NCBI RefSeq assembly: GCF_963921235.1
Contig: NC_086097.1
Span: 105,526,001 to 105,590,000, forward strand
Direction of reading: 5' to 3'
Length of the DNA stretch: 64,000 nt
From: Mobula hypostoma
Lineage: Eukaryota
Program-made: the position numbers and the translations under genes
In this document: piece after piece, positions 1-64,000 of the stretch
Layout: each line of letters begins with the position of its first letter
Position numbering within the stretch: the stretch's first letter is position 1
The notes under the pieces: model-generated
What the model was told of the DNA's origin: nothing
Databases searched by the model: none
Seen by the model: the letters and a program-made list of their open reading frames with translations, nothing else

Positions 1-110
1 ATTTACCACCTCATCTGGCAGCTCATTCCATACTCCCACCACTCTCTGTGTGAAGAAGCCCCCCCAATGTTCCGTTTAAACTTTTCCCCCCTCACCCTTA
101 ACCCATGTCC
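1..110 (-). mobile_element. CR1-clade LINE fragment, C-terminal part of ORF2 (continues off the left edge)
   Basis: Reverse strand reads GHGLRVRGEKFKRNIG..FFTQRVVGVWNELPDEVV, the same TRGH...FFTQRVV.WN.LP block as in the other CR1 copies here. Confidence 0.85.
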
Positions 111-144
111 CATTCTGTAATCTCTGCAGAGTGAACAGTTTCCC

Positions 145-874
145 CGTCACAGTGAGGAAGCTGGTGATGGGAACAGACCCAAATGCAAGACACGGACACC
201 GAAGTAGAAGGTACAGGAGTTGACTACAGTAGGGACGTGACAGGATACAGACAAGGAGCAGGGACAAGAACGCAGACTTGGGCTTGGACCACGAGCCAGA
301 GCCAGGAGAAGGACCCAGCACCTGAGCCTTGCCTCGGGTTCGGGCCCCAGAACCAGGCATGGACATGATATATCTGCATGACTGGAGGCTGGGGTCTTGA
401 GGCTTAAAGACAGGCTTGGGGACATGTGGTTGGAGGCTTGGCGACAGGCTTATGGACTCGAGGCTGCAGGCTTGGAGATAGGCTTGGGTTTTGAGGCTGC
501 AGGCTTGGAGACAGTCTTGGGGTCTTGAGGCATGAGGCTTGGAGACAGGCTTGGGGCTTGGATCTTGGAATGCGGAGGCTTAATACTCGGAGTCTGGAGC
601 TCTGAGACAGACTGGGAACTGTACATCAACATGGAGCCGGGACTTATCCTTCGAAAAGCCGGGACTCATCTTCAACACGACACCAACATGAGACAGGACA
701 GTACATAGACATAGAACCAGGACTTCTACTTAGACAAGCCGGGTCTCAACTTCATCTCCACACCAAGGTGGGACAGCACCATCCATCGGGTAACGGCAGA
801 ACGGCCCGACTTACCCAACAGAGGCAAAGACAAGACAAGATAAGACAGGTCCATCCGCAGGGTGCTGGGTCTCT
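145..874 (-). mobile_element. Partial LTR (Gypsy-like), relative of the 5306-30204 element; unit U1
   Basis: Starts (C)GTCAC. GACCCAAATGCAAGACAC...GAAGTA is the reverse complement of the 3' end of the large element (TACTTCAGTGTCTGTGTCTTGCACTTGGGTCC). Region ~770-840 matches ~5730-5790. Short GAGGCTTGGAGACAGGCTTGGGG repeats at ~385-560. Confidence 0.75.
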
Positions 875-999
875 AATCACCATAGAGTGAACAGTTTCCC
901 ATTCTGTAATCACCATAGGGTTAACAGTTTCCCATTCTGCAATCACCATAGGGTGAACAGATTCCCATTCTGTAATCTCTGCAGAGTGAACAGTTTCCC
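875..999. repeat. 33-bp minisatellite, about 4 units (partial unit also at 111-144)
   Basis: Tandem AATCACCATAGRGTGAACAGTTTCCCATTCTGT. Confidence 0.95.
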
Positions 1000-1086
1000 T
1001 GTCACAGCGGGGACGCTGCTGACGGGAACGGACCCAAATGCAAGACACGGGCTCTGAAGTAGAAGGTACAGGACTTGACTAGAGTA
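1000..1086 (-). mobile_element. LTR terminal fragment (unit U2), cut by the tail of CR1-A
   Basis: TGTCACAGCGGGGACGCTG...GACCCAAATGCAAGACAC...GACTAGAGTA repeats 145-231 at an 855-bp offset, with the same upstream satellite junction. Confidence 0.8.
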
Positions 1087-1428
1087 CATAGAACATAGAA
1101 CATAGAATAGTACAGCACATTACAGGCCCTTGGGCCCACAATGTTGTGCCGACCCTCAAACCCTGCCTCCCACCTTAAATTCCTCCATATACCTGTCTAG
1201 TAGTCTCTTAAATTTCACTAGTGTATCTGCCTCCACCACTGACTCAGGCAGTGCATTCCACGCACCAACCACTCTGAGTAAAAAACCTTCCTCTAATATC
1301 CCCCTTGAACTTCCCACCCCTTACCTTAAAGCCATGTCCTCTTCTATTGAGCAGAGCTGCCCTGGGGAAGAGGTGCTGGCTATCCACTCTAGCTATTTGT
1401 CTTATTATCTTGTGTACCTATCTTCTAT

Positions 1429-2833
1429 CATAGAAACATAGAAACATAGAAAATAGGTGCAGGAGTAGGCCATTCGGCCCTTCGAGCCTGCACCGCCATT
1501 TATTATGATCATGGCTGATCATCCAACTCAGAACCCCGCCCCAGCCTTCCCTCCATACCCGCTGACCCCTGTAGCCACAAGGGCCATATCTAACTCCCTC
1601 TTAAACATAGCTAATGAACTGGCCTCAACAGTTTCCTGTGGCAGAGAATTCCACAGATTCACCACTCTCTGTGTGACAAGTTTTTCCTAATCTCGGTCCT
1701 AAAAGGCTTCCCCTCTATCCTCAAACTGTGACCCCTCGTTCTGGACTTACCCAACATCGGGAACAATCTTCCTGCATCCAGCCTGTCCAATCCCTTTAGG
1801 ATCTTATACATTTCAATCAGATCCCCCCTCAATCTTCTAAATTCCAACGAGTATAAGCCCAGTTCATCCAGTCTTTCTTCACATGAAAGTCCTGCCATCC
1901 CAGGAATCAATCTGGTGAACCTTCTTTGTACTCCCTCTATGGCAAAGATGTCTTTCCTCAGATTAGGGGACCAAAACTGCACACAATACTCCAGGTGTGG
2001 TCTCACCAAGGCCTTGTACAACTGCAGTAGTACCTCCCTGCTCCTGTACTCGAATCCTCTCGCTATAAATGCCAGCATACCATTCGCCTTTTTCACCGCC
2101 TGCTGTACCTGCATGCCCACTTTCAATGACTGGTGTATAACGACACCCAGGTCTCGTTGCACCTCCCCTTTTCCTAATCGGCCACCATTCAGATAATAAT
2201 CTGTTTTCCTATTTTTGCCACCAAAGTGGATAACTTCACATTTATCCACATTAAATTGCATCTGCCATGAGTTTGCCCACTCACCCAACCTATCCAAGTC
2301 ACCCTGCATCCTCTTAGCATCCTCCTCACTGCTAACACTGCCACCCAGCTTCGTGTCATCCGCAAACTTGGAGATGCTGCATTTAATTCCCTCATCCAAG
2401 TCATTAATATATATTGTAAACAACTGGGGTCCCAGCACTGAGCCTTGCGGTACCCCACTAGTCACCGCCTGCCATTCTGAAAAGGTCCCGTTTATTCCCA
2501 CTCTTTGCTTCCTGTCTGCTAACCAATTCTCGACCCACACCAATACCTTACCCCCAATACCGTGTGCTTTAAGTTTGCGCACTAATCTCCTGTGTGGGAC
2601 CTTGTCAAAAGCCTTTTGAAAATCCAAATATACCACATCCACTGGTTCTCCCCTATCCACTCTACTAGTTACATCCTCAAAAAATTCTATGAGATTCGTC
2701 AGACATGATTTTCCTTTCACAAATCCATGCTGACTTTGTCCGATGATTTCACCGCTTTCCAAATGTGCTGTTATCACATCCTTGATAACTGACTCCAGCA
2801 GTTTCCCCACCACCGACGTTAGGCTAACTGGTC
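1429..2833 (-). mobile_element. CR1 LINE copy B (second family), 5'-truncated, nested in CR1-A
   Basis: (CATAGAAA)n tail at ~1429-1452, 3' UTR hairpin, RT ORF 1659-2813. Host sequence CTATCATGTCTCC (intact in copy D) is split, with TCAT on both sides. Confidence 0.95.
1528..2833 (-). pseudogene. CR1-B reverse transcriptase domain, 5'-truncated, frameshift near 1676
   Basis: [57 protein letters not shown]. Ends KNLSHREW instead of KNFFTQRVV as in copy E. Confidence 0.93.
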
Positions 2834-5416
2834 ATGTCTCCTCTCATCCTCCTTCTCTCCAAAGAGTAAAACCCTAGCTCCCTTAATCTCTGATCATAAT
2901 GCATACTCTCTAAACCAGGCAGCATCTTGGTAAATCTCGTCTGTACCCTTTCCAATGCTTCCACATTCTTCCTATAGTGAGGCAACCAGAACTGGACACA
3001 GTACTCCAAGTATGGCCTAACCAGAGTTTTATAGAGCTGCATCATTACCTCACGACTCTTAAACTCTATCCCTCGACTTATGAAAGCTAACACCCCATAA
3101 GCCTTTTTAACTACCCTATCTACCTGTGAGGCAACTTTTAGGGTTCTGTGGTCATGTACCCCCAGATCCCTCTGCTCCTCCGCACTACCAAGTATCCTGC
3201 CATTTACTTTGTACTCTGCCTTGGAGTTTGTCCTTCCAAAGTGTACCACCTCACACTTACCCGGGTTGAACTCCATCTGCCACTTCTTAGCCCACTTCTG
3301 CATCCTATCAATGTCTCTCTGCAATCTTCAACAATCCTCTACACTATCTACAACACCACCAACCTTTGTGTATCTGCAAACTTGCCAACCCACCCTTCTA
3401 CCCCCACATCCAGGTCGTTAATAAAAATCACGAAAAGTAGAGGTCCCAGAACAGATCCTTGTGGGACACCACTAGTCACAATCCTCCAATCTGAATGTAC
3501 TCCCTCCACCACGACCCTCTGCCTTCTGCAGGCAAGCCAATTCTGAATCCGCCTGGCCAAACTTCCCTGGATCCCATGCCTTCTGACTTTCTGAATAAGC
3601 CTACCGTGTGGAACCTTGTCAAATGCCTTACTAAAATCCATATAGCTTACATCCACTGCACTACCCACATCTATATGCCCGGTCACCTCCTCAAAGTACT
3701 CTATCAGGCTTGTTAGTCATGATCTGCCCTTCACAAAGCCATGCTGACTGTCCCTGATCAGACCATGATGCCCATAGATCCTATCTCTAAGAATGTTTTC
3801 CAACAGCTTTCCCATCACAGATGTAAGGCTTACTGGTCTATAATTACCTGGACTATCCCTACTACCTTTTTTGAACAAAGGGACAACATTCGCTTCCATC
3901 CAATCCTCTGGTACCATTCCTGTGGACAACGAGGACATAAAGTTCCTAGCCAGAGGCTCAGCAATCTCTTCCCTCACCTCATGGAGCAGCCTGGGGAACA
4001 TTCATGAAGTTCATATTCATCCGTCATCAAGTTCCCTCCCATTGGTGAATACTGAAGAGAAGTATTCATTGAGGACCTCGCTCATTTCCACAGCCTCCAG
4101 GCACATCTTTCCACCTTTATCTCTAATCGATCCTATCTTCACTCCTGTCATCCTTTTGTTCTTCACATAATTGAAGAATGCCTTGGTGTTTTCCTTTACC
4201 CTACTCGCCAAGACCTTCTCATGCCCCCTTCTTGCTCTTCTCAGCCCCTCCTTAAGCTCCTTTCTTGCTTCCCTATATTCCTCAATAGACCCATCTGATC
4301 CTTGCTTCCTAAACCCTCATGTATGCTGCCTTCTTCCACCTGACTAGATTTTCCACCTCACTTGTCACCCATGGTTCCTTCACCCTACCATTCTTTATCT
4401 TCCTCACTGGGACAAATTTATCCCTAACAAGAGATCTGTAAACATCGACCACATGTCCATAGTACATTTCCCTGCAAAAACATCATCCCAATTCACACCC
4501 GCAAGTTCTAACCTTATAGCCTCATAATTTGCCCTTCCCCAATTAAAAATTTTCCTGTCATCTCTGACCCTATCCTTTTCCATGATAATGCTAAAGGCCA
4601 GGGAGCGGTGGTCACTGTCCCCCAGATGCTCACCCACTGAGAGATCTGTGACCTGACCTGGTTCATTACCTAGTACTAGATCTAGTATGGCATTCCCCCT
4701 AGTCGGCCTGTCCACATACTGTGACAGGAATCCATCCTGGACACACTTAAAAAACTCTGCCCCACCTAAACCCTTGGAACTAATCAGGTGCCAATCAATA
4801 TTAGGGAAGTTAAAGTCACCCATGATAACAACCCTGTTATTTTTGCACCTTTCCAAAATCTGCCTCCCAATCTGCTCCTCTGTATCTCTGCTGCTACCAG
4901 GGGGCCTACAGAATACCCCCAGTAGGGTAACTGCTCCCTTCCTGTTCCTGCCTTCCACCCATACTGACTTAAAAGAGGATCCTGCTACATTACCCACCCT
5001 TTCTGTAGCTGTAATAGTATCCCTGACCAGTAATGCCACCCCTCCTCCCCTTTTTCCCCCCTCTCTATTCCTTTTTAAGACTGAAATCCAGGAATATTGA
5101 GAATCCATTCCTGCCCTGGTGCCAGCCAAGTCTCTGTAATGGCCACTACATCATAATTCCATGTATGTATCCAAGCTCTCAGTTCATCACCTTTGTTCCT
5201 GATGCTTCTTGCATTGAGGTACACACATTTCAGCCCTTCTGCCTTACTACCTTTACACCGTTTATTCTGCTTCTCTTTCCTCAAAGCCTCTCTATATGTT
5301 AAATCTGTCATAGTCCGGTCCGTGAAGTCCATATTCCGGTTCATGGTCCGGTCCATCGACCCTTGCTCCAGGTTTTCCCATCTACCCTGTTTCTGTCCTT
5401 GTTGAGCTAATTGAGA

Positions 5417-5450
5417 CAGCTGATGCTCGTTGGGGCTGGCTGCATAAATA
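5417..5450 (+). promoter_or_regulatory. Candidate LTR core promoter (E-box CAGCTG plus TATA-like CATAAATA)
   Basis: CAGCTG at 5417-5422 and CATAAATA at 5443-5450, about 140 bp inside the 5' end. Motif match only. Confidence 0.4.
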
Positions 5451-5659
5451 TCTCCAGAGACCAGGGTGTGGTTGCTGGATTGTTCTTGTCCTTACTCCTT
5501 GTATCCCTTCCTCTGCCTTCTGTTTCCTCGCCTGGAGCCCTGCCTTGTCTTGCCGGTAACTTTCGCCTCGCCTGAAGTTCTGTCTCACCTTGCTTTGCCA
5601 GTAGCCTTCCCTTGGCTTGCTGTCTGGTCCTGGAGCCACCCTGTACCTAGCTCCTTTCC

Positions 5660-5795
5660 TGTCCCTTGCCTCCGCCCAGGTAAGCCAGGCCGTCTTGCCA
5701 TTACCTGGGGTTGGTTCTGTCACTTTCTGTCCCTTGCCTCTGCCCAGGTAAGCCAGGCCGTCTTGCAGTTCCCTGGGGTTGGTTCTGTCCCTTCC
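5660..5795 (+). repeat. 68-bp tandem duplication in the LTR, each copy containing CAGGTAAG
   Basis: TGTCCCTTGCCTCYGCCCAGGTAAGCCAGGCCGTCTTGC...GGGGTTGGTTCTGTC at 5660 and 5728. A 20-bp duplication (GTGATCCGCGCCCTGCCCAG) follows at 5818/5838. Confidence 0.9.
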
Positions 5796-5871
5796 TGTCC
5801 CTCGCCTCTGTCGGGACGTGATCCGCGCCCTGCCCAGGTGATCCGCGCCCTGCCCAGGAGGAGCCTACCAA

Positions 5872-8800
5872 GCCTCGCCTCAAGTCTCCAGTCTCCAGCC
5901 TTGCCTTGCCTCAAGTCTCCAGCCTCCAGCCTCGCCTTGCCTCAAGTCTCCAGCCTCCAGCCTCACCTCAAGTCTCCAGCCTCCAGCCTCGCCTCAAGTC
6001 TCCAGCATCCAGCCTCCAGCCTCGCCTCAAGTCTCCAGCATCCAGCCTCCAGCCTCGCCTCAAGTCACCAGCATCCAGCCTCCAGCCTCGCCTCAAGTCT
6101 CCAGCATCCAGCCTCCAGCCTCGCCTCAAGTCTCCAGCATCCAGCCTCCAGCCTCACCTCAAGTCTCCAGCCTCCAGCCTCACCTCAAGTCTCCAGCCTC
6201 CAGCCTCCAGCCTCGCCTCAAGTCTCCAGCCTCACCTCAAGTCTCCAGCATCCAGCCTCCAGCCTCGCCTCAAGTCTCCAGCCTCCAGCCTCGCCTCAAG
6301 TCTCCAGCATCCAGCCTCCAGCCTCGCCTCAAGTCTCCAGCCTCCAGCCTCACCTCAAGTCTCCAGCCTCCAGCCTCCAGCCTCGCCTCAAGTCTCCAGC
6401 ATCCAGCCTCCAGCCTCGCCTCAAGTCTCCAGCCTCCAGCCTCGCCTCAAGTCTCCAGCCTCCAGCCTCCAGCCTCGCCTCAAGTCTCCAGCCTCCAGCC
6501 TCGCCTCAACTCTCCAGCATCCAGCCTCCAGCCTCGCCTCAAGTCTCCAGCCTCCAGCCTCCAGCCTCGCCTCAAGTCTCCAGCCTCCAGCCTCGCCTCA
6601 AGTCTCCAGCCTCCAGCCTCCAGCCTCGCCTCAAGTCTCCAGCATCCAGCCTCGCCTCAAGTCTCCAGCCTCCAGCCTCGCCTCAAGTCTCCAGCCTCGC
6701 CTCAAGTCTCCAACCTCCAGGCTCGCCTCAAGTCTCCAGCATCCAGCCTCCAGCCTCGCCTCAAGTCTCCAGCCTCCAGCCTCCAGCCTCGCCTCAAGTC
6801 TCCAGCCTCCAGCCTCCAGCCTCGCCTCAAATCTCCAGCCACCAGCCTCGCCTCAAGTCTCCAGCATCCAGCCTCGCCTCAAGTCTCCAGCATCCAGCCT
6901 TACCTCAAGTCTCCAGCCTCCAGCCTCGCCTCAAGTCTCCAGCCTCGCCTCAAGTCTCCAACCTCCAGGCTCGCCTCAAGTCTCCAGCATCCAGCCTCCA
7001 GCCTCGCCTCAAGTCTCCAGCCTCCAGCCTCCAGCCTCGCCTCAAGTCTCCAGCCTCCAGCCTCCAGCCTCGCCTCAAGTCTCCAGCCTCCAGCCTCCAG
7101 CCTCGCCTCAAGTCTCCAGCCTCCAGCCTCCAGCCTCGCCTCAAATCTCCAGCCTCCAGCCTCGCCTCAAGTCTCCAGCCTCCAGCCTCGCCTCAACTCT
7201 CCAGCATCCAGCCTCCAGCCTCGCCTCAAGTCTCCAGCCTCCAGCCTCCAGCCTCGCCTCAAGTCTCCAGCCTCCAGCCTCGCCTCAAGTCTCCAGCCTC
7301 CAGCCTCGCCTCAAGTCTCCAGCCTCGCCTCAAGTCTCCAACCTCCAGGCTCGCCTCAAGTCTCCAGCATCCAGCCTCCAGCCTCGCCTCAAGTCTCCAG
7401 CCTCCAGCCTCCAGCCTCGCCTCAAGTCTCCAGCCTCCAGCCTCCAGCCTCGCCTCAAGTCTCCAGCCACCAGCCTCGCCTCAAGTCTCCAGCATCCAGC
7501 CTCGCCTCAAGTCTCCAGCATCCAGCCTTACCTCAAGTCTCCAGCCTCCAGCCTCGCCTCAAGTCTCCAGCCTCGCCTCAAGTCTCCAACCTCCAGGCTC
7601 GCCTCAAGTCTCCAGCATCCAGCCTCCAGCCTCGCCTCAAGTCTCCAGCATCCAGCCTCCAGCCTCGCCTCAAGTCTCCAGCCTCCAGCCTCGCCTCAAG
7701 TTTCCAGCCTACAGCCTCCAGCCTCTCCTCAAGTCTCCAGCCTCCAGCCTCCAGCCTCGCCTCAAGTCTCCAGCCTCCAGCCTCCAGCCTCGCCTCAAAT
7801 CTCCAGCCTCCAGCCTCGCCTCAATTCTGCAGCCTCCAGCCTCCAGCCTCGCCTCAAGTCTCCAGCCTCCAGCCTCGCCTCAATTCTGCAGCCTCCAGCC
7901 TCCAGCCTCGCCTCAAGTCTCCAGCCTCCAGCCTCGCCTCAAGTCTCCAGCCTCCAGCCTCCAGCCTCACCTCAAGTCTCCAGCCTCCAGCCTTGCCTCA
8001 AGTCTCCAGCCTCCAGCCTCGCCTCAAGTCTCCAGCCTCCAGCCGCACCTCAAGTCTCCAGCCTCCAACCTCGCCTCAAGTCTCCAGCCTCACCTCAAGT
8101 CTCCAGCCTCGCCTCAAGTCTCCAGCCTCGCCTCAAGTCTCCAGCCTCCAGCCGCGCCTCAAGTCTCCAGCCTCCATCCTCCAGCCTCGCCTCAAGTCTC
8201 CATCCTCCAGCCTCGCCTCCAGCCTCCAGCCTCGCCTCAAGTCTCCAGCCTCCAGCCTCGCCTCAAGTCTCCAGCCTCCAGCCTCCAGCCTCGCCTCAAG
8301 TCTCCAGCCTCCAGCCTCGCCTCAAGCCTCCAGCCTCCAGCCTCAAGTCTCCAGCCTCCAGCCTCGCCTCAAGTCTCCAGCCTCCAGCCTCGCCTCATGT
8401 CTCCATCCTCCAGCCTCGCCTCAAGTCTCCAGCCTCACCTCGTCTCCAGCCTCCAGCCTCGCCCCGTCTCCAGCCTCCAGCCTCGCCTCAAGTCTCCAGC
8501 CTCCAGCCTCGCATCAGGTCTCCAGCCTCCAGCCTCGCCTCGTCTCCAGCCTCCAGCCTCGCCTCAAGTCTCCAGCCTCCAGCCTCCAGCCTCAAGTCTC
8601 CATCCTCCAGCCTCGCCTCAAGTCTCCAGCCTCCAGCCGCACCTCAAGTCTCCAGCCTCCAACCTCGCCTCAAGTCTCCAGCCTCACCTCAAGTCTCCAG
8701 CCTCGCCTCAAGTCTCCAGCCTCCAGCCGCGCCTCAAGTCTCCAGCCTCCATCCTCCAGCCTCGCCTCAAGTCTCCATCCTCCAGCCTCGCCTCCAGCCT

Positions 8801-11800
8801 CCAGCCTCCAGCGTCGCCTCAAGTCTCCAGCCTCCAGCCTCGCCTCAAGTCTCCAGCCTCCAGCCTCCAGCCTCGCCTCAAGTCTCCAGCCTCCAGCCTC
8901 GCCTCAAGCCTCCAGCCTCCAGCCTCCAGCCTCCAGCCTCAAGTCTCCAGCCTCCAGCCTCGCCTCAAGTCTCCAGCCTCCAGCCTCGCCTCATGTCTCC
9001 ATCCTCCAGCCTCGCCTCAAGTCTCCAGCCTCACCTCGTCTCCAGCCTCCAGCCTCGCCCCGTCTGCAGCCTCCAGCCTCGCCTCAAGTCTCCAGCCTCC
9101 AGCCTCGCCTCGTCTCCAGCCTCCAGCCTCGTCTCAAGTCTCCAGCCTCCAGCCTCCAGCCTCAAGTCTCCATCCTCCAGCCTCGCCTCAAGTCTCCAGC
9201 CTCCAGCCGCACCTCAAGTCTCCAGCCTCCAACCTCGCCTCAAGTCTCCAGCCTCACCTCAAGTCTCCAGCCTCGCTTCAAGTCTCCAGCCTCCAGCCTC
9301 GCCTCAAGTCTCCAGCCTCCAGCCTCCAGCCTCGCCTCAAGTCTCCAGCCTCCAGCCTCGCCTCAAGCCTCCAGCCTCCAGCCTCCAGCCTCCAGCCTCC
9401 AGCCTCAAGTCTCCAGCCTCCAGCCTCGCCTCATGTCTCCATCCTCCAGCCTCGCCTCAAGTCTCCAGCCTCCAACCTCGCCTCAAGTCTCCAGCCTCAC
9501 CTCAAGTCTCCAGCCTCGCCTCAAGTCTCCAGCCTCGCCTCAAGTCTCCAGCCTCCAGCCGCGCCTCAAGTCTCCAGCCTCCATCCTCCAGCCTCGCCTC
9601 AAGTCTCCATCCTCCAGCCTCGCCGCCAGCCTCCAGCCTCGCCTCAAGTCTCCAGCCTCCAGCCTCGCCTCAAGTCTCCACCCTCCAGCCTCCAGCCTCG
9701 CCTCAAGCCTCCAGCCTCCAGCCTCCAGCCTCAAGTCTCCAGCCTCCAGCCTCCAGCCTCCAGCCTCCAGCCTCAAGTCTCCAGCCTCCAGCCTCGCCTC
9801 AAGTCTCCAGCCTCCAGCCTCGCCTCATGTCTCCATCCTCCAGCCTCGCCTCAAGTCTCCAGCCTCACCTCGTCTCCAGCCTCCAGCCTCGCCCCGTCTC
9901 CAGCCTCCAGCCTCGCCTCAAGTCTCCAGCCTCCAGCCTCGCCTCGTCTCCAGCCTCCAGCCTCGCCTCAAGTCTCCAGCCTCCAGCCTCCAGGCTCAAG
10001 TCTCCATCCTCCAGCCTCGCCTCAAGTCTCCAGCCTCCAGCCGCACCTCAAGTCTCCAGCCTCCAACCTCGCCTCAAGTCTCCAGCCTCACCTCAAGTCT
10101 CCAGCCACGCCTCAAGTCTCCAGCCTCCAGCTGCGCCTCAAGTCTCCAGCCTCCATCCTCCAGCCTCGCCTCAAGTCTCCATCCTCCAGCCTCGCCTCCA
10201 GCCTCCAGCCTCCAGCCTCGCCTCAAGTCTCCAGCCTCCAGCCTCGCCTCAAGTCTCCAGCCTCCAGCCTCCAGCCTCGCCTCAAGTCTCCAGCCTCCAG
10301 CCTCGCCTCAAGTCTCCAGCCTCCAGCCTCGCCTCAAGTCTCCAGCCTCCAGCCATGCCTCAAGTCTCCAGCCTCCAGCCTCCAGCCTCACCTCAAGTCT
10401 CCAGCCTCCAGCCTCGCCTCAAGTCTCCATCCTCCAGCCTCGCCTCAAGTCTCCAGCCTCCAGCCGCGCCTCAAGTCTCCAGCCTCCATCCTCCAGCCTC
10501 GCCTCAAGTCTCCAGCCTCCAGCCTTGCCTCAAGTCTCCAGCCTCCAACCGCGCCTCAAGTCTCCAGCCTCCAGCCTCGCCTCAAGTCTCCAGCATCCAG
10601 CCTCCAGTCTCACCTCAAGTCTCCAGCCTCCAGCCTCGCCTCAAGTCTCCAGCCTCCAGCCTCGCCTCAAGTCTCCAGCCTCGCCTCAAGTCTCCAGCCT
10701 CCAGCCGCGCCTCAAGTCTCCATCCTCCATCCTCCAGCCTCGCCTCCAGTCTCCAGCCTCCAGCCTCCAGCCTCGCCTCAAGTCTCCAGCCTCCAGCCTC
10801 GCCTCAAGTCTCCAGCCTCCAGCCTCCAGCCTCGCCTCAAGTCTCCAGCCTCCAGCCTCGCCTCAAGTCTCCAGCCTCCAGCCTCGTCTCCAGCCTCCAG
10901 CCTCGCCTCAAGTCTCCAGCCTCCAGCCTCGCCTCATGTCTCCATCCTCCAGCCTCGCCTCAAGTCTCCAGCCTCACCTCGTCTCCAGCTTCCAGCCTCG
11001 CCCCGTCTCCAGCCTCCAGCCTCGCCTCAAGTCTCCAGCCTCCAGCCTCGCCTCGTCTCCAGCCTCCAGCCTCGCCTCGTATCCAGCCTCCAGCCTCGCC
11101 TCGTCTCCAGCCTCCAGCCTCGCCTCAAGTCTCCAGCCTCCAGCCTCCAGCCTCAAGTCTCCATCCTCCAGCCTCGCCTCAAGTCTCCAGCCTCGCCTCG
11201 TCTCCAGCCTCCAGCCTCGCCTCGTCTCCAGCCTCCAGCCTCGCCTCAAGTCTCCAGCCTCCAGCCTCGCCTCAAGTCTTCAGCCTCCAGCCTCGCCTCA
11301 AGTCTCTAGCCTGCAGCCTCCAGCCTCGCCTCAAGTCTCCAGCCTCCAGCCTCGCTCAAGTCTCCAGCCTCCAGCCTCACCTCAAGTCTCCAGCCTCCAG
11401 CCTCCAGCCTCGCCTCAAGTCTCCAGCCTCCAGCCTCGCCTCAAGTCTCCAGCCTCCAGCCATGCCTCAAGTCTCCAGCCTCCAGCCTCCAGCCTCACCT
11501 CAAGTCTCCAGTCTCCAGCCTCGCCGCAAGTCTCCAGCCTCCAGCCTCCAGCCTCGCCTCAAGTCTCCAGCCTCCAGCCTCGCCTCAAGTCTCCAGCCTC
11601 CAGCCGCGCCTCAAGTCTCCAGCCTCCATCCTCCAGCCTCGCCTCAAGTCTCCATCCTCCAGCCTCACCTCAAGTCTCCAGCCTCCAGCCTCGCCTCGTC
11701 TCCAGCCTCCAGCCTCGCCTCAAGTCTCCAGCCTCCAGCCTCCAGCCTCACCTCAAGTCTCCAGCCTCGCCTCATGTCTCCATCCTCCAGCCTCGCCTCA

Positions 11801-14800
11801 AGTCTCCATCCTCCAGCCTCGCCTCAAGTCTCCATCCTCCAGCCTCGCCTCAAGTCTCCAGCCTCCAGCCTCGCCTCGTCTCCAGCCTCCAGCCTCGCCT
11901 CAAGTCTCCAGCCTCCAGCCTCGCCTCAAGTCTCCAGCCTCCAGCCTCGCATCTCCAGCCTCCAGCCTCGCCTCAAGTCTCCAGCCTCCAGCCTCGCCTC
12001 AAGTCTTCAGCCTCCAGCCTCGCCTCAAGTCTCTAGCCTCCAGCCTCCAGCCTCGCCTCAAGTCTCCAGCCTCCAGCCTCGCCTCAAGTCTCCAGCCTCC
12101 AGCCTCACCTCAAGTCTCCAGCCTCCAGCCTCCAGCCTCGCCTCAAGTCTCCAGCCTCCAGCCTCGCCTCAAGTCTCCAGCCTCCAGCCATGCCTCAAGT
12201 CTCCAGCCTCCAGCCTCCAGCCTCACCTCAAGTCTCCAGCTTCCAGCCTCGCCTCAAGTCTCCAGCCTCCAGCCTCGCCTCAAGTCTCCAGCCTCCAGCC
12301 TCACCTCAAGTCTCCAGCCTCGCCTCATGTCTCCATCCTCCAGCCTCGCCTCAAGTCTCCATCCTCCAGCCTCGCCTCAAGTCTCCAGCCTCCAGCCTCG
12401 CCTCAAGTCTCCAGCCTCCAGCCTCCAGCCTCACCTCAAGTCTCCAGCCTCCAGCCTCCAGCCTCGCCTCAAGTCTCCAGCCTCCAGCCTCGCCTCAAGT
12501 CTCCAGCCTCCAGCCTCCAGCCTCACCTCAAGTCTCCAGCCTCCAGCCTTGCCTCAAGTCTCCAGCCTCCAGCCTCGCCTCAAGTCTCCAGCCTCCAGCC
12601 GCACCTCAAGTCTCCAGCCTCCAACCTCGCCTCAAGTCTCCAGCCTCACCTCAAGTCTCCAGCCTCGCCTCAAGTCTCCAGCCTCGCCTCAAGTCTCCAG
12701 CCTCCAGCCGCGCCTCAAGTCTCCAGCCTCCATCCTCCAGCCTCGCCTCAAGTCTCCATCCTCCAGCCTCGCCTCCAGCCTCCAGCCTCGCCTCAAGTCT
12801 CCAGCCTCCAGCCTCGCCTCAAGTCTCCAGCCTCCAGCCTCCAGCCTCGCCTCAAGTCTCCAGCCTCCAGCCTCGCCTCAAGCCTCCAGCCTCCAGCCTC
12901 AAGTCTCCAGCCTCCAGCCTCGCCTCAAGTCTCCAGCCTCCAGCCTCGCCTCATGTCTCCATCCTCCAGCCTCGCCTCAAGTCTCCAGCCTCACCTCGTC
13001 TCCAGCCTCCAGCCTCGCCCCGTCTCCAGCCTCCAGCCTCGCCTCAAGTCTCCAGCCTCCAGCCTCGCATCAGGTCTCCAGCCTCCAGCCTCGCCTCGTC
13101 TCCAGCCTCCAGCCTCGCCTCAAGTCTCCAGCCTCCAGCCTCCAGCCTCAAGTCTCCAGCCTCCAGCCGCACCTCAAGTCTCCAGCCTCCAACCTCGCCT
13201 CAAGTCTCCAGCCTCACCTCAAGTCTCCAGCCTCGCCTCAAGTCTCCAGCCTCCAGCCGCGACTCAAGTCTCCAGCCTCCATCCTCCAGCCTCGCCTCAA
13301 GTCTCCATCCTCCAGCCTCGCCTCCAGCCTCCAGCCTCCAGCCTCGCCTCAAGTCTCCAGCCTCCAGCCTCGCCTCAAGTCTCCAGCCTCCAGCCTCCAG
13401 CCTCGCCTCAAGTCTCCAGCCTCCAGCCTCGCCTCAAGCCTCCAGCCTCCAGCCTCCAGCCTCCAGCCTCAAGTCTCCAGCCTCGAGCCTCGCCTCAAGT
13501 CTCCAGCCTCCAGCCTCGCCTCATGTCTCCATCCTCCAGCCTCGCCTCAAGTCTCCAGCCTCACCTCGTCTCCAGCCTCCAGCCTCGCCCCGTCTGCAGC
13601 CTCCAGCCTCGCCTCAAGTCTCCAGCCTCCAGCCGCACCTCAAGTCTCCAGCCTCCAACCTCGCCTCAAGTCTCCAGCCTCACCTCAAGTCTCCAGCCTC
13701 GCCTCAAGTCTCCAGCCTCCAGCCGCGCCTCAAGTCTCCAGCCTCCATCCTCCAGCCTCGCCTCAAGTCTCCATCCTCCAGCCTCGCCTCCAGCCTCCAG
13801 CCTCCAGCGTCGCCTCAAGTCTCCAGCCTCCAGCCTCGCCTCAAGTCTCCAGCCTCCAGCCTCCAGCCTCGCCTCAAGTCTCCAGCCTCCAGCCTCGCCT
13901 CAAGCCTCCAGCCTCCAGCCTCCAGCCTCCAGCCTCAAGTCTCCAGCCTCCAGCCTCGCCTCAAGTCTCCAGCCTCCAGCCTCGCCTCATGTCTCCATCC
14001 TCCAGCCTCGCCTCAAGTCTCCAGCCTCACCTCGTCTCCAGCCTCCAGCCTCGCCCCGTCTGCAGCCTCCAGCCTCGCCTCAAGTCTCCAGCCTCCAGCC
14101 TCGCCTCGTCTCCAGCCTCCAGCCTCGTCTCAAGTCTCCAGCCTCCAGCCTCCAGCCTCAAGTCTCCATCCTCCAGCCTCGCCTCAAGTCTCCAGCCTCC
14201 AGCCGCACCTCAAGTCTCCAGCCTCCAACCTCGCCTCAAGTCTCCAGCTTCACCTCAAGTCTCCAGCCTCGCTTCAAGTCTCCAGCCTCCAGCCTCGCCT
14301 CAAGTCTCCAGCCTCCATCCTCCAGCCTCGCCTCAAGTCTCCATCCTCCAGCCTCGCCTCCAACCTCCAGCCTCCAGCCTCGCCTCAAGTCTCCAGCCTC
14401 CAGCCTCGCCTCAAGTCTCCAGCCTCCAGCCTCCAGCCTCGCCTCAAGTCTCCAGCCTCCAGCCTCGCCTCAAGCCTCCAGCCTCCAGCCTCCAGCCTCC
14501 AGCCTCCAGCCTCAAGTCTCCAGCCTCCAGCCTCGCCTCATGTCTCCATCCTCCAGCCTCGCCTCAAGTCTCCAGCCTCCAACCTCGCCTCAAGTCTCCA
14601 GCCTCACCTCAAGTCTCCAGCCTCGCCTCAAGTCTCCAGCCTCGCCTCAAGTCTCCAGCCTCCAGCCGCGCCTCAAGTCTCCAGCCTCCATCCTCCAGCC
14701 TCGCCTCAAGTCTCCATCCTCCAGCCTCGCCTCCAGCCTCCAGCCTCGCCTCAAGTCTCCAGCCTCCAGCCTCGCCTCAAGTCTCCAGCCTCCAGCCTCC

Positions 14801-17800
14801 AGCCTCGCCTCAAGCCTCCAGCCTCCAGCCTCCAGCCTCAAGTCTCCAGCCTCCAGCCTCGCCTCAAGTCTCCAGCCTCCAGCCTCGCCTCATGTCTCCA
14901 TCCTCCAGCCTCGCCTCAAGTCTCCAGCCTCACCTCGTCTCCAGCCTCCAGCCTCGCCCCGTCTCCAGCCTCCAGCCTCGCCTCAAGTCTCCAGCCTCCA
15001 GCCTCGCCTCGTCTCCAGCCTCCAGCCTCGCCTCAAGTCTCCAGCCTCCAGCCTCCAGGCTCAAGTCTCCATCCTCCAGCCTCGCCTCAAGTCTCCAGCC
15101 TCCAGCCGCACCTCAAGTCTCCAGCCTCCAACCTCGCCTCAAGTCTCCAGCCTCACCTCAAGTCTCCAGCCACGCCTCAAGTCTCCAGCCTCCAGCTGCG
15201 CCTCAAGTCTCCAGCCTCCATCCTCCAGCCTCGCCTCAAGTCTCCATCCTCCAGCCTCGCCTCCAGCCTCCAGCCTCCAGCCTCGCCTCAAGTCTCCAGC
15301 CTCCAGCCTCGCCTCAAGTCTCCAGCCTCCAGCCTCCAGCCTCGCCTCAAGTCTCCAGCCTCCAGCCTCGCCTCAAGCCTCCAGCCTCCAGCCTCCAGCC
15401 TCCAGCCTCCAGCCTCAAGTCTCCAGCCTCCAGCCTCGCCTCAAGTCTCCAGCCTCCAGCCTCGCCTCAAGTCTCCAGCCTCCAGCCTCCAGCCTCACCT
15501 CAAGTCTCCAGCCTCGCCTCATGTCTCCATCCTCCAGCCTCGCCTCAAGTCTCCATCCTCCAGCCTCGCCTCAAGTCTCCAGCCTCCAGCCTCGCCTCAA
15601 GTCTCCAGCCTCCAGCCTCCAGCCTCACCTCAAGTCTCCAGCCTCCAGCCTCCAGCCTCGCCTCAAGTCTCCAGCCTCCAGCCTCGCCTCAAGTCTCCAG
15701 CCTCCAGCCTCCAGCCTCACCTCAAGTCTCCAGCCTCCAGCCTTGCCTCAAGTCTCCAGCCTCCAGCCTCGCCTCAAGTCTCCAGCCTCCAGCCGCACCT
15801 CAAGTCTCCAGCCTCCAACCTCGCCTCAAGTCTCCAGCCTCACCTCAAGTCTCCAGCCTCGCCTCAAGTCTCCAGCCTCCAGCCGCGCCTCAAGTCTCCA
15901 GCCTCCATCCTCCAGCCTCGCCTCAAGTCTCCATCCTCCAGCCTCGCCTCCAGCCTCCAGCCTCGCCTCAAGTCTCCAGCCTCCAGCCTCGCCTCAAGTC
16001 TCCAGCCTCCAGCCTCCAGCCTCGCCTCAAGTCTCCAGCCTCCAGCCTCGCCTCAAGCCTCCAGCCTCCAGCCTCAAGTCTCCAGCCTCCAGCCTCGCCT
16101 CAAGTCTCCAGCCTCCAGCCTCGCCTCATGTCTCCATCCTCCAGCCTCGCCTCAAGTCTCCAGCCTCACCTCGTCTCCAGCCTCCAGCCTCGCCCCGTCT
16201 CCAGCCTCCAGCCTCGCCTCAAGTCTCCAGCCTCCAGCCTCGCATCAGGTCTCCAGCCTCCAGCCTCGCCTCGTCTCCAGCCTCCAGCCTCGCCTCAAGT
16301 CTCCAGCCTCCAGCCTCCAGCCTCAAGTCTCCATCCTCCAGCCTCGCCTCAAGTCTCCAGCCTCCAGCCGCACCTCAAGTCTCCAGCCTCCAACCTCGCC
16401 TCAAGTCTCCAGCCTCACCTCAAGTCTCCAGCCTCGCCTCAAGTCTCCAGCCTCCAGCCGCGCCTCAAGTCTCCAGCCTCCATCCTCCAGCCTCGCCTCA
16501 AGTCTCCATCCTCCAGCCTCGCCTCCAGCCTCCAGCCTCCAGCCTCGCCTCAAGTCTCCAGCCTCCAGCCTCGCCTCAAGTCTCCAGCCTCCAGCCTCCA
16601 GCCTCGCCTCAAGTCTCCAGCCTCCAGCCTCGCCTCAAGCCTCCAGCCTCCAGCCTCCAGCCTCCAGCCTCAAGTCTCCAGCCTCGAGCCTCGCCTCAAG
16701 TCTCCAGCCTCCAGCCTCGCCTCATGTCTCCATCCTCCAGCCTCGCCTCAAGTCTCCAGCCTCACCTCGTCTCCAGCCTCCAGCCTCGCCCCGTCTGCAG
16801 CCTCCAGCCTCGCCTCAAGTCTCCAGCCTCCAGCCGCACCTCAAGTCTCCAGCCTCCAACCTCGCCTCAAGTCTCCAGCCTCACCTCAAGTCTCCAGCCT
16901 CGCCTCAAGTCTCCAGCCTCCAGCCGCGCCTCAAGTCTCCAGCCTCCATCCTCCAGCCTCGCCTCAAGTCTCCATCCTCCAGCTTCGCCTCCAGCCTCCA
17001 GCCTCCAGCGTCGCCTCAAGTCTCCAGCCTCCAGCCTCGCCTCAAGTCTCCAGCCTCCAGCCTCCAGCCTCGCCTCAAGTCTCCAGCCTCCAGCCTCGCC
17101 TCAAGCCTCCAGCCTCCAGCCTCCAGCCTCCAGCCTCAAGTCTCCAGCCTCCAGCCTCGCCTCAAGTCTCCAGCCTCCAGCCTCGCCTCATGTCTCCATC
17201 CTCCAGCCTCGCCTCAAGTCTCCAGCCTCACCTCGTCTCCAGCCTCCAGCCTCGCCCCGTCTGCAGCCTCCAGCCTCGCCTCAAGTCTCCAGCCTCCAGC
17301 CTCGCCTCGTCTCCAGCCTCCAGCCTCGTCTCAAGTCTCCAGCCTCCAGCCTCCAGCCTCAAGTCTCCATCCTCCAGCCTCGCCTCAAGTCTCCAGCCTC
17401 CAGCCGCTCCTCAAGTCTCCAGCCTCCAACCTCGCCTCAAGTCTCCAGCTTCACCTCAAGTCTCCAGCCTCGCTTCAAGTCTCCAGCCTCCAGCCTCGCC
17501 TCAAGTCTCCAGCCTCCATCCTCCAGCCTCGCCTCAAGTCTCCATCCTCCAGCCTCGCCTCCAACCTCCAGCCTCCAGCCTCGCCTCAAGTCTCCAGCCT
17601 CCAGCCTCGCCTCAAGTCTCCAGCCTCCAGCCTCCAGCCTCGCCTCAAGTCTCCAGCCTCCAGCCTCGCCTCAAGCCTCCAGCCTCCAGCCTCCAGCCTC
17701 CAGCCTCCAGCCTCAAGTCTCCAGCCTCCAGCCTCGCCTCATGTCTCCATCCTCCAGCCTCGCCTCAAGTCTCCAGCCTCCAACCTCGCCTCAAGTCTCC

Positions 17801-20800
17801 AGCCTCACCTCAAGTCTCCAGCCTCGCCTCAAGTCTCCAGCCTCGCCTCAAGTCTCCAGCCTCCAGCCGCGCCTCAAGTCTCCAGCCTCCATCCTCCAGC
17901 CTCGCCTCAAGTCTCCATCCTCCAGCCTCGCCTCCAGCCTCCAGCCTCGCCTCAAGTCTCCAGCCTCCAGCCTCGCCTCAAGTCTCCAGCCTCCAGCCTC
18001 CAGCCTCGCCTCAAGCCTCCAGCCTCCAGCCTCCAGCCTCAAGTCTCCAGCCTCCAGCCTCGCCTCAAGTCTCCAGCCTCCAGCCTCGCCTCATGTCTCC
18101 ATCCTCCAGCCTCGCCTCAAGTCTCCAGCCTCACCTCGTCTCCAGCCTCCAGCCTCGCCCCGTCTCCAGCCTCCAGCCTCGCCTCAAGTCTCCAGCCTCC
18201 AGCCTCGCCTCGTCTCCAGCCTCCAGCCTCGCCTCAAGTCTCCAGCCTCCAGCCTCCAGGCTCAAGTCTCCATCCTCCAGCCTCGCCTCAAGTCTCCAGC
18301 CTCCAGCCGCACCTCAAGTCTCCAGCCTCCAACCTCGCCTCAAGTCTCCAGCCTCACCTCAAGTCTCCAGCCACGCCTCAAGTCTCCAGCCTCCAGCTGC
18401 GCCTCAAGTCTCCAGCCTCCATCCTCCAGCCTCGCCTCAAGTCTCCATCCTCCAGCCTCGCCTCCAGCCTCCAGCCTCCAGCCTCGCCTCAAGTCTCCAG
18501 CCTCCAGCCTCGCCTCAAGTCTCCAGCCTCCAGCCTCCAGCCTCGCCTCAAGTCTCCAGCCTCCAGCCTCGCCTCAAGCCTCCAGCCTCCAGCCTCCAGC
18601 CTCCAGCCTCCAGCCTCAAGTCTCCAGCCTCCAGCCTCGCCTCAAGTCTCCAGCCTCCAGCCTCGCCTCATGTCTCCATCCTCCAGCCTCGCCTCAAGTC
18701 TCCAGCCTCACCTCGTCTCCAGCCTCCAGCCTCGCCCCGTCTCCAGCCTCCAGCCTCGCCCCGTCTCCAGCCTCCAGCCTCGCCTCAAGTCTCCAGCCTC
18801 CAGCCTCGCCTCGTCTCCAGCCTCCAGCCTCCAGCCTCAAGTCTCCATCCTCCAGCCTCGCCTCAAATCTCCAGCCTCGCCTCGTCTCCAGCCTCCAGCC
18901 TCGCCTCGTCTCCAGCCTCCAGCCTCGCCTCGTCTCCAGCCTCCAGCCCCGCCTCAAATCTCCAGCCTCCTGCCTCGCCTCGTCTCCAGCCTCCAGCCTC
19001 GCCTCAAGTCTCCAGCATCCAGCCTCGCCTCAAGTCTCCAGCATCCAGCCTTACCTCAAGTCTCCAGCCTCCAGCCTCGCCTCAAGTCTCCAACCTCCAG
19101 GCTCGCCTCAAGTCTCCAGCATCCAGCCTCCAGCCTCCAGCCTCACCTCAAGTCTCCAGCATCCAGCCTCCAGCCTCGCCTCAAGTCTCCAGCATCCAGC
19201 CTCGCCTCGTCTCCAGCCTCCAGCCCCGTCTCAAATCTCCAGCCTCCTGCCTCACCTCGTCTCCAGCCTCCAGCCTCGCCTCAAGTCTCCAGCCTCCAGC
19301 CTCGCCTCAAGTCTTCAGCCTCCAGCCTCGCCTCAAGTCTCTAGCCTCCAGCCTCCAGCCTCGCCTCAAGTCTCTAGCCTCCAGCCTCCAGCCTCGCCTC
19401 AAGTCTCCAGCCTCCAGCCTCGCCTCAAGTCCCCAGCCTCCAGCCTCCAGCCTCGCCTCAAGTCTCCAGCCTCCAGCCTCCAGCCTCGCCTCAAGTATCC
19501 AGCCTTCAGCCTCCAGCCTCACCTCAAGTCTCCAGCCTCCAGCCTTGCCTCAAGTCTCCAGCCTCCAGCCTCACCTCAAGTCTCCAGCCTCCAGCTTCCA
19601 GCCTCGCCTCAAGTCTCCAGCCTCCAGCCTCGCCTCAAGTCTCCAGCCTCCAACCTCGCCTCAAGTCTCCAGCCTCCAGCCTCGCCTCAAGTCTCCAGCC
19701 TCCAGCCATGCCTCAAGTCTCCAGCCTCCAGCCTCCAGCCTCACCTCAAGTCTCCAGTCTCCAGCCTCGCCTCAAGTCTCCAGCCTCCAGCCTCGCCTCA
19801 AGTCTCCATCCTCCAGCCTCGCCTCAAGTCTCCAGCCTCCATCCTCCAGCCTCGCCTCAAGTCTCCAGCCTCCAGCCTTGCCTCAAGTCTCCAGCCTCCA
19901 ACCGCGCCTCAAGTCTCCAGCCTCCAGCCTCGCATCAAGTCTCCAGCATCCAGCCTCCAGCCTCGCCTCAAGTCTCCATCCTCCAGCCTCGCCTCAAGTC
20001 TCCATCCTCCAGCCTCGCCTCAAGTCTCCAGCCTCCATCCTCCAGCCTCGCCTCAAGTCTCCAGCCTCCAGCCTTGCCTCAAGTCTCCAGCCTCCAACCT
20101 CGCCTCAAGTCTCCAGCCTCTAGCCTCGCCTCAAGTCTCCAGCATCCAGCCTCCAGTCTCACCTCAAGTCTCCAGCCTCCAGCCTCGCCTCAAGTCTCCA
20201 GCCTCGCCTCAAGTCTCCAGCCTCCAGCCGCGCCTCAAGTCTCCAGCCTCCATCCTCCAGCCTCGCCTCAAGCCTCCAGCCTCGCCTCCAGTCTCCAGCC
20301 TCCAGCATCCAGCCTCGCCTCAAGTCTCCAGCCTCCAGCCTCGCCTCAAGTCTCCAGCCTCCAGCCTCCAGCCTCGCCTCAAGTCTCCAGCCTCCAGCCT
20401 CGCCCCGTCTCCAGCCTCCAGCCTCGCCTCAAGTCTCCAGCCTCCAGCCTCGCCTCGTCTCCAGCCTCCAGCCTCGCCTCAAGTCTCCAGCCTCCAGCCT
20501 CCAGCCTCAAGTCTCCATCCTCCAGCCTCGCCTCAAGTCTCCAGCCTCGCCTCGTCTCCAGCCTCCAGCCTCGCCTCGTCTCCAGCCTCCAGCCTCGCCT
20601 CGTCTCCAGCCTCCAGCCCCGCCTCAAATCTCCAGCCTCCTGCCTCGCCTCGTCTCCAGCCTCCAGCCTCGCCTCAAGTCTCCAGCATCCAGCCTCGCCT
20701 CAAGTCTCCAGCATCCAGCCTTACCTCAAGTCTCCAGCCTCCAGCCTCGCCTCAAGTCTCCAACCTCCAGGCTCGCCTCAAGTCTCCAGCATCCAGCCTC

Positions 20801-23800
20801 CAGCCTCCAGCCTCACCTCAAGTCTCCAGCATCCAGCCTCCAGCCTCGCCTCAAGTCTCCAGCATCCAGCCTCGCCTCGTCTCCAGCCTCCAGCCCCGTC
20901 TCAAATCTCCAGCCTCCTGCCTCACCTCGTCTCCAGCCTCCAACCTCGCCTCAAGTCTCCAGCCTCCAGCCTCGCCTCAAGTCTCCAGCCTCCAGCCATG
21001 CCTCAAGTCTCCAGCCTCCAGCCTCCAGCCTCACCTCAAGTCTCCAGTCTCCAGCCTCGCCTCAAGTCTCCAGCCTCCAGCCTCGCCTCAAGTCTCCATC
21101 CTCCAGCCTCGCCTCAAGTCTCCATCCTCCAGCCTCGCCTCAAGTCTCCAGCCTCCATCCTCCAGCCTCGCCTCAAGTCTCCAGCCTCCAGCCTTGCCTC
21201 AAGTCTCCAGCCTCCAACCGCGCCTCAAGTCTCCAGCCTCCAGCCTCGCATCAAGTCTCCAGCATCCAGCCTCCAGCCTCGCCTCAAGTCTCCATCCTCC
21301 AGCCTCGCCTCAAGTCTCCATCCTCCAGCCTCGCCTCAAGTCTCCAGCCTCCATCCTCCAGCCTAGCCTCAAGTCTCCAGCCTCCAGCCTTGCCTCAAGT
21401 CTCCAGCCTCCAACCGCGCCTCAAGTCTCCAGCCTCTAGCCTCGCCTCAAGTCTCCAGCATCCAGCCTCCAGTCTCACCTCAAGTCTCCAGCCTCCAGCC
21501 TCGCCTCAAGTCTCCAGCCTCGCCTCAAGTCTCCAGCCTCCAGCCGCGCCTCAAGTCTCCAGCCTCCATCCTCCAGCCTCGCCTCAAGCCTCCAGCCTCG
21601 CCTCCAGTCTCCAGCCTCCAGCCTCCAGCCTCGCCTCAAGTCTCCAGCCTCCAGCCTCGCCTCAAGTCTCCAGCCTCCAGCCTCCAGCCTCGCCTCAAGT
21701 CTCCAGCCTCCAGCCTCGCCCCGTCTCCAGCCTCCAGCCTCGCCTCAAGTCTCCAGCCTCCAGCCTCGCCTCGTCTCCAGCCTCCAGCCTCGCCTCAAGT
21801 CTCCAGCCTCCAGCCTCCAGCCTCAAGTCTCCATCCTCCAGCCTCGCCTCAAGTCTCCAGCCTCGCCTCGTCTCCAGCCTCCAGCCTCGCCTCGTCTCCA
21901 GCCTCCAGCCCCGCCTCAAATCTCCAGCCTCCTGCCTCGCCTCGTCTCCAGCCTCCAGCCTCGCCTCAAGTCTCCAGCATCCAGCCTCGCCTCAAGTCTC
22001 CAGCATCCAGCCTTACCTCAAGTCTCCAGCCTCCAGCCTCGCCTCAAGTCTCCAACCTCCAGGCTCGCCTCAAGTCTCCAGCATCCAGCCTCCAGCCTCC
22101 AGCCTCACCTCAAGTCTCCAGCATCCAGCCTCCAGCCTCGCCTCAAGTCTCCAGCATCCAGCCTCGCCTCGTCTCCAGCCTCCAGCCCCGTCTCAAATCT
22201 CCAGCCTCCTGCCTCACCTCGTCTCCAGCCTCCAGCCTCGCCTCAAGTCTCCAGCCTCCAGCCTCGCCTCAAGTCTTCAGCCTCCAGCCTCGCCTCAAGT
22301 CTCTAGCCTCCAGCCTCCAGCCTCGCCTCAAGTCTCTAGCCTCCAGCCTCCAGCCTCGCCTCAAGTCTCCAGCCTCCAGCCTCGCCTCAAGTCTCCAGCC
22401 TCCAGCCTCGCCTCAAGTCTCCAGCCTCCAGCCTCCAGCCTCGCCTCAAGTCTCCAGCCTCCAGCCTCCAGCCTCGCCTCAAGTATCCAGCCTTCAGCCT
22501 CCAGCCTCACCTCAAGTCTCCAGCCTCCAGCCTTGCCTCAAGTCTCCAGCCTCCAGCCTCACCTCAAGTCTCCAGCCTCCAGCTTCCAGCCTCGCCTCAA
22601 GTCTCCAGCCTCCAGCCTCGCCTCAAGTCTCCAGCCTCCAACCTCGCCTCAAGTCTCCAGCCTCCAGCCTCGCCTCAAGTCTCCAGCCTCCAGCCATGCC
22701 TCAAGTCTCCAGCCTCCAGCCTCCAGCCTCACCTCAAGTCTCCAGTCTCCAGCCTCGCCTCAAGTCTCCAGCCTCCAGCCTCGCCTCAAGTCTCCATCCT
22801 CCAGCCTCGCCTCAAGTCTCCATCCTCCAGCCTCGCCTCAAGTCTCCAGCCTCCATCCTCCAGCCTCGCCTCAAGTCTCCAGCCTCCAGCCTTGCCTCAA
22901 GTCTCCAGCCTCCAACCGCGCCTCAAGTCTCCAGCCTCCAGCCTCGCATCAAGTCTCCAGCATCCAGCCTCCAGCCTCGCCTCAAGTCTCCATCCTCCAG
23001 CCTCGCCTCAAGTCTCCAGCCTCCAGCCTCGCCTCAAGTCTCCAGCCTCCATCCTCCAGCCTCGCCTCAAGTCTCCAGCCTCCAGCCTTGCCTCAAGTCT
23101 CCAGCCTCCAACCGCGCCTCAAGTCTCCAGCCTCTAGCCTCGCCTCAAGTCTCCAGCATCCAGCCTCCAGTCTCACCTCAAGTCTCCAGCCTCCAGCCTC
23201 GCCTCAAGTCTCCAGCCTCGCCTCAAGTCTCCAGCCTCCAGCCGCGCCTCAAGTCTCCAGCCTCCATCCTCCAGCCTCGCCTCAAGCCTCCAGCCTCGCC
23301 TCCAGTCTCCAGCCTCCAGCCTCCAGCCTCGCCTCAAGTCTCCAGCCTCCAGCCTCGCCTCAAGTCTCCAGCCTCCAGCCTCCAGCCTCGCCTCAAGTCT
23401 CCAGCCTCCAGCCTCGCCTCAAGTCTCCAGCCTCCAGCCTCGTCTCCAGCCTCCAGCCTCGCCTCAAGTCTCCAGCCTCCAGCCTCGCCTCATGTCTCCA
23501 TCCTCCAGCCTCGCCTCAAGTCTCCAGCCTCACCTCGTCTCCAGCTTCCAGCCTCGCCCTGTCTCCAGCCTCCAGCCTCGCCTCAAGTCTCCAGCCTCCA
23601 GCCGCGCCTCGTCTCCAGCCTCCAGCCTCGCCTCAAGTCTCCAGCCTCCAGCCTCCAGCCTCAAGTCTCCATCCTCCAGCCTCGCCTCAAGTCTCCAGCC
23701 TCGCCTCGTCTCCAGCCTCCAGCCTCGCCTCGTCTCCAGCCTCCAGCCTCGCCTCAAGTCTCCAGCCTCCAGCCTCGCCTCAAGTCTTCAGCCTCCAGCC

Positions 23801-26800
23801 TCGCCTCAAGTCTCTAGCCTCCAGCCTCCAGCCTCGCCTCAAGTCTCCAGCCTCCAGCCTCACCTCAAGTCTCCAGCCTCCAGCCTCCAGCCTCGCCTCA
23901 AGTCTCCAGCCTCCAGCCTCGCCTCAAGTCTCCAGCCTCCAGCCATGCCTCAAGTCTCCAGCCTCCAGCCTCCAGCCTCACCTCAAGTCTCCAGTCTCCA
24001 GCCTCGCCGCAAGTCTCCAGCCTCCAGCCTCGCCTCAAGTCTCCAGCCTCCAGCCGCGCCTCAAGTCTCCAGCCTCCATCCTCCAGCCTCGCCTCAAGTC
24101 TCCATCCTCCAGCCTCACCTCAAGTCTCCAGCCTCCAGCCTCGCCTCGTCTCCAGCCTCCAGCCTCGCCTCAAGTCTCCAGCCTCCAGCCTCCAGCCTCT
24201 CCTCAAGTCTCCAGCCTCGCCTCATGTCTCCATCCTCCAGCCTCGCCTCAAGTCTCCATCCTCCAGCCTCGCCTCAAGTCTCCAGCCTCCAGCCTCGCCT
24301 CGTCTCCAGCCTCCAGCCTCGCCTCAAGTCTCCAGCCTCCAGCCTCGCCTCAAGTCTCCAGCCTCCAGCCTCGCATCTCCAGCCTCCAGCCTCGCCTCAA
24401 GTCTCCAGCCTCCAGCCTCGCCTCAAGTCTTCAGCCTCCAGCCTCGCCTCAAGTCTCTAGCCTCCAGCCTCCAGCCTCGCCTCAAGTCTCCAGCCTCCAG
24501 CCTCGCCTCAAGTCTCCAGCCTCCAGCCTCACCTCAAGTCTCCAGCCTCCAGCCTCCAGCCTCGCCTCAAGTCTCCAGCCTCCAGCCTCGCCTCAAGTCT
24601 CCAGCCTCCAGCCTCGCCTCAAGTCTCCAGCCTCCAGCCATGCCTCAAGTCTCCAGCCTCCAGCCTCCAGCCTCACCTCAAGTCTCCAGCCTCCAGCCTC
24701 GCCTCAAGTCTCCATCCTCCAGCCTCGCCTCAAGTCTCCAGCCTCCAGCCGCGCCTCAAGTCTCCAGCCTCCATCCTCCAGCCTCGCCTCAAGTCTCCAG
24801 CCTCCAGCCTTGCCTCAAGTCTCCAGCCTCCAACCGCGCCTCAAGTCTCCAGCCTCCAGCCTCGCCTCAAGTCTCCAGCATCCAGCCTCCAGTCTCACCT
24901 CAAGTCTCCAGCCTCCAGCCTCGCCTCAAGTCTCCAGCCTCCAGCCTCGCCTCAAGTCTCCAGCCTCGCCTCAAGTCTCCAGCCTCCAGCCGCGCCTCAA
25001 GTCTCCAGCCTCCATCCTCCAGCCTCGCCTCCAGTCTCCAGCCTCCAGCCTCCAGCCTCGCCTCAAGTCTCCAGCCTCCAGCCTCGCCTCAAGTCTCCAG
25101 CCTCCAGCCTCCAGCCTCGCCTCAAGTCTCCAGCCTCCAGCCTCGCCTCAAGTCTCCAGCCTCCAGCCTCGTCTCCAGCCTCCAGCCTCGCCTCAAGTCT
25201 CCAGCCTCCAGCCTCGCCTCATGTCTCCATCCTCCAGCCTCGCCTCAAGTCTCCAGCCTCACCTCGTCTCCAGCTTCCAGCCTCGCCCCGTCTCCAGCCT
25301 CCAGCCTCGCCTCAAGTCTCCAGCCTCCAGCCTCGCCTCGTCTCCAGCCTCCAGCCTCGCCTCGTATCCAGCCTCCAGCCTCGCCTCGTCTCCAGCCTCA
25401 AGTCTCCATCCTCCAGCCTCGCCTCAAGTCTCCAGCCTCGCCTCGTCTCCAGCCTCCAGCCTCGCCTCGTCTCCAGCCTCCAGCCTCGCCTCGTCTCCAG
25501 CCTCCAGCCTCGCCTCAAGTCTCCAGCCTCCAGCCTCGCCTCAAGTCTTCAGCCTCCAGCCTCGCCTCAAGTCTCTAGCCTGCAGCCTCCAGCCTCGCCT
25601 CAAGTCTCCAGCCTCCAGCCTCGCCTCAAGTCTCCAGCCTCCAGCCTCACCTCAAGTCTCCAGCCTCCAGCCTCCAGCCTCGCCTCAAGTCTCCAGCCTC
25701 CAGCCTCGCCTCAAGTCTCCAGCCTCCAGCCATGCCTCAAGTCTCCAGCCTCCAGCCTCCAGCCTCACCTCAAGTCTCCAGTCTCCAGCCTCGCCGCAAG
25801 TCTCCAGCCTCCAGCCTCCAGCCTCGCCTCAAGTCTCCAGCCTCCAGCCTCGCCTCAAGTCTCCAGCCTCCAGCCGCGCCTCAAGTCTCCAGCCTCCATC
25901 CTCCAGCCTCGCCTCAAGTCTCCATCCTCCAGCCTCACCTCAAGTCTCCAGCCTCCAGCCTCGCCTCGTCTCCAGCCTCCAGCCTCGCCTCAAGTCTCCA
26001 GCCTCCAGCCTCCAGCCTCACCTCAAGTCTCCAGCCTCGCCTCATGTCTCCATCCTCCAGCCTCGCCTCAAGTCTCCATCCTCCAGCCTCGCCTCAAGTC
26101 TCCAGCCTCCAGCCTCGCCTCGTCTCCAGCCTCCAGCCTCGCCTCAAGTCTCCAGCCTCCAGCCTCGCCTCAAGTCTCCAGCCTCCAGCCTCGCATCTCC
26201 AGCCTCCAGCCTCGCCTCAAGGCTCCAGCCGCCAGCCTCGCCTCAAGTCTTCAGCCTCCAGCCTCGCCTCAAGTCTCTAGCCTCCAGCCTCCAGCCTCGC
26301 CTCAAGTCTCCAGCCTCCAGCCTCGCCTCAAGTCTCCAGCCTCCAGCCTCACCTCAAGTCTCCAGCCTCCAGCCTCCAGCCTCGCCTCAAGTCTCCAGCC
26401 TCCAGCCTCGCCTCAAGTCTCCAGCCTCCAGCCATGCCTCAAGTCTCCAGCCTCCAGCCTCCAGCCTCACCTCAAGTCTCCAGCTTCCAGCCTCGCCTCA
26501 AGTCTCCAGCCTCCATCCTCCAGCCTCGCCTCAAGTCTCCATCCTCCAGCCTCACCTCAAGTCTCCAGCCTCCAGCCTCGCCTCGTCTCCAGCCTCCAGC
26601 CTCGCCTCAAGTCTCCAGCCTCCAGCCTCCAGCCTCACCTCAAGTCTCCAGCCTCGCCTCATGTCTCCATCCTCCAGCCTCGCCTCAAGTCTCCATCCTC
26701 CAGCCTCGCCTCAAGTCTCCAGCCTCCAGCCTCGCCTCGTCTCCAGCCTCCAGCCTCGCCTCAAGTCTCCAGCCTCCAGCCTCGCCTCAAGTCTCCAGCC

Positions 26801-29735
26801 TCCAGCCTCGCATCTCCAGCCTCCAGCCTCGCATCTCCAGCCTCCAGCCTCGCCTCAAGTCTCCAGCCTCCAGCCTCGCCTCAAGTCTCCAGCCTCCAGC
26901 CTCCAGCCTCACCTCAAGTCTCCAGTCTCCAGCCTCGCCGCAAGTCTCCAGCCTCCAGCCTCCAGCCTCGCCTCAAGTCTCCAGCCTCCAGCCTCGCCTC
27001 AGGTCTCCAGCCTCCAGCCGCGCCTCAAGTCTCCAGCCTCCATCCTCCAGCCTCGCCTCAAGTCTCCATCCTCCAGCCTCACCTCAAGTCTCCAGCCTCC
27101 AGCCTCGCCTCGTCTCCAGCCTCCAGCCTCGCCTCAAGTCTCCAGCCTCCAGCCTCCAGCCTCACCTCAAGTCTCCAGCCTCGCCTCATGTCTCCATCCT
27201 CCAGCCTCGCCTCAAGTCTCCATCCTCCAGCCTCGCCTCAAGTCTCCATCCTCCAGCCTCGCCTCGTCTCCAGCCTCCAGCCTCGCCTCAAGTCTCCAGC
27301 CTCCAGCCTCGCCTCAAGTCTCCAGCCTCCAGCCTCGCATCTCCAGCCTCCAGCCTCGCCTCAAGTCTCCAGCCTCCAGCCTCGCCTCAAGTCTTCAGCC
27401 TCCAGCCTCGCCTCAAGTCTCTAGCCTCCAGCCTCCAGCCTCGCCTCAAGTCTCCAGCCTCCAGCCTCGCCTCAAGTCTCCAGCCTCCAGCCTCACCTCA
27501 AGTCTCCAGCCTCCAGCCTCCAGCCTCGCCTCAAGTCTCCAGCCTCCAGCCTCGCCTCAAGTCTCCAGCCTCCAGCCTCGCCTCAAGTCTCCAGCCTCCA
27601 GCCATGCCTCAAGTCTCCAGCCTCCAGCCTCCAGCCTCACCTCAAGTCTCCAGCTTCCAGCCTCGCCTCAAGTCTCCAGCCTCCAGCCGCGCCTCAAGTC
27701 TCCAGCCTCCATCCTCCAGCCTCGCCTCAAGTCTCCATCCTCCAGCCTCGCCTCAAGTCTCCATCCTCCAGCCTCACCTCAAGTCTCCAGCCTCCAGCCT
27801 CGCCTCGTCTCCAGCCTCCAGCCTCGCCTCAAGTCTCCAGCCTCCAGCCTCCAGCCTCACCTCAAGTCTCCAGCCTCGCCTCATGTCTCCATCCTCCAGC
27901 CTCGCCTCAAGTCTCCATCCTCCAGCCTCGCCTCAAGTCTCCAGCCTCCAGCCTCGCCTCGTCTCCAGCCTCCAGCCTCGCCTCAAGTCTCCAGCCTCCA
28001 GCCTCGCCTCAAGTCTCCAGCCTCCAGCCTCGCATCTCCAGCCTCCAGCCTCGCCTCAAGTCTCCAGCCTCCAGCCTCGCCTCAAGTCTCCAGCCTCCAG
28101 CCTCCAGCCTCACCTCAAGTCTCCAGCCTCCAGCCTCCAGCCTCGCCTCAAGTCTCCAGCCTCCAGCCTCGCCTCAAGTCTCCAGCCTCCAGCCATGCCT
28201 CAAGTCTCCAGCCTCCAGCCTCCAGCCTCACCTCAAGTCTCCAGTCTCCAGCCTCGCCTCAAGTCTCCAGCCTCCAGCCTCCAACCTCGCCTCAAGTCTC
28301 CATCCTCCAGCCTCGCCTCAAGTCTCCATCCTCCAGCCTCGCCTCAAGTCTCCATCCTCCAGCCTCGCCTCAAGTCTCCAGCCTCCAGCCTCGCATCTCC
28401 AGCCTCCAGCCTCGCCTCAAGTCTCCAGCCTCCAGCCTCGCCTCAAGTCTTCAGCCTCCAGCCTCGCCTCAAGTCTCTAGCCTCCAGCCTCCAGCCTCGC
28501 CTCAAGTCTCCAGCCTCCAGCCTCACCTCAAGTCTCCAGCCTCCAGCCTCCAGCCTCGCCTCAAGTCTCCAGCCTCCAGCCTCGCCTCAAGTCTCCAGCC
28601 TCCAGCCATGCCTCGTCTCCAGCCTCCAGCCTCCAGCCTCACCTCAAGTCTCCAGCCTCCAGCCTCGCCTCGTCTCCAGCCTCCAGCCTCGCCTCAAGTC
28701 TCCAGCCTCCAGCCTCCAGCCTCACCTCAAGTCTCCAGCCTCGCCTCATGTCTCCATCCTCCAGCCTCGCCTCAAGTCTCCATCCTCCAGCCTCGCCTCA
28801 AGTCTCCAGCCTCCAGCCTCGCCTCGTCTCCAGCCTCCAGCCTCGCCTCAAGTCTCCAGCCTCCAGCCTCGCCTCAAGTCTCCAGCCTCCAGCCTCGCAT
28901 CTCCAGCCTCCAGCCTCGCATCTCCAGCCTCCAGCCTCGCCTCAAGTCTCCAGCCTCCAGCCTCGCCTCAAGTCTCCAGCCTCCAGCCTCACCTCAAGTC
29001 TCCAGCCTCCAGCCTCCAGCCTCGCCTCAAGTCTCCAGCCTCCAGCCTCGCCTCAAGTCTCCAGCCTCCAGCCTCGCCTCAAGTCTCCAGCCTCCAGCCA
29101 TGCCTCAAGTCTCCAGCCTCCAGCCTCACCTCAAGTCTCCAGTCTCCAGCCTCGCCTCAAGTCTCCAGCCTCCAGCCTCCAACCTCGCCTCAAGTCTCCA
29201 TCCTCCAGCCTCGCCTCAAGTCTCCATCCTCCAGCCTCACCTCAAGTCTCCAGCCTCCAGCCTCGCCTCGTCTCCAGCCTCCAGCCTCGCCTCATCTCCA
29301 GCCTCCAGCCTCGCCTCAAGTCTCCAGCCTCCAGCCTCCAGCCTCGCCTCAAGTCTCCAGCCTTGCCTCATGTCTCCATCCTCCAGCCTCACCTCAAGTC
29401 TCCAGCCTCCAGCCTCGCCTCGTCTCCAGCCTCCAGCCTCGCCTCAAGTCTCCAGCCTCCAGCCTCGCCTCAAGTCTCCAGCCTCCAGCCTCGCATCTCC
29501 AGCCTCCAGCCTCGCATCTCCAGCCTCCAGCCTCGCCTCAAGGCTCTTTCCTCCAGCCTCCAGTCTCGCCTCAAGGCTCTTTCCTCCAGCCTCCAGCCTC
29601 GCCTCAAGTCTCCAGCCTCCAGCCTCGCCTCAAGGCTCCAACCTCCAGCCTCTAGCCTCGCCTCAAGGCTCCAGCCTCCAGCCTCGCCTCAAGGCTCCAG
29701 CCTCCAGCCTCCAGCCTCGCCTCAAGTCTCCAGCA
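5872..29735. repeat. ~23.9-kb modular satellite: CTCAAGT-(CTCCAGC)n-CTCGC, units mostly 19/26/33 bp
   Basis: Continuous array read directly. Variants include CTCAC, CTCGT, CTCCATC, ATCCAGC, CTCATGT, CTCTAGC. Strongly C-rich plus strand. Confidence 0.98.
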
Positions 29736-29787
29736 TCTGCCAAACCTTGCCTCGTATGTTGCCTAGCCTCGAGCCTGTAGACTCCAG

Positions 29788-29930
29788 CCTCTAGCTTCTA
29801 GCCTCTTGCCAAACCCAGCCAAGTCTCTAACCTCTAGCTTCTAGCCTCTTGCCAAGCCCAGCCAAGTCTCTAGCCTCTAGCTTCTAGCCTCTTGCCAAGC
29901 CAAGCCAAGTCCCTAGCCTCTAGCTTCTAG
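29788..29930. repeat. 43-bp tandem repeat (~3.3 copies) at the 3' edge of the array
   Basis: CCTCTAGCTTCTAGCCTCTTGCCAARCCCAGCCAAGTCTCTAR starting at 29788, 29831, 29874 and 29917. Confidence 0.9.
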
Positions 29931-30271
29931 TCTGAAGACTCCAGCCTCATCCTGCCTGCCTGCCACGCCTCGGCCTTGCCTAGTTCTGGGGTCCGAGCCA
30001 GAGGCAAGACCCAGGTCCTGGGTCGTTGTCCAGTCTCCAGCTCAGAGTCCAAGCCCAGGCTCCCAGCTCTCTTGTTCAGTCCTGTTCCAGGTTCCTGGTC
30101 TTCCTGTCCATGTCCTTGCCATCGCCCTTTATCCTGGTCCTGTCCCTAGTACTTCAGTGTCTGTGTCTTGCACTTGGGTCCATTCCCAGCACCGCCTTAT
30201 GACAAAATCTGGCTTTACTCCATGCACTTCCTTCAGTGCTCTATCTCTCCGGGTCCCATCCCCCTCGCAAA

Positions 30272-31202
30272 TTAGTTTAAACCCTCCCAAACCATGCCAG
30301 CAAACCTACCTGCAAGGATATTGTTCCCCCTCGAGTTCAGGTGCAACCCATCCAATCTGTACAGGTCCCACCTTCCCCAGAAGAGATCCCAATGATCCAA
30401 AAATCTAAAACCCTGCTCCCTGCACCAACTCCTCAGCCACGCATTCAACTGCCATCTCCTCCAATTCTTACCATCACTGTCACGTAGCACTGGCAGCAAT
30501 CCTGAGAACGCCACCCTTGAGGTCCTGTTCTTCAGCCTTCTGCCTAGTTCCCGAAACTCACACTTCAGGACCTCATCCCTCTTCCTGCCTATGTTGTTGG
30601 TACCAACATGTATCACGACTTCTTGTTGCTTTCCCTCTTGTACCAGGATGTCGTGCACCCGGTCAGAGACATCCCGGACCCTGGCACCCAGGAGGCAACA
30701 AACCATGCAGGTGTCCTTCTCACGTCCACAAAATCTCCTGTCTGCTCCCCTGACTATAGAGTCTCCAATGATGACAGCTCTCCTCTTCTTCTCCCACCCT
30801 TCTGCACCACAAGGTCAGACTCAGTGCCAGAGGCCCTGCCATCGTGGCTCACACCTGGTCGGTTGTCCCCGTCAACAGTATCCAGGATAGTAAACTTATT
30901 ATTCAGGGGAATGGCTACAGGGGTGCTCTGCACTACCTGTCTGCTCACCTTCGCTTTCCCCCCTTTGACTGTCACCCAACAACCTGCCTAGGTGTGACTG
31001 CCTCCCTGTGGCTCTCATCTATGACTGCCTCATTCTCCCTTATGAGTCGAAGGTCATCCAGCTGCTGCTCCAGATTCCTTACATGGTCTTCCAGATCGCC
31101 CAGCCATATGCACTTCTGGCAGATGTGACCCTGCAGGAGAGGGGAGTTCCCCCAGGACTGCCACAACTCACATGAGAGGCACATCACTGTCTCAGGAGGC
31201 AT
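30272..31202 (-). pseudogene. CR1-A ORF1 (zinc finger/leucine zipper plus SGNH esterase-like domain), frameshifted
   Basis: CLSC...HICQKC followed by heptad LEDHVRNLEQQLDDL; IPLNNKFTIL; VIIGDSIVRG at ~30747-30780; HVGTNNI; DGLHLN, spread over three frames. Confidence 0.9.
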
Positions 31203-31309
31203 TGTGAAGACTAACTGCGAGCAAGCTTGTCCTCCGCCTGTTCTCATCAAAGCCTCAAAGCTCCACTCCTTCACTGGCCCACTCACTCACTGGCCGCTTG
31301 TCTGTATCC

Positions 31310-32250
31310 CGTCACAGTGGGGATGCTGGTGACGGGAATGGACCCAAATGCAAGACACAGACACTGAAGTAGAAGATACAGGACTTGACTAGAGTAGGGA
31401 CGTGACAGGATACAGACAAGGAGCAGGGACAAGAATGCAGACTTGGGCTTCAACTGCGAGCCAGAGTCTGGAGAAGGACCCAGCACCTGAGCCTTGCCTC
31501 GGGCTCGGGCCCCAGAACCAGGCATGGACATGATATGTCTGCATGACTGGAGGCTGGGGTCTTGAGGCTTGAGGCTTGGAGACAGGGTTGGGGTCTTGAG
31601 GCTTGAGGCTTGGACACAGGCTTGGGGACATGAGTCTGGAGGCTCGGAGACAGGCTTGGGGACATGAGTCTGGAGGCTCGGAGACAGGCTTGGTGTCCTG
31701 AGGCTTGAGGCTTGGAGACAAGCTTGGTGTCCTGAGGCTTGAGGCTTGGAGACAGGCTTGGGGTTTTGATGCTGGAGGCTTGGAGACAGGCTTGGGGTCT
31801 TGAGGCTGGAGGCTTGGAGACAGGCTTGGGGTCTTGAGGCTTGAGGCTTGGAGACAGGCTTGGGGTTTTGATGCTGGAGGCTTGGAGACAGGCTTGGGGT
31901 CTTGAGGCTTGAGACTTGCAGACAGGCTTGGGGCTTGGGTCTTGGAATGCGGAGGCTGATAACTCAGAGTCTGGAGCCCTGAGACAGACTTGGAACTCTA
32001 CATCAACATGGAGCCAGGACTTATCGTTCGAAAAGCTGGGAATCATCTTCAACATGACACCAACATTAGACAGGACAGTAGATAGACATAGAGCCCGGAC
32101 TTATACTTAGACAAGCCGGGACTCAACTTCATCTGCACACCAAGGTGGACAGGACCATCCGTCAGGTAACGGCAGAATGGCCCGACTTACCCAACAGAGG
32201 CAAAGACAAAACACGACAAGACAGATCCCTCCACAGGGTGCTGGGTCTCT
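31310..32250 (-). mobile_element. Partial LTR (unit U3), paralogue of 145-874 with a longer internal repeat
   Basis: Colinear with 145-874 from CGTCACAGTG to GGGTGCTGGGTCTCT. GAGGCTTGGAGACAGGCTTGGGG-type repeats span ~31550-31935. Confidence 0.8.
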
Positions 32251-32713
32251 AATCACCATAGAGTGAATAAGTTCCCATTCTGTTATCACCATAGGTTGTA
32301 TATTTTGCCATTCTGCAATCACCATAGGGTGAACAGTTTCCCATTCTGTAATCTGCATACAGTGTATAGTTTCCCATTCTGTCATCACCATGGGGTGAAC
32401 AGTTTCCCAATTTGTAATCACACTAGGGTGAACAGTTTCCTATTCTGTAATCACCGAAGGGCGTATAGTTCGCACTCTGTAATCACCAAACAGTGAGCAG
32501 TTTCCCATTCTGTAATCACCGTAGTGTGAACATTTTCCCATTCTGTAATCACCATAGGTGTATTGTTTCCCATTCTGTAATCACAATTGAGGGAACAGTT
32601 TCTCATTCTGTAATCACCGTATTGTGTATAGTTTCCCATTCTATAATCACCATAGAATGAACAGCATTCTATTCTGTAATCAGCATTGTGTGAACAGTTT
32701 TCCGTTGTGTAAT
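32251..32713. repeat. 33-bp minisatellite, degenerate units
   Basis: About 14 diverged AATCACCATAGGGTGAACAGTTTCCCATTCTGT units. Confidence 0.95.
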
Positions 32714-33836
32714 CATAAGACCATAAGACAAAGGAGCAGAAATCGGCCATTCGTCCCACTCCCCTGCCTTCTCACCATAACCTTTGATGTCCTGGATACT
32801 CAGGTACCTATCAATCTCTGCCTTAAATACACCCAATGACGTGGCCTCCACTCCCGCCCGTGGCAACAAATTCTATAGATTCACCACCCTCTAAAAAAAT
32901 TTCTTCGCATTTCTGTTCTGAATGGGCGCCCTTCACTCCTTAAGTCATGCCCTCTCGTACTAGACTCCCTCATCATGGGAAACAGCTTTGCCACATCCAC
33001 TCTGTTCATGCCTTTCAACATTCGAAATGTTTCTATGCGGTCTCCCCTCATTTTTCTAAACTCCAAGGAATACAGTCCAAGACCGGACAAACATTCCTCA
33101 TATGTTAACCCTCTCATTCCCGGAATTATTCGAGTGAATCTTCTCTGTACACTTTCCAATGTCAGCACATCCTTTCTTAAATAAGGAGACCAAAACTGCC
33201 CACAGTACTCCAAGTGAGGTCTCACCAGCGCCTTATAGAGCCTCAACATCACATCCCTGCTCCTATACTCTATTCCTCTAGAAACGAATGCCAACATTGC
33301 ATTCGCCTTCTTCACCACCGACTCAACCTGGAGGTTAACCTTAAGGGTATAGAAACATAGAAACATAGAAAATAGGTGCAGGAGTAGGCCATTCGGCCCT
33401 TCGAGCCTGCACCGCCATTTATTATGATCATGGCTGATCATCCAACTCAGAACCCAGCCTTCCCTCCATACCCCCTGACCCCTGTAGCCACAAGAGCCAT
33501 ATCTAACTTCCTTTTAAACATAGCTAATGAACTGGCCTCAACAGTTTGCTGTGGCAGAGAATTCCACAGATTCACCAACCTGTACAAGGACTCCCAAGTC
33601 CCGTTGCATCTCAGAACTTTGAATTCTTTCCCCATTTAAATAATAGTCCGCCCATTTACTTCTTCCTCCAAAGTGCATAACCATACACTTTCCAACATTC
33701 TATTTCATTTGCCACTTCCTTGCCCATTCTTCCAATCTATCCGTCTCTCTGCAGACTCTCCGTTTCCTCAGCACTACCGGCCCCTCCACCTATCTTCGTA
33801 TCATCAGCAAACTTAGCCACAAAGCCATCTATTCCA
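32714..33836 (-). mobile_element. CR1 LINE copy C (third family), 5'-truncated, interrupted at 33350-33577
   Basis: (CATAAGAC)n tail at 32714. Minus-strand DGFVAKFADDTKIGG near 33790-33830; KKANAMLAF, RPHLEYCGQFWSP, TRGHDLR. Confidence 0.9.
33350..33577 (-). mobile_element. Short 3' fragment of the CR1-B family nested in CR1-C
   Basis: TAGAAACATAGAAACATAGAAAATAGGTGCAGGAGTAGGCC... is near-identical to ~1431-1665. Confidence 0.93.
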
Positions 33837-36625
33837 TGACCACCATAGTGTGAACAGATTCCCATTCTCTAATCACCGTAGAATGAACAGTTTCCCATTC
33901 TGTAATCACCATAGCTGTTCTCACCATTGAGTGAACAGTTTCCCATTCTGTAATCATGGCAGAGTGAACAGTTTCCCATTCTGTAAACACCATAGGGTGA
34001 ATAGTTTCCCATTCTGTAATCAAGCTAGGTTGGAGAGTCTCCCATTCTGTTATCACCAAAGGTTGCATGGTTTCTCTTTCTCTAATCACCAGAGGGTGCG
34101 TATTTCAGAATTCTATAATCATCATAGGGTGAACAGTTTCCCATTCTGTAATCACAATAGGGTGAACAGTTACCCATTTTGTAATCCCCAAAGGGCGTAT
34201 AGTTCCCACTCTGTAATCACCATAGGAGTGAGCAGTTTCCAATTCTGTCATCACCACAGAGTGAATAGTTTCCCATTTTGTAATCACCATAGACTTAACA
34301 GTTTCACATTCTGCAAACACCATAGTGTAAACTGGCTCGCATTCTATAATCAACATAGAGTGAACAGTTTCCCATTCTGTCATCACCACAGGATGAACAG
34401 TTTCCCATTCTGTAATCAACATAGGATGTATAGTTTCCCATTCTGCAGTCACTATCGGGTGTATAGTTTCCCATTATGTGAATCACCATAGAGTGAACAG
34501 TTTCAAATTCTGTAATTGACATAGGTTGTATAGTTTCCCATTCATTAATCACCAGAGGGTGTATATCTTCCCATTCTGTAATGGCCATAGCTGTATAGTT
34601 TCCCATTCTGTAATCACCGCAGAGTGAACAGCTTCCCATACAGTAATCACAGTAGAGTGAACGGTTTCCCATTCTGTAATCAGCTTAGAGTGAACAGCTT
34701 CCCATACAGTAATCACAGTAGTGTGAACGGTTTCCCATTCTGTAATCAGCTTAGAGTGAACAGCTTCCCATACAGTAATCACAGCAGAGTGAACAGTTTC
34801 CCATACAGTAATCACAGCAGAGTGAACAGCTTCCCATACAGTAATCACAGTAGAGTGAACAGTTTCCCATACAGTAATCACAGCAGAGTGAACAGCTTCC
34901 CATACAGTAATCACAGTAGAGTGAACAGCTTCCCATACAGTAATCACAGCAGAGTGAACAGCTTCCCATACAGTAATCACAGTAGAGTGAACAGTTTCCC
35001 ATACAGTAATCACAGCAGAGTGAACAGCTTCCCATACAGTAATCACAGCAGAGTGAACAGCTTCCCATACAGTAATCACAGCAGAGTGAACAGCTTCCCA
35101 TACAGTAATCACAGTAGAGTGAACAGTTTCCCATACAGTAATCACAGCAGAGTGAACAGCTTCCCATACAGTAATCACAGTAGAGTGAACAGCTTCCCAT
35201 ACAGTAATCACCGCAGAGTGAACAGCTTCCCATACAGTAATCACAGTAGTGTGAACGGTTTCCCATTCTGTAATCAGCTTAGAGTGAACAGCTTCCCATA
35301 CAGTAATCACAGCAGAGTGAACAGCTTCCCATACAGTAATCACAGTAGAGTGAACAGTTTCCCATACAGTAATCACAGCAGAGTGAACAGCTTCCCATAC
35401 AGTAATCACAGTAGAGTGAACAGTTTCCCATACAGTAATCACAGCAGAGTGAACAGCTTCCCATACAGTAATCACAGCAGAGTGAACAGCTTCCCATACA
35501 GTAATCACAGTAGAGTGAACAGTTTCCCATACAGTAATCACAGCAGAGTGAACAGCTTCCCATACAGTAATCACAGTAGAGTGAACAGTTTCCCATACAG
35601 TAATCACAGCAGAGTGAACAGCTTCCCATACAGTAATCACAGTAGAGTGAACAGCTTCCCATACAGTAATCACAGCAGAGTGAACAGCTTCCCATACAGT
35701 AATCACAGTAGAGTGAACAGTTTCCCATACAGTAATCACAGCAGAGTGAACAGCTTCCCATACAGTAATCACAGCAGAGTGAACAGCTTCCCATACAGTA
35801 ATCACAGCAGAGTGAACAGCTTCCCATACAGTAATCACAGTAGAGTGAACAGTTTCCCATACAGTAATCACAGCAGAGTGAACAGCTTCCCATACAGTAA
35901 TCACAGTAGAGTGAACAGCTTCCCATACAGTAATCACCGCAGAGTGAACAGCTTCCCATACAGTAATCACAGTAGTGTGAACGGTTTCCCATTCTGTAAT
36001 CAGCTTAGAGTGAACAGCTTCCCATACAGTAATCACAGCAGAGTGAACAGCTTCCCATACAGTAATCACAGTAGAGTGAACAGTTTCCCATACAGTAATC
36101 ACAGCAGAGTGAACAGCTTCCCATACAGTAATCACAGCAGAGTGAACAGCTTCCCATACAGTAATCACAGCAGAGTGAACAGTTTCCCATACAGTAATCA
36201 CAGTAGAGTGAACAGCTTCCCATACAGTAATCACAGTAGAGTGAACAGCTTCCCATACAGTAATCACAGTAGAGTGAACAGCTTCCCATACAGTAATCAC
36301 AGTAGAGTGAATACTTCCCCATTCTGTAATCACAATTGTGGGTACAGTTTCTCATTCTGTAATCACCATATTGTGAATAGTTTACAATTCTATAATCACC
36401 ATAATGTGAACAGCATCCTATTCTGTAATCAGCATTGTGTGAACAATTTCCCGTTGTGTAATCACCATAGTGTGAACAGATTGCCATTGTTTAATCACCA
36501 TAGTCTTAACAATTTCCCATTCTGTTCTCAGCATGGAAAGAACAGATTCCCATTCTGTAATCACCATAGGGTGAATTGTTTCCCATTCAGTGGTTACCAT
36601 AAAGTGAACAGTTTCCTATTCTGTA
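33837..36625. repeat. 33-bp minisatellite with homogenised core (~34615-36310) and degenerate flanks
   Basis: Core AATCACAGYAGAGTGAACAGYTTCCCATACAGT, about 50 units. Produces 11-aa periodic ORFs on both strands. Confidence 0.98.
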
Positions 36626-39600
36626 GGATCAGTGTAAGGGCTGGGTCAGTGTGAGGGCTCTGTCAGTGTGAGGGCTGGATGAGTATAAAGTCTGGGTCAG
36701 TGTAAGGGCTGGGTGAGTATAAGTTCTGGGTCAGTGTACGGGCTGGGTGAGTATAAGTTCTGGGTCAGTGTAAGTGCTTTGTCAGTGTAAGGGCTGGATG
36801 AGAGTAAAGGCTGGGTCAGTGTACGGGCTGGGTGAGTATAAGTTCTGGGTCAGTGTAAGGGCTGGGTGAGTATAAGTTCTGGGTCAGTGTAAGTGCTTTG
36901 TCAGTGTAAGGGCTGGATGAGAGTAAAGGCTGGGTCAGTGTAAGGGCTGGGTGAGTATAAGTTCTGGGTCAGTGTACGGGCTGGGTGAGTATAAGTTCTG
37001 GGTCAGTGTAAGTGCTTTGTCAGTGTACGGGCTGGATGAGTATAAAGTCTGGGTCAGTGTAAGTGCTTTGTCAGTGTAAGGGCTGGATGAGAGTAAAGGC
37101 TGGGTCAGTGTAAGGGCTGGGTGAGTATAAAGTCTGGGTCAGTGTAAGTGCTTTGTCAGTGTGAGGGCTGGATGAGAGTAAAGGCTGGGTCAGTGTAAGG
37201 GCTGGGTGAGTATAAGTTCTGGGTCAGTGTAAGAACTGGGTCAGTGTAAGGACTGGCTCATACACGCAATGGGTCGGCATAAGGATGTGTCGGTGAAATG
37301 AATAGGTCAGTGTAATGAATGTTTCAGTGTAAGGACTGGGTTAGTGTAAGGGCTCAGTCAGTGTACGAACTGGTCTGCGTAAGGAATGGGTCAGTGTAAG
37401 GACTGGCTCACTACACGCAATGGATCAGTGTAAGTATGTGTCGGTGAAATGAATAGGTCAGTATAATGAATGGGTCAGTGTAAGGATGGGTCAGTGTTTG
37501 CACCTGTTATTGTAAGGACTAGCTCCGTGTATGGGTTGTGCCAGTGGGTAAGGACTGGGTCCGTGTGTTGATTGTGCCTGTGTAAGGAAGAGGTCAGTGT
37601 GTGGGCCGGGTCAGTATCAGGCAGTGTCAGTGCAAGGGCTGGGTCAGTGCAAGGGCTGGGACTGTGCAAGGGCTGGGACTGTGCAAGGGCTGGGACTGTG
37701 TAAGGGCTGGGTCATTGCAAGTCTGGGTGAGTTCTCAGCCTGGGACAGTTTAGGGGTTGGGTCAGTGTAAGGGCTTGATCAGTATAAGGGCTGGGCCAGT
37801 GTAAGGCCTGGGACCACGTAAGGTCCGGGTCAGTGTAAGGGCTGGAAAAATATATGGACTAGGTTAGTTTATGGACTGGATCAGTGTAAGGGCTGGGTCT
37901 GCGTAAGGACCTGGGCAGTGTGAGGGCTGGGTCAGTATGAGGGCTAGGCTAGTGTAAGGGCTGGGTCAGTGTAAGGGCTCTGTCAGTGTAAGGAATTGGT
38001 CAGTGTAAGAGCTGGATCAGTATAAGGGCTGTTTCTGTGTAAGGGCTGGGTCAGTGGAAGACCTGGGTCAGTTTAAAAACTGGGTCAGTGTAAGGGCTGG
38101 ATGAGTGTAAGGGCTGGGTCAGTGTAACGGATGGTTCAGTGTAAGGTCCTGTGCAGTGTCATGGCTGGATAATTGTATGGGCTAGGTCAGTGTAAGGGCG
38201 CTGTCAGTGTAAGGGATTGGTCAGTGTAAGAGCTGGATCAGTATAAGGTCTGGGTCAGTTTAAGAGCTGGGTCAGTGTAAGGACGGGGTCAGTGTAAGGG
38301 CTGGGTCAGTGTAAGGACGGGGTCAGTGTAAGGACTGGCTCAGGGTAAGAACTGGGCCAGGGTAAGGGTTGGGTCAGTGTAAGTTCAGGTCAGTCTAAGG
38401 TCTGGATAAGGGTAAGGACTGTCCTAGTGTAAGGACTGGATCACTGTACCGAATAGGTCGGTGTAAGGATGTGTCAGTGTAACTAATGGGTCCGTGTAAG
38501 GACGGGTCAGTGTTTGCACCTGGTTATTGTAGGGACTGGCTCCGTGTATGGTTTGTGCCAATGTAAGGACTGGGTCCATGTGTCTGTTGTGCCTGTGTAA
38601 GGACCGGGTCAGTGTGTGGGCTGGGTCAATGTAAGGGCTGAGTCAGTGTAAGGGCTGGATTAGTGTATGGGCTGGGCCAGTGTCAGGACTCGGTCAGTGT
38701 ATGAGCTGGGACAGTGTAAGGGCCGGGTCAGTGTAAGGACCGGCTCACTGTAAGGGCTAGGTCAGTGTAACGGATGGTTCAGTGTAAGGACATGGGCAGT
38801 GTCAGAGCTGGATAATTGTAAAGGCTCTGTCAGTGTAAGGGCTCTGTCAGTGTAAGGGCTCTGTCAGTGTAAGGGATTAGTCAGTGTAAGGACTGGGTCT
38901 GTGTAAGGACTAGGTCTGTGTAAGGGCTGGGTCAGTGTAAGGACGGGGTCAGTGTAAGGTCTGCGTCAGTGTAAGGGCTGGGTCAGTTTAAAAGCTGAGT
39001 CAGTGTAAGGACGGGGTCAGTGTAAGGACTGGTTCAGTGTAAGGACTGGGTCAGGGTAGGACTGCATCACTGTACGGAATGTGTCGTTGTAAGGATGTGT
39101 CAGTGAAATGAATAGGTCACTGTAATGAATGGGTCAGTGTTTGCACCTGGTTATTGTAAGGATTGGCTCCGTGTATGGTTTGTGCCATCGTAAGGGCTGG
39201 GTCAGTTTAAGGGCTGGGTCAGTGTAAGGTCTGGGTCAGTGTAAGGGCTGCAAAAAATGTATGGACTGCAGCAGTTTAAGGACTGGGTCTGTGTAAGGAC
39301 CTGGGCAGTATGAAGGCTGGGTCAGTGTGAGGGCTGGGTGATTTTAAGGGCTGGGTCAGTGTAAGGGCCGGGTCAATGTACCAGCCCGGTCATTGTTAGG
39401 GCCGGGTCAGTGTAAGAGCTGGGTCAGTGTAAGGGATGGAAAAATGTATGGACTGGGTCAGTTTAAGGACTGGCTCTGTATAAGGGCTGGATCTGTGTTA
39501 GGACCTGGGCAGTGTGAAGGCTGGGTCAGTGCTAGGGCTGGGTGATTTTAAGGGCTGAGTCAGTGTAAGGGCTGGGATAGTGTAAGGGCAGGGACAGTGT

Positions 39601-40444
39601 AAGTGCTGTGTCTGTGTAAGGGCTTGGTCAATGTGAGGGCTGGGTCAGTGTAAGGACTGGCTGAGTGTCAGGACAGGGTCAGAGTACGGACTGGGTCAGT
39701 GTAAGTTCAGGTCTGTCTAAATTCTGGTTAAGTGTAAGGACTGGCTGACTGTAAGGACTGGATCACTATATCGAATGGGTTGGTGTAAGGATGGGTCGGT
39801 GTAAGGATGTGTAAGTATAATGAATGGGTCAGTGTAATCAATGGGTCCGTGTAAGGACAGGACAGTGTTTGGACCTGGTTATTGTAAGGACTTACTCGGT
39901 GTATGGTTTGTGCCATTGTAAGGACTGGGTCAGTGTAAGGTCAGGCCTGACTAAGTTCTGGGTAAGTGTAAGGCCTGGCTGACTGTAAGGACTCAATCAC
40001 TATACCGAATGGGTCGATGTAAGGATGTGTCAGTATAATGAATGGGTCAGTGTAAGGACGGGTCAGTGTTTGCACCTGGTTATTGTAAGGACTGGCTCCG
40101 TATATGGTTTCTGCCACCGTAAGGGCCGGGTCATTGTAAGGGCCAGATCAGTGTATGGTTTGTGCCAGTGTAAGGACTGCATATGTGTGTCAATTGTTCC
40201 TGTGTAAGGACCGGGTCAGTGTAAGGTCTGCAGCTGTGTAAGGGCCTGGTCTGCGTGTGGGCAAGGTCAGCATAAGGGCTGGGTCCGTGTAAGAGCTGGA
40301 TCAGTGTAAGGGCTGGGTCTGTGTAAGGGCTGGGTAAGTGGAGGGGCAGGATCAGTGTAAGGACTGGGTCAGTGTAATGGTAGGTCCGTGTAAGGACTGG
40401 ATCATTGTAAAGGTAGGTCAGTGTAAGGGCTGGATCATTGTAAG
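36626..40444. repeat. 17-bp G-rich satellite (GGGTCAGTGTAAGGGCT)n, segment 1
   Basis: 17-bp period read directly; 119-bp (7-mer) higher-order repeats at ~36690-37230. Confidence 0.97.
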
Positions 40445-43400
40445 AACATAGAACATAGAATAGTACAGCACAGTACAGGCCCTTCAGCCCACAATGTTGT
40501 GCTGACCCTCAAACCCTGCCTCCCATATAAGCCCCCACCTTAGATTCCTCCATATACCTGTCTAGTAGTCTCTTAAACTTTACTAGTGTATCTGCCTCTA
40601 CCACTGACTCAGGCAGTGCATTCCACGCACCAACCACTCTCTGAGTAAAAAACCTTCCTCTAATATCCCCCTTGAACTTCCCACAAAGCCATGTCCTCTT
40701 GTATTCAGCAGTGGTGCCCTGGGGAAGAGGCGCTGGCTATCCACTCTATCTATTCCTCTTATTACCTTGTACACCTCTATCATGTCTCCTCTCATCCTCC
40801 TTCTCTCCAAAGAGTAAAGCCCTAGCTCCCTTAATCTCTGATCATAATGCATACTTTCTAAACCAGGCAGCTTCCTGGTAAATCTCTTCTGTACCCTTTC
40901 CAATGCTTCCACATCCTTCCTATAGTGAGGTGACCAGAACTGAACACAGTACTCCAAGTGTGGCCTAACCAGAGTTTTATAGAGCTGCATCATTACATCG
41001 CGACTCTTAAATTCTATCCCTCGACTTATGAAAGCTAACACCTCATAAGCTTTCTTAACTACCCTATCCACCTGTGAGGCAACTTTCAGGGATCTGTGGA
41101 CATGTACCCCGAGATCCCTCTGCTCCTCCACACTACCAAGTATCCTGCCATTTACTTTGTACTCTGCCTTGGAGTTTGTCCTTCCAAAGTGTACCACCTC
41201 ACACTTCTCCGGGTTGAACTCCATCTGCCACTTCTGAGCCCACTTCTGCATCCTATCAGTGTCTCTCTGCAATCTTTAACAATCCTCTACACTATCCACA
41301 ACACCACCAACCTTTGTGTTGTCTGCAAACTTGCCAACCCACCCTTCTAACCCCACATCCAGGTCATTAATAAAAATCACGAAAAGTAGAGGTCCCAGAA
41401 CAGATCCTTGTGGGACACCACTAGTCACAATCCTCCAATCTGAATGTACTCCCTCCACCACCACCCTCTGCCTGCTGCAGGCAAGCCAATTCTGAATCTG
41501 CCTGGCCAAACTTCCCTGGATCGCATGCCTTCTAACTTTCTGAATAAGCCTACTGTGTGGAACCTTGTCAAATGCCTTACTAAAATCCATATAGATCACA
41601 TCCACTGCACTACCCACATCTATATGCCTGGTCACCTCCTCAAAGAACTCTATCAGGCTTGTTAGACACGATCTGCCCTTCACAAAGCCATGCTGACTGT
41701 CCCTGATCAGACCATGATTCTCTAAACCTATAGATCCTATCTCTAAGAATCTTTTCCAACAGCTTTCCCACCACAGACGTAAGGCTCACTGGTCTATAAT
41801 TATCCGGACTATCCCTACTACCTTTTTTGAACAAGGGAACAACATTCGCCTCCCTCCAATCCTCCGGTACCATTCCCGTGGACAACGAGGACATAAACAT
41901 CCTAGCCAGAGGCTCAGCAATCTCTTCTCTTGCCTTGTGGAGCAGCCTGGGGAATATTCCGTCAGGCCCCGGGGACTTATCTGTCCTAATGTATTTTAAT
42001 AACGCCAACACCTCCTCTCCCTTAATATCAACATGCTCCAGAACATCAACCTCACTCATATTGTCCTCACCATCATCAAGTTCCCTCTCATTGGTGAATA
42101 CCGAAGAGAAGTATTCATTGAGGACCTCGCTCACTTGCACAGCCTCCAGGCACATCTTCCCACCTTTATCTCTAATCGGTCCTACCTTCACTCCTGTCAT
42201 CCTTTTCTTCCTCACATAATTGAAGAATGCCTTGGGGTTTTCCTTTGCCCTACTCGCCAAGGCCTTCTCATGCCCCCTTCTTGCTCTTCTCAGCCCCTTC
42301 TTAAGCTCCTTTCTTGCTTCTCTATATTCCTCAATAGACCCATCTGATCCTTGCCTCCTAAACCTCATGTATGCTGCCTTCTTCCACCTGACCAGATCTT
42401 CCACCTCACTTGTCACCCATGGTTCCTTCACCCTACCATTCTTTATCTTCCTCACCGGGACAAATTTATCCCCAACATCCTGCAAGAGATCTCTAAACAT
42501 CGACCACATGTCCATAGTACATTTCCCTGCAAAAACATCATCCCAATTCACACCCGCAAGTTCTAGCCTTATAGCCTCATAATTTACCTTTCCCCAATTA
42601 AAAATTTTCCTGTCCTCTTTGATTCTATCCTTTTCCATGATAATTATAAAGGCCAGGGAGCGGTGGTCACTGTCCCCCAGATGCTCACCCACTGAGAGAT
42701 CTGTGACCTGACCCGGTTCATTACCTAGTACTAGATCTAGTATGGCATTCCCCCTGGTCGGCCTGTCCACATACTGTGACAGGAATCCCTCCTGGACACA
42801 CTTAACAAACTCTGCCCCATCTAAACCCTTGGAACTAATCAGGTGCCAATCAATATTAGGGAAGTTAAAGTCACCCATGATAATAACCCTGTTATTTTTG
42901 CACCTTTCCAAAATCTGCCTCCCAATCTGCTCCTCTGTATCTCTGCTGCTACCAGGGGACCTATAGAATACCCCCAGTAGAGTAACTGCTCCCTTCCTGT
43001 TCCTGACTTCCACCCATATTGACTCAAAAGAGGATCCTGCTACATTACCCACCCTTTCTGTAGATGTAATAGTATCCCTGACCAGTAATGTCTCCTCCCC
43101 TTTTTCCACCCTCTCTATCCCTTTTAAAGCACTGAAATCCAGGAATATTGAGAATCCATTCCTGCCCTGGTGCCAGCCAAGTCTCTGTAATGGCCACTAC
43201 ATCATAATTCCATGTATGTATCCAAGCTCTCAGTTCATCACCTTTGTTCCTGATGCTTCTTGCATTGAGGTACACACATTTCAGCCCTTCTACCTTACTG
43301 TCTTTACACCGTTTATTCTGCTTCTCTTTCCTCAAAGCCTCTCTGTATGTTAGATCTGGCTTTACTCCATGCACTTCTTTCACTGCTCTATCTCTCCAGG

Positions 43401-43742
43401 TCCCATCCCCCTCGCAAATTAGTTTAAACCCTCCTGAACCATGCTAGCAAACCTACCAACAAGGATATTGCTCCCCCTCAAGTTCAGGTGGAACCCATCC
43501 AATCTGTACAGGTCCCACCTTCCCCAGAAGAGATCCCAATGATCTAAAAATCTAAAACCCTGCTCCCTGCACCAACTCCTCAGCCACGCATTCAACTGCC
43601 ATCTCCTCCAATTCTTACCATCACTGTCACGTAGCACTGGCAGCAATCCTGAGAACGCCACCCTTGAGGTCCTGTTCTTCAGCCTTCTGCCTAATTCCCG
43701 AAACTCACACTTCAGGACCTCATCCCTCTTCCTGCCTATGTC
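40445..43742 (-). mobile_element. CR1 LINE copy D (family A), 5'-truncated within ORF1, flanked by GTAAG
   Basis: (CATAGAA)n tail, full ORF2 span, ORF1 C-terminus (WLRSWCREQGFRFLDHW...DGFHLN). GTAAG at 40440-40444 and 43743-43747. An empty-site equivalent GGATCATTGTAAGTGTTGGGTCAG occurs at ~45331. Confidence 0.95.
40509..43383 (-). pseudogene. CR1-D ORF2 (APE endonuclease + RT), frameshifts and a stop
   Basis: Four consecutive ORF pieces (43045-43383, 41640-43109, 41276-41683, 40598-41272) carry [55 protein letters not shown]. Confidence 0.95.
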
Positions 43743-46700
43743 GTAAGTGTTGGGTCAGTGTAAGGGCTCGATCAGTATAAGGGCTCAATCAGTGTTAGGG
43801 CTGGATGAGTGTTAGGGCTGTGTCAGTGTAAGGGCTGGGTCAGTGTAAGGACGGGATCAGTTCTCGGCCTGGGACGGTGTAAGGGTTCGATCAGTACAAG
43901 GGCTGGATCAGTGTAACGGCTGGGCTAGTGTAAGGGCAGGGACAGTGTAAGTGCTGGTTGAGTGTAAGGGCTGGGTTAGTGTAACAGATGGTTCAGTGTA
44001 AGGACCTGGGCAGTGTCAGGGCTGGATAATTGTATGGGCTAGGTCCATGTAAGGGCTGGGTCAGTGTAAGGGCTCAGTCAATTTGTGGGATGGATCAGTG
44101 TAATGACTGGGTCAATGTAAGGACCGGGTCAGTGTAAGGGCTCGGTCAGTGCAAGGACTGGATCAGTTTAGAGTCCGGGTCAGTGTAGGGACTGGGTCAG
44201 TGTAACGACTGGATCAGCGTAAGGGTTTGGTCAGTGTAAGGGCTCGGTCAGTGCAAGGACTGGATCAGTATAACGACTGGATCAGCGTATAGGCTGGGTC
44301 ATTGTAAGGGCTGGGTTAGTGTTAGGGCTGGATGAGTGTTTGGGCTGTGTCAGTGTAAGGACGGGATCAGTTCTCTGCCTGGGACAGTCTAAGGGTTCGG
44401 TCAGTGTAAGGGCTGGGTAGTGTAAGGACAGGGACAGTGTAAGTGCTGGTTGAGTGTAAGGGCTCGGTTAGTGTAACAGATAGTTCAATGTAAGGACCTG
44501 GGTAGTTTCAGGGCTGGATAATTGTATGGGCTGGGTCAGTTTATGGGATAGATCAGCGTAAGGACTGGGTCAATGTAAGGGCCGGAACAGTGTATAGGCT
44601 GGGTCATTGTAACCGTGTCAGTGTAAGAGCTGGGTGAGTGTAAGGGCTGGAAAAATGTATGGAGTGGGTCAGTTTAAGGACTGGCTCTGTGTAAGGGCTG
44701 GGTCTGTGTAAGGACCTGGGCAGTGTGAAGGCTGGGTCAGTGTTAGGGCTGGGTGATTTTAAGGGCTGGGATAATGTAAGGGCAGGGACAGTATAAGTGC
44801 TGGGTATATGTAAGGGCTTGGACAGTGTAAGGGCTGGGTTAGTGTAAGGACTGACTCAGTGTAAGAACTGGGTCAGTGTAAGAGCTGGGTCATTGTAAGG
44901 AAAGTTCAGTGTAAGGACTGGCTGAGTGTAAGGACTGGATCACTATACCAAATGGGTTGGTGTAATCAATGGGTCCGTGTAAGGATGTGTCAGTGTTTGC
45001 ACCTGATTATTGTAAGGACTGGCTCCGTGTATGGTTTGTGCCATCGTAAGGACTGGGTCAGTGTAAGGGCCAGGTCAGTGTAAGGGTTAGGCTGGGTCAG
45101 TGTAAAAGCTGGATCAATGTAAGGGCCGGATCAGTGTATGGTTTGTGCCTGTGTAAGGACTGGGTATGTGTGTCGATTGTTCCTGTGTAAGGACCGGGTC
45201 AGTGTAAGGTCTGGATCAGTGTAAGGGCTGGGTAAGAGGAGGGGCAGGATCAGTGTTAGGGCTGGATCAGTTTAAAGACTAGATCAGTGTAAGGACTGGG
45301 TCAGTGTAATGGTAGGTCCGTGTAAGGGCTGGATCATTGTAAGTGTTGGGTCAGGGTCAGGGCTGGATCATTGTAATGGTTGGGTCAGTGTAATGGTTGG
45401 GTCAGTGTAAGCACCAGGTCTGTGTAAGGGCTGGATCAGTGTAAGGGCTCGAACAGTGTTAGGGCTGAATGAGTGTTAGGGCTGAATCAGTGTTCAGGCT
45501 GTGTCAGTGTATGGGCTGGGTCAGTGTAAGGACGGGATCAGTTCTCGGCCTGGGACAGTGTAAGGGTTCGGTCAGTGTAAGGGTTGGTTCAGTGTAAGGC
45601 CTGGGTCAGTATAAAGTCTAGATCAGTGTCAGTGTCAGAACTAGATCACTGTCAGGGCTGGGTCAGTGTAAGGACTGGGTCAACGTGCAGGCTGGATCAG
45701 TGTAAGGGCTGGATGAGTGTAGTGCCAGGGTCAGTGTAAGTGCTGGATGAGAGTAAGGGCTGGGTCAGTGTAAAGAGTGGATGAGTGGAAGGGCTGTGTC
45801 AGTGTAAGGACCTGAACAGTGTAAGCGCTAGATGATTGTAAGTGCATGGTCAATGGAAGGACTGGATCAGTGTAAGGACTGGATCAGCGTAAGGGATGGG
45901 TCAGTGTAAGAGCTGGGTCAGTATAAGGGCTGGATGAGTGTAATAGCTGGGTCAGTGGAAGGACTGGGTCAGTGTATGGGCTGGGTCAGTGTAAGGTGTG
46001 GTTCAGTGTAAGGGCTGAATGAGTGTAAGAACTGGGTCAACGAAAGAACCTGGGCAGTGTAAGGGCAGTGTCTGTGTAAGGGCTGGGTCAGTGTGTGGGC
46101 TGGGTCAGTGTAAGGGCTTGGTCTTTTTCAGGACCTGTTCAGTGTAAGGGCTGGATCAGTGTATGGGCTTGGTCAGTGTAACTGCTGGGTCAGTGTAAGG
46201 ACTGGAACAGTGTATAGTCTGATTCAGTGTTATGGCTGGGTCAGTGTTACGGCTGGGTCTGTGTCAGGGCTGACTTCAGTGTAAGAACTGGGTCAGTGTA
46301 AGGGCTGCATGATTGTAAGGGCTAGGTCAGGCTTAGGACTGGGTCAGTGTAAGGGCTGGATCAGTATATGGGGTGGGTCATTGTATGGGCTTGGTCAGTG
46401 TAAGAGCTGGGTCAATGTAAGGGCCTGCCCTATGTAAGGGCTGGAACAGTGTATGTCTGATTCAGTGTAAGGGCTGGGTCAGTGTATGGGCTTGGTCAGT
46501 GTAACTGCTGGGTCAGTGTAAGGACTGGAACAGTGTATAGTCTGACTCAGTTTAAGGGCTGGGTTAGTGTTACGGCTGGGTCTGTATAAGGGCTGGGTGT
46601 ATGCAAGGACTGGGTCAGTGTAAGGGCTAACTTCAGTGTAAGAACTGGGTCAGTGTAAGGGCTGCATCATTGTAAGAGCTAGGTCAGGGTTAGGACTGGG

Positions 46701-49448
46701 TCAGTGGAAGGGCTGGGTCAGTGTAAGGGCTGGATCAGTGTATGGGGTGGGTCAGTGTAAGAGCTAGGTCAGTGTAAGGGCCTGCCCTATGTAAGGGCTG
46801 GAACAGTGTATGTCTGATTCAGTGTAAGGAGTGGTTCAGTGTAAGGGCTGAATGAGTGTAAGAACTGGGGCAGTGAAAGAACCTGGGCAGTGTAAGGTCT
46901 GGAACAGTGTATGGTCTGATTCAGTTTAAAGGCTGGGTTTGTGTAAGTGCTGGGTCAGTGTTACTGCTGGGTCTGTGTAAGGGCTGGGTCTGTGCAAGGA
47001 CTGGGACAGTGTAAGGGCTGACTTCAGTGTAAGAACTGGGTCAGGGTTCGGACTGGGTTAGCGTAATGAATGGATCAGTGTAAGGCCTGGGTCAACGTAC
47101 GGGCTGGGTCAGTGTAAGGGCTGGGTCAGTGTCAAGACCTGGTAGGTGGAAGGGCTGGATCAGTGTATGGGCTGGGTCAGGGTATCGGCTTGGTCAGTGT
47201 ATAGCCTGGGTCAGTGTAAGATCTGGGTTAGTGGAAAGACCTGCCCTATGTAAGGGCCGGAACAGTGTATGGTCTGATTCAGTGTAAGGGCTGGGTCAGT
47301 GTAATTGATGGGTCAGTGTCAAGTCCTGGTAAGGGCTGGATCCGTGTATGGGCTTGGTCAGTGTAACTGCTGGGTCAGTCTTAGGGATGGATCAGTGTAA
47401 GGACTGGGTCAGTTTAAGGGCATGATCAGTGTATGGGCTGGGTCAGTGTAAGTCTGGTCAGTGTACGGACCTGCCCTATGTAAGGGCTGGAACAGTGTAT
47501 GGTCTCATTCAGTGTAAGGGCTGGGTCAGTATCAGGGCTGGGCAGTGTAAGGGCTGGGTTGGTGTAAGGGCCGGGTCAACGTACAGGCTGCGTCAGTGTA
47601 AGGACCTGGGTAGTGTATGGGATGGGTTATGGTAACGGATGGGTCAGTGTAAGGGATGGATGAGTGTATTGCCAGGGTCAGTGTTAGGGCTGGGTGAGTG
47701 TAAGGGTTGGATGCGCAGAAGGGCTGGGTCAGTGTAATCGATGGGTCAGTGTAAGGGCTGGGTCAGTGTAAGGGCTGGGTCAGTGTAAGGGATGGGACAG
47801 TGTAAGGGCTGGGTCAGTGTAAGGGATGGGACAGTGTAAGGGCTGGGTCAGTGTTAGGGATGGGACAGTGTAAGGGCTGTCAAAGTGCAAGGGATGGGAC
47901 AGTGTAAGGGCACGGTTAGTGTAAGGGCTGGGTCAGTGTAAGGGCTGGATAAGCGTAAGGGCTGGTTCAGTGTAAGGGATGGGTCAGTGTAAGGGCGAGG
48001 TTAGTGTAAGGGATGGGACAGTATAAGGACTGTGTCAGAGTAAGGACCTGAGCAGTGTAAGTGCTGGTTCAGTGTAAGGCCTGGGTCGGTATAAAGTCTA
48101 GATCGGTGTAAGGGCTTGATCAGTGTCAGTACTAGATCACTGTAAGGACTGGGTCAGTGTAAGGGCTGGGTGGGTATCTGGGCAGAGTCAGTTTAAGGAG
48201 TGGGTGAGTGTAAGGGATGGGTGAGTGTAAGGGCTGGGACAGTGTAAGTGATGGGACAGTGTAAGGGCTGGGTCAGTTTAAGGCCTGGGTCAGTATAAAG
48301 TCTAGATCGGTGTAAGGGCTTGGTCAGTGTAAGGGCTGGGTGGGTATCTGGGCAGAGTCAGTTTGAGGAGTGGGTCAGTGTAAGGGCTGGGTCAGTGTAA
48401 GGACTGGGTCAGTTTAAGGGCATGATCAGTGTATGGGCTGGGTCAGTGTAAGTCTGGTCAGTGTACGGACCTGCCCTATGTAAGGGCTGGAACAGTGTAT
48501 GGTCTCATTCAGTGTAAGGGCTGGGTCAGTATCAGGGCTGGGCAGTGTAAGGGCTGGGTTGGTGTTAGGGCCGGGTCAACGTACAGGCTGCGTCAGTGTA
48601 AGGACCTGGGTAGTGTATGGGATGGGTTATGGTAACGGATGGGTCAGTGTAAGGGATGGATGAGTGTATTGCCAGGGTCATTGTTAGGGCTGGGTGAGTG
48701 TAAGGGTTGGATGCGCAGAAGGGCTGGGTCAGTGTATGGGCTGGGTCAGTGTAAGGGCTGGGTCAGTGTAAGGGATGGGACAGTGTAAGGGCTGGGTCAG
48801 TGTTAGGGATGGGACAGTGTAAGGGCTGGGTCAGTGTTAGGGATGGGACAGTGTAAGGGCTGTCAAAGTGCAAGGGATGGGACAGTGTAAGGGCACGGTT
48901 AGTGTAAGGGCTGGGTCAGTGTAAGGGTTGGATAAGCAGAAGGGCTGGTTCAGTGTAAGGGATGGGTCAGTGTAAGGGCGAGGTTAGTGTAAGGGATGGG
49001 ACAGTATAAGGGCTGTGTCAGAGTAAGGACCTGAGCAGTGTAAGTGCTGGTTCAGTGTAAGGCCTGGGTCGATATAAAGTCTAGATCGGTGTAAGGGCTT
49101 GATCAGTGTCAGTACTAGATCACTAAGGACTGGGTCAGTGTAAGCGCTGGGTCAGTGTAAGGGCTGGGTGGGTATCTGGGCAGAGTCAGTTTAAGGAGTG
49201 GGTGAGTGTAAGGGCTGGGACAGTGTAAGTGATGGGACAGTGTAAGGGCTGGGTCAGTTTAAGGCCTGGGTCAGTATAAAGTCTAGATCGGTGTAAGGGC
49301 TTGGTCAGTGTAAGGGCTGGGTGGGTATCTGGGCAGAGTCAGTGTAAGGGCCGGGTCAGTGTAAGGGCTGGGTAAAGGTACAGGCTGGATCAGTGTAAGA
49401 GCTGGTCAGTGTAAGGACCTGGGTAGTGTAAGGGCATGGACAGTGTAA
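43743..49448. repeat. 17-bp G-rich satellite, segment 2, including a 1.0-kb tandem duplication
   Basis: Same consensus. ~47390-48370 is repeated at an initial offset of +1000. Confidence 0.97.
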
Positions 49449-49449
49449 C

Positions 49450-51586
49450 ATAGTTAATTCAGAAACAAAGGTTCTGAACTTAAAGAGGGATAACTTTGAA
49501 GGTATGAGACGTGAATTAGCTAAGATAGACTGGCAAATGACACTTAAAGGAGTGACGGTGGATATGCAATGGCAAGCATTTAAAGGTTGCATGGATGAAC
49601 TACAACAATTGTTCATCCCAGTTTGGCAAAAGAATAAATCAAGGAAGGTAGTGCACCCGTGCCTGACAAGAGAAATTAGGGATAGTATCAATTCCAAAGA
49701 AGAAGCATACAAATTAGCCAGAGAAAGTGGCTCACCTGAGGACTGGGAGAAATTCAGAGTTCAGCAGAGGAGGACAAAGGGCTTAATTAGGAAGGGGAAA
49801 AAAGATTATGAGAGAAAACTGGCAGGGAACATAAAAACGGACTGTAAAAGCTTTTATAGATATGTAAAAAGGAAAAGACTGGTAAAGACAAATGTAGGTC
49901 CCCTGCAGACAGAAACAGGTGAATTGATTATGGGGAGCAAGGACATGGCAGACCAATTGAATAATTACTTTGGTTCTGTCTTCACTAAGGAGGACATAAA
50001 TAATCTTCCAGAAATAGTAAGGGACAGAGGGTCCAGTGAGATGGAGGAACTGAGTGAAATACATGTTAGTAGGGAAGTGGTGTTAGGTAAATTGAAGGGA
50101 TTGAAGGCAGATAAATCCCCAGGGCCAGATGGTCTGCATTCTAGAGTGCTTAAGGAAGTAGCCCAAGAAATAGTGGATGCATTAGTGATAATTTTTCAAA
50201 ACTCGTTAGATTCTGGACTAGTTCCTGAGGATTGGAGGGTGGCTAATGTAATCCCAGTTTTTAAAAAAGGAGGGAGAGAGAAACTGGGCCTAACGTCGGT
50301 GGTGGGGAAACTGCTGGAGTCAGTTATCAAGGATGTGATAACAGCACATTTGGAAAGCGGTGAAATCATCGGACAAAGTCAGCATGGATTTGTGAAAGGA
50401 AAATCATGTCTGACGAATCTCATAGAATTTTTTGAGGATGTAACTAGTAGAGTGGATAGGGGAGAACCAGTGGATGTGGTATATTTGGATTTTCAAAAGG
50501 CTTTTGACAAGGTCCCACACAGGAGATTAGTGTGCAAACTTAAAGCACACGGTATTGGGGGTAAGGTATTGGTGTGGGTGGAGAATTGGTTAGCAGACAG
50601 GAAGCAAAGAGTGGGAATAAACGGGACCTTTTCAGAATGGCAGGCGGTGACTAGTGGGGTACCGCAAGGCTCAGTGCTGGGACCCCAGTTGTTTACAATA
50701 TATATTAATGACTTGGATGAGGGAATTGAATGCAGCATCTCCAAGTTTGCGGATGACACGAAGCTGGGTGGCAGTGTTAGCTGTGAGGAGGATGCTAAGA
50801 GGATGCAGGGTGACTTGGATAGGTTGGGTGAGTGGGCAAATTCATGGCAGATGCAATTTAATGTGGATAAATGTGAAGTTATCCACTTTGGTGGCAAAAA
50901 TAGGAAAACAGATTATTATCTGAATGGTGGCCGATTAGGAAAAGGGGAGGTGCAACGAGACCTGGGTGTCATTATACACCAGTCATTGAAAGTGGGCATG
51001 CAGGTACAGCAGGCGGTGAAAAAGGCGAATGGTATGCTGGCATTTATAGCGAGAGGATTCGAGTACAGGAGCAGGGAGGTACTACTGCAGTTGTACAAGG
51101 CCTTGGTGAGACCACACCTGGAGTATTGTGTGCAGTTTTAGGCCCCTAATCTGAGGAAAGACATCCTTGCCATAGAGGGAGTACAAAGAAGGTTCACCAG
51201 ATTGTTTCCTGGGATGGCAGGACTTTCATATGAAGTAAGGACTGGATGAACTGGGCTTGTACTCGTTGGAATTTAGAAGATTGAGGGGGGATCTGATTGA
51301 AACGTATAAAATCCTAAAGGGATTGGACAGGCTAGATGCAGGAAGATTGTTCCCGATGTTGGGGAAGTCCAGAACGAGGGGTCACAGTTTGAGGATAGAG
51401 GGGAAGCCTTTTAGGACCGAGATTAGGAAAAACTTCTTCACACAGAGAGTGGTGAATCTGTGGAATTCTCTACCACAGGAAACAGTTGAGGCCAGTTCAT
51501 TGGCTATATTTAAGAGGGAGTTAGATATGGCCCTTGTGGCTACGGGGGTCAGGGGGTATGGAGGGAAGGCTGGGGTGGGGTTCTGA
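49450..51586 (+). pseudogene. CR1-E ORF2 (linker + RT, no endonuclease), premature stop and frameshift
   Basis: [36 protein letters not shown] replaces Trp at 51139-51141; frameshift near 51238; NYRPVS is missing near 50285. Confidence 0.93.
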
Positions 51587-51619
51587 GTTGGATGATCAGC
51601 CATGATCATAATAAATGGC

Positions 51620-51658
51620 GGTGCAGGCTCGAAGGGCCGAATGGCCTACTCCTGCACC
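51620..51658 (+). other. CR1 3' UTR stem-loop (family B; also on the minus strand at ~1455-1495 and ~33375-33413)
   Basis: GGTGCAGG...CCTGCACC outer stem and GGCC-GAAT-GGCC inner hairpin, immediately before the 8-bp tail. Confidence 0.7.
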
Positions 51659-51678
51659 TATTTTCTATGTTTCTATGT

Positions 51679-54600
51679 AAGGGATCGGACAGTGTAAGGG
51701 CTGGGTCAGAGTAAGTGCATGATCAGTGTATGGGCTGGGTCAGTGTAAGTGCTGGTTCAGTGTAAGGCCTGGGTCAGTATAAAGTCTAGATCAGTGTAAG
51801 GGCTTGTTCAGTGTCAGTACTAGATCACTGTAAGGACTGGGTCCATGTATGGGCTGGGTCAGTGTAAGGGCAGGTTCAGTGTAAGGTCTGGGTCAACGTA
51901 TAGGCTGGGTCAGTGTAAGGGCTGGTTGAGTGTAATGCCAGGGTCAGTGTAACTGCTGGATGAGTGTAAGGGCTGGGTCAGTGTGAAGACTGGATGAGTG
52001 GAAGGGCTGGGTCAGTATAAGGACCTGAGCAGTGGAAGGGCTGGGTCAGTATAAGGGCTGGATGAGTGTAATAGCTGGGTCAGTGTATGGGCTGGGTCAG
52101 TGCAAGGAGTGGTTCAGTGTAAGGGCTGAATGAGTGTAAGAACTGGGTCAGCGAACGAACCTGGGCAGTGTAAGGGCAGGGTCTGTGTATGGGATGGGTC
52201 AGTGTGTGGGCTGGATAAATGTAAGGGCTTGGTCAGAGTCAGGACCTGTTCAGTGTAAGGGCTGGCTAGATCAGTGTATGGGCTAGGTCAGTGTAAGGGC
52301 TGCGTCAGTGTAAGGGCTAGGACAGTGTAACTGCTGGGTCAGTCTTAGGGCTGGATCAGTGTAAGGACTGGGTCAGTTTGAGGTCATGATCAGTGTATGG
52401 GCTGGGACAGTGTAAGGTCTGGGACAATGTACAGGGTGTATCAGTATAGGGGCTGGGTCAGTGTAAGGGACGGGACAGTGTAAGGGCTGGGACTGTTTAA
52501 GGGATTGGACAGCATAAGGGCTGGGTCAGTGTAAGAAATGGGTCAGTGTATGGACCTGCCCTATATAAGGGTGGAACAGTGTATGGTCCTGCCCTATGTA
52601 TGGGCTGGAACAGTGTATGGTCTGATTCAGTGTAATCGATGGGTCAATGCCAAGACCTGGTCGGTGTAAGGGCTGGATCAGTGTATGGGCTTGGTCAGTA
52701 TAACTGCTGGGTCAGTGTTACGGCTGGATCAGTGTAAGGACTGGGTCAGTTTAAGGGCATGATCAGTGTATGGGCTGGGTCAGTATATGGGCTGCGTCAG
52801 TGTAAGTCTGGCTGGGTCAGTATCAGGACTGGGTCTGTGTAAGGGCTGAGTCTGTGCCAGAGCTGAGTCAGTGTAACAGCTGACTTCAGTGTAACAACTG
52901 GGTCAGTGTAAGGGCTGCATCATTGTAAGGGCTAGGTCAGGGTAAGGACTGGGTCAGTGTAAAGTCTAGATCAGTTTAAGGGCTTGTTCAGTGTCAGTAC
53001 TAGATCACTGTAAGGACTGGGTCAGTGTATGGGCTGGGTCAGTGTAAGGGCACGGTCAGTGTAAGGGCTGGGTCAACGTACAGGCTGGACCAGTGTAAGG
53101 GCTGGGTTATTGTAAGGGCTGAGTCGTGTCAGGGCTGGTTGTGTGTAATGCCAGGGTCAGCGTAAGTGCTGGACGAGTGTAAGGGCTGGGTCAGTGTCAA
53201 GACTGGATGAGTGGAAGGGCTGGGTCAGTGTAAGGACATGAACGGTGTAAGGGCTGGATGAGTGTAATAGCTGGGTCAGTGGAAGGACTGGGTCAGTCTA
53301 TGGGCTGGGTCAGTGAAAGGAGTGGTTCGGTATAATGGTTGAATGAGTGTAAGAACTGGGTCAGCAAAAGAACCTGTGCAGTATAAGGGCAGGGTCTGTG
53401 TATGGGATGGGTTAGTGTGTGGGCTGGATTAGCATAAGGGCTTGGTCAGAGTCAGGACCTATTCAGTGTAAAGGCTGGGTCAACGTATGGGCTAGATCAG
53501 TGTAAGGGCTGGGTCAGAGTTAGGGCTGCATCAGTGTAACTGCTGGGTCAGTGTAAGAGCTGGGTCAGTGTAAGGACCTGCCCTATGTAAGGGATGGGTC
53601 AGTGTAATCGATGGGTCAGTGTCAAGACATGGTCGGTGTAAGGGTTGGATCCGTGTATGGACTTAGGTCAGTGTAACTGCTGGGTCAGTCTTAGGGCTGG
53701 ATCAGTGTAAGGACTGGGTCAGTTTAAGGGCATGACCAGTGTATGGGCTGGGTCAGTGTAAGGACTGGGTCAACGTACAGGCTGGGTCAGTGTAAGGGCT
53801 GGTCAGTGTAAGAACCTGGGTAATTTAAGGGATGGGTTAGTGCAACGGATGGGTCAGTGTAAGGGATGGATGAGTGTAATGCCAGGGTCAGTGTAAGTTC
53901 TGGATGAGTGTAAGGGCTGGGACCGTGTAAGTGCTGGATGAGTGTAAGGGCTGGATGAGTGTAAGGGCTGGATGAGCAGAAGGGCTGGGTCAGTGTAAGG
54001 GATGGGACAGTGTAAGGGTTGTCAAAGTGCAAGAAATGGGACAGTGTAAGGGTTGGATAAGCGGAAGGGCTGGTTCAGTGTCAGGGATGGGTCAGTGTAA
54101 GGTCTGTGTCAGAGTAAGGACATGAGCAGTTTAAGTGCTGGTTCAGTGTAAGACCTGGGTCAGTATAAAGTCTAGATTGGTATAAGAGCTTGGGCAGTGT
54201 CAGAACTAGATCACTGTAAGGGCTGCGTCAGTGTAAGGACTGCGTCAGTGTAAGGGCAGGGTCAGTGTAAGGGCTAGGTCAACGTGCAGGCTGGATGAGT
54301 GTAATGCCAGGGTCAGTGTAAGTGCCGGATGAGAGTAAGGGCTGGGTCAGTGTAAAGACTAGATGAGTGGAAGGGCTGGGTCAGTGTACGGACCTGAACA
54401 GTGTATGGGCTGGATGATTGTAAGTGCATGGTGAATGGAAGGACTGGGTCAGTGTAAGGGATGGGTCAGTGTAAGAGCTGGATGAGTGTAATAGCTGGGT
54501 CAGTGGACGGACTGGGTCAGTGCATGGGCTGGGTCAGTGTAAGGAGTGGTTCAGTGTAAGGGCTGAATGAGTGTAATAGTGGACGGACTGGGTCAGTGTA

Positions 54601-57600
54601 AGGGCTGTATAAGTGTAAGGGATGGGACAGTGTAAGGGCTGGGTCAGAGTAAGGACCTGAGCAGTGTAATGGCTGGGTCAGTGTAAGTGCTGGTTCAGTG
54701 TAAGGCCTGGGTCAGTATAAAGTCTAGATCAGTTTAATGGCTTGTTCAGTGTCAGTACTAGATCACTGTAAGGACTGGGTCAGTGGACGGACTGGGTCAG
54801 TGCATGGGCTGGGTCAGTGCAAGGAGTGGTTCAGTGTAAGGGCTGAATGAGTGTAAGAACTGGGTCAGTGTAAGGAGTGGTTCAGTGTAAGGGCTGTATA
54901 AGTGTAAGGGATGGGACAGTGTAAGGACTGGCTCAGAGTAAGGACCTGAGCAGTTTAAGGGCATGATCAGTGTATAGGCTGGGTCACTGTAAGTGCTGGA
55001 TCAGTGTAAGGCCTGCATCAGTGTAAGGGTTCGTTCAGTGTAAGGCCTGGCTCAGTATAAATTCTAGATCAGTGTAAGGGCTTGGTCAGTGTCAGAAGTA
55101 GATCACTGTAAGGACTGGGTCAGTGTATGGGCTGGGTCAACGTGCAGGCTGGATCAGTGTAAGGGCTGGTTGAGTGTAATGCCAGGGTCAGTGTAAGTGC
55201 TGGATGAGAGTAAGGGCTGGGTCAGTGTAAAGACTAGATGAGTGTAAGGGATGGGTCAGTGTAAGGGCTTTGTCGGTATCTGGGCAGAGTCAGTTTAAGG
55301 AGTGTGTCAGTGTAAGGGATGGGTGAGTATAAGGGCTGGGACAGTGTAAGTGATGGGACAGCATAAGGGCTGCATCAGTGTAAGGGCTGGGTAAAGGTAC
55401 AGGCTGGATCAGTGTAAGCACCTGGGTAGTGTATGGGCATGGACAGTGTAAGGGCTGGGTCAGTATAAGGGCTGTATAAGCGGAAGGGCTGGGTCGCTGT
55501 AAGGGATGGGTCAGTGTAAGGGCTAGTTCAGTGTAAGGGATGGGACAGTGTAAGGGCTGGGTCAGAGTAAGGACCTGAGTAGTTTAAGGGCATGATCAGT
55601 GTATGGGCTGGGTCACTGTAAGTGCTGGTTCTGTGTAAAGCCTGGGTCAGTATAAAATCTAGATTAGTGTAAGGGCTTGGTCAGTGTCAGAACTAGATCA
55701 CTGTAAGGACTGGGTAAGTGTATGGACTGCGTCAGTGTAAGGGCAGGATCATTATAAGGGCTGGGTCAACTTGCAGGCTGGATCAGTGTAAGGCCTGGAT
55801 GAGAGTAACGGCTGGGTCAGTATAAAGACTGGATGAGTGGAAGGGCTGGGTCAGTGTAAGGACCTGAACAGTGTAAGGGCTAGATGATTATAAGTGCATG
55901 GTCAATGGAAGGACTGGGTCAGTGTAAGGACCTGGCCAGTGTAAAAGTATAGTCAGCATAAGGGCTGGATGAGTGTAATAGCTGGGTCAGTGGAAGGACT
56001 GGGTCAGTGTATGGGCTGGGTCAGTGTATGGGCTGGGTCAGTGCAAGGAGTGGTTCAGTGTAAGGGCTGAATGAGTGTAAGAACTGGGTCAGCGAAAGAA
56101 CCTGGGCAGTGTAAGGGCAGGGTCTGTGTATGGGATGGGTTAGTGTGCGGGCTGGATGAGTGTAAGGGCTTGGTCAGAGTCAGGACCTGTTCAGTGTATC
56201 GGCTTGGTCAGTGTAACTGCTGGGTCAGTGTAAGGGCTGGAACAGTGTACGGTCTGATTCAGTTTAAGGGCTGGGTTAGTGTGTGGGCTGGGTCAGTGTT
56301 ACTGCTGGGTCTGTGTAAAGGCTGGGTCTCTGCAAGGACTGGGTCAGTGTATGGGCTGACTTCAGTGTAAGAAGTGGGTCAGTGTAAGGGCTGTATGATT
56401 GTAAGGGCCAGGTCAGGGTCAGGACTGGGTCAGTGTAATGACTGGTCCAGTGTATGTGTTGGGTCACTGTAAGGGCTGGATCAGTGTAAAGGCTGGGACA
56501 GTGTAAGGGCTGGGTCAGAGTAAGGACCTGAGCAGTGTAAGGGCTGGATCAATGTATGGGCTGGGTCAGATTAAGGGCATGATCAGCGTAAAGGTTGGGT
56601 CACTGAAAGTGATGGTTCAGTGTGAGGCCTCGTTCAGTATAAAGTCTAGCTCAGTGTAAGGGCTTGTTCAGTATCAGTACTAGATCACTGTAAGGACTGG
56701 ATCCGTGTGTGGGCTGTGTCAGTGTAAGGACTGCATCAGTGTAAGGGCAGAGTCAATGTAAGGGCTGGCTCAACGTACAGGTTCGGTCAGTGTAAGGGAT
56801 GGGTCACTGTAAGGGCTGGTTGAGTGTAATGCCAGGGTCAGCGTAAGTGCTGGATGAGAGTAAGGGCTGGGTCAGTGTCAAGACTGGATGAGTGGAAGGG
56901 CTGGGTCAGTATAAGGACCTGAACAGTGTAAGGGCTAGGTCAGCATAAGGGCTGGATGAGTGTAATAGCTGGGTCAGTGGAAGGACTGGGTCAGTGTATG
57001 GGCTGGGTCAGTGCAAGGAGTGGTTCAGTGTAAGGGCTGAATGAGTGTAAGAACTGGGTCAGTGAAAGAACCTGGGCAGTGTAAGGGCAGCGTCTGTGTA
57101 TGAGATGGGTCAGTGTGCAGGCTGGATGAATGTAAGGGCTTGGTCAGAGTCAGGACCTGTTCAGTGTGCTGGAACAGTGTATGGTCTCCTTCAGTGTAAG
57201 GGCTGGGTTAGTGTAAGTGCTGGGTCAGTGTGTGGGCTGGGTTGGTATCAGGGCTGGGTCAGTTTTACTGCTGGGTCTGTGTAAGGGCTGGGTCTGTGTA
57301 AGAGCTGAGTCAGTGTAAGGGCTGACTTCAGTGTAGCAACTGGGTCAGTATAAGGGCTAGATCAGTTTAAGGGCTTGGTCAGTGTCAGTACTAGATTACT
57401 GTAAGGACTGGGTCAATGTAGGACTGGGTCAGTGTAAGGGCTGGTCAGTGTAAGGGCTGGATGAGCAGAAGTGCTGGGTCAGTGTAAGGGATGGGACAGT
57501 GTATGGGCTGGGTCAGTGTAAGGGATGGGACAGTGTTAGGTCTGTCAAAGTGCAAGGGATGGGACAGTGTAAGGGTTGGATAAGCAGAGGGGCTGGTTCA

Positions 57601-60600
57601 GTGTAAGGGATGGGTCAACGTACAGGCTGGATCAGTGTAAGGGATGGGTCAGTGTAAGGGCAGTGTCAGTATAAAGTCTAGATTGGTGTAAGGGCTTGGG
57701 CAGTGTCAATACTAGATCAGTGTAAGGACTGGGTCAGAGTAAGGACCTGAGCAGTTTAAGGGCATGATCAGTGTATGGGCTGGGTCAGTGTATGGGCTGG
57801 GTCACTGTAAGTGCTGATTCTGTGTAAAGCCTGGGTCAGTATAAAGTCTAGATCAGTGTAAGGGCTTGGTCAGTGTCAGAACTATATCACTGTAAGGACT
57901 GGGTCAGTGTATGGGCTGCGTCAGTGTAAGGACTGCGTCAGTGTAAGAGCAGGGTCATTGTAAGGGCTGGGTCAACTTGCAGGCTGGATCAGTGTAAGGC
58001 CTGGATGAGAGTAAGGGCTAGGTCAGTGTAAAGACTGGATGAGTGGAAGGGCTGGGTCAGTGTAAGGACTTGAACAGTGTAAGGGCTAGATGATTGTAAG
58101 TGCATGGTCAATGGAAGGACTGGGTCAGTGTAAGGACCTGGCCAGTGTAAGAGCTGGGTCAGTGTAAGGGCTGGAACAGTGTATGGTCTGATTCAGTTTA
58201 AGGGCTGGGTCAGTGTGTGGGCTGGGTCAGTGTTACTGCTGGGTCTGAATAAGGGCTGGGTGTATGCAAGGACTGGGTCAGTGTAAGAACTGGGTCAGTG
58301 TAAGGGCCAGGTCAGGGTTAGGACTGGGTCAGTGTAATGACTGGTCCAGTGTATGTGTTGGGTCACTGTAAGGCCTGGGTCACTGTAAGGGCTTGGTCAA
58401 CGTACGGGCTGGATCAGTGTAAAGGCTGGGACAGTGTAAGGGCTGGGTCAGAGTAAGGACCTGAGCAGTGTAACTGCTGGGTCTGCCTTAGGGTGGATCA
58501 GTGTAAGGACTGGGTCAGTTTAAGGGCATGATCAGTGTATGGGCTGGGTCAGTGTAAGTCTGGCTCAGTGTACGGACCTGCCCTATGTAAGGGCTGGAAC
58601 AGTGTATGGTCGCATTCAGTGTAAGGGTTGGGTTAGTGTGTGGCCCGGGTCAGTATCAGGGCTGGGTCAAAGTTACTGCTGGGTCTGTGTAAGGGCTGGG
58701 TTTGTGCAAGAGCTGAGTCAGTGTAAGGGCTGACTTCAGTGTAGCAACTGGGTCAGTATAAGGTCTAGATCAGATTAAGGGCTTGGTCAGTGTCAGTACT
58801 AGATTACTGTAAGGACTGGCTCTGTGTAAGGGCTGGGACAGTGTAAGCGCTGGGTCAGTATAAGGGCTGTATAAGCGGAAGTGCTGGGTCACTAAGGGAT
58901 AGGTCAGTGTAAGGGTTAGTTCAGTGTAAGGATGGGACAGTGTAAGGGCTGGGTCCAAGTAAGGGCCTGAGCAGTTTAGGGGCATGATCAGTGTATGGGC
59001 TGGGTCACTGTAAGTGCTGGTTCAGTGTAAGGCCTGGGTCAGTATAAAGTTTAGATCAGTGTAAGGGCTTGGTCAGTGTCAGAACTAGATCCTTGTAAGG
59101 ACTGGGTCAGTGTATGGGCTGGGTCAGTTTAAGGGCATGATCAGCGTAAGGATTGGGTCACTGAAAGTGATGGTTCAGTGTGAGGCCTCGGTCAGTATAA
59201 AGTCTAGCTCAGTGTAAGGGCTTGGTCAGTGTCAGTGGTACATCACTGTAAAGACTGTTAGTGTAGGACTGGGTCGGTGTAAGGGCTGGGTCAGTGTAAA
59301 GGCTGGGACAGTGTAAGGCTGGGTCAGTGTAAGGCTGGGTCAGTGTAAGGGCTGGATGAGCGGAAGGGCTGGGTCACTGTAAGGGATGGGTCAGGTTAAG
59401 GGCTAAGTCAGTGTAAGGGATAGGACAGTGTAAGGGCTGGGTCAGAGTAAGGACCTGAGCAGTGTAAGGGCTGGATCAGTGAATGGGCTGGGTCAGTGTA
59501 AGTACTGGTTCAGTGTAAGGCCTGGGTCAGAATAAAGTCTAGCTCAGTGTAAGGGCTTGTTCAGTATCAGTACTAGATCACTGTAAGGACTGGATCCGTG
59601 TGTGGGCTGGGTCAGTGTAAGGACTGCGTCAGTGTAAGGGCTTGTTCAGTATCAGTACTAGATCACTGTAAGGACTGGATCCGTGTGTGGGCTGGGTCAG
59701 TGTAAGGACTGCGTCAGTGTAAGGGCAGGGTCAGTGTAAGGGCTGGCTCAACGTATAGGCTTGGTCAGTGTAAGGGATGGGTCAGTGTAAGGGCTGGTTG
59801 AGTGTAATGCCAGGGTCAGTGTAAGTGCTGGATGAGTGTAAGGGCTGGGTCAGTATCAAGACTGGATGAGTGGAAGGGCAGGGTTAGTATAAGGACCTGA
59901 ACAGTGTAAGGGCTGGGTCAGTATAAGGGTTGGATGAGTGTAATAGCTGGGTCAGTGGAATGACTGGGTCAGTGTATGGGCTGGGTCAGTGTAAGGAGTG
60001 GTTCAGTGTAAGGGCTGAATGAGTGTAAGAACTGGGTCAGCGAAAGAACTTGGGCAGTGTAAGGGCAGGGTCTGTGTAAGGGATGGGTCACTGTGCGGGC
60101 TGGATGAGTGTAAGGGCTTGGTCAGAGTCAGGACCTGTTCAGTGTAAGGGCTGGGTCAGTGTGTGGGCTAGGTCAGTATAAGAGCTAAGTTAGTGTAAGG
60201 ACCTGCCCTATGTAAGGGATGGGTCAGTGTAATCGATGGGTCGGTGTCAAGACCTGGTCGGTGTAAGGGCTGGATCCGTGTATGGGCTTGGTCAGTGTAA
60301 CTGCTGGGTCAGTGTAAGGACCTGAACAGTGTAAGAGCTGGGTCAGTATAAGGGCTGGATCCGTGTATGGGCTTGGTCAGTGTAACTGCTGGGTCAGTGT
60401 AATGCCAAGGTCAGTGTAAGTGCTGGATGAGAGTAAGGGCTGGGTCAGTGTAAAGACTGGATGAGTGGAAGGGCTGGGTCAGTGTAAGGACCTGAACAGT
60501 GTAAGCGCTAGATGAATGTAAGTGCATGGTCAATGGAAGGACTGGGTCAGTGTAAGGGATGAGTCAGTATAAGGACCAGAACAGTGTAAGAGCAGGGTCA

Positions 60601-63600
60601 GTATAAGGGCTGGATGAGTGTAATAGCTGGGTCAGTGGACGGACTGTGTCAGTATATGGACTGGGTCAGTGTAAGGAGTGGTTCAGTGTAAGGGCTGAAT
60701 GAGTGTAAGAACTGGGTCAGCGAAAGAACCTGGGCAGTGTAAGGGCAGGGTCTGTGTAAGGGATGGGTCAGCGTACGGACTGGATGAGTGTAAGGGCTTG
60801 GTCAGAGTCATGACCTGTTCAGTGTAAGGGCTGGATCAGTGTATGGCCTGGATCAGTGGAAGGGCTGCATCAGGGTCAAGACCTGATCGGTGGAAGGGAT
60901 TGGTCAGTGCAACTGCTGGGTCAGTCTTAGGGTGGATCAATGTAAGGACTGGGTCAGTTTAAGGGCATGATCAGTGTATGGGCTGGGTCAGTATATGGGC
61001 TGGGTCAGTGTAAGTCTGGCTCAGTGTACGGACCTGCCCTATGTAAGGGCTGGAACAGTGTATGGTCGCATTCAGTGTAAGGGTTGGGTTAGTGTGTGGC
61101 CCGGGTCAGTATCAGGGCTGGGTCAAAGTTACTGCTGGGTCTGTGTAAGGGCTGGGTTTGTGCAAGAGCTGAGTCAGTGTAAGGGCTGACTTCAGTGTAG
61201 CAACTGGGTCAGTATAAGGTCTAGATCAGATTAAGGGCTTGGTCAGTGTCAGTACTAGATTACTGTAAGGACTGGCTCTGTGTAAGGGCTGGGACAGTGT
61301 AAGCGCTGGGTCAGTATAAGGGCTGTATAAGCGGAAGTGCTGGGTCACTAAGGGATAGGTCAGTGTAAGGGTTAGTTCAGTGTAAGGATGGGACAGTGTA
61401 AGGGCTGGGTCCAAGTAAGGGCCTGAGCAGTTTAGGGGCATGATCAGTGTATGGGCTGGGTCACTGTAAGTGCTGGTTCAGTGTAAGGCCTGGGTCAGTA
61501 TAAAGTTTAGATCAGTGTAAGGGCTTGGTCAGTGTCAGAACTAGATCCTTGTAAGGACTGGGTCAGTGTATGGGCTGGGTCAGTTTAAGGGCATGATCAG
61601 CGTAAGGATTGGGTCACTGAAAGTGATGGTTCAGTGTGAGGCCTCGGTCAGTATAAAGTCTAGCTCAGTGTAAGGGCTTGGTCAGTGTCAGTGGTACATC
61701 ACTGTAAAGACTGTTAGTGTAGGACTGGGTCGGTGTAAGGGCTGGGTCAGTGTAAGGGCTGGATCAGTGTAAAGGCTGGGACAGTGTAAGGCTGGGTCAG
61801 TGTAAGGCTGGGTCAGTGTAAGGGCTGGATGAGCGGAAGGGCTGGGTCACTGTAAGGGATGGGTCAGGTTAAGGGCTAAGTCAGTGTAAGGGATAGGACA
61901 GTGTAAGGGCTGGGTCAGAGTAAGGACCTGAGCAGTGTAAGGGCTGGATCAGTGAATGGGCTGGGTCAGTGTAAGTACTGGTTCAGTGTAAGGCCTGGGT
62001 CAGAATAAAGTCTAGCTCAGTGTAAGGGCTTGTTCAGTATCAGTACTAGATCACTGTAAGGACTGGATCCGTGTGTGGGCTGGGTCAGTGTAAGGACTGC
62101 GTCAGTGTAAGGGCTTGTTCAGTATCAGTACTAGATCACTGTAAGGACTGGATCCGTGTGTGGGCTGGGTCAGTGTAAGGACTGCGTCAGTGTAAGGGCA
62201 GGGTCAGTGTAAGGGCTGGCTCAACGTATAGGCTTGGTCAGTGTAAGGGATGGGTCAGTGTAAGGGCTGGTTGAGTGTAATGCCAGGGTCAGTGTAAGTG
62301 CTGGATGAGTGTAAGGGCTGGGTCAGTATCAAGACTGGATGAGTGGAAGGGCAGGGTTAGTATAAGGACCTGAACAGTGTAAGGGCTGGGTCAGTATAAG
62401 GGTTGGATGAGTGTAATAGCTGGGTCAGTGGAATGACTGGGTCAGTGTATGGGCTGGGTCAGTGTAAGGAGTGGTTCAGTGTAAGGGCTGAATGAGTGTA
62501 AGAACTGGGTCAGCGAAAGAACTTGGGCAGTGTAAGGGCAGGGTCTGTGTAAGGGATGGGTCACTGTGCGGGCTGGATGAGTGTAAGGGCTTGGTCAGAG
62601 TCAGGACCTGTTCAGTGTAAGGGCTGGGTCAGTGTGTGGGCTGGGTCAGTATAAGAGCTAAGTTAGTGTAAGGACCTGCCCTATGTAAGGGATGGGTCAG
62701 TGTAATCGATGGGTCGGTGTCAAGACCTGGTCGGTGTAAGGGCTGGATCCGTGTATGGGCTTGGTCAGTGTAACTGCTGGGTCAGTGTAAGGACCTGAAC
62801 AGTGTAAGAGCTGGGTCAGTATAAGGGCTGGATCCGTGTATGGGCTTGGTCAGTGTAACTGCTGGGTCAGTGTAATGCCAAGGTCAGTGTAAGTGCTGGA
62901 TGAGAGTAAGGGCTGGGTCAGTGTAAAGACTGGATGAGTGGAAGGGCTGGGTCAGTGTAAGGACCTGAACAGTGTAAGCGCTAGATGAATGTAAGTGCAT
63001 GGTCAATGGAAGGACTGGGTCAGTGTAAGGGATGAGTCAGTATAAGGACCAGAACAGTGTAAGAGCAGGGTCAGTATAAGGGCTGGATGAGTGTAATAGC
63101 TGGGTCAGTGGACGGACTGTGTCAGTATATGGACTGGGTCAGTGTAAGGAGTGGTTCAGTGTAAGGGCTGAATGAGTGTAAGAACTGGGTCAGCGAAAGA
63201 ACCTGGGCAGTGTAAGGGCAGGGTCTGTGTAAGGGATGGGTCAGCGTACGGACTGGATGAGTGTAAGGGCTTGGTCAGAGTCATGACCTGTTCAGTGTAA
63301 GGGCTGGATCAGTGTATGGCCTGGATCAGTGGAAGGGCTGCATCAGGGTCAAGACCTGATCGGTGGAAGGGATTGGTCAGTGCAACTGCTGGGTCAGTCT
63401 TAGGGTGGATCAATGTAAGGACTGGGTCAGTTTAAGGGCATGATCAGTGTATGGGCTGGGTCAGTATATGGGCTGGGTCAGTGTAAGTCTGGCTCAGTGT
63501 ACGGACCTGCCCTATGTAAGGGCTGGAACAGTGTATGGTCTCATTCAGTGTAAGGGTTGGGTCAGTGTGTGGGCCGGGTCAGTGTTACTGCTCGGTCTGT

Positions 63601-64000
63601 GTAAGGGCTGGGTCTGTGCAAGAGCTGAGTCAGTGTAAGGGCTGACTTCAGTGTAGCAACTGGGTCAGTATAAGGGCTGCATCATTGTAAGGGCTAGGTC
63701 AGGGTAAGGACTGGGTCAGTGTAATGACTGAATCAGCGTAAGGGTTGGGACAGGGAAATTGCTGGTTCAGTGTAAGGCCTGCGTCAGTATAAGGTCTAGA
63801 TCAGTGTAAGGGCTTGGTCGGTGTCAGTACTAGGTTACTGTAAGGACTGGGTTAGTGTAGGACTGGGTCAGTGTACGGGCTGGGTTAACGTACAGGCTGG
63901 ATGAGTGTAAGGGCTGGTCAGTGTAAGGACCTGGGTAGTGTAAGAGATGGGTCAGTGTAAGGGATGGATGAGTGTAATGCCAGGGTCACTGTTAGGGCTG
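51679..64000. repeat. 17-bp G-rich satellite, segment 3 (runs off the window), including a ~2.46-kb tandem duplication
   Basis: Same consensus. ~58545-61070 is repeated at +2456/+2473. Confidence 0.97.

Follow-up and report, generated by a model that had tools for sequence, protein, structure and literature searches.

A 24.9-kb insert (positions 5306–30204) interrupts a CR1-type LINE in the 64-kb window, by which we mean the whole stretch of DNA analysed. It stems from a single insertion, and we consider it quite probable that the inserted sequence is a solo LTR, likely of a Ty3/Gypsy (Sushi-like) element, and that a short tandem repeat of that LTR expanded in place into the 23.9-kb array. 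Satellites born inside LTRs are already known; what is new here is a well-bracketed case.

The insert starts with TGTCATA and ends with TATGACA, the right terminus lying at 30204. The inverted repeat formed by these ends is perfect over 7 bp and stops at base 8. On the plus strand, the insert is flanked by two copies of the 5-bp sequence AAATC (5301–5305 and 30205–30209). Both the termini and the exact duplication had been reported in a first-pass annotation, and both are present. The window contains another LINE copy, D (40443–43744, minus strand), which is uninterrupted at the insertion point and serves as the empty-site reference. The left flank of the insert matches copy D up to 43356–43358 with 94.9% identity, and the right flank matches it from 43354 on with 96.4% identity over 391 bp. 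Copy D has the two flanks directly next to each other, sharing a single target site (43352–43356) that reads AGATC there, and the earlier statement that the flanks rejoin into the CR1 sequence of this copy is thereby confirmed. On the other hand, the assumption that TG..CA ends with a short duplication define a solo LTR did not withstand a chance check: not more than 1 kb from the array edges, 26 position pairs combine TG..CA with a 5-bp duplication, and this combination alone is therefore weak evidence. Inverted repeats of more than 3 bp are confined to one of the 26 pairs, 5306/30204, which the empty site in copy D independently picks out. The whole 64-kb window is free of N bases. One single insertion into the LINE is supported.

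The host LINE lies on the minus strand. Its ORF2 side (2832–5300) contains an endonuclease domain (Exo_endo_phos) in 4404–5150, and its 5′ side (30210–31300) contains the GDSL esterase domain of ORF1 (Lipase_GDSL_2) in 30272–30814. The LINE resumes at 1090–1419, beyond a second LINE fragment, and a short tandem 3′ tail is found at 1086–1110 and, within copy D, at 40444–40460. We take the ORF1 esterase, the ORF2 endonuclease and the tandem 3′ tail to be marks of CR1, the choice between CR1 and L2 resting on these marks and not on a tree. The host LINE and copy D diverge by 3.6–5.5%. Tandem arrays occupy 76% of the window, suggesting a setting that favours or tolerates expansion. A neighbouring 17-bp satellite is interrupted by two LINEs, unlike the expanded array.

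All parts of the element are read on the plus strand. The left part (5306–5861), with the TGTCATA terminus, is the putative U3 and start of R. It includes a CAGCTG at 5417, a TATA-like CATAAAT at 5443, a 68-bp duplication with GGTAAG (5652–5810) and a 20-bp duplication (5818–5858). The expanded array follows (5862 to ~29745), as delimited by Tandem Repeats Finder (5862–29734) and unit parsing. Next to it, an unexpanded 43-bp tandem of 3.5 copies (29763–29930) is homologous to the array unit and is probably a left-over of the seed region. The right unique part (29935–30204), the probable U5, carries the motif TGCACTTGGGTCC (30169–30181), which also ends LTR-like units elsewhere. The non-array ends, earlier put at ~570 and ~470 bp, thus need a partial correction: the left one measures 556 bp, while the right one spans ~460 bp, of which only ~270 bp are unique and ~170 bp are the diverged 43-bp tandem of the array's heptamer family. 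Between the unique ends there is only uninterrupted array, and no Pfam family was matched by the three frames of at least 120 aa that overlap these ends, so that no internal coding region was detected there. Rfam gave no matches in 4800–6200. In the unique ends of the element, neither AATAAA nor ATTAAA is present on either strand, and AATAAA is likewise missing from both strands of the ends of its relatives B and C. An inverted-LTR structure was rejected, as the two ends have just 7 bp in common.

The relatives B and C, both on the minus strand, bear on whether the two ends belong together. B (31304–32245) is a 5′-truncated sister element that consists of the GGTAAG segment, a 34-bp unit repeated 11.6 times (394 bp) and the right end. 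C (143–870) is a duplicate of B with 4.8 copies of the 34-bp unit (161 bp), and a further end fragment near C (993–1086) is cut by the host LINE. B and C are 8–10% apart and have the truncated 5′ junction in common. In each of them, a segment like 5704–5798, a tandem array and an end like 29974–30193 succeed one another, colinear with the element. The left segment is identical to theirs at 68/94 and 64/87 positions (72–74%), with scores of 56 and 61 as compared to shuffle maxima of 35 and 47, and the right end is identical at 157/197 and 177/238 positions (74–80%). Thus, the claim that the two unique ends are parts of one family, in the same order, is borne out within the window. The array unit, the 34-bp unit of B and the 43-bp block are homologous, since none of 300 shuffles reached the observed score in each of five tests; for the neighbouring 33-bp satellite, used as a control, 22/100 and 86/100 shuffles did so in the unit test. 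The first ~400 bp of the element have no relative in the window, B and C form a sister subfamily (70–80%), and no complete short copy from the element's own subfamily came to light in the analysis.

In these unexpanded sister elements, the seed occupies the same position and strand as in the element. Given that B and C are duplicates and have 11.6 and 4.8 units, the short seed also changes length. The array is ~60 times longer than that of B and ~150 times longer than that of C, factors that relate to these relatives and not to the length at insertion. The proposed amplification by roughly two orders of magnitude therefore stands as a comparison with relatives, which do not give the starting length. 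The accompanying proposal of growth in place from an internal repeat is supported by the two flanking halves and by the homologous short seeds of B and C.

The right end belongs to a dispersed family. Contigs of four public runs, from three related organisms, were aligned to 29935–30330, which joins the element end and the LINE flank; 7367, 6094, 328 and 308 contigs aligned per run. In all four runs, loose ends at 30190 cross the same 3′ terminus and then disagree (139, 106, 3 and 5 contigs; agreement past the terminus 0.51–0.67). This loss of agreement past a common terminus indicates that the 3′ end is the fixed terminus of a dispersed family, with mostly unrelated flanks. Among the matches listed, nearly every aligned relative departs from the right end at 10 or more of its 270 sites, and in the LINE flank 4 of 126 sites differ. 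No common primer site was found behind the 3′ end in the aligned contigs, and none of the contig pieces among the matches listed bridges the element–LINE junction, a result that is silent on other organisms. The region 5200–5860 is partly present in at least 20 of the 24 runs listed, with word shares up to 0.51. No RNA data set is on record among them, and one aligned run that was presumed to be RNA says nothing about expression.

A terminal motif (13+6 bases) was derived from the three copies in the window, and metagenome contigs were scanned with it (41 of 64 parts). At least 119 loci matched, of which 61 come from two assemblies that appear to contain animal host DNA. A[AT]TAAA lies within 70 bases upstream at 39 of these 61 loci, as compared to 7 of the other 58; the remaining 22 of the 61 do not have it. 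The 58 loci look like chance matches and were discarded, as was the one match in a viral contig, an 18-base chance match. A stricter 24-base motif found no locus in the metagenome contigs. Enough upstream DNA is available at 35 of the 61 loci: four are complete TG..CA units of 285–587 bp with a 5-bp duplication, two have a 4-bp match and 29 have none. At one locus (L107), an open frame comes 18 bases past the motif end; its sole match (85% over 56%) contains the domains Retrotrans_gag, DUF4939 and Ty3_capsid. Through this gag, which belongs to a distant family and was found at one of 61 loci, the motif is connected with the 3′ end of Ty3/Gypsy LTRs and the orientation is fixed. In a Pfam scan of the 61 frames, one RVT_1 and one SCAN were matched, neither of them next to an end, and no Gypsy domain lay near an end in the 60 frames besides that of L107. 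The element's own family was not seen beside a primer site, a polypurine tract or gag-pol in this material.

Several features of a Ty3/Gypsy solo LTR are present, namely TG...CA ends of ~7 bp, a duplication within the 4–6-bp range, the absence of internal genes and a fixed 3′ terminus. MITEs have terminal inverted repeats longer than ~10 bp, and the perfect inverted repeat here is 7 bp. Sushi-clade LTRs typically have an AATAAA near the 3′ end, which is often lost in old copies. Since the element has no AATAAA, we call it Sushi-like and do not file it as Sushi. Its 5′ end fits the Sushi motif TGTYANR at 7/7 positions and its 3′ end fits CNTNACA at 6/7, the motifs being those given in the available part of PMC3601003, which also describes AATAAA as conserved in animal Metaviridae LTRs. 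According to the same excerpt, the LTRs of the fish Sushi and rGmr1 clades (PMC3601003) resemble the element in their inverted ends of ~7 bp, the TGTYANR start and a TATA-like stretch near the 5′ end. Unlike them, the element has no AATAAA, and it is likened to them by end motifs, not by a protein tree. Judged from its sequence features, the element is probably a Gypsy solo LTR. The first-pass annotation had spoken of an ordinary LTR in a CR1: the single insertion into the LINE holds, and the LTR identity is likely but indirect, with no AATAAA and with gag seen only in distant elements that have the motif in common.

The array itself, described earlier as ~24 kb enclosed by intact termini, indeed measures 23.9 kb and runs on one strand throughout, with 1640 heptamers on the plus strand and none on the minus strand. 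The gaps between array cores never exceed 33 bp, and there is no inserted element and no N. By parsing, the array resolves into ~865 units, each composed of a 12-nt (or 10- or 7-nt) element and one to three heptamers. Units of 26 bp (n = 454) are accompanied by units of 33 bp (n = 176), 19 bp (n = 92) and 24 bp (n = 91). There are 107 unit variants, 41 of them singletons, and their order is non-random, with 299 copy steps as compared to 599–620 in five shuffles. Exact repeats of at least 250 bp number 41, at offsets from 617 to 15,414 bp; those of at least 100 bp cover 94% of the array, and those of at least 500 bp only 35% of its bases. Two 3.2-kb blocks in tandem (12286–18680, plus strand) form the largest repeat and the youngest large higher-order duplication. 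They differ by 5 substitutions in 3175 aligned bases, two of them at the alignment end, and by two whole-unit indels (19 and 26 bp). Block divergence is 0.16–0.85% in six of seven comparisons and 4.1% in the seventh, which is not in register. Many of the inter-block differences are swaps among variants already within the array. Duplication is lowest in the first and last kilobase, which also carry variants of their own, the left edge being ATCCAGC-rich and AAGGCTC being restricted to the last 4 kb.

Among the element's CpG sites, 145/852 (~17%) read CA, TG or TA. This decay fits methylation, the count being one of copies and not of events. The octamer GC[AT]GG[AT]GG, which we take to be chi-like, occurs 927 times in the expanded unit (39 per kb) and 3, 0 and 0 times in three unexpanded blocks. 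Stop-free frames cross the array (up to 5205 codons), and its plus strand has no TAA, no TGA and 17 TAG stops. These frames were rejected as genes, since they are a composition effect and the unit lengths shift the frame. A G-quadruplex was likewise rejected as the driver of expansion, the array being without the three-tier motif and 1.3% of windows exceeding 1.2.

Taken together with the nesting, these observations suggest the following course. A full-length element would have integrated, after which recombination between the two LTRs would have removed its internal region. The seed repeat may have changed length in 7-bp and whole-unit steps (19, 26, 33 and 40 bp) by replication slippage. Once long enough to misalign, it would have undergone repeated out-of-register exchange or copying of 0.6–5-kb blocks, which would leave near-identical middle blocks and unhomogenised edges. 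Growth would have followed the insertion, because a 24-kb LTR would hardly survive reverse transcription, and the array may have persisted owing to its satellite-rich domain. The pattern of the repeats is most simply explained, we infer, by slippage and then by kilobase blocks being exchanged out of register or copied. Most likely the array has no function and is neutral and unstable. A wider idea, which we put forward tentatively and consider rather unlikely, is that ray Gypsy LTRs carry heptamer-based satellite seeds at thousands of sites and that runaway growth occurs only in satellite-rich domains or with a recombination-prone unit variant, for which the octamer-rich expanded unit would be an example. 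If this is true, the family would show, as a natural experiment, whether position or sequence triggers the birth of satellites in a vertebrate.

Growth in place competes with import, in which ectopic conversion or break-induced copying would have brought the array here from an already expanded locus of the same LTR family. Thousands of aligned contigs speak for a high-copy family, so donors may exist, and the expanded 26/33-bp unit differs from the neighbouring 43-bp block. At both edges, however, the array passes gradually into the flanks of the element itself and has edge-specific variants, and a 19-base piece of the array unit, with up to three mismatches allowed, has no further copy elsewhere in the window; we regard import as improbable. 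The length of the array could also be questioned, in that a real but much shorter array might have been multiplied by the assembly. The coverage by exact repeats of at least 100 bp and the near-doubling of the 3.2-kb block are what such an error would produce, whereas differences of whole units and substitutions separate the blocks, which recur at many offsets. Moreover, dropping both copies of all exact repeats of at least 500 bp still leaves ~15.5 kb, collapsing the 3.2-kb pair leaves ~20.7 kb, and no N gap is present. On this sequence evidence wholesale inflation is unlikely, and we give it very little credence; the 3.2-kb pair could still be an assembly error.

The bounded element might instead be a non-autonomous DNA transposon (MITE-like; compare Xstir or miDNA4 of Xenopus) or a retroviral LTR, which would leave growth in place unchanged. 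This would agree with the lack of a polyadenylation signal in the unique ends and of a common primer site past the 3′ end in the aligned contigs, and MITE-borne satellites are on record (the available part of PMC9659126, Table 1). The inverted repeat of just 7 bp, as at LTR integrase sites, and the terminal motif that leads into a Ty3/Gypsy gag at L107 point the other way. In addition, the accessible part of a survey assigns 2.5–3.7% of batoid genomes to Gypsy/DIRS1 as compared to 0.15–0.63% to retroviral LTRs (bioRxiv 10.64898/2026.10.27.761883). A MITE or a retroviral LTR thus seems quite improbable, and a Gypsy solo LTR with an array grown in place is the reading that we retain.

Nesting gives an order of events. 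B-type copies within the 33-bp satellite were duplicated (8–10% apart), after which the LINE inserted and cut one B-type copy at 1086 (3.6–5.5% from copy D). The LTR then inserted into the LINE, and the present blocks of the array, less than 1% apart in six of seven comparisons, came last. The locus had been called datable, which holds for this order and not for an absolute date. With the epaulette shark mutation rate of 7e-10 per base per generation, as stated in the available part of PMC10587355, the 3.2-kb pair would be ~0.7 million and the LINE copies ~29 million generations old, values that are not credible and were set aside. A solo LTR provides no LTR pair and the target-site duplication has only five bases, so that, with these implausible ages, no absolute date can be given. 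Block ages are unreliable because the differences include swaps among existing variants.

Satellite origins are usually inferred after the parent is lost. Here, a 64-kb stretch holds both parent ends, the target duplication, the empty site and two relatives without expansion, along with an array in which growth by kilobase blocks can still be read. The locus therefore lends itself well to teaching and is a starting point for testing, genome-wide, what triggers expansion. No new mechanism is proposed, since arrays inside LTRs and retrotransposon-seeded satellites have already been published. We found no description of this element family or locus in the open literature, subscription papers and repeat databases being outside the scope of the search.

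The closest known systems are the mouse loci Ms6-hm and Hm-2. Their units of 4–5 bp lie in retrovirus-like LTRs, with alleles reportedly up to ~20 kb. Germline mutation rates of 2–7% per allele are on record for them. The expanded tandem repeats, the subject of Kelly (1994), lie in MaLR LTRs, according to the accessible portions of PMC9659126 and PMC6947457. They resemble the present locus as single-locus arrays expanded inside a vertebrate LTR and flanked by both LTR parts. The present array differs in its composite 19–33-bp unit, its kilobase higher-order blocks, its probable Gypsy LTR and its occurrence in a cartilaginous fish. Squamate SINE-derived satellites, as far as the excerpt of PMC10702118 goes, are likewise vertebrate arrays that arose from part of a dispersed element. 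They reach nearly 950 units, and the longer ones are more uniform (PMC10702118); their seed is a SINE segment, whereas the repeat here was already tandem inside the LTR. MALREP (Monopterus albus, Gypsy LTR) and Sobo (Solanum bulbocastanum, Sore1 LTR) are also satellites traced to LTRs, one of them in a fish, and their table entries in PMC9659126 carry no indication that the parent LTR ends still bracket the array. In Lathyrus, 9 of 11 satellites came from short arrays in LTR retrotransposons, as reported in the available part of PMC7004042. The Ogre-derived satellites of Lathyrus sativus and pea (PisTR-A; PMC7004042) are similar, in the same excerpt, in that short arrays of a dispersed LTR retrotransposon occasionally expand, mainly in heterochromatin, a setting proposed there to favour or tolerate expansion. 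Their seeds are part of the internal region, in its 3′ UTR, and not of the LTR, and individual loci could not be picked out in that study (PMC7004042). At the present locus, unlike in the Ogre-derived satellites, the termini, the duplication and the empty site are all in hand.

The plus strand of the array within the element (the probable Gypsy solo LTR at 5306–30204) is nearly devoid of stop codons over 5448–29794, where open frames reach 5205 codons, and gene predictors may annotate these frames as a Ser/Pro/Leu-rich protein. On the minus strand of the array (5862–29745), the chi-like octamer GC[AT]GG[AT]GG has 927 matches, as compared to 3, 0 and 0 in the unexpanded short tandem blocks of the homologous unit, a contrast that represents a single case and implies no cause.

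Immediately upstream of the array, the splice-donor-like motif GGTAAG is retained in the element, in two copies (5679 and 5747), and, on the minus strand of the window, in both of its 5′-truncated sister elements, B (32191) and C (815). A transcript spliced from this predicted donor could omit the array.

The truncated 5′ sides of B and C adjoin a 33-bp satellite (870–999, 32246–32715 and 33841–36616) through an identical junction. The 33-bp satellite and the B-type end recur with a period of ~855 bp (108–231 and 963–1086). One LINE fragment (32716–33840) is nested within this satellite, while another (1420–2833), containing an RVT_1 match at 1659–2831, is nested within the 3′ part of the host LINE, the CR1-type LINE carrying the element.

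A 17-bp G-rich satellite, degenerate and much older, occupies 36629–40444 and 43743–64000 and is interrupted by two inserted LINEs. Exact units account for 15 of ~705 in 52000–64000, and three-tier G-quadruplex motifs are numerous, with 59 overlapping matches in 43743–49400.

A locus from metagenome contigs, found with the terminal motif of the element copies and coming from a different animal, contains a solo LTR-like unit of 587 bp that ends at 1127 of that locus and bears a 5-bp duplication. Since short CCAG-rich tandems in this unit occupy about the same relative position as in the element, the sequence comparison hints that such tandem seeds may be widespread across its LTR group.
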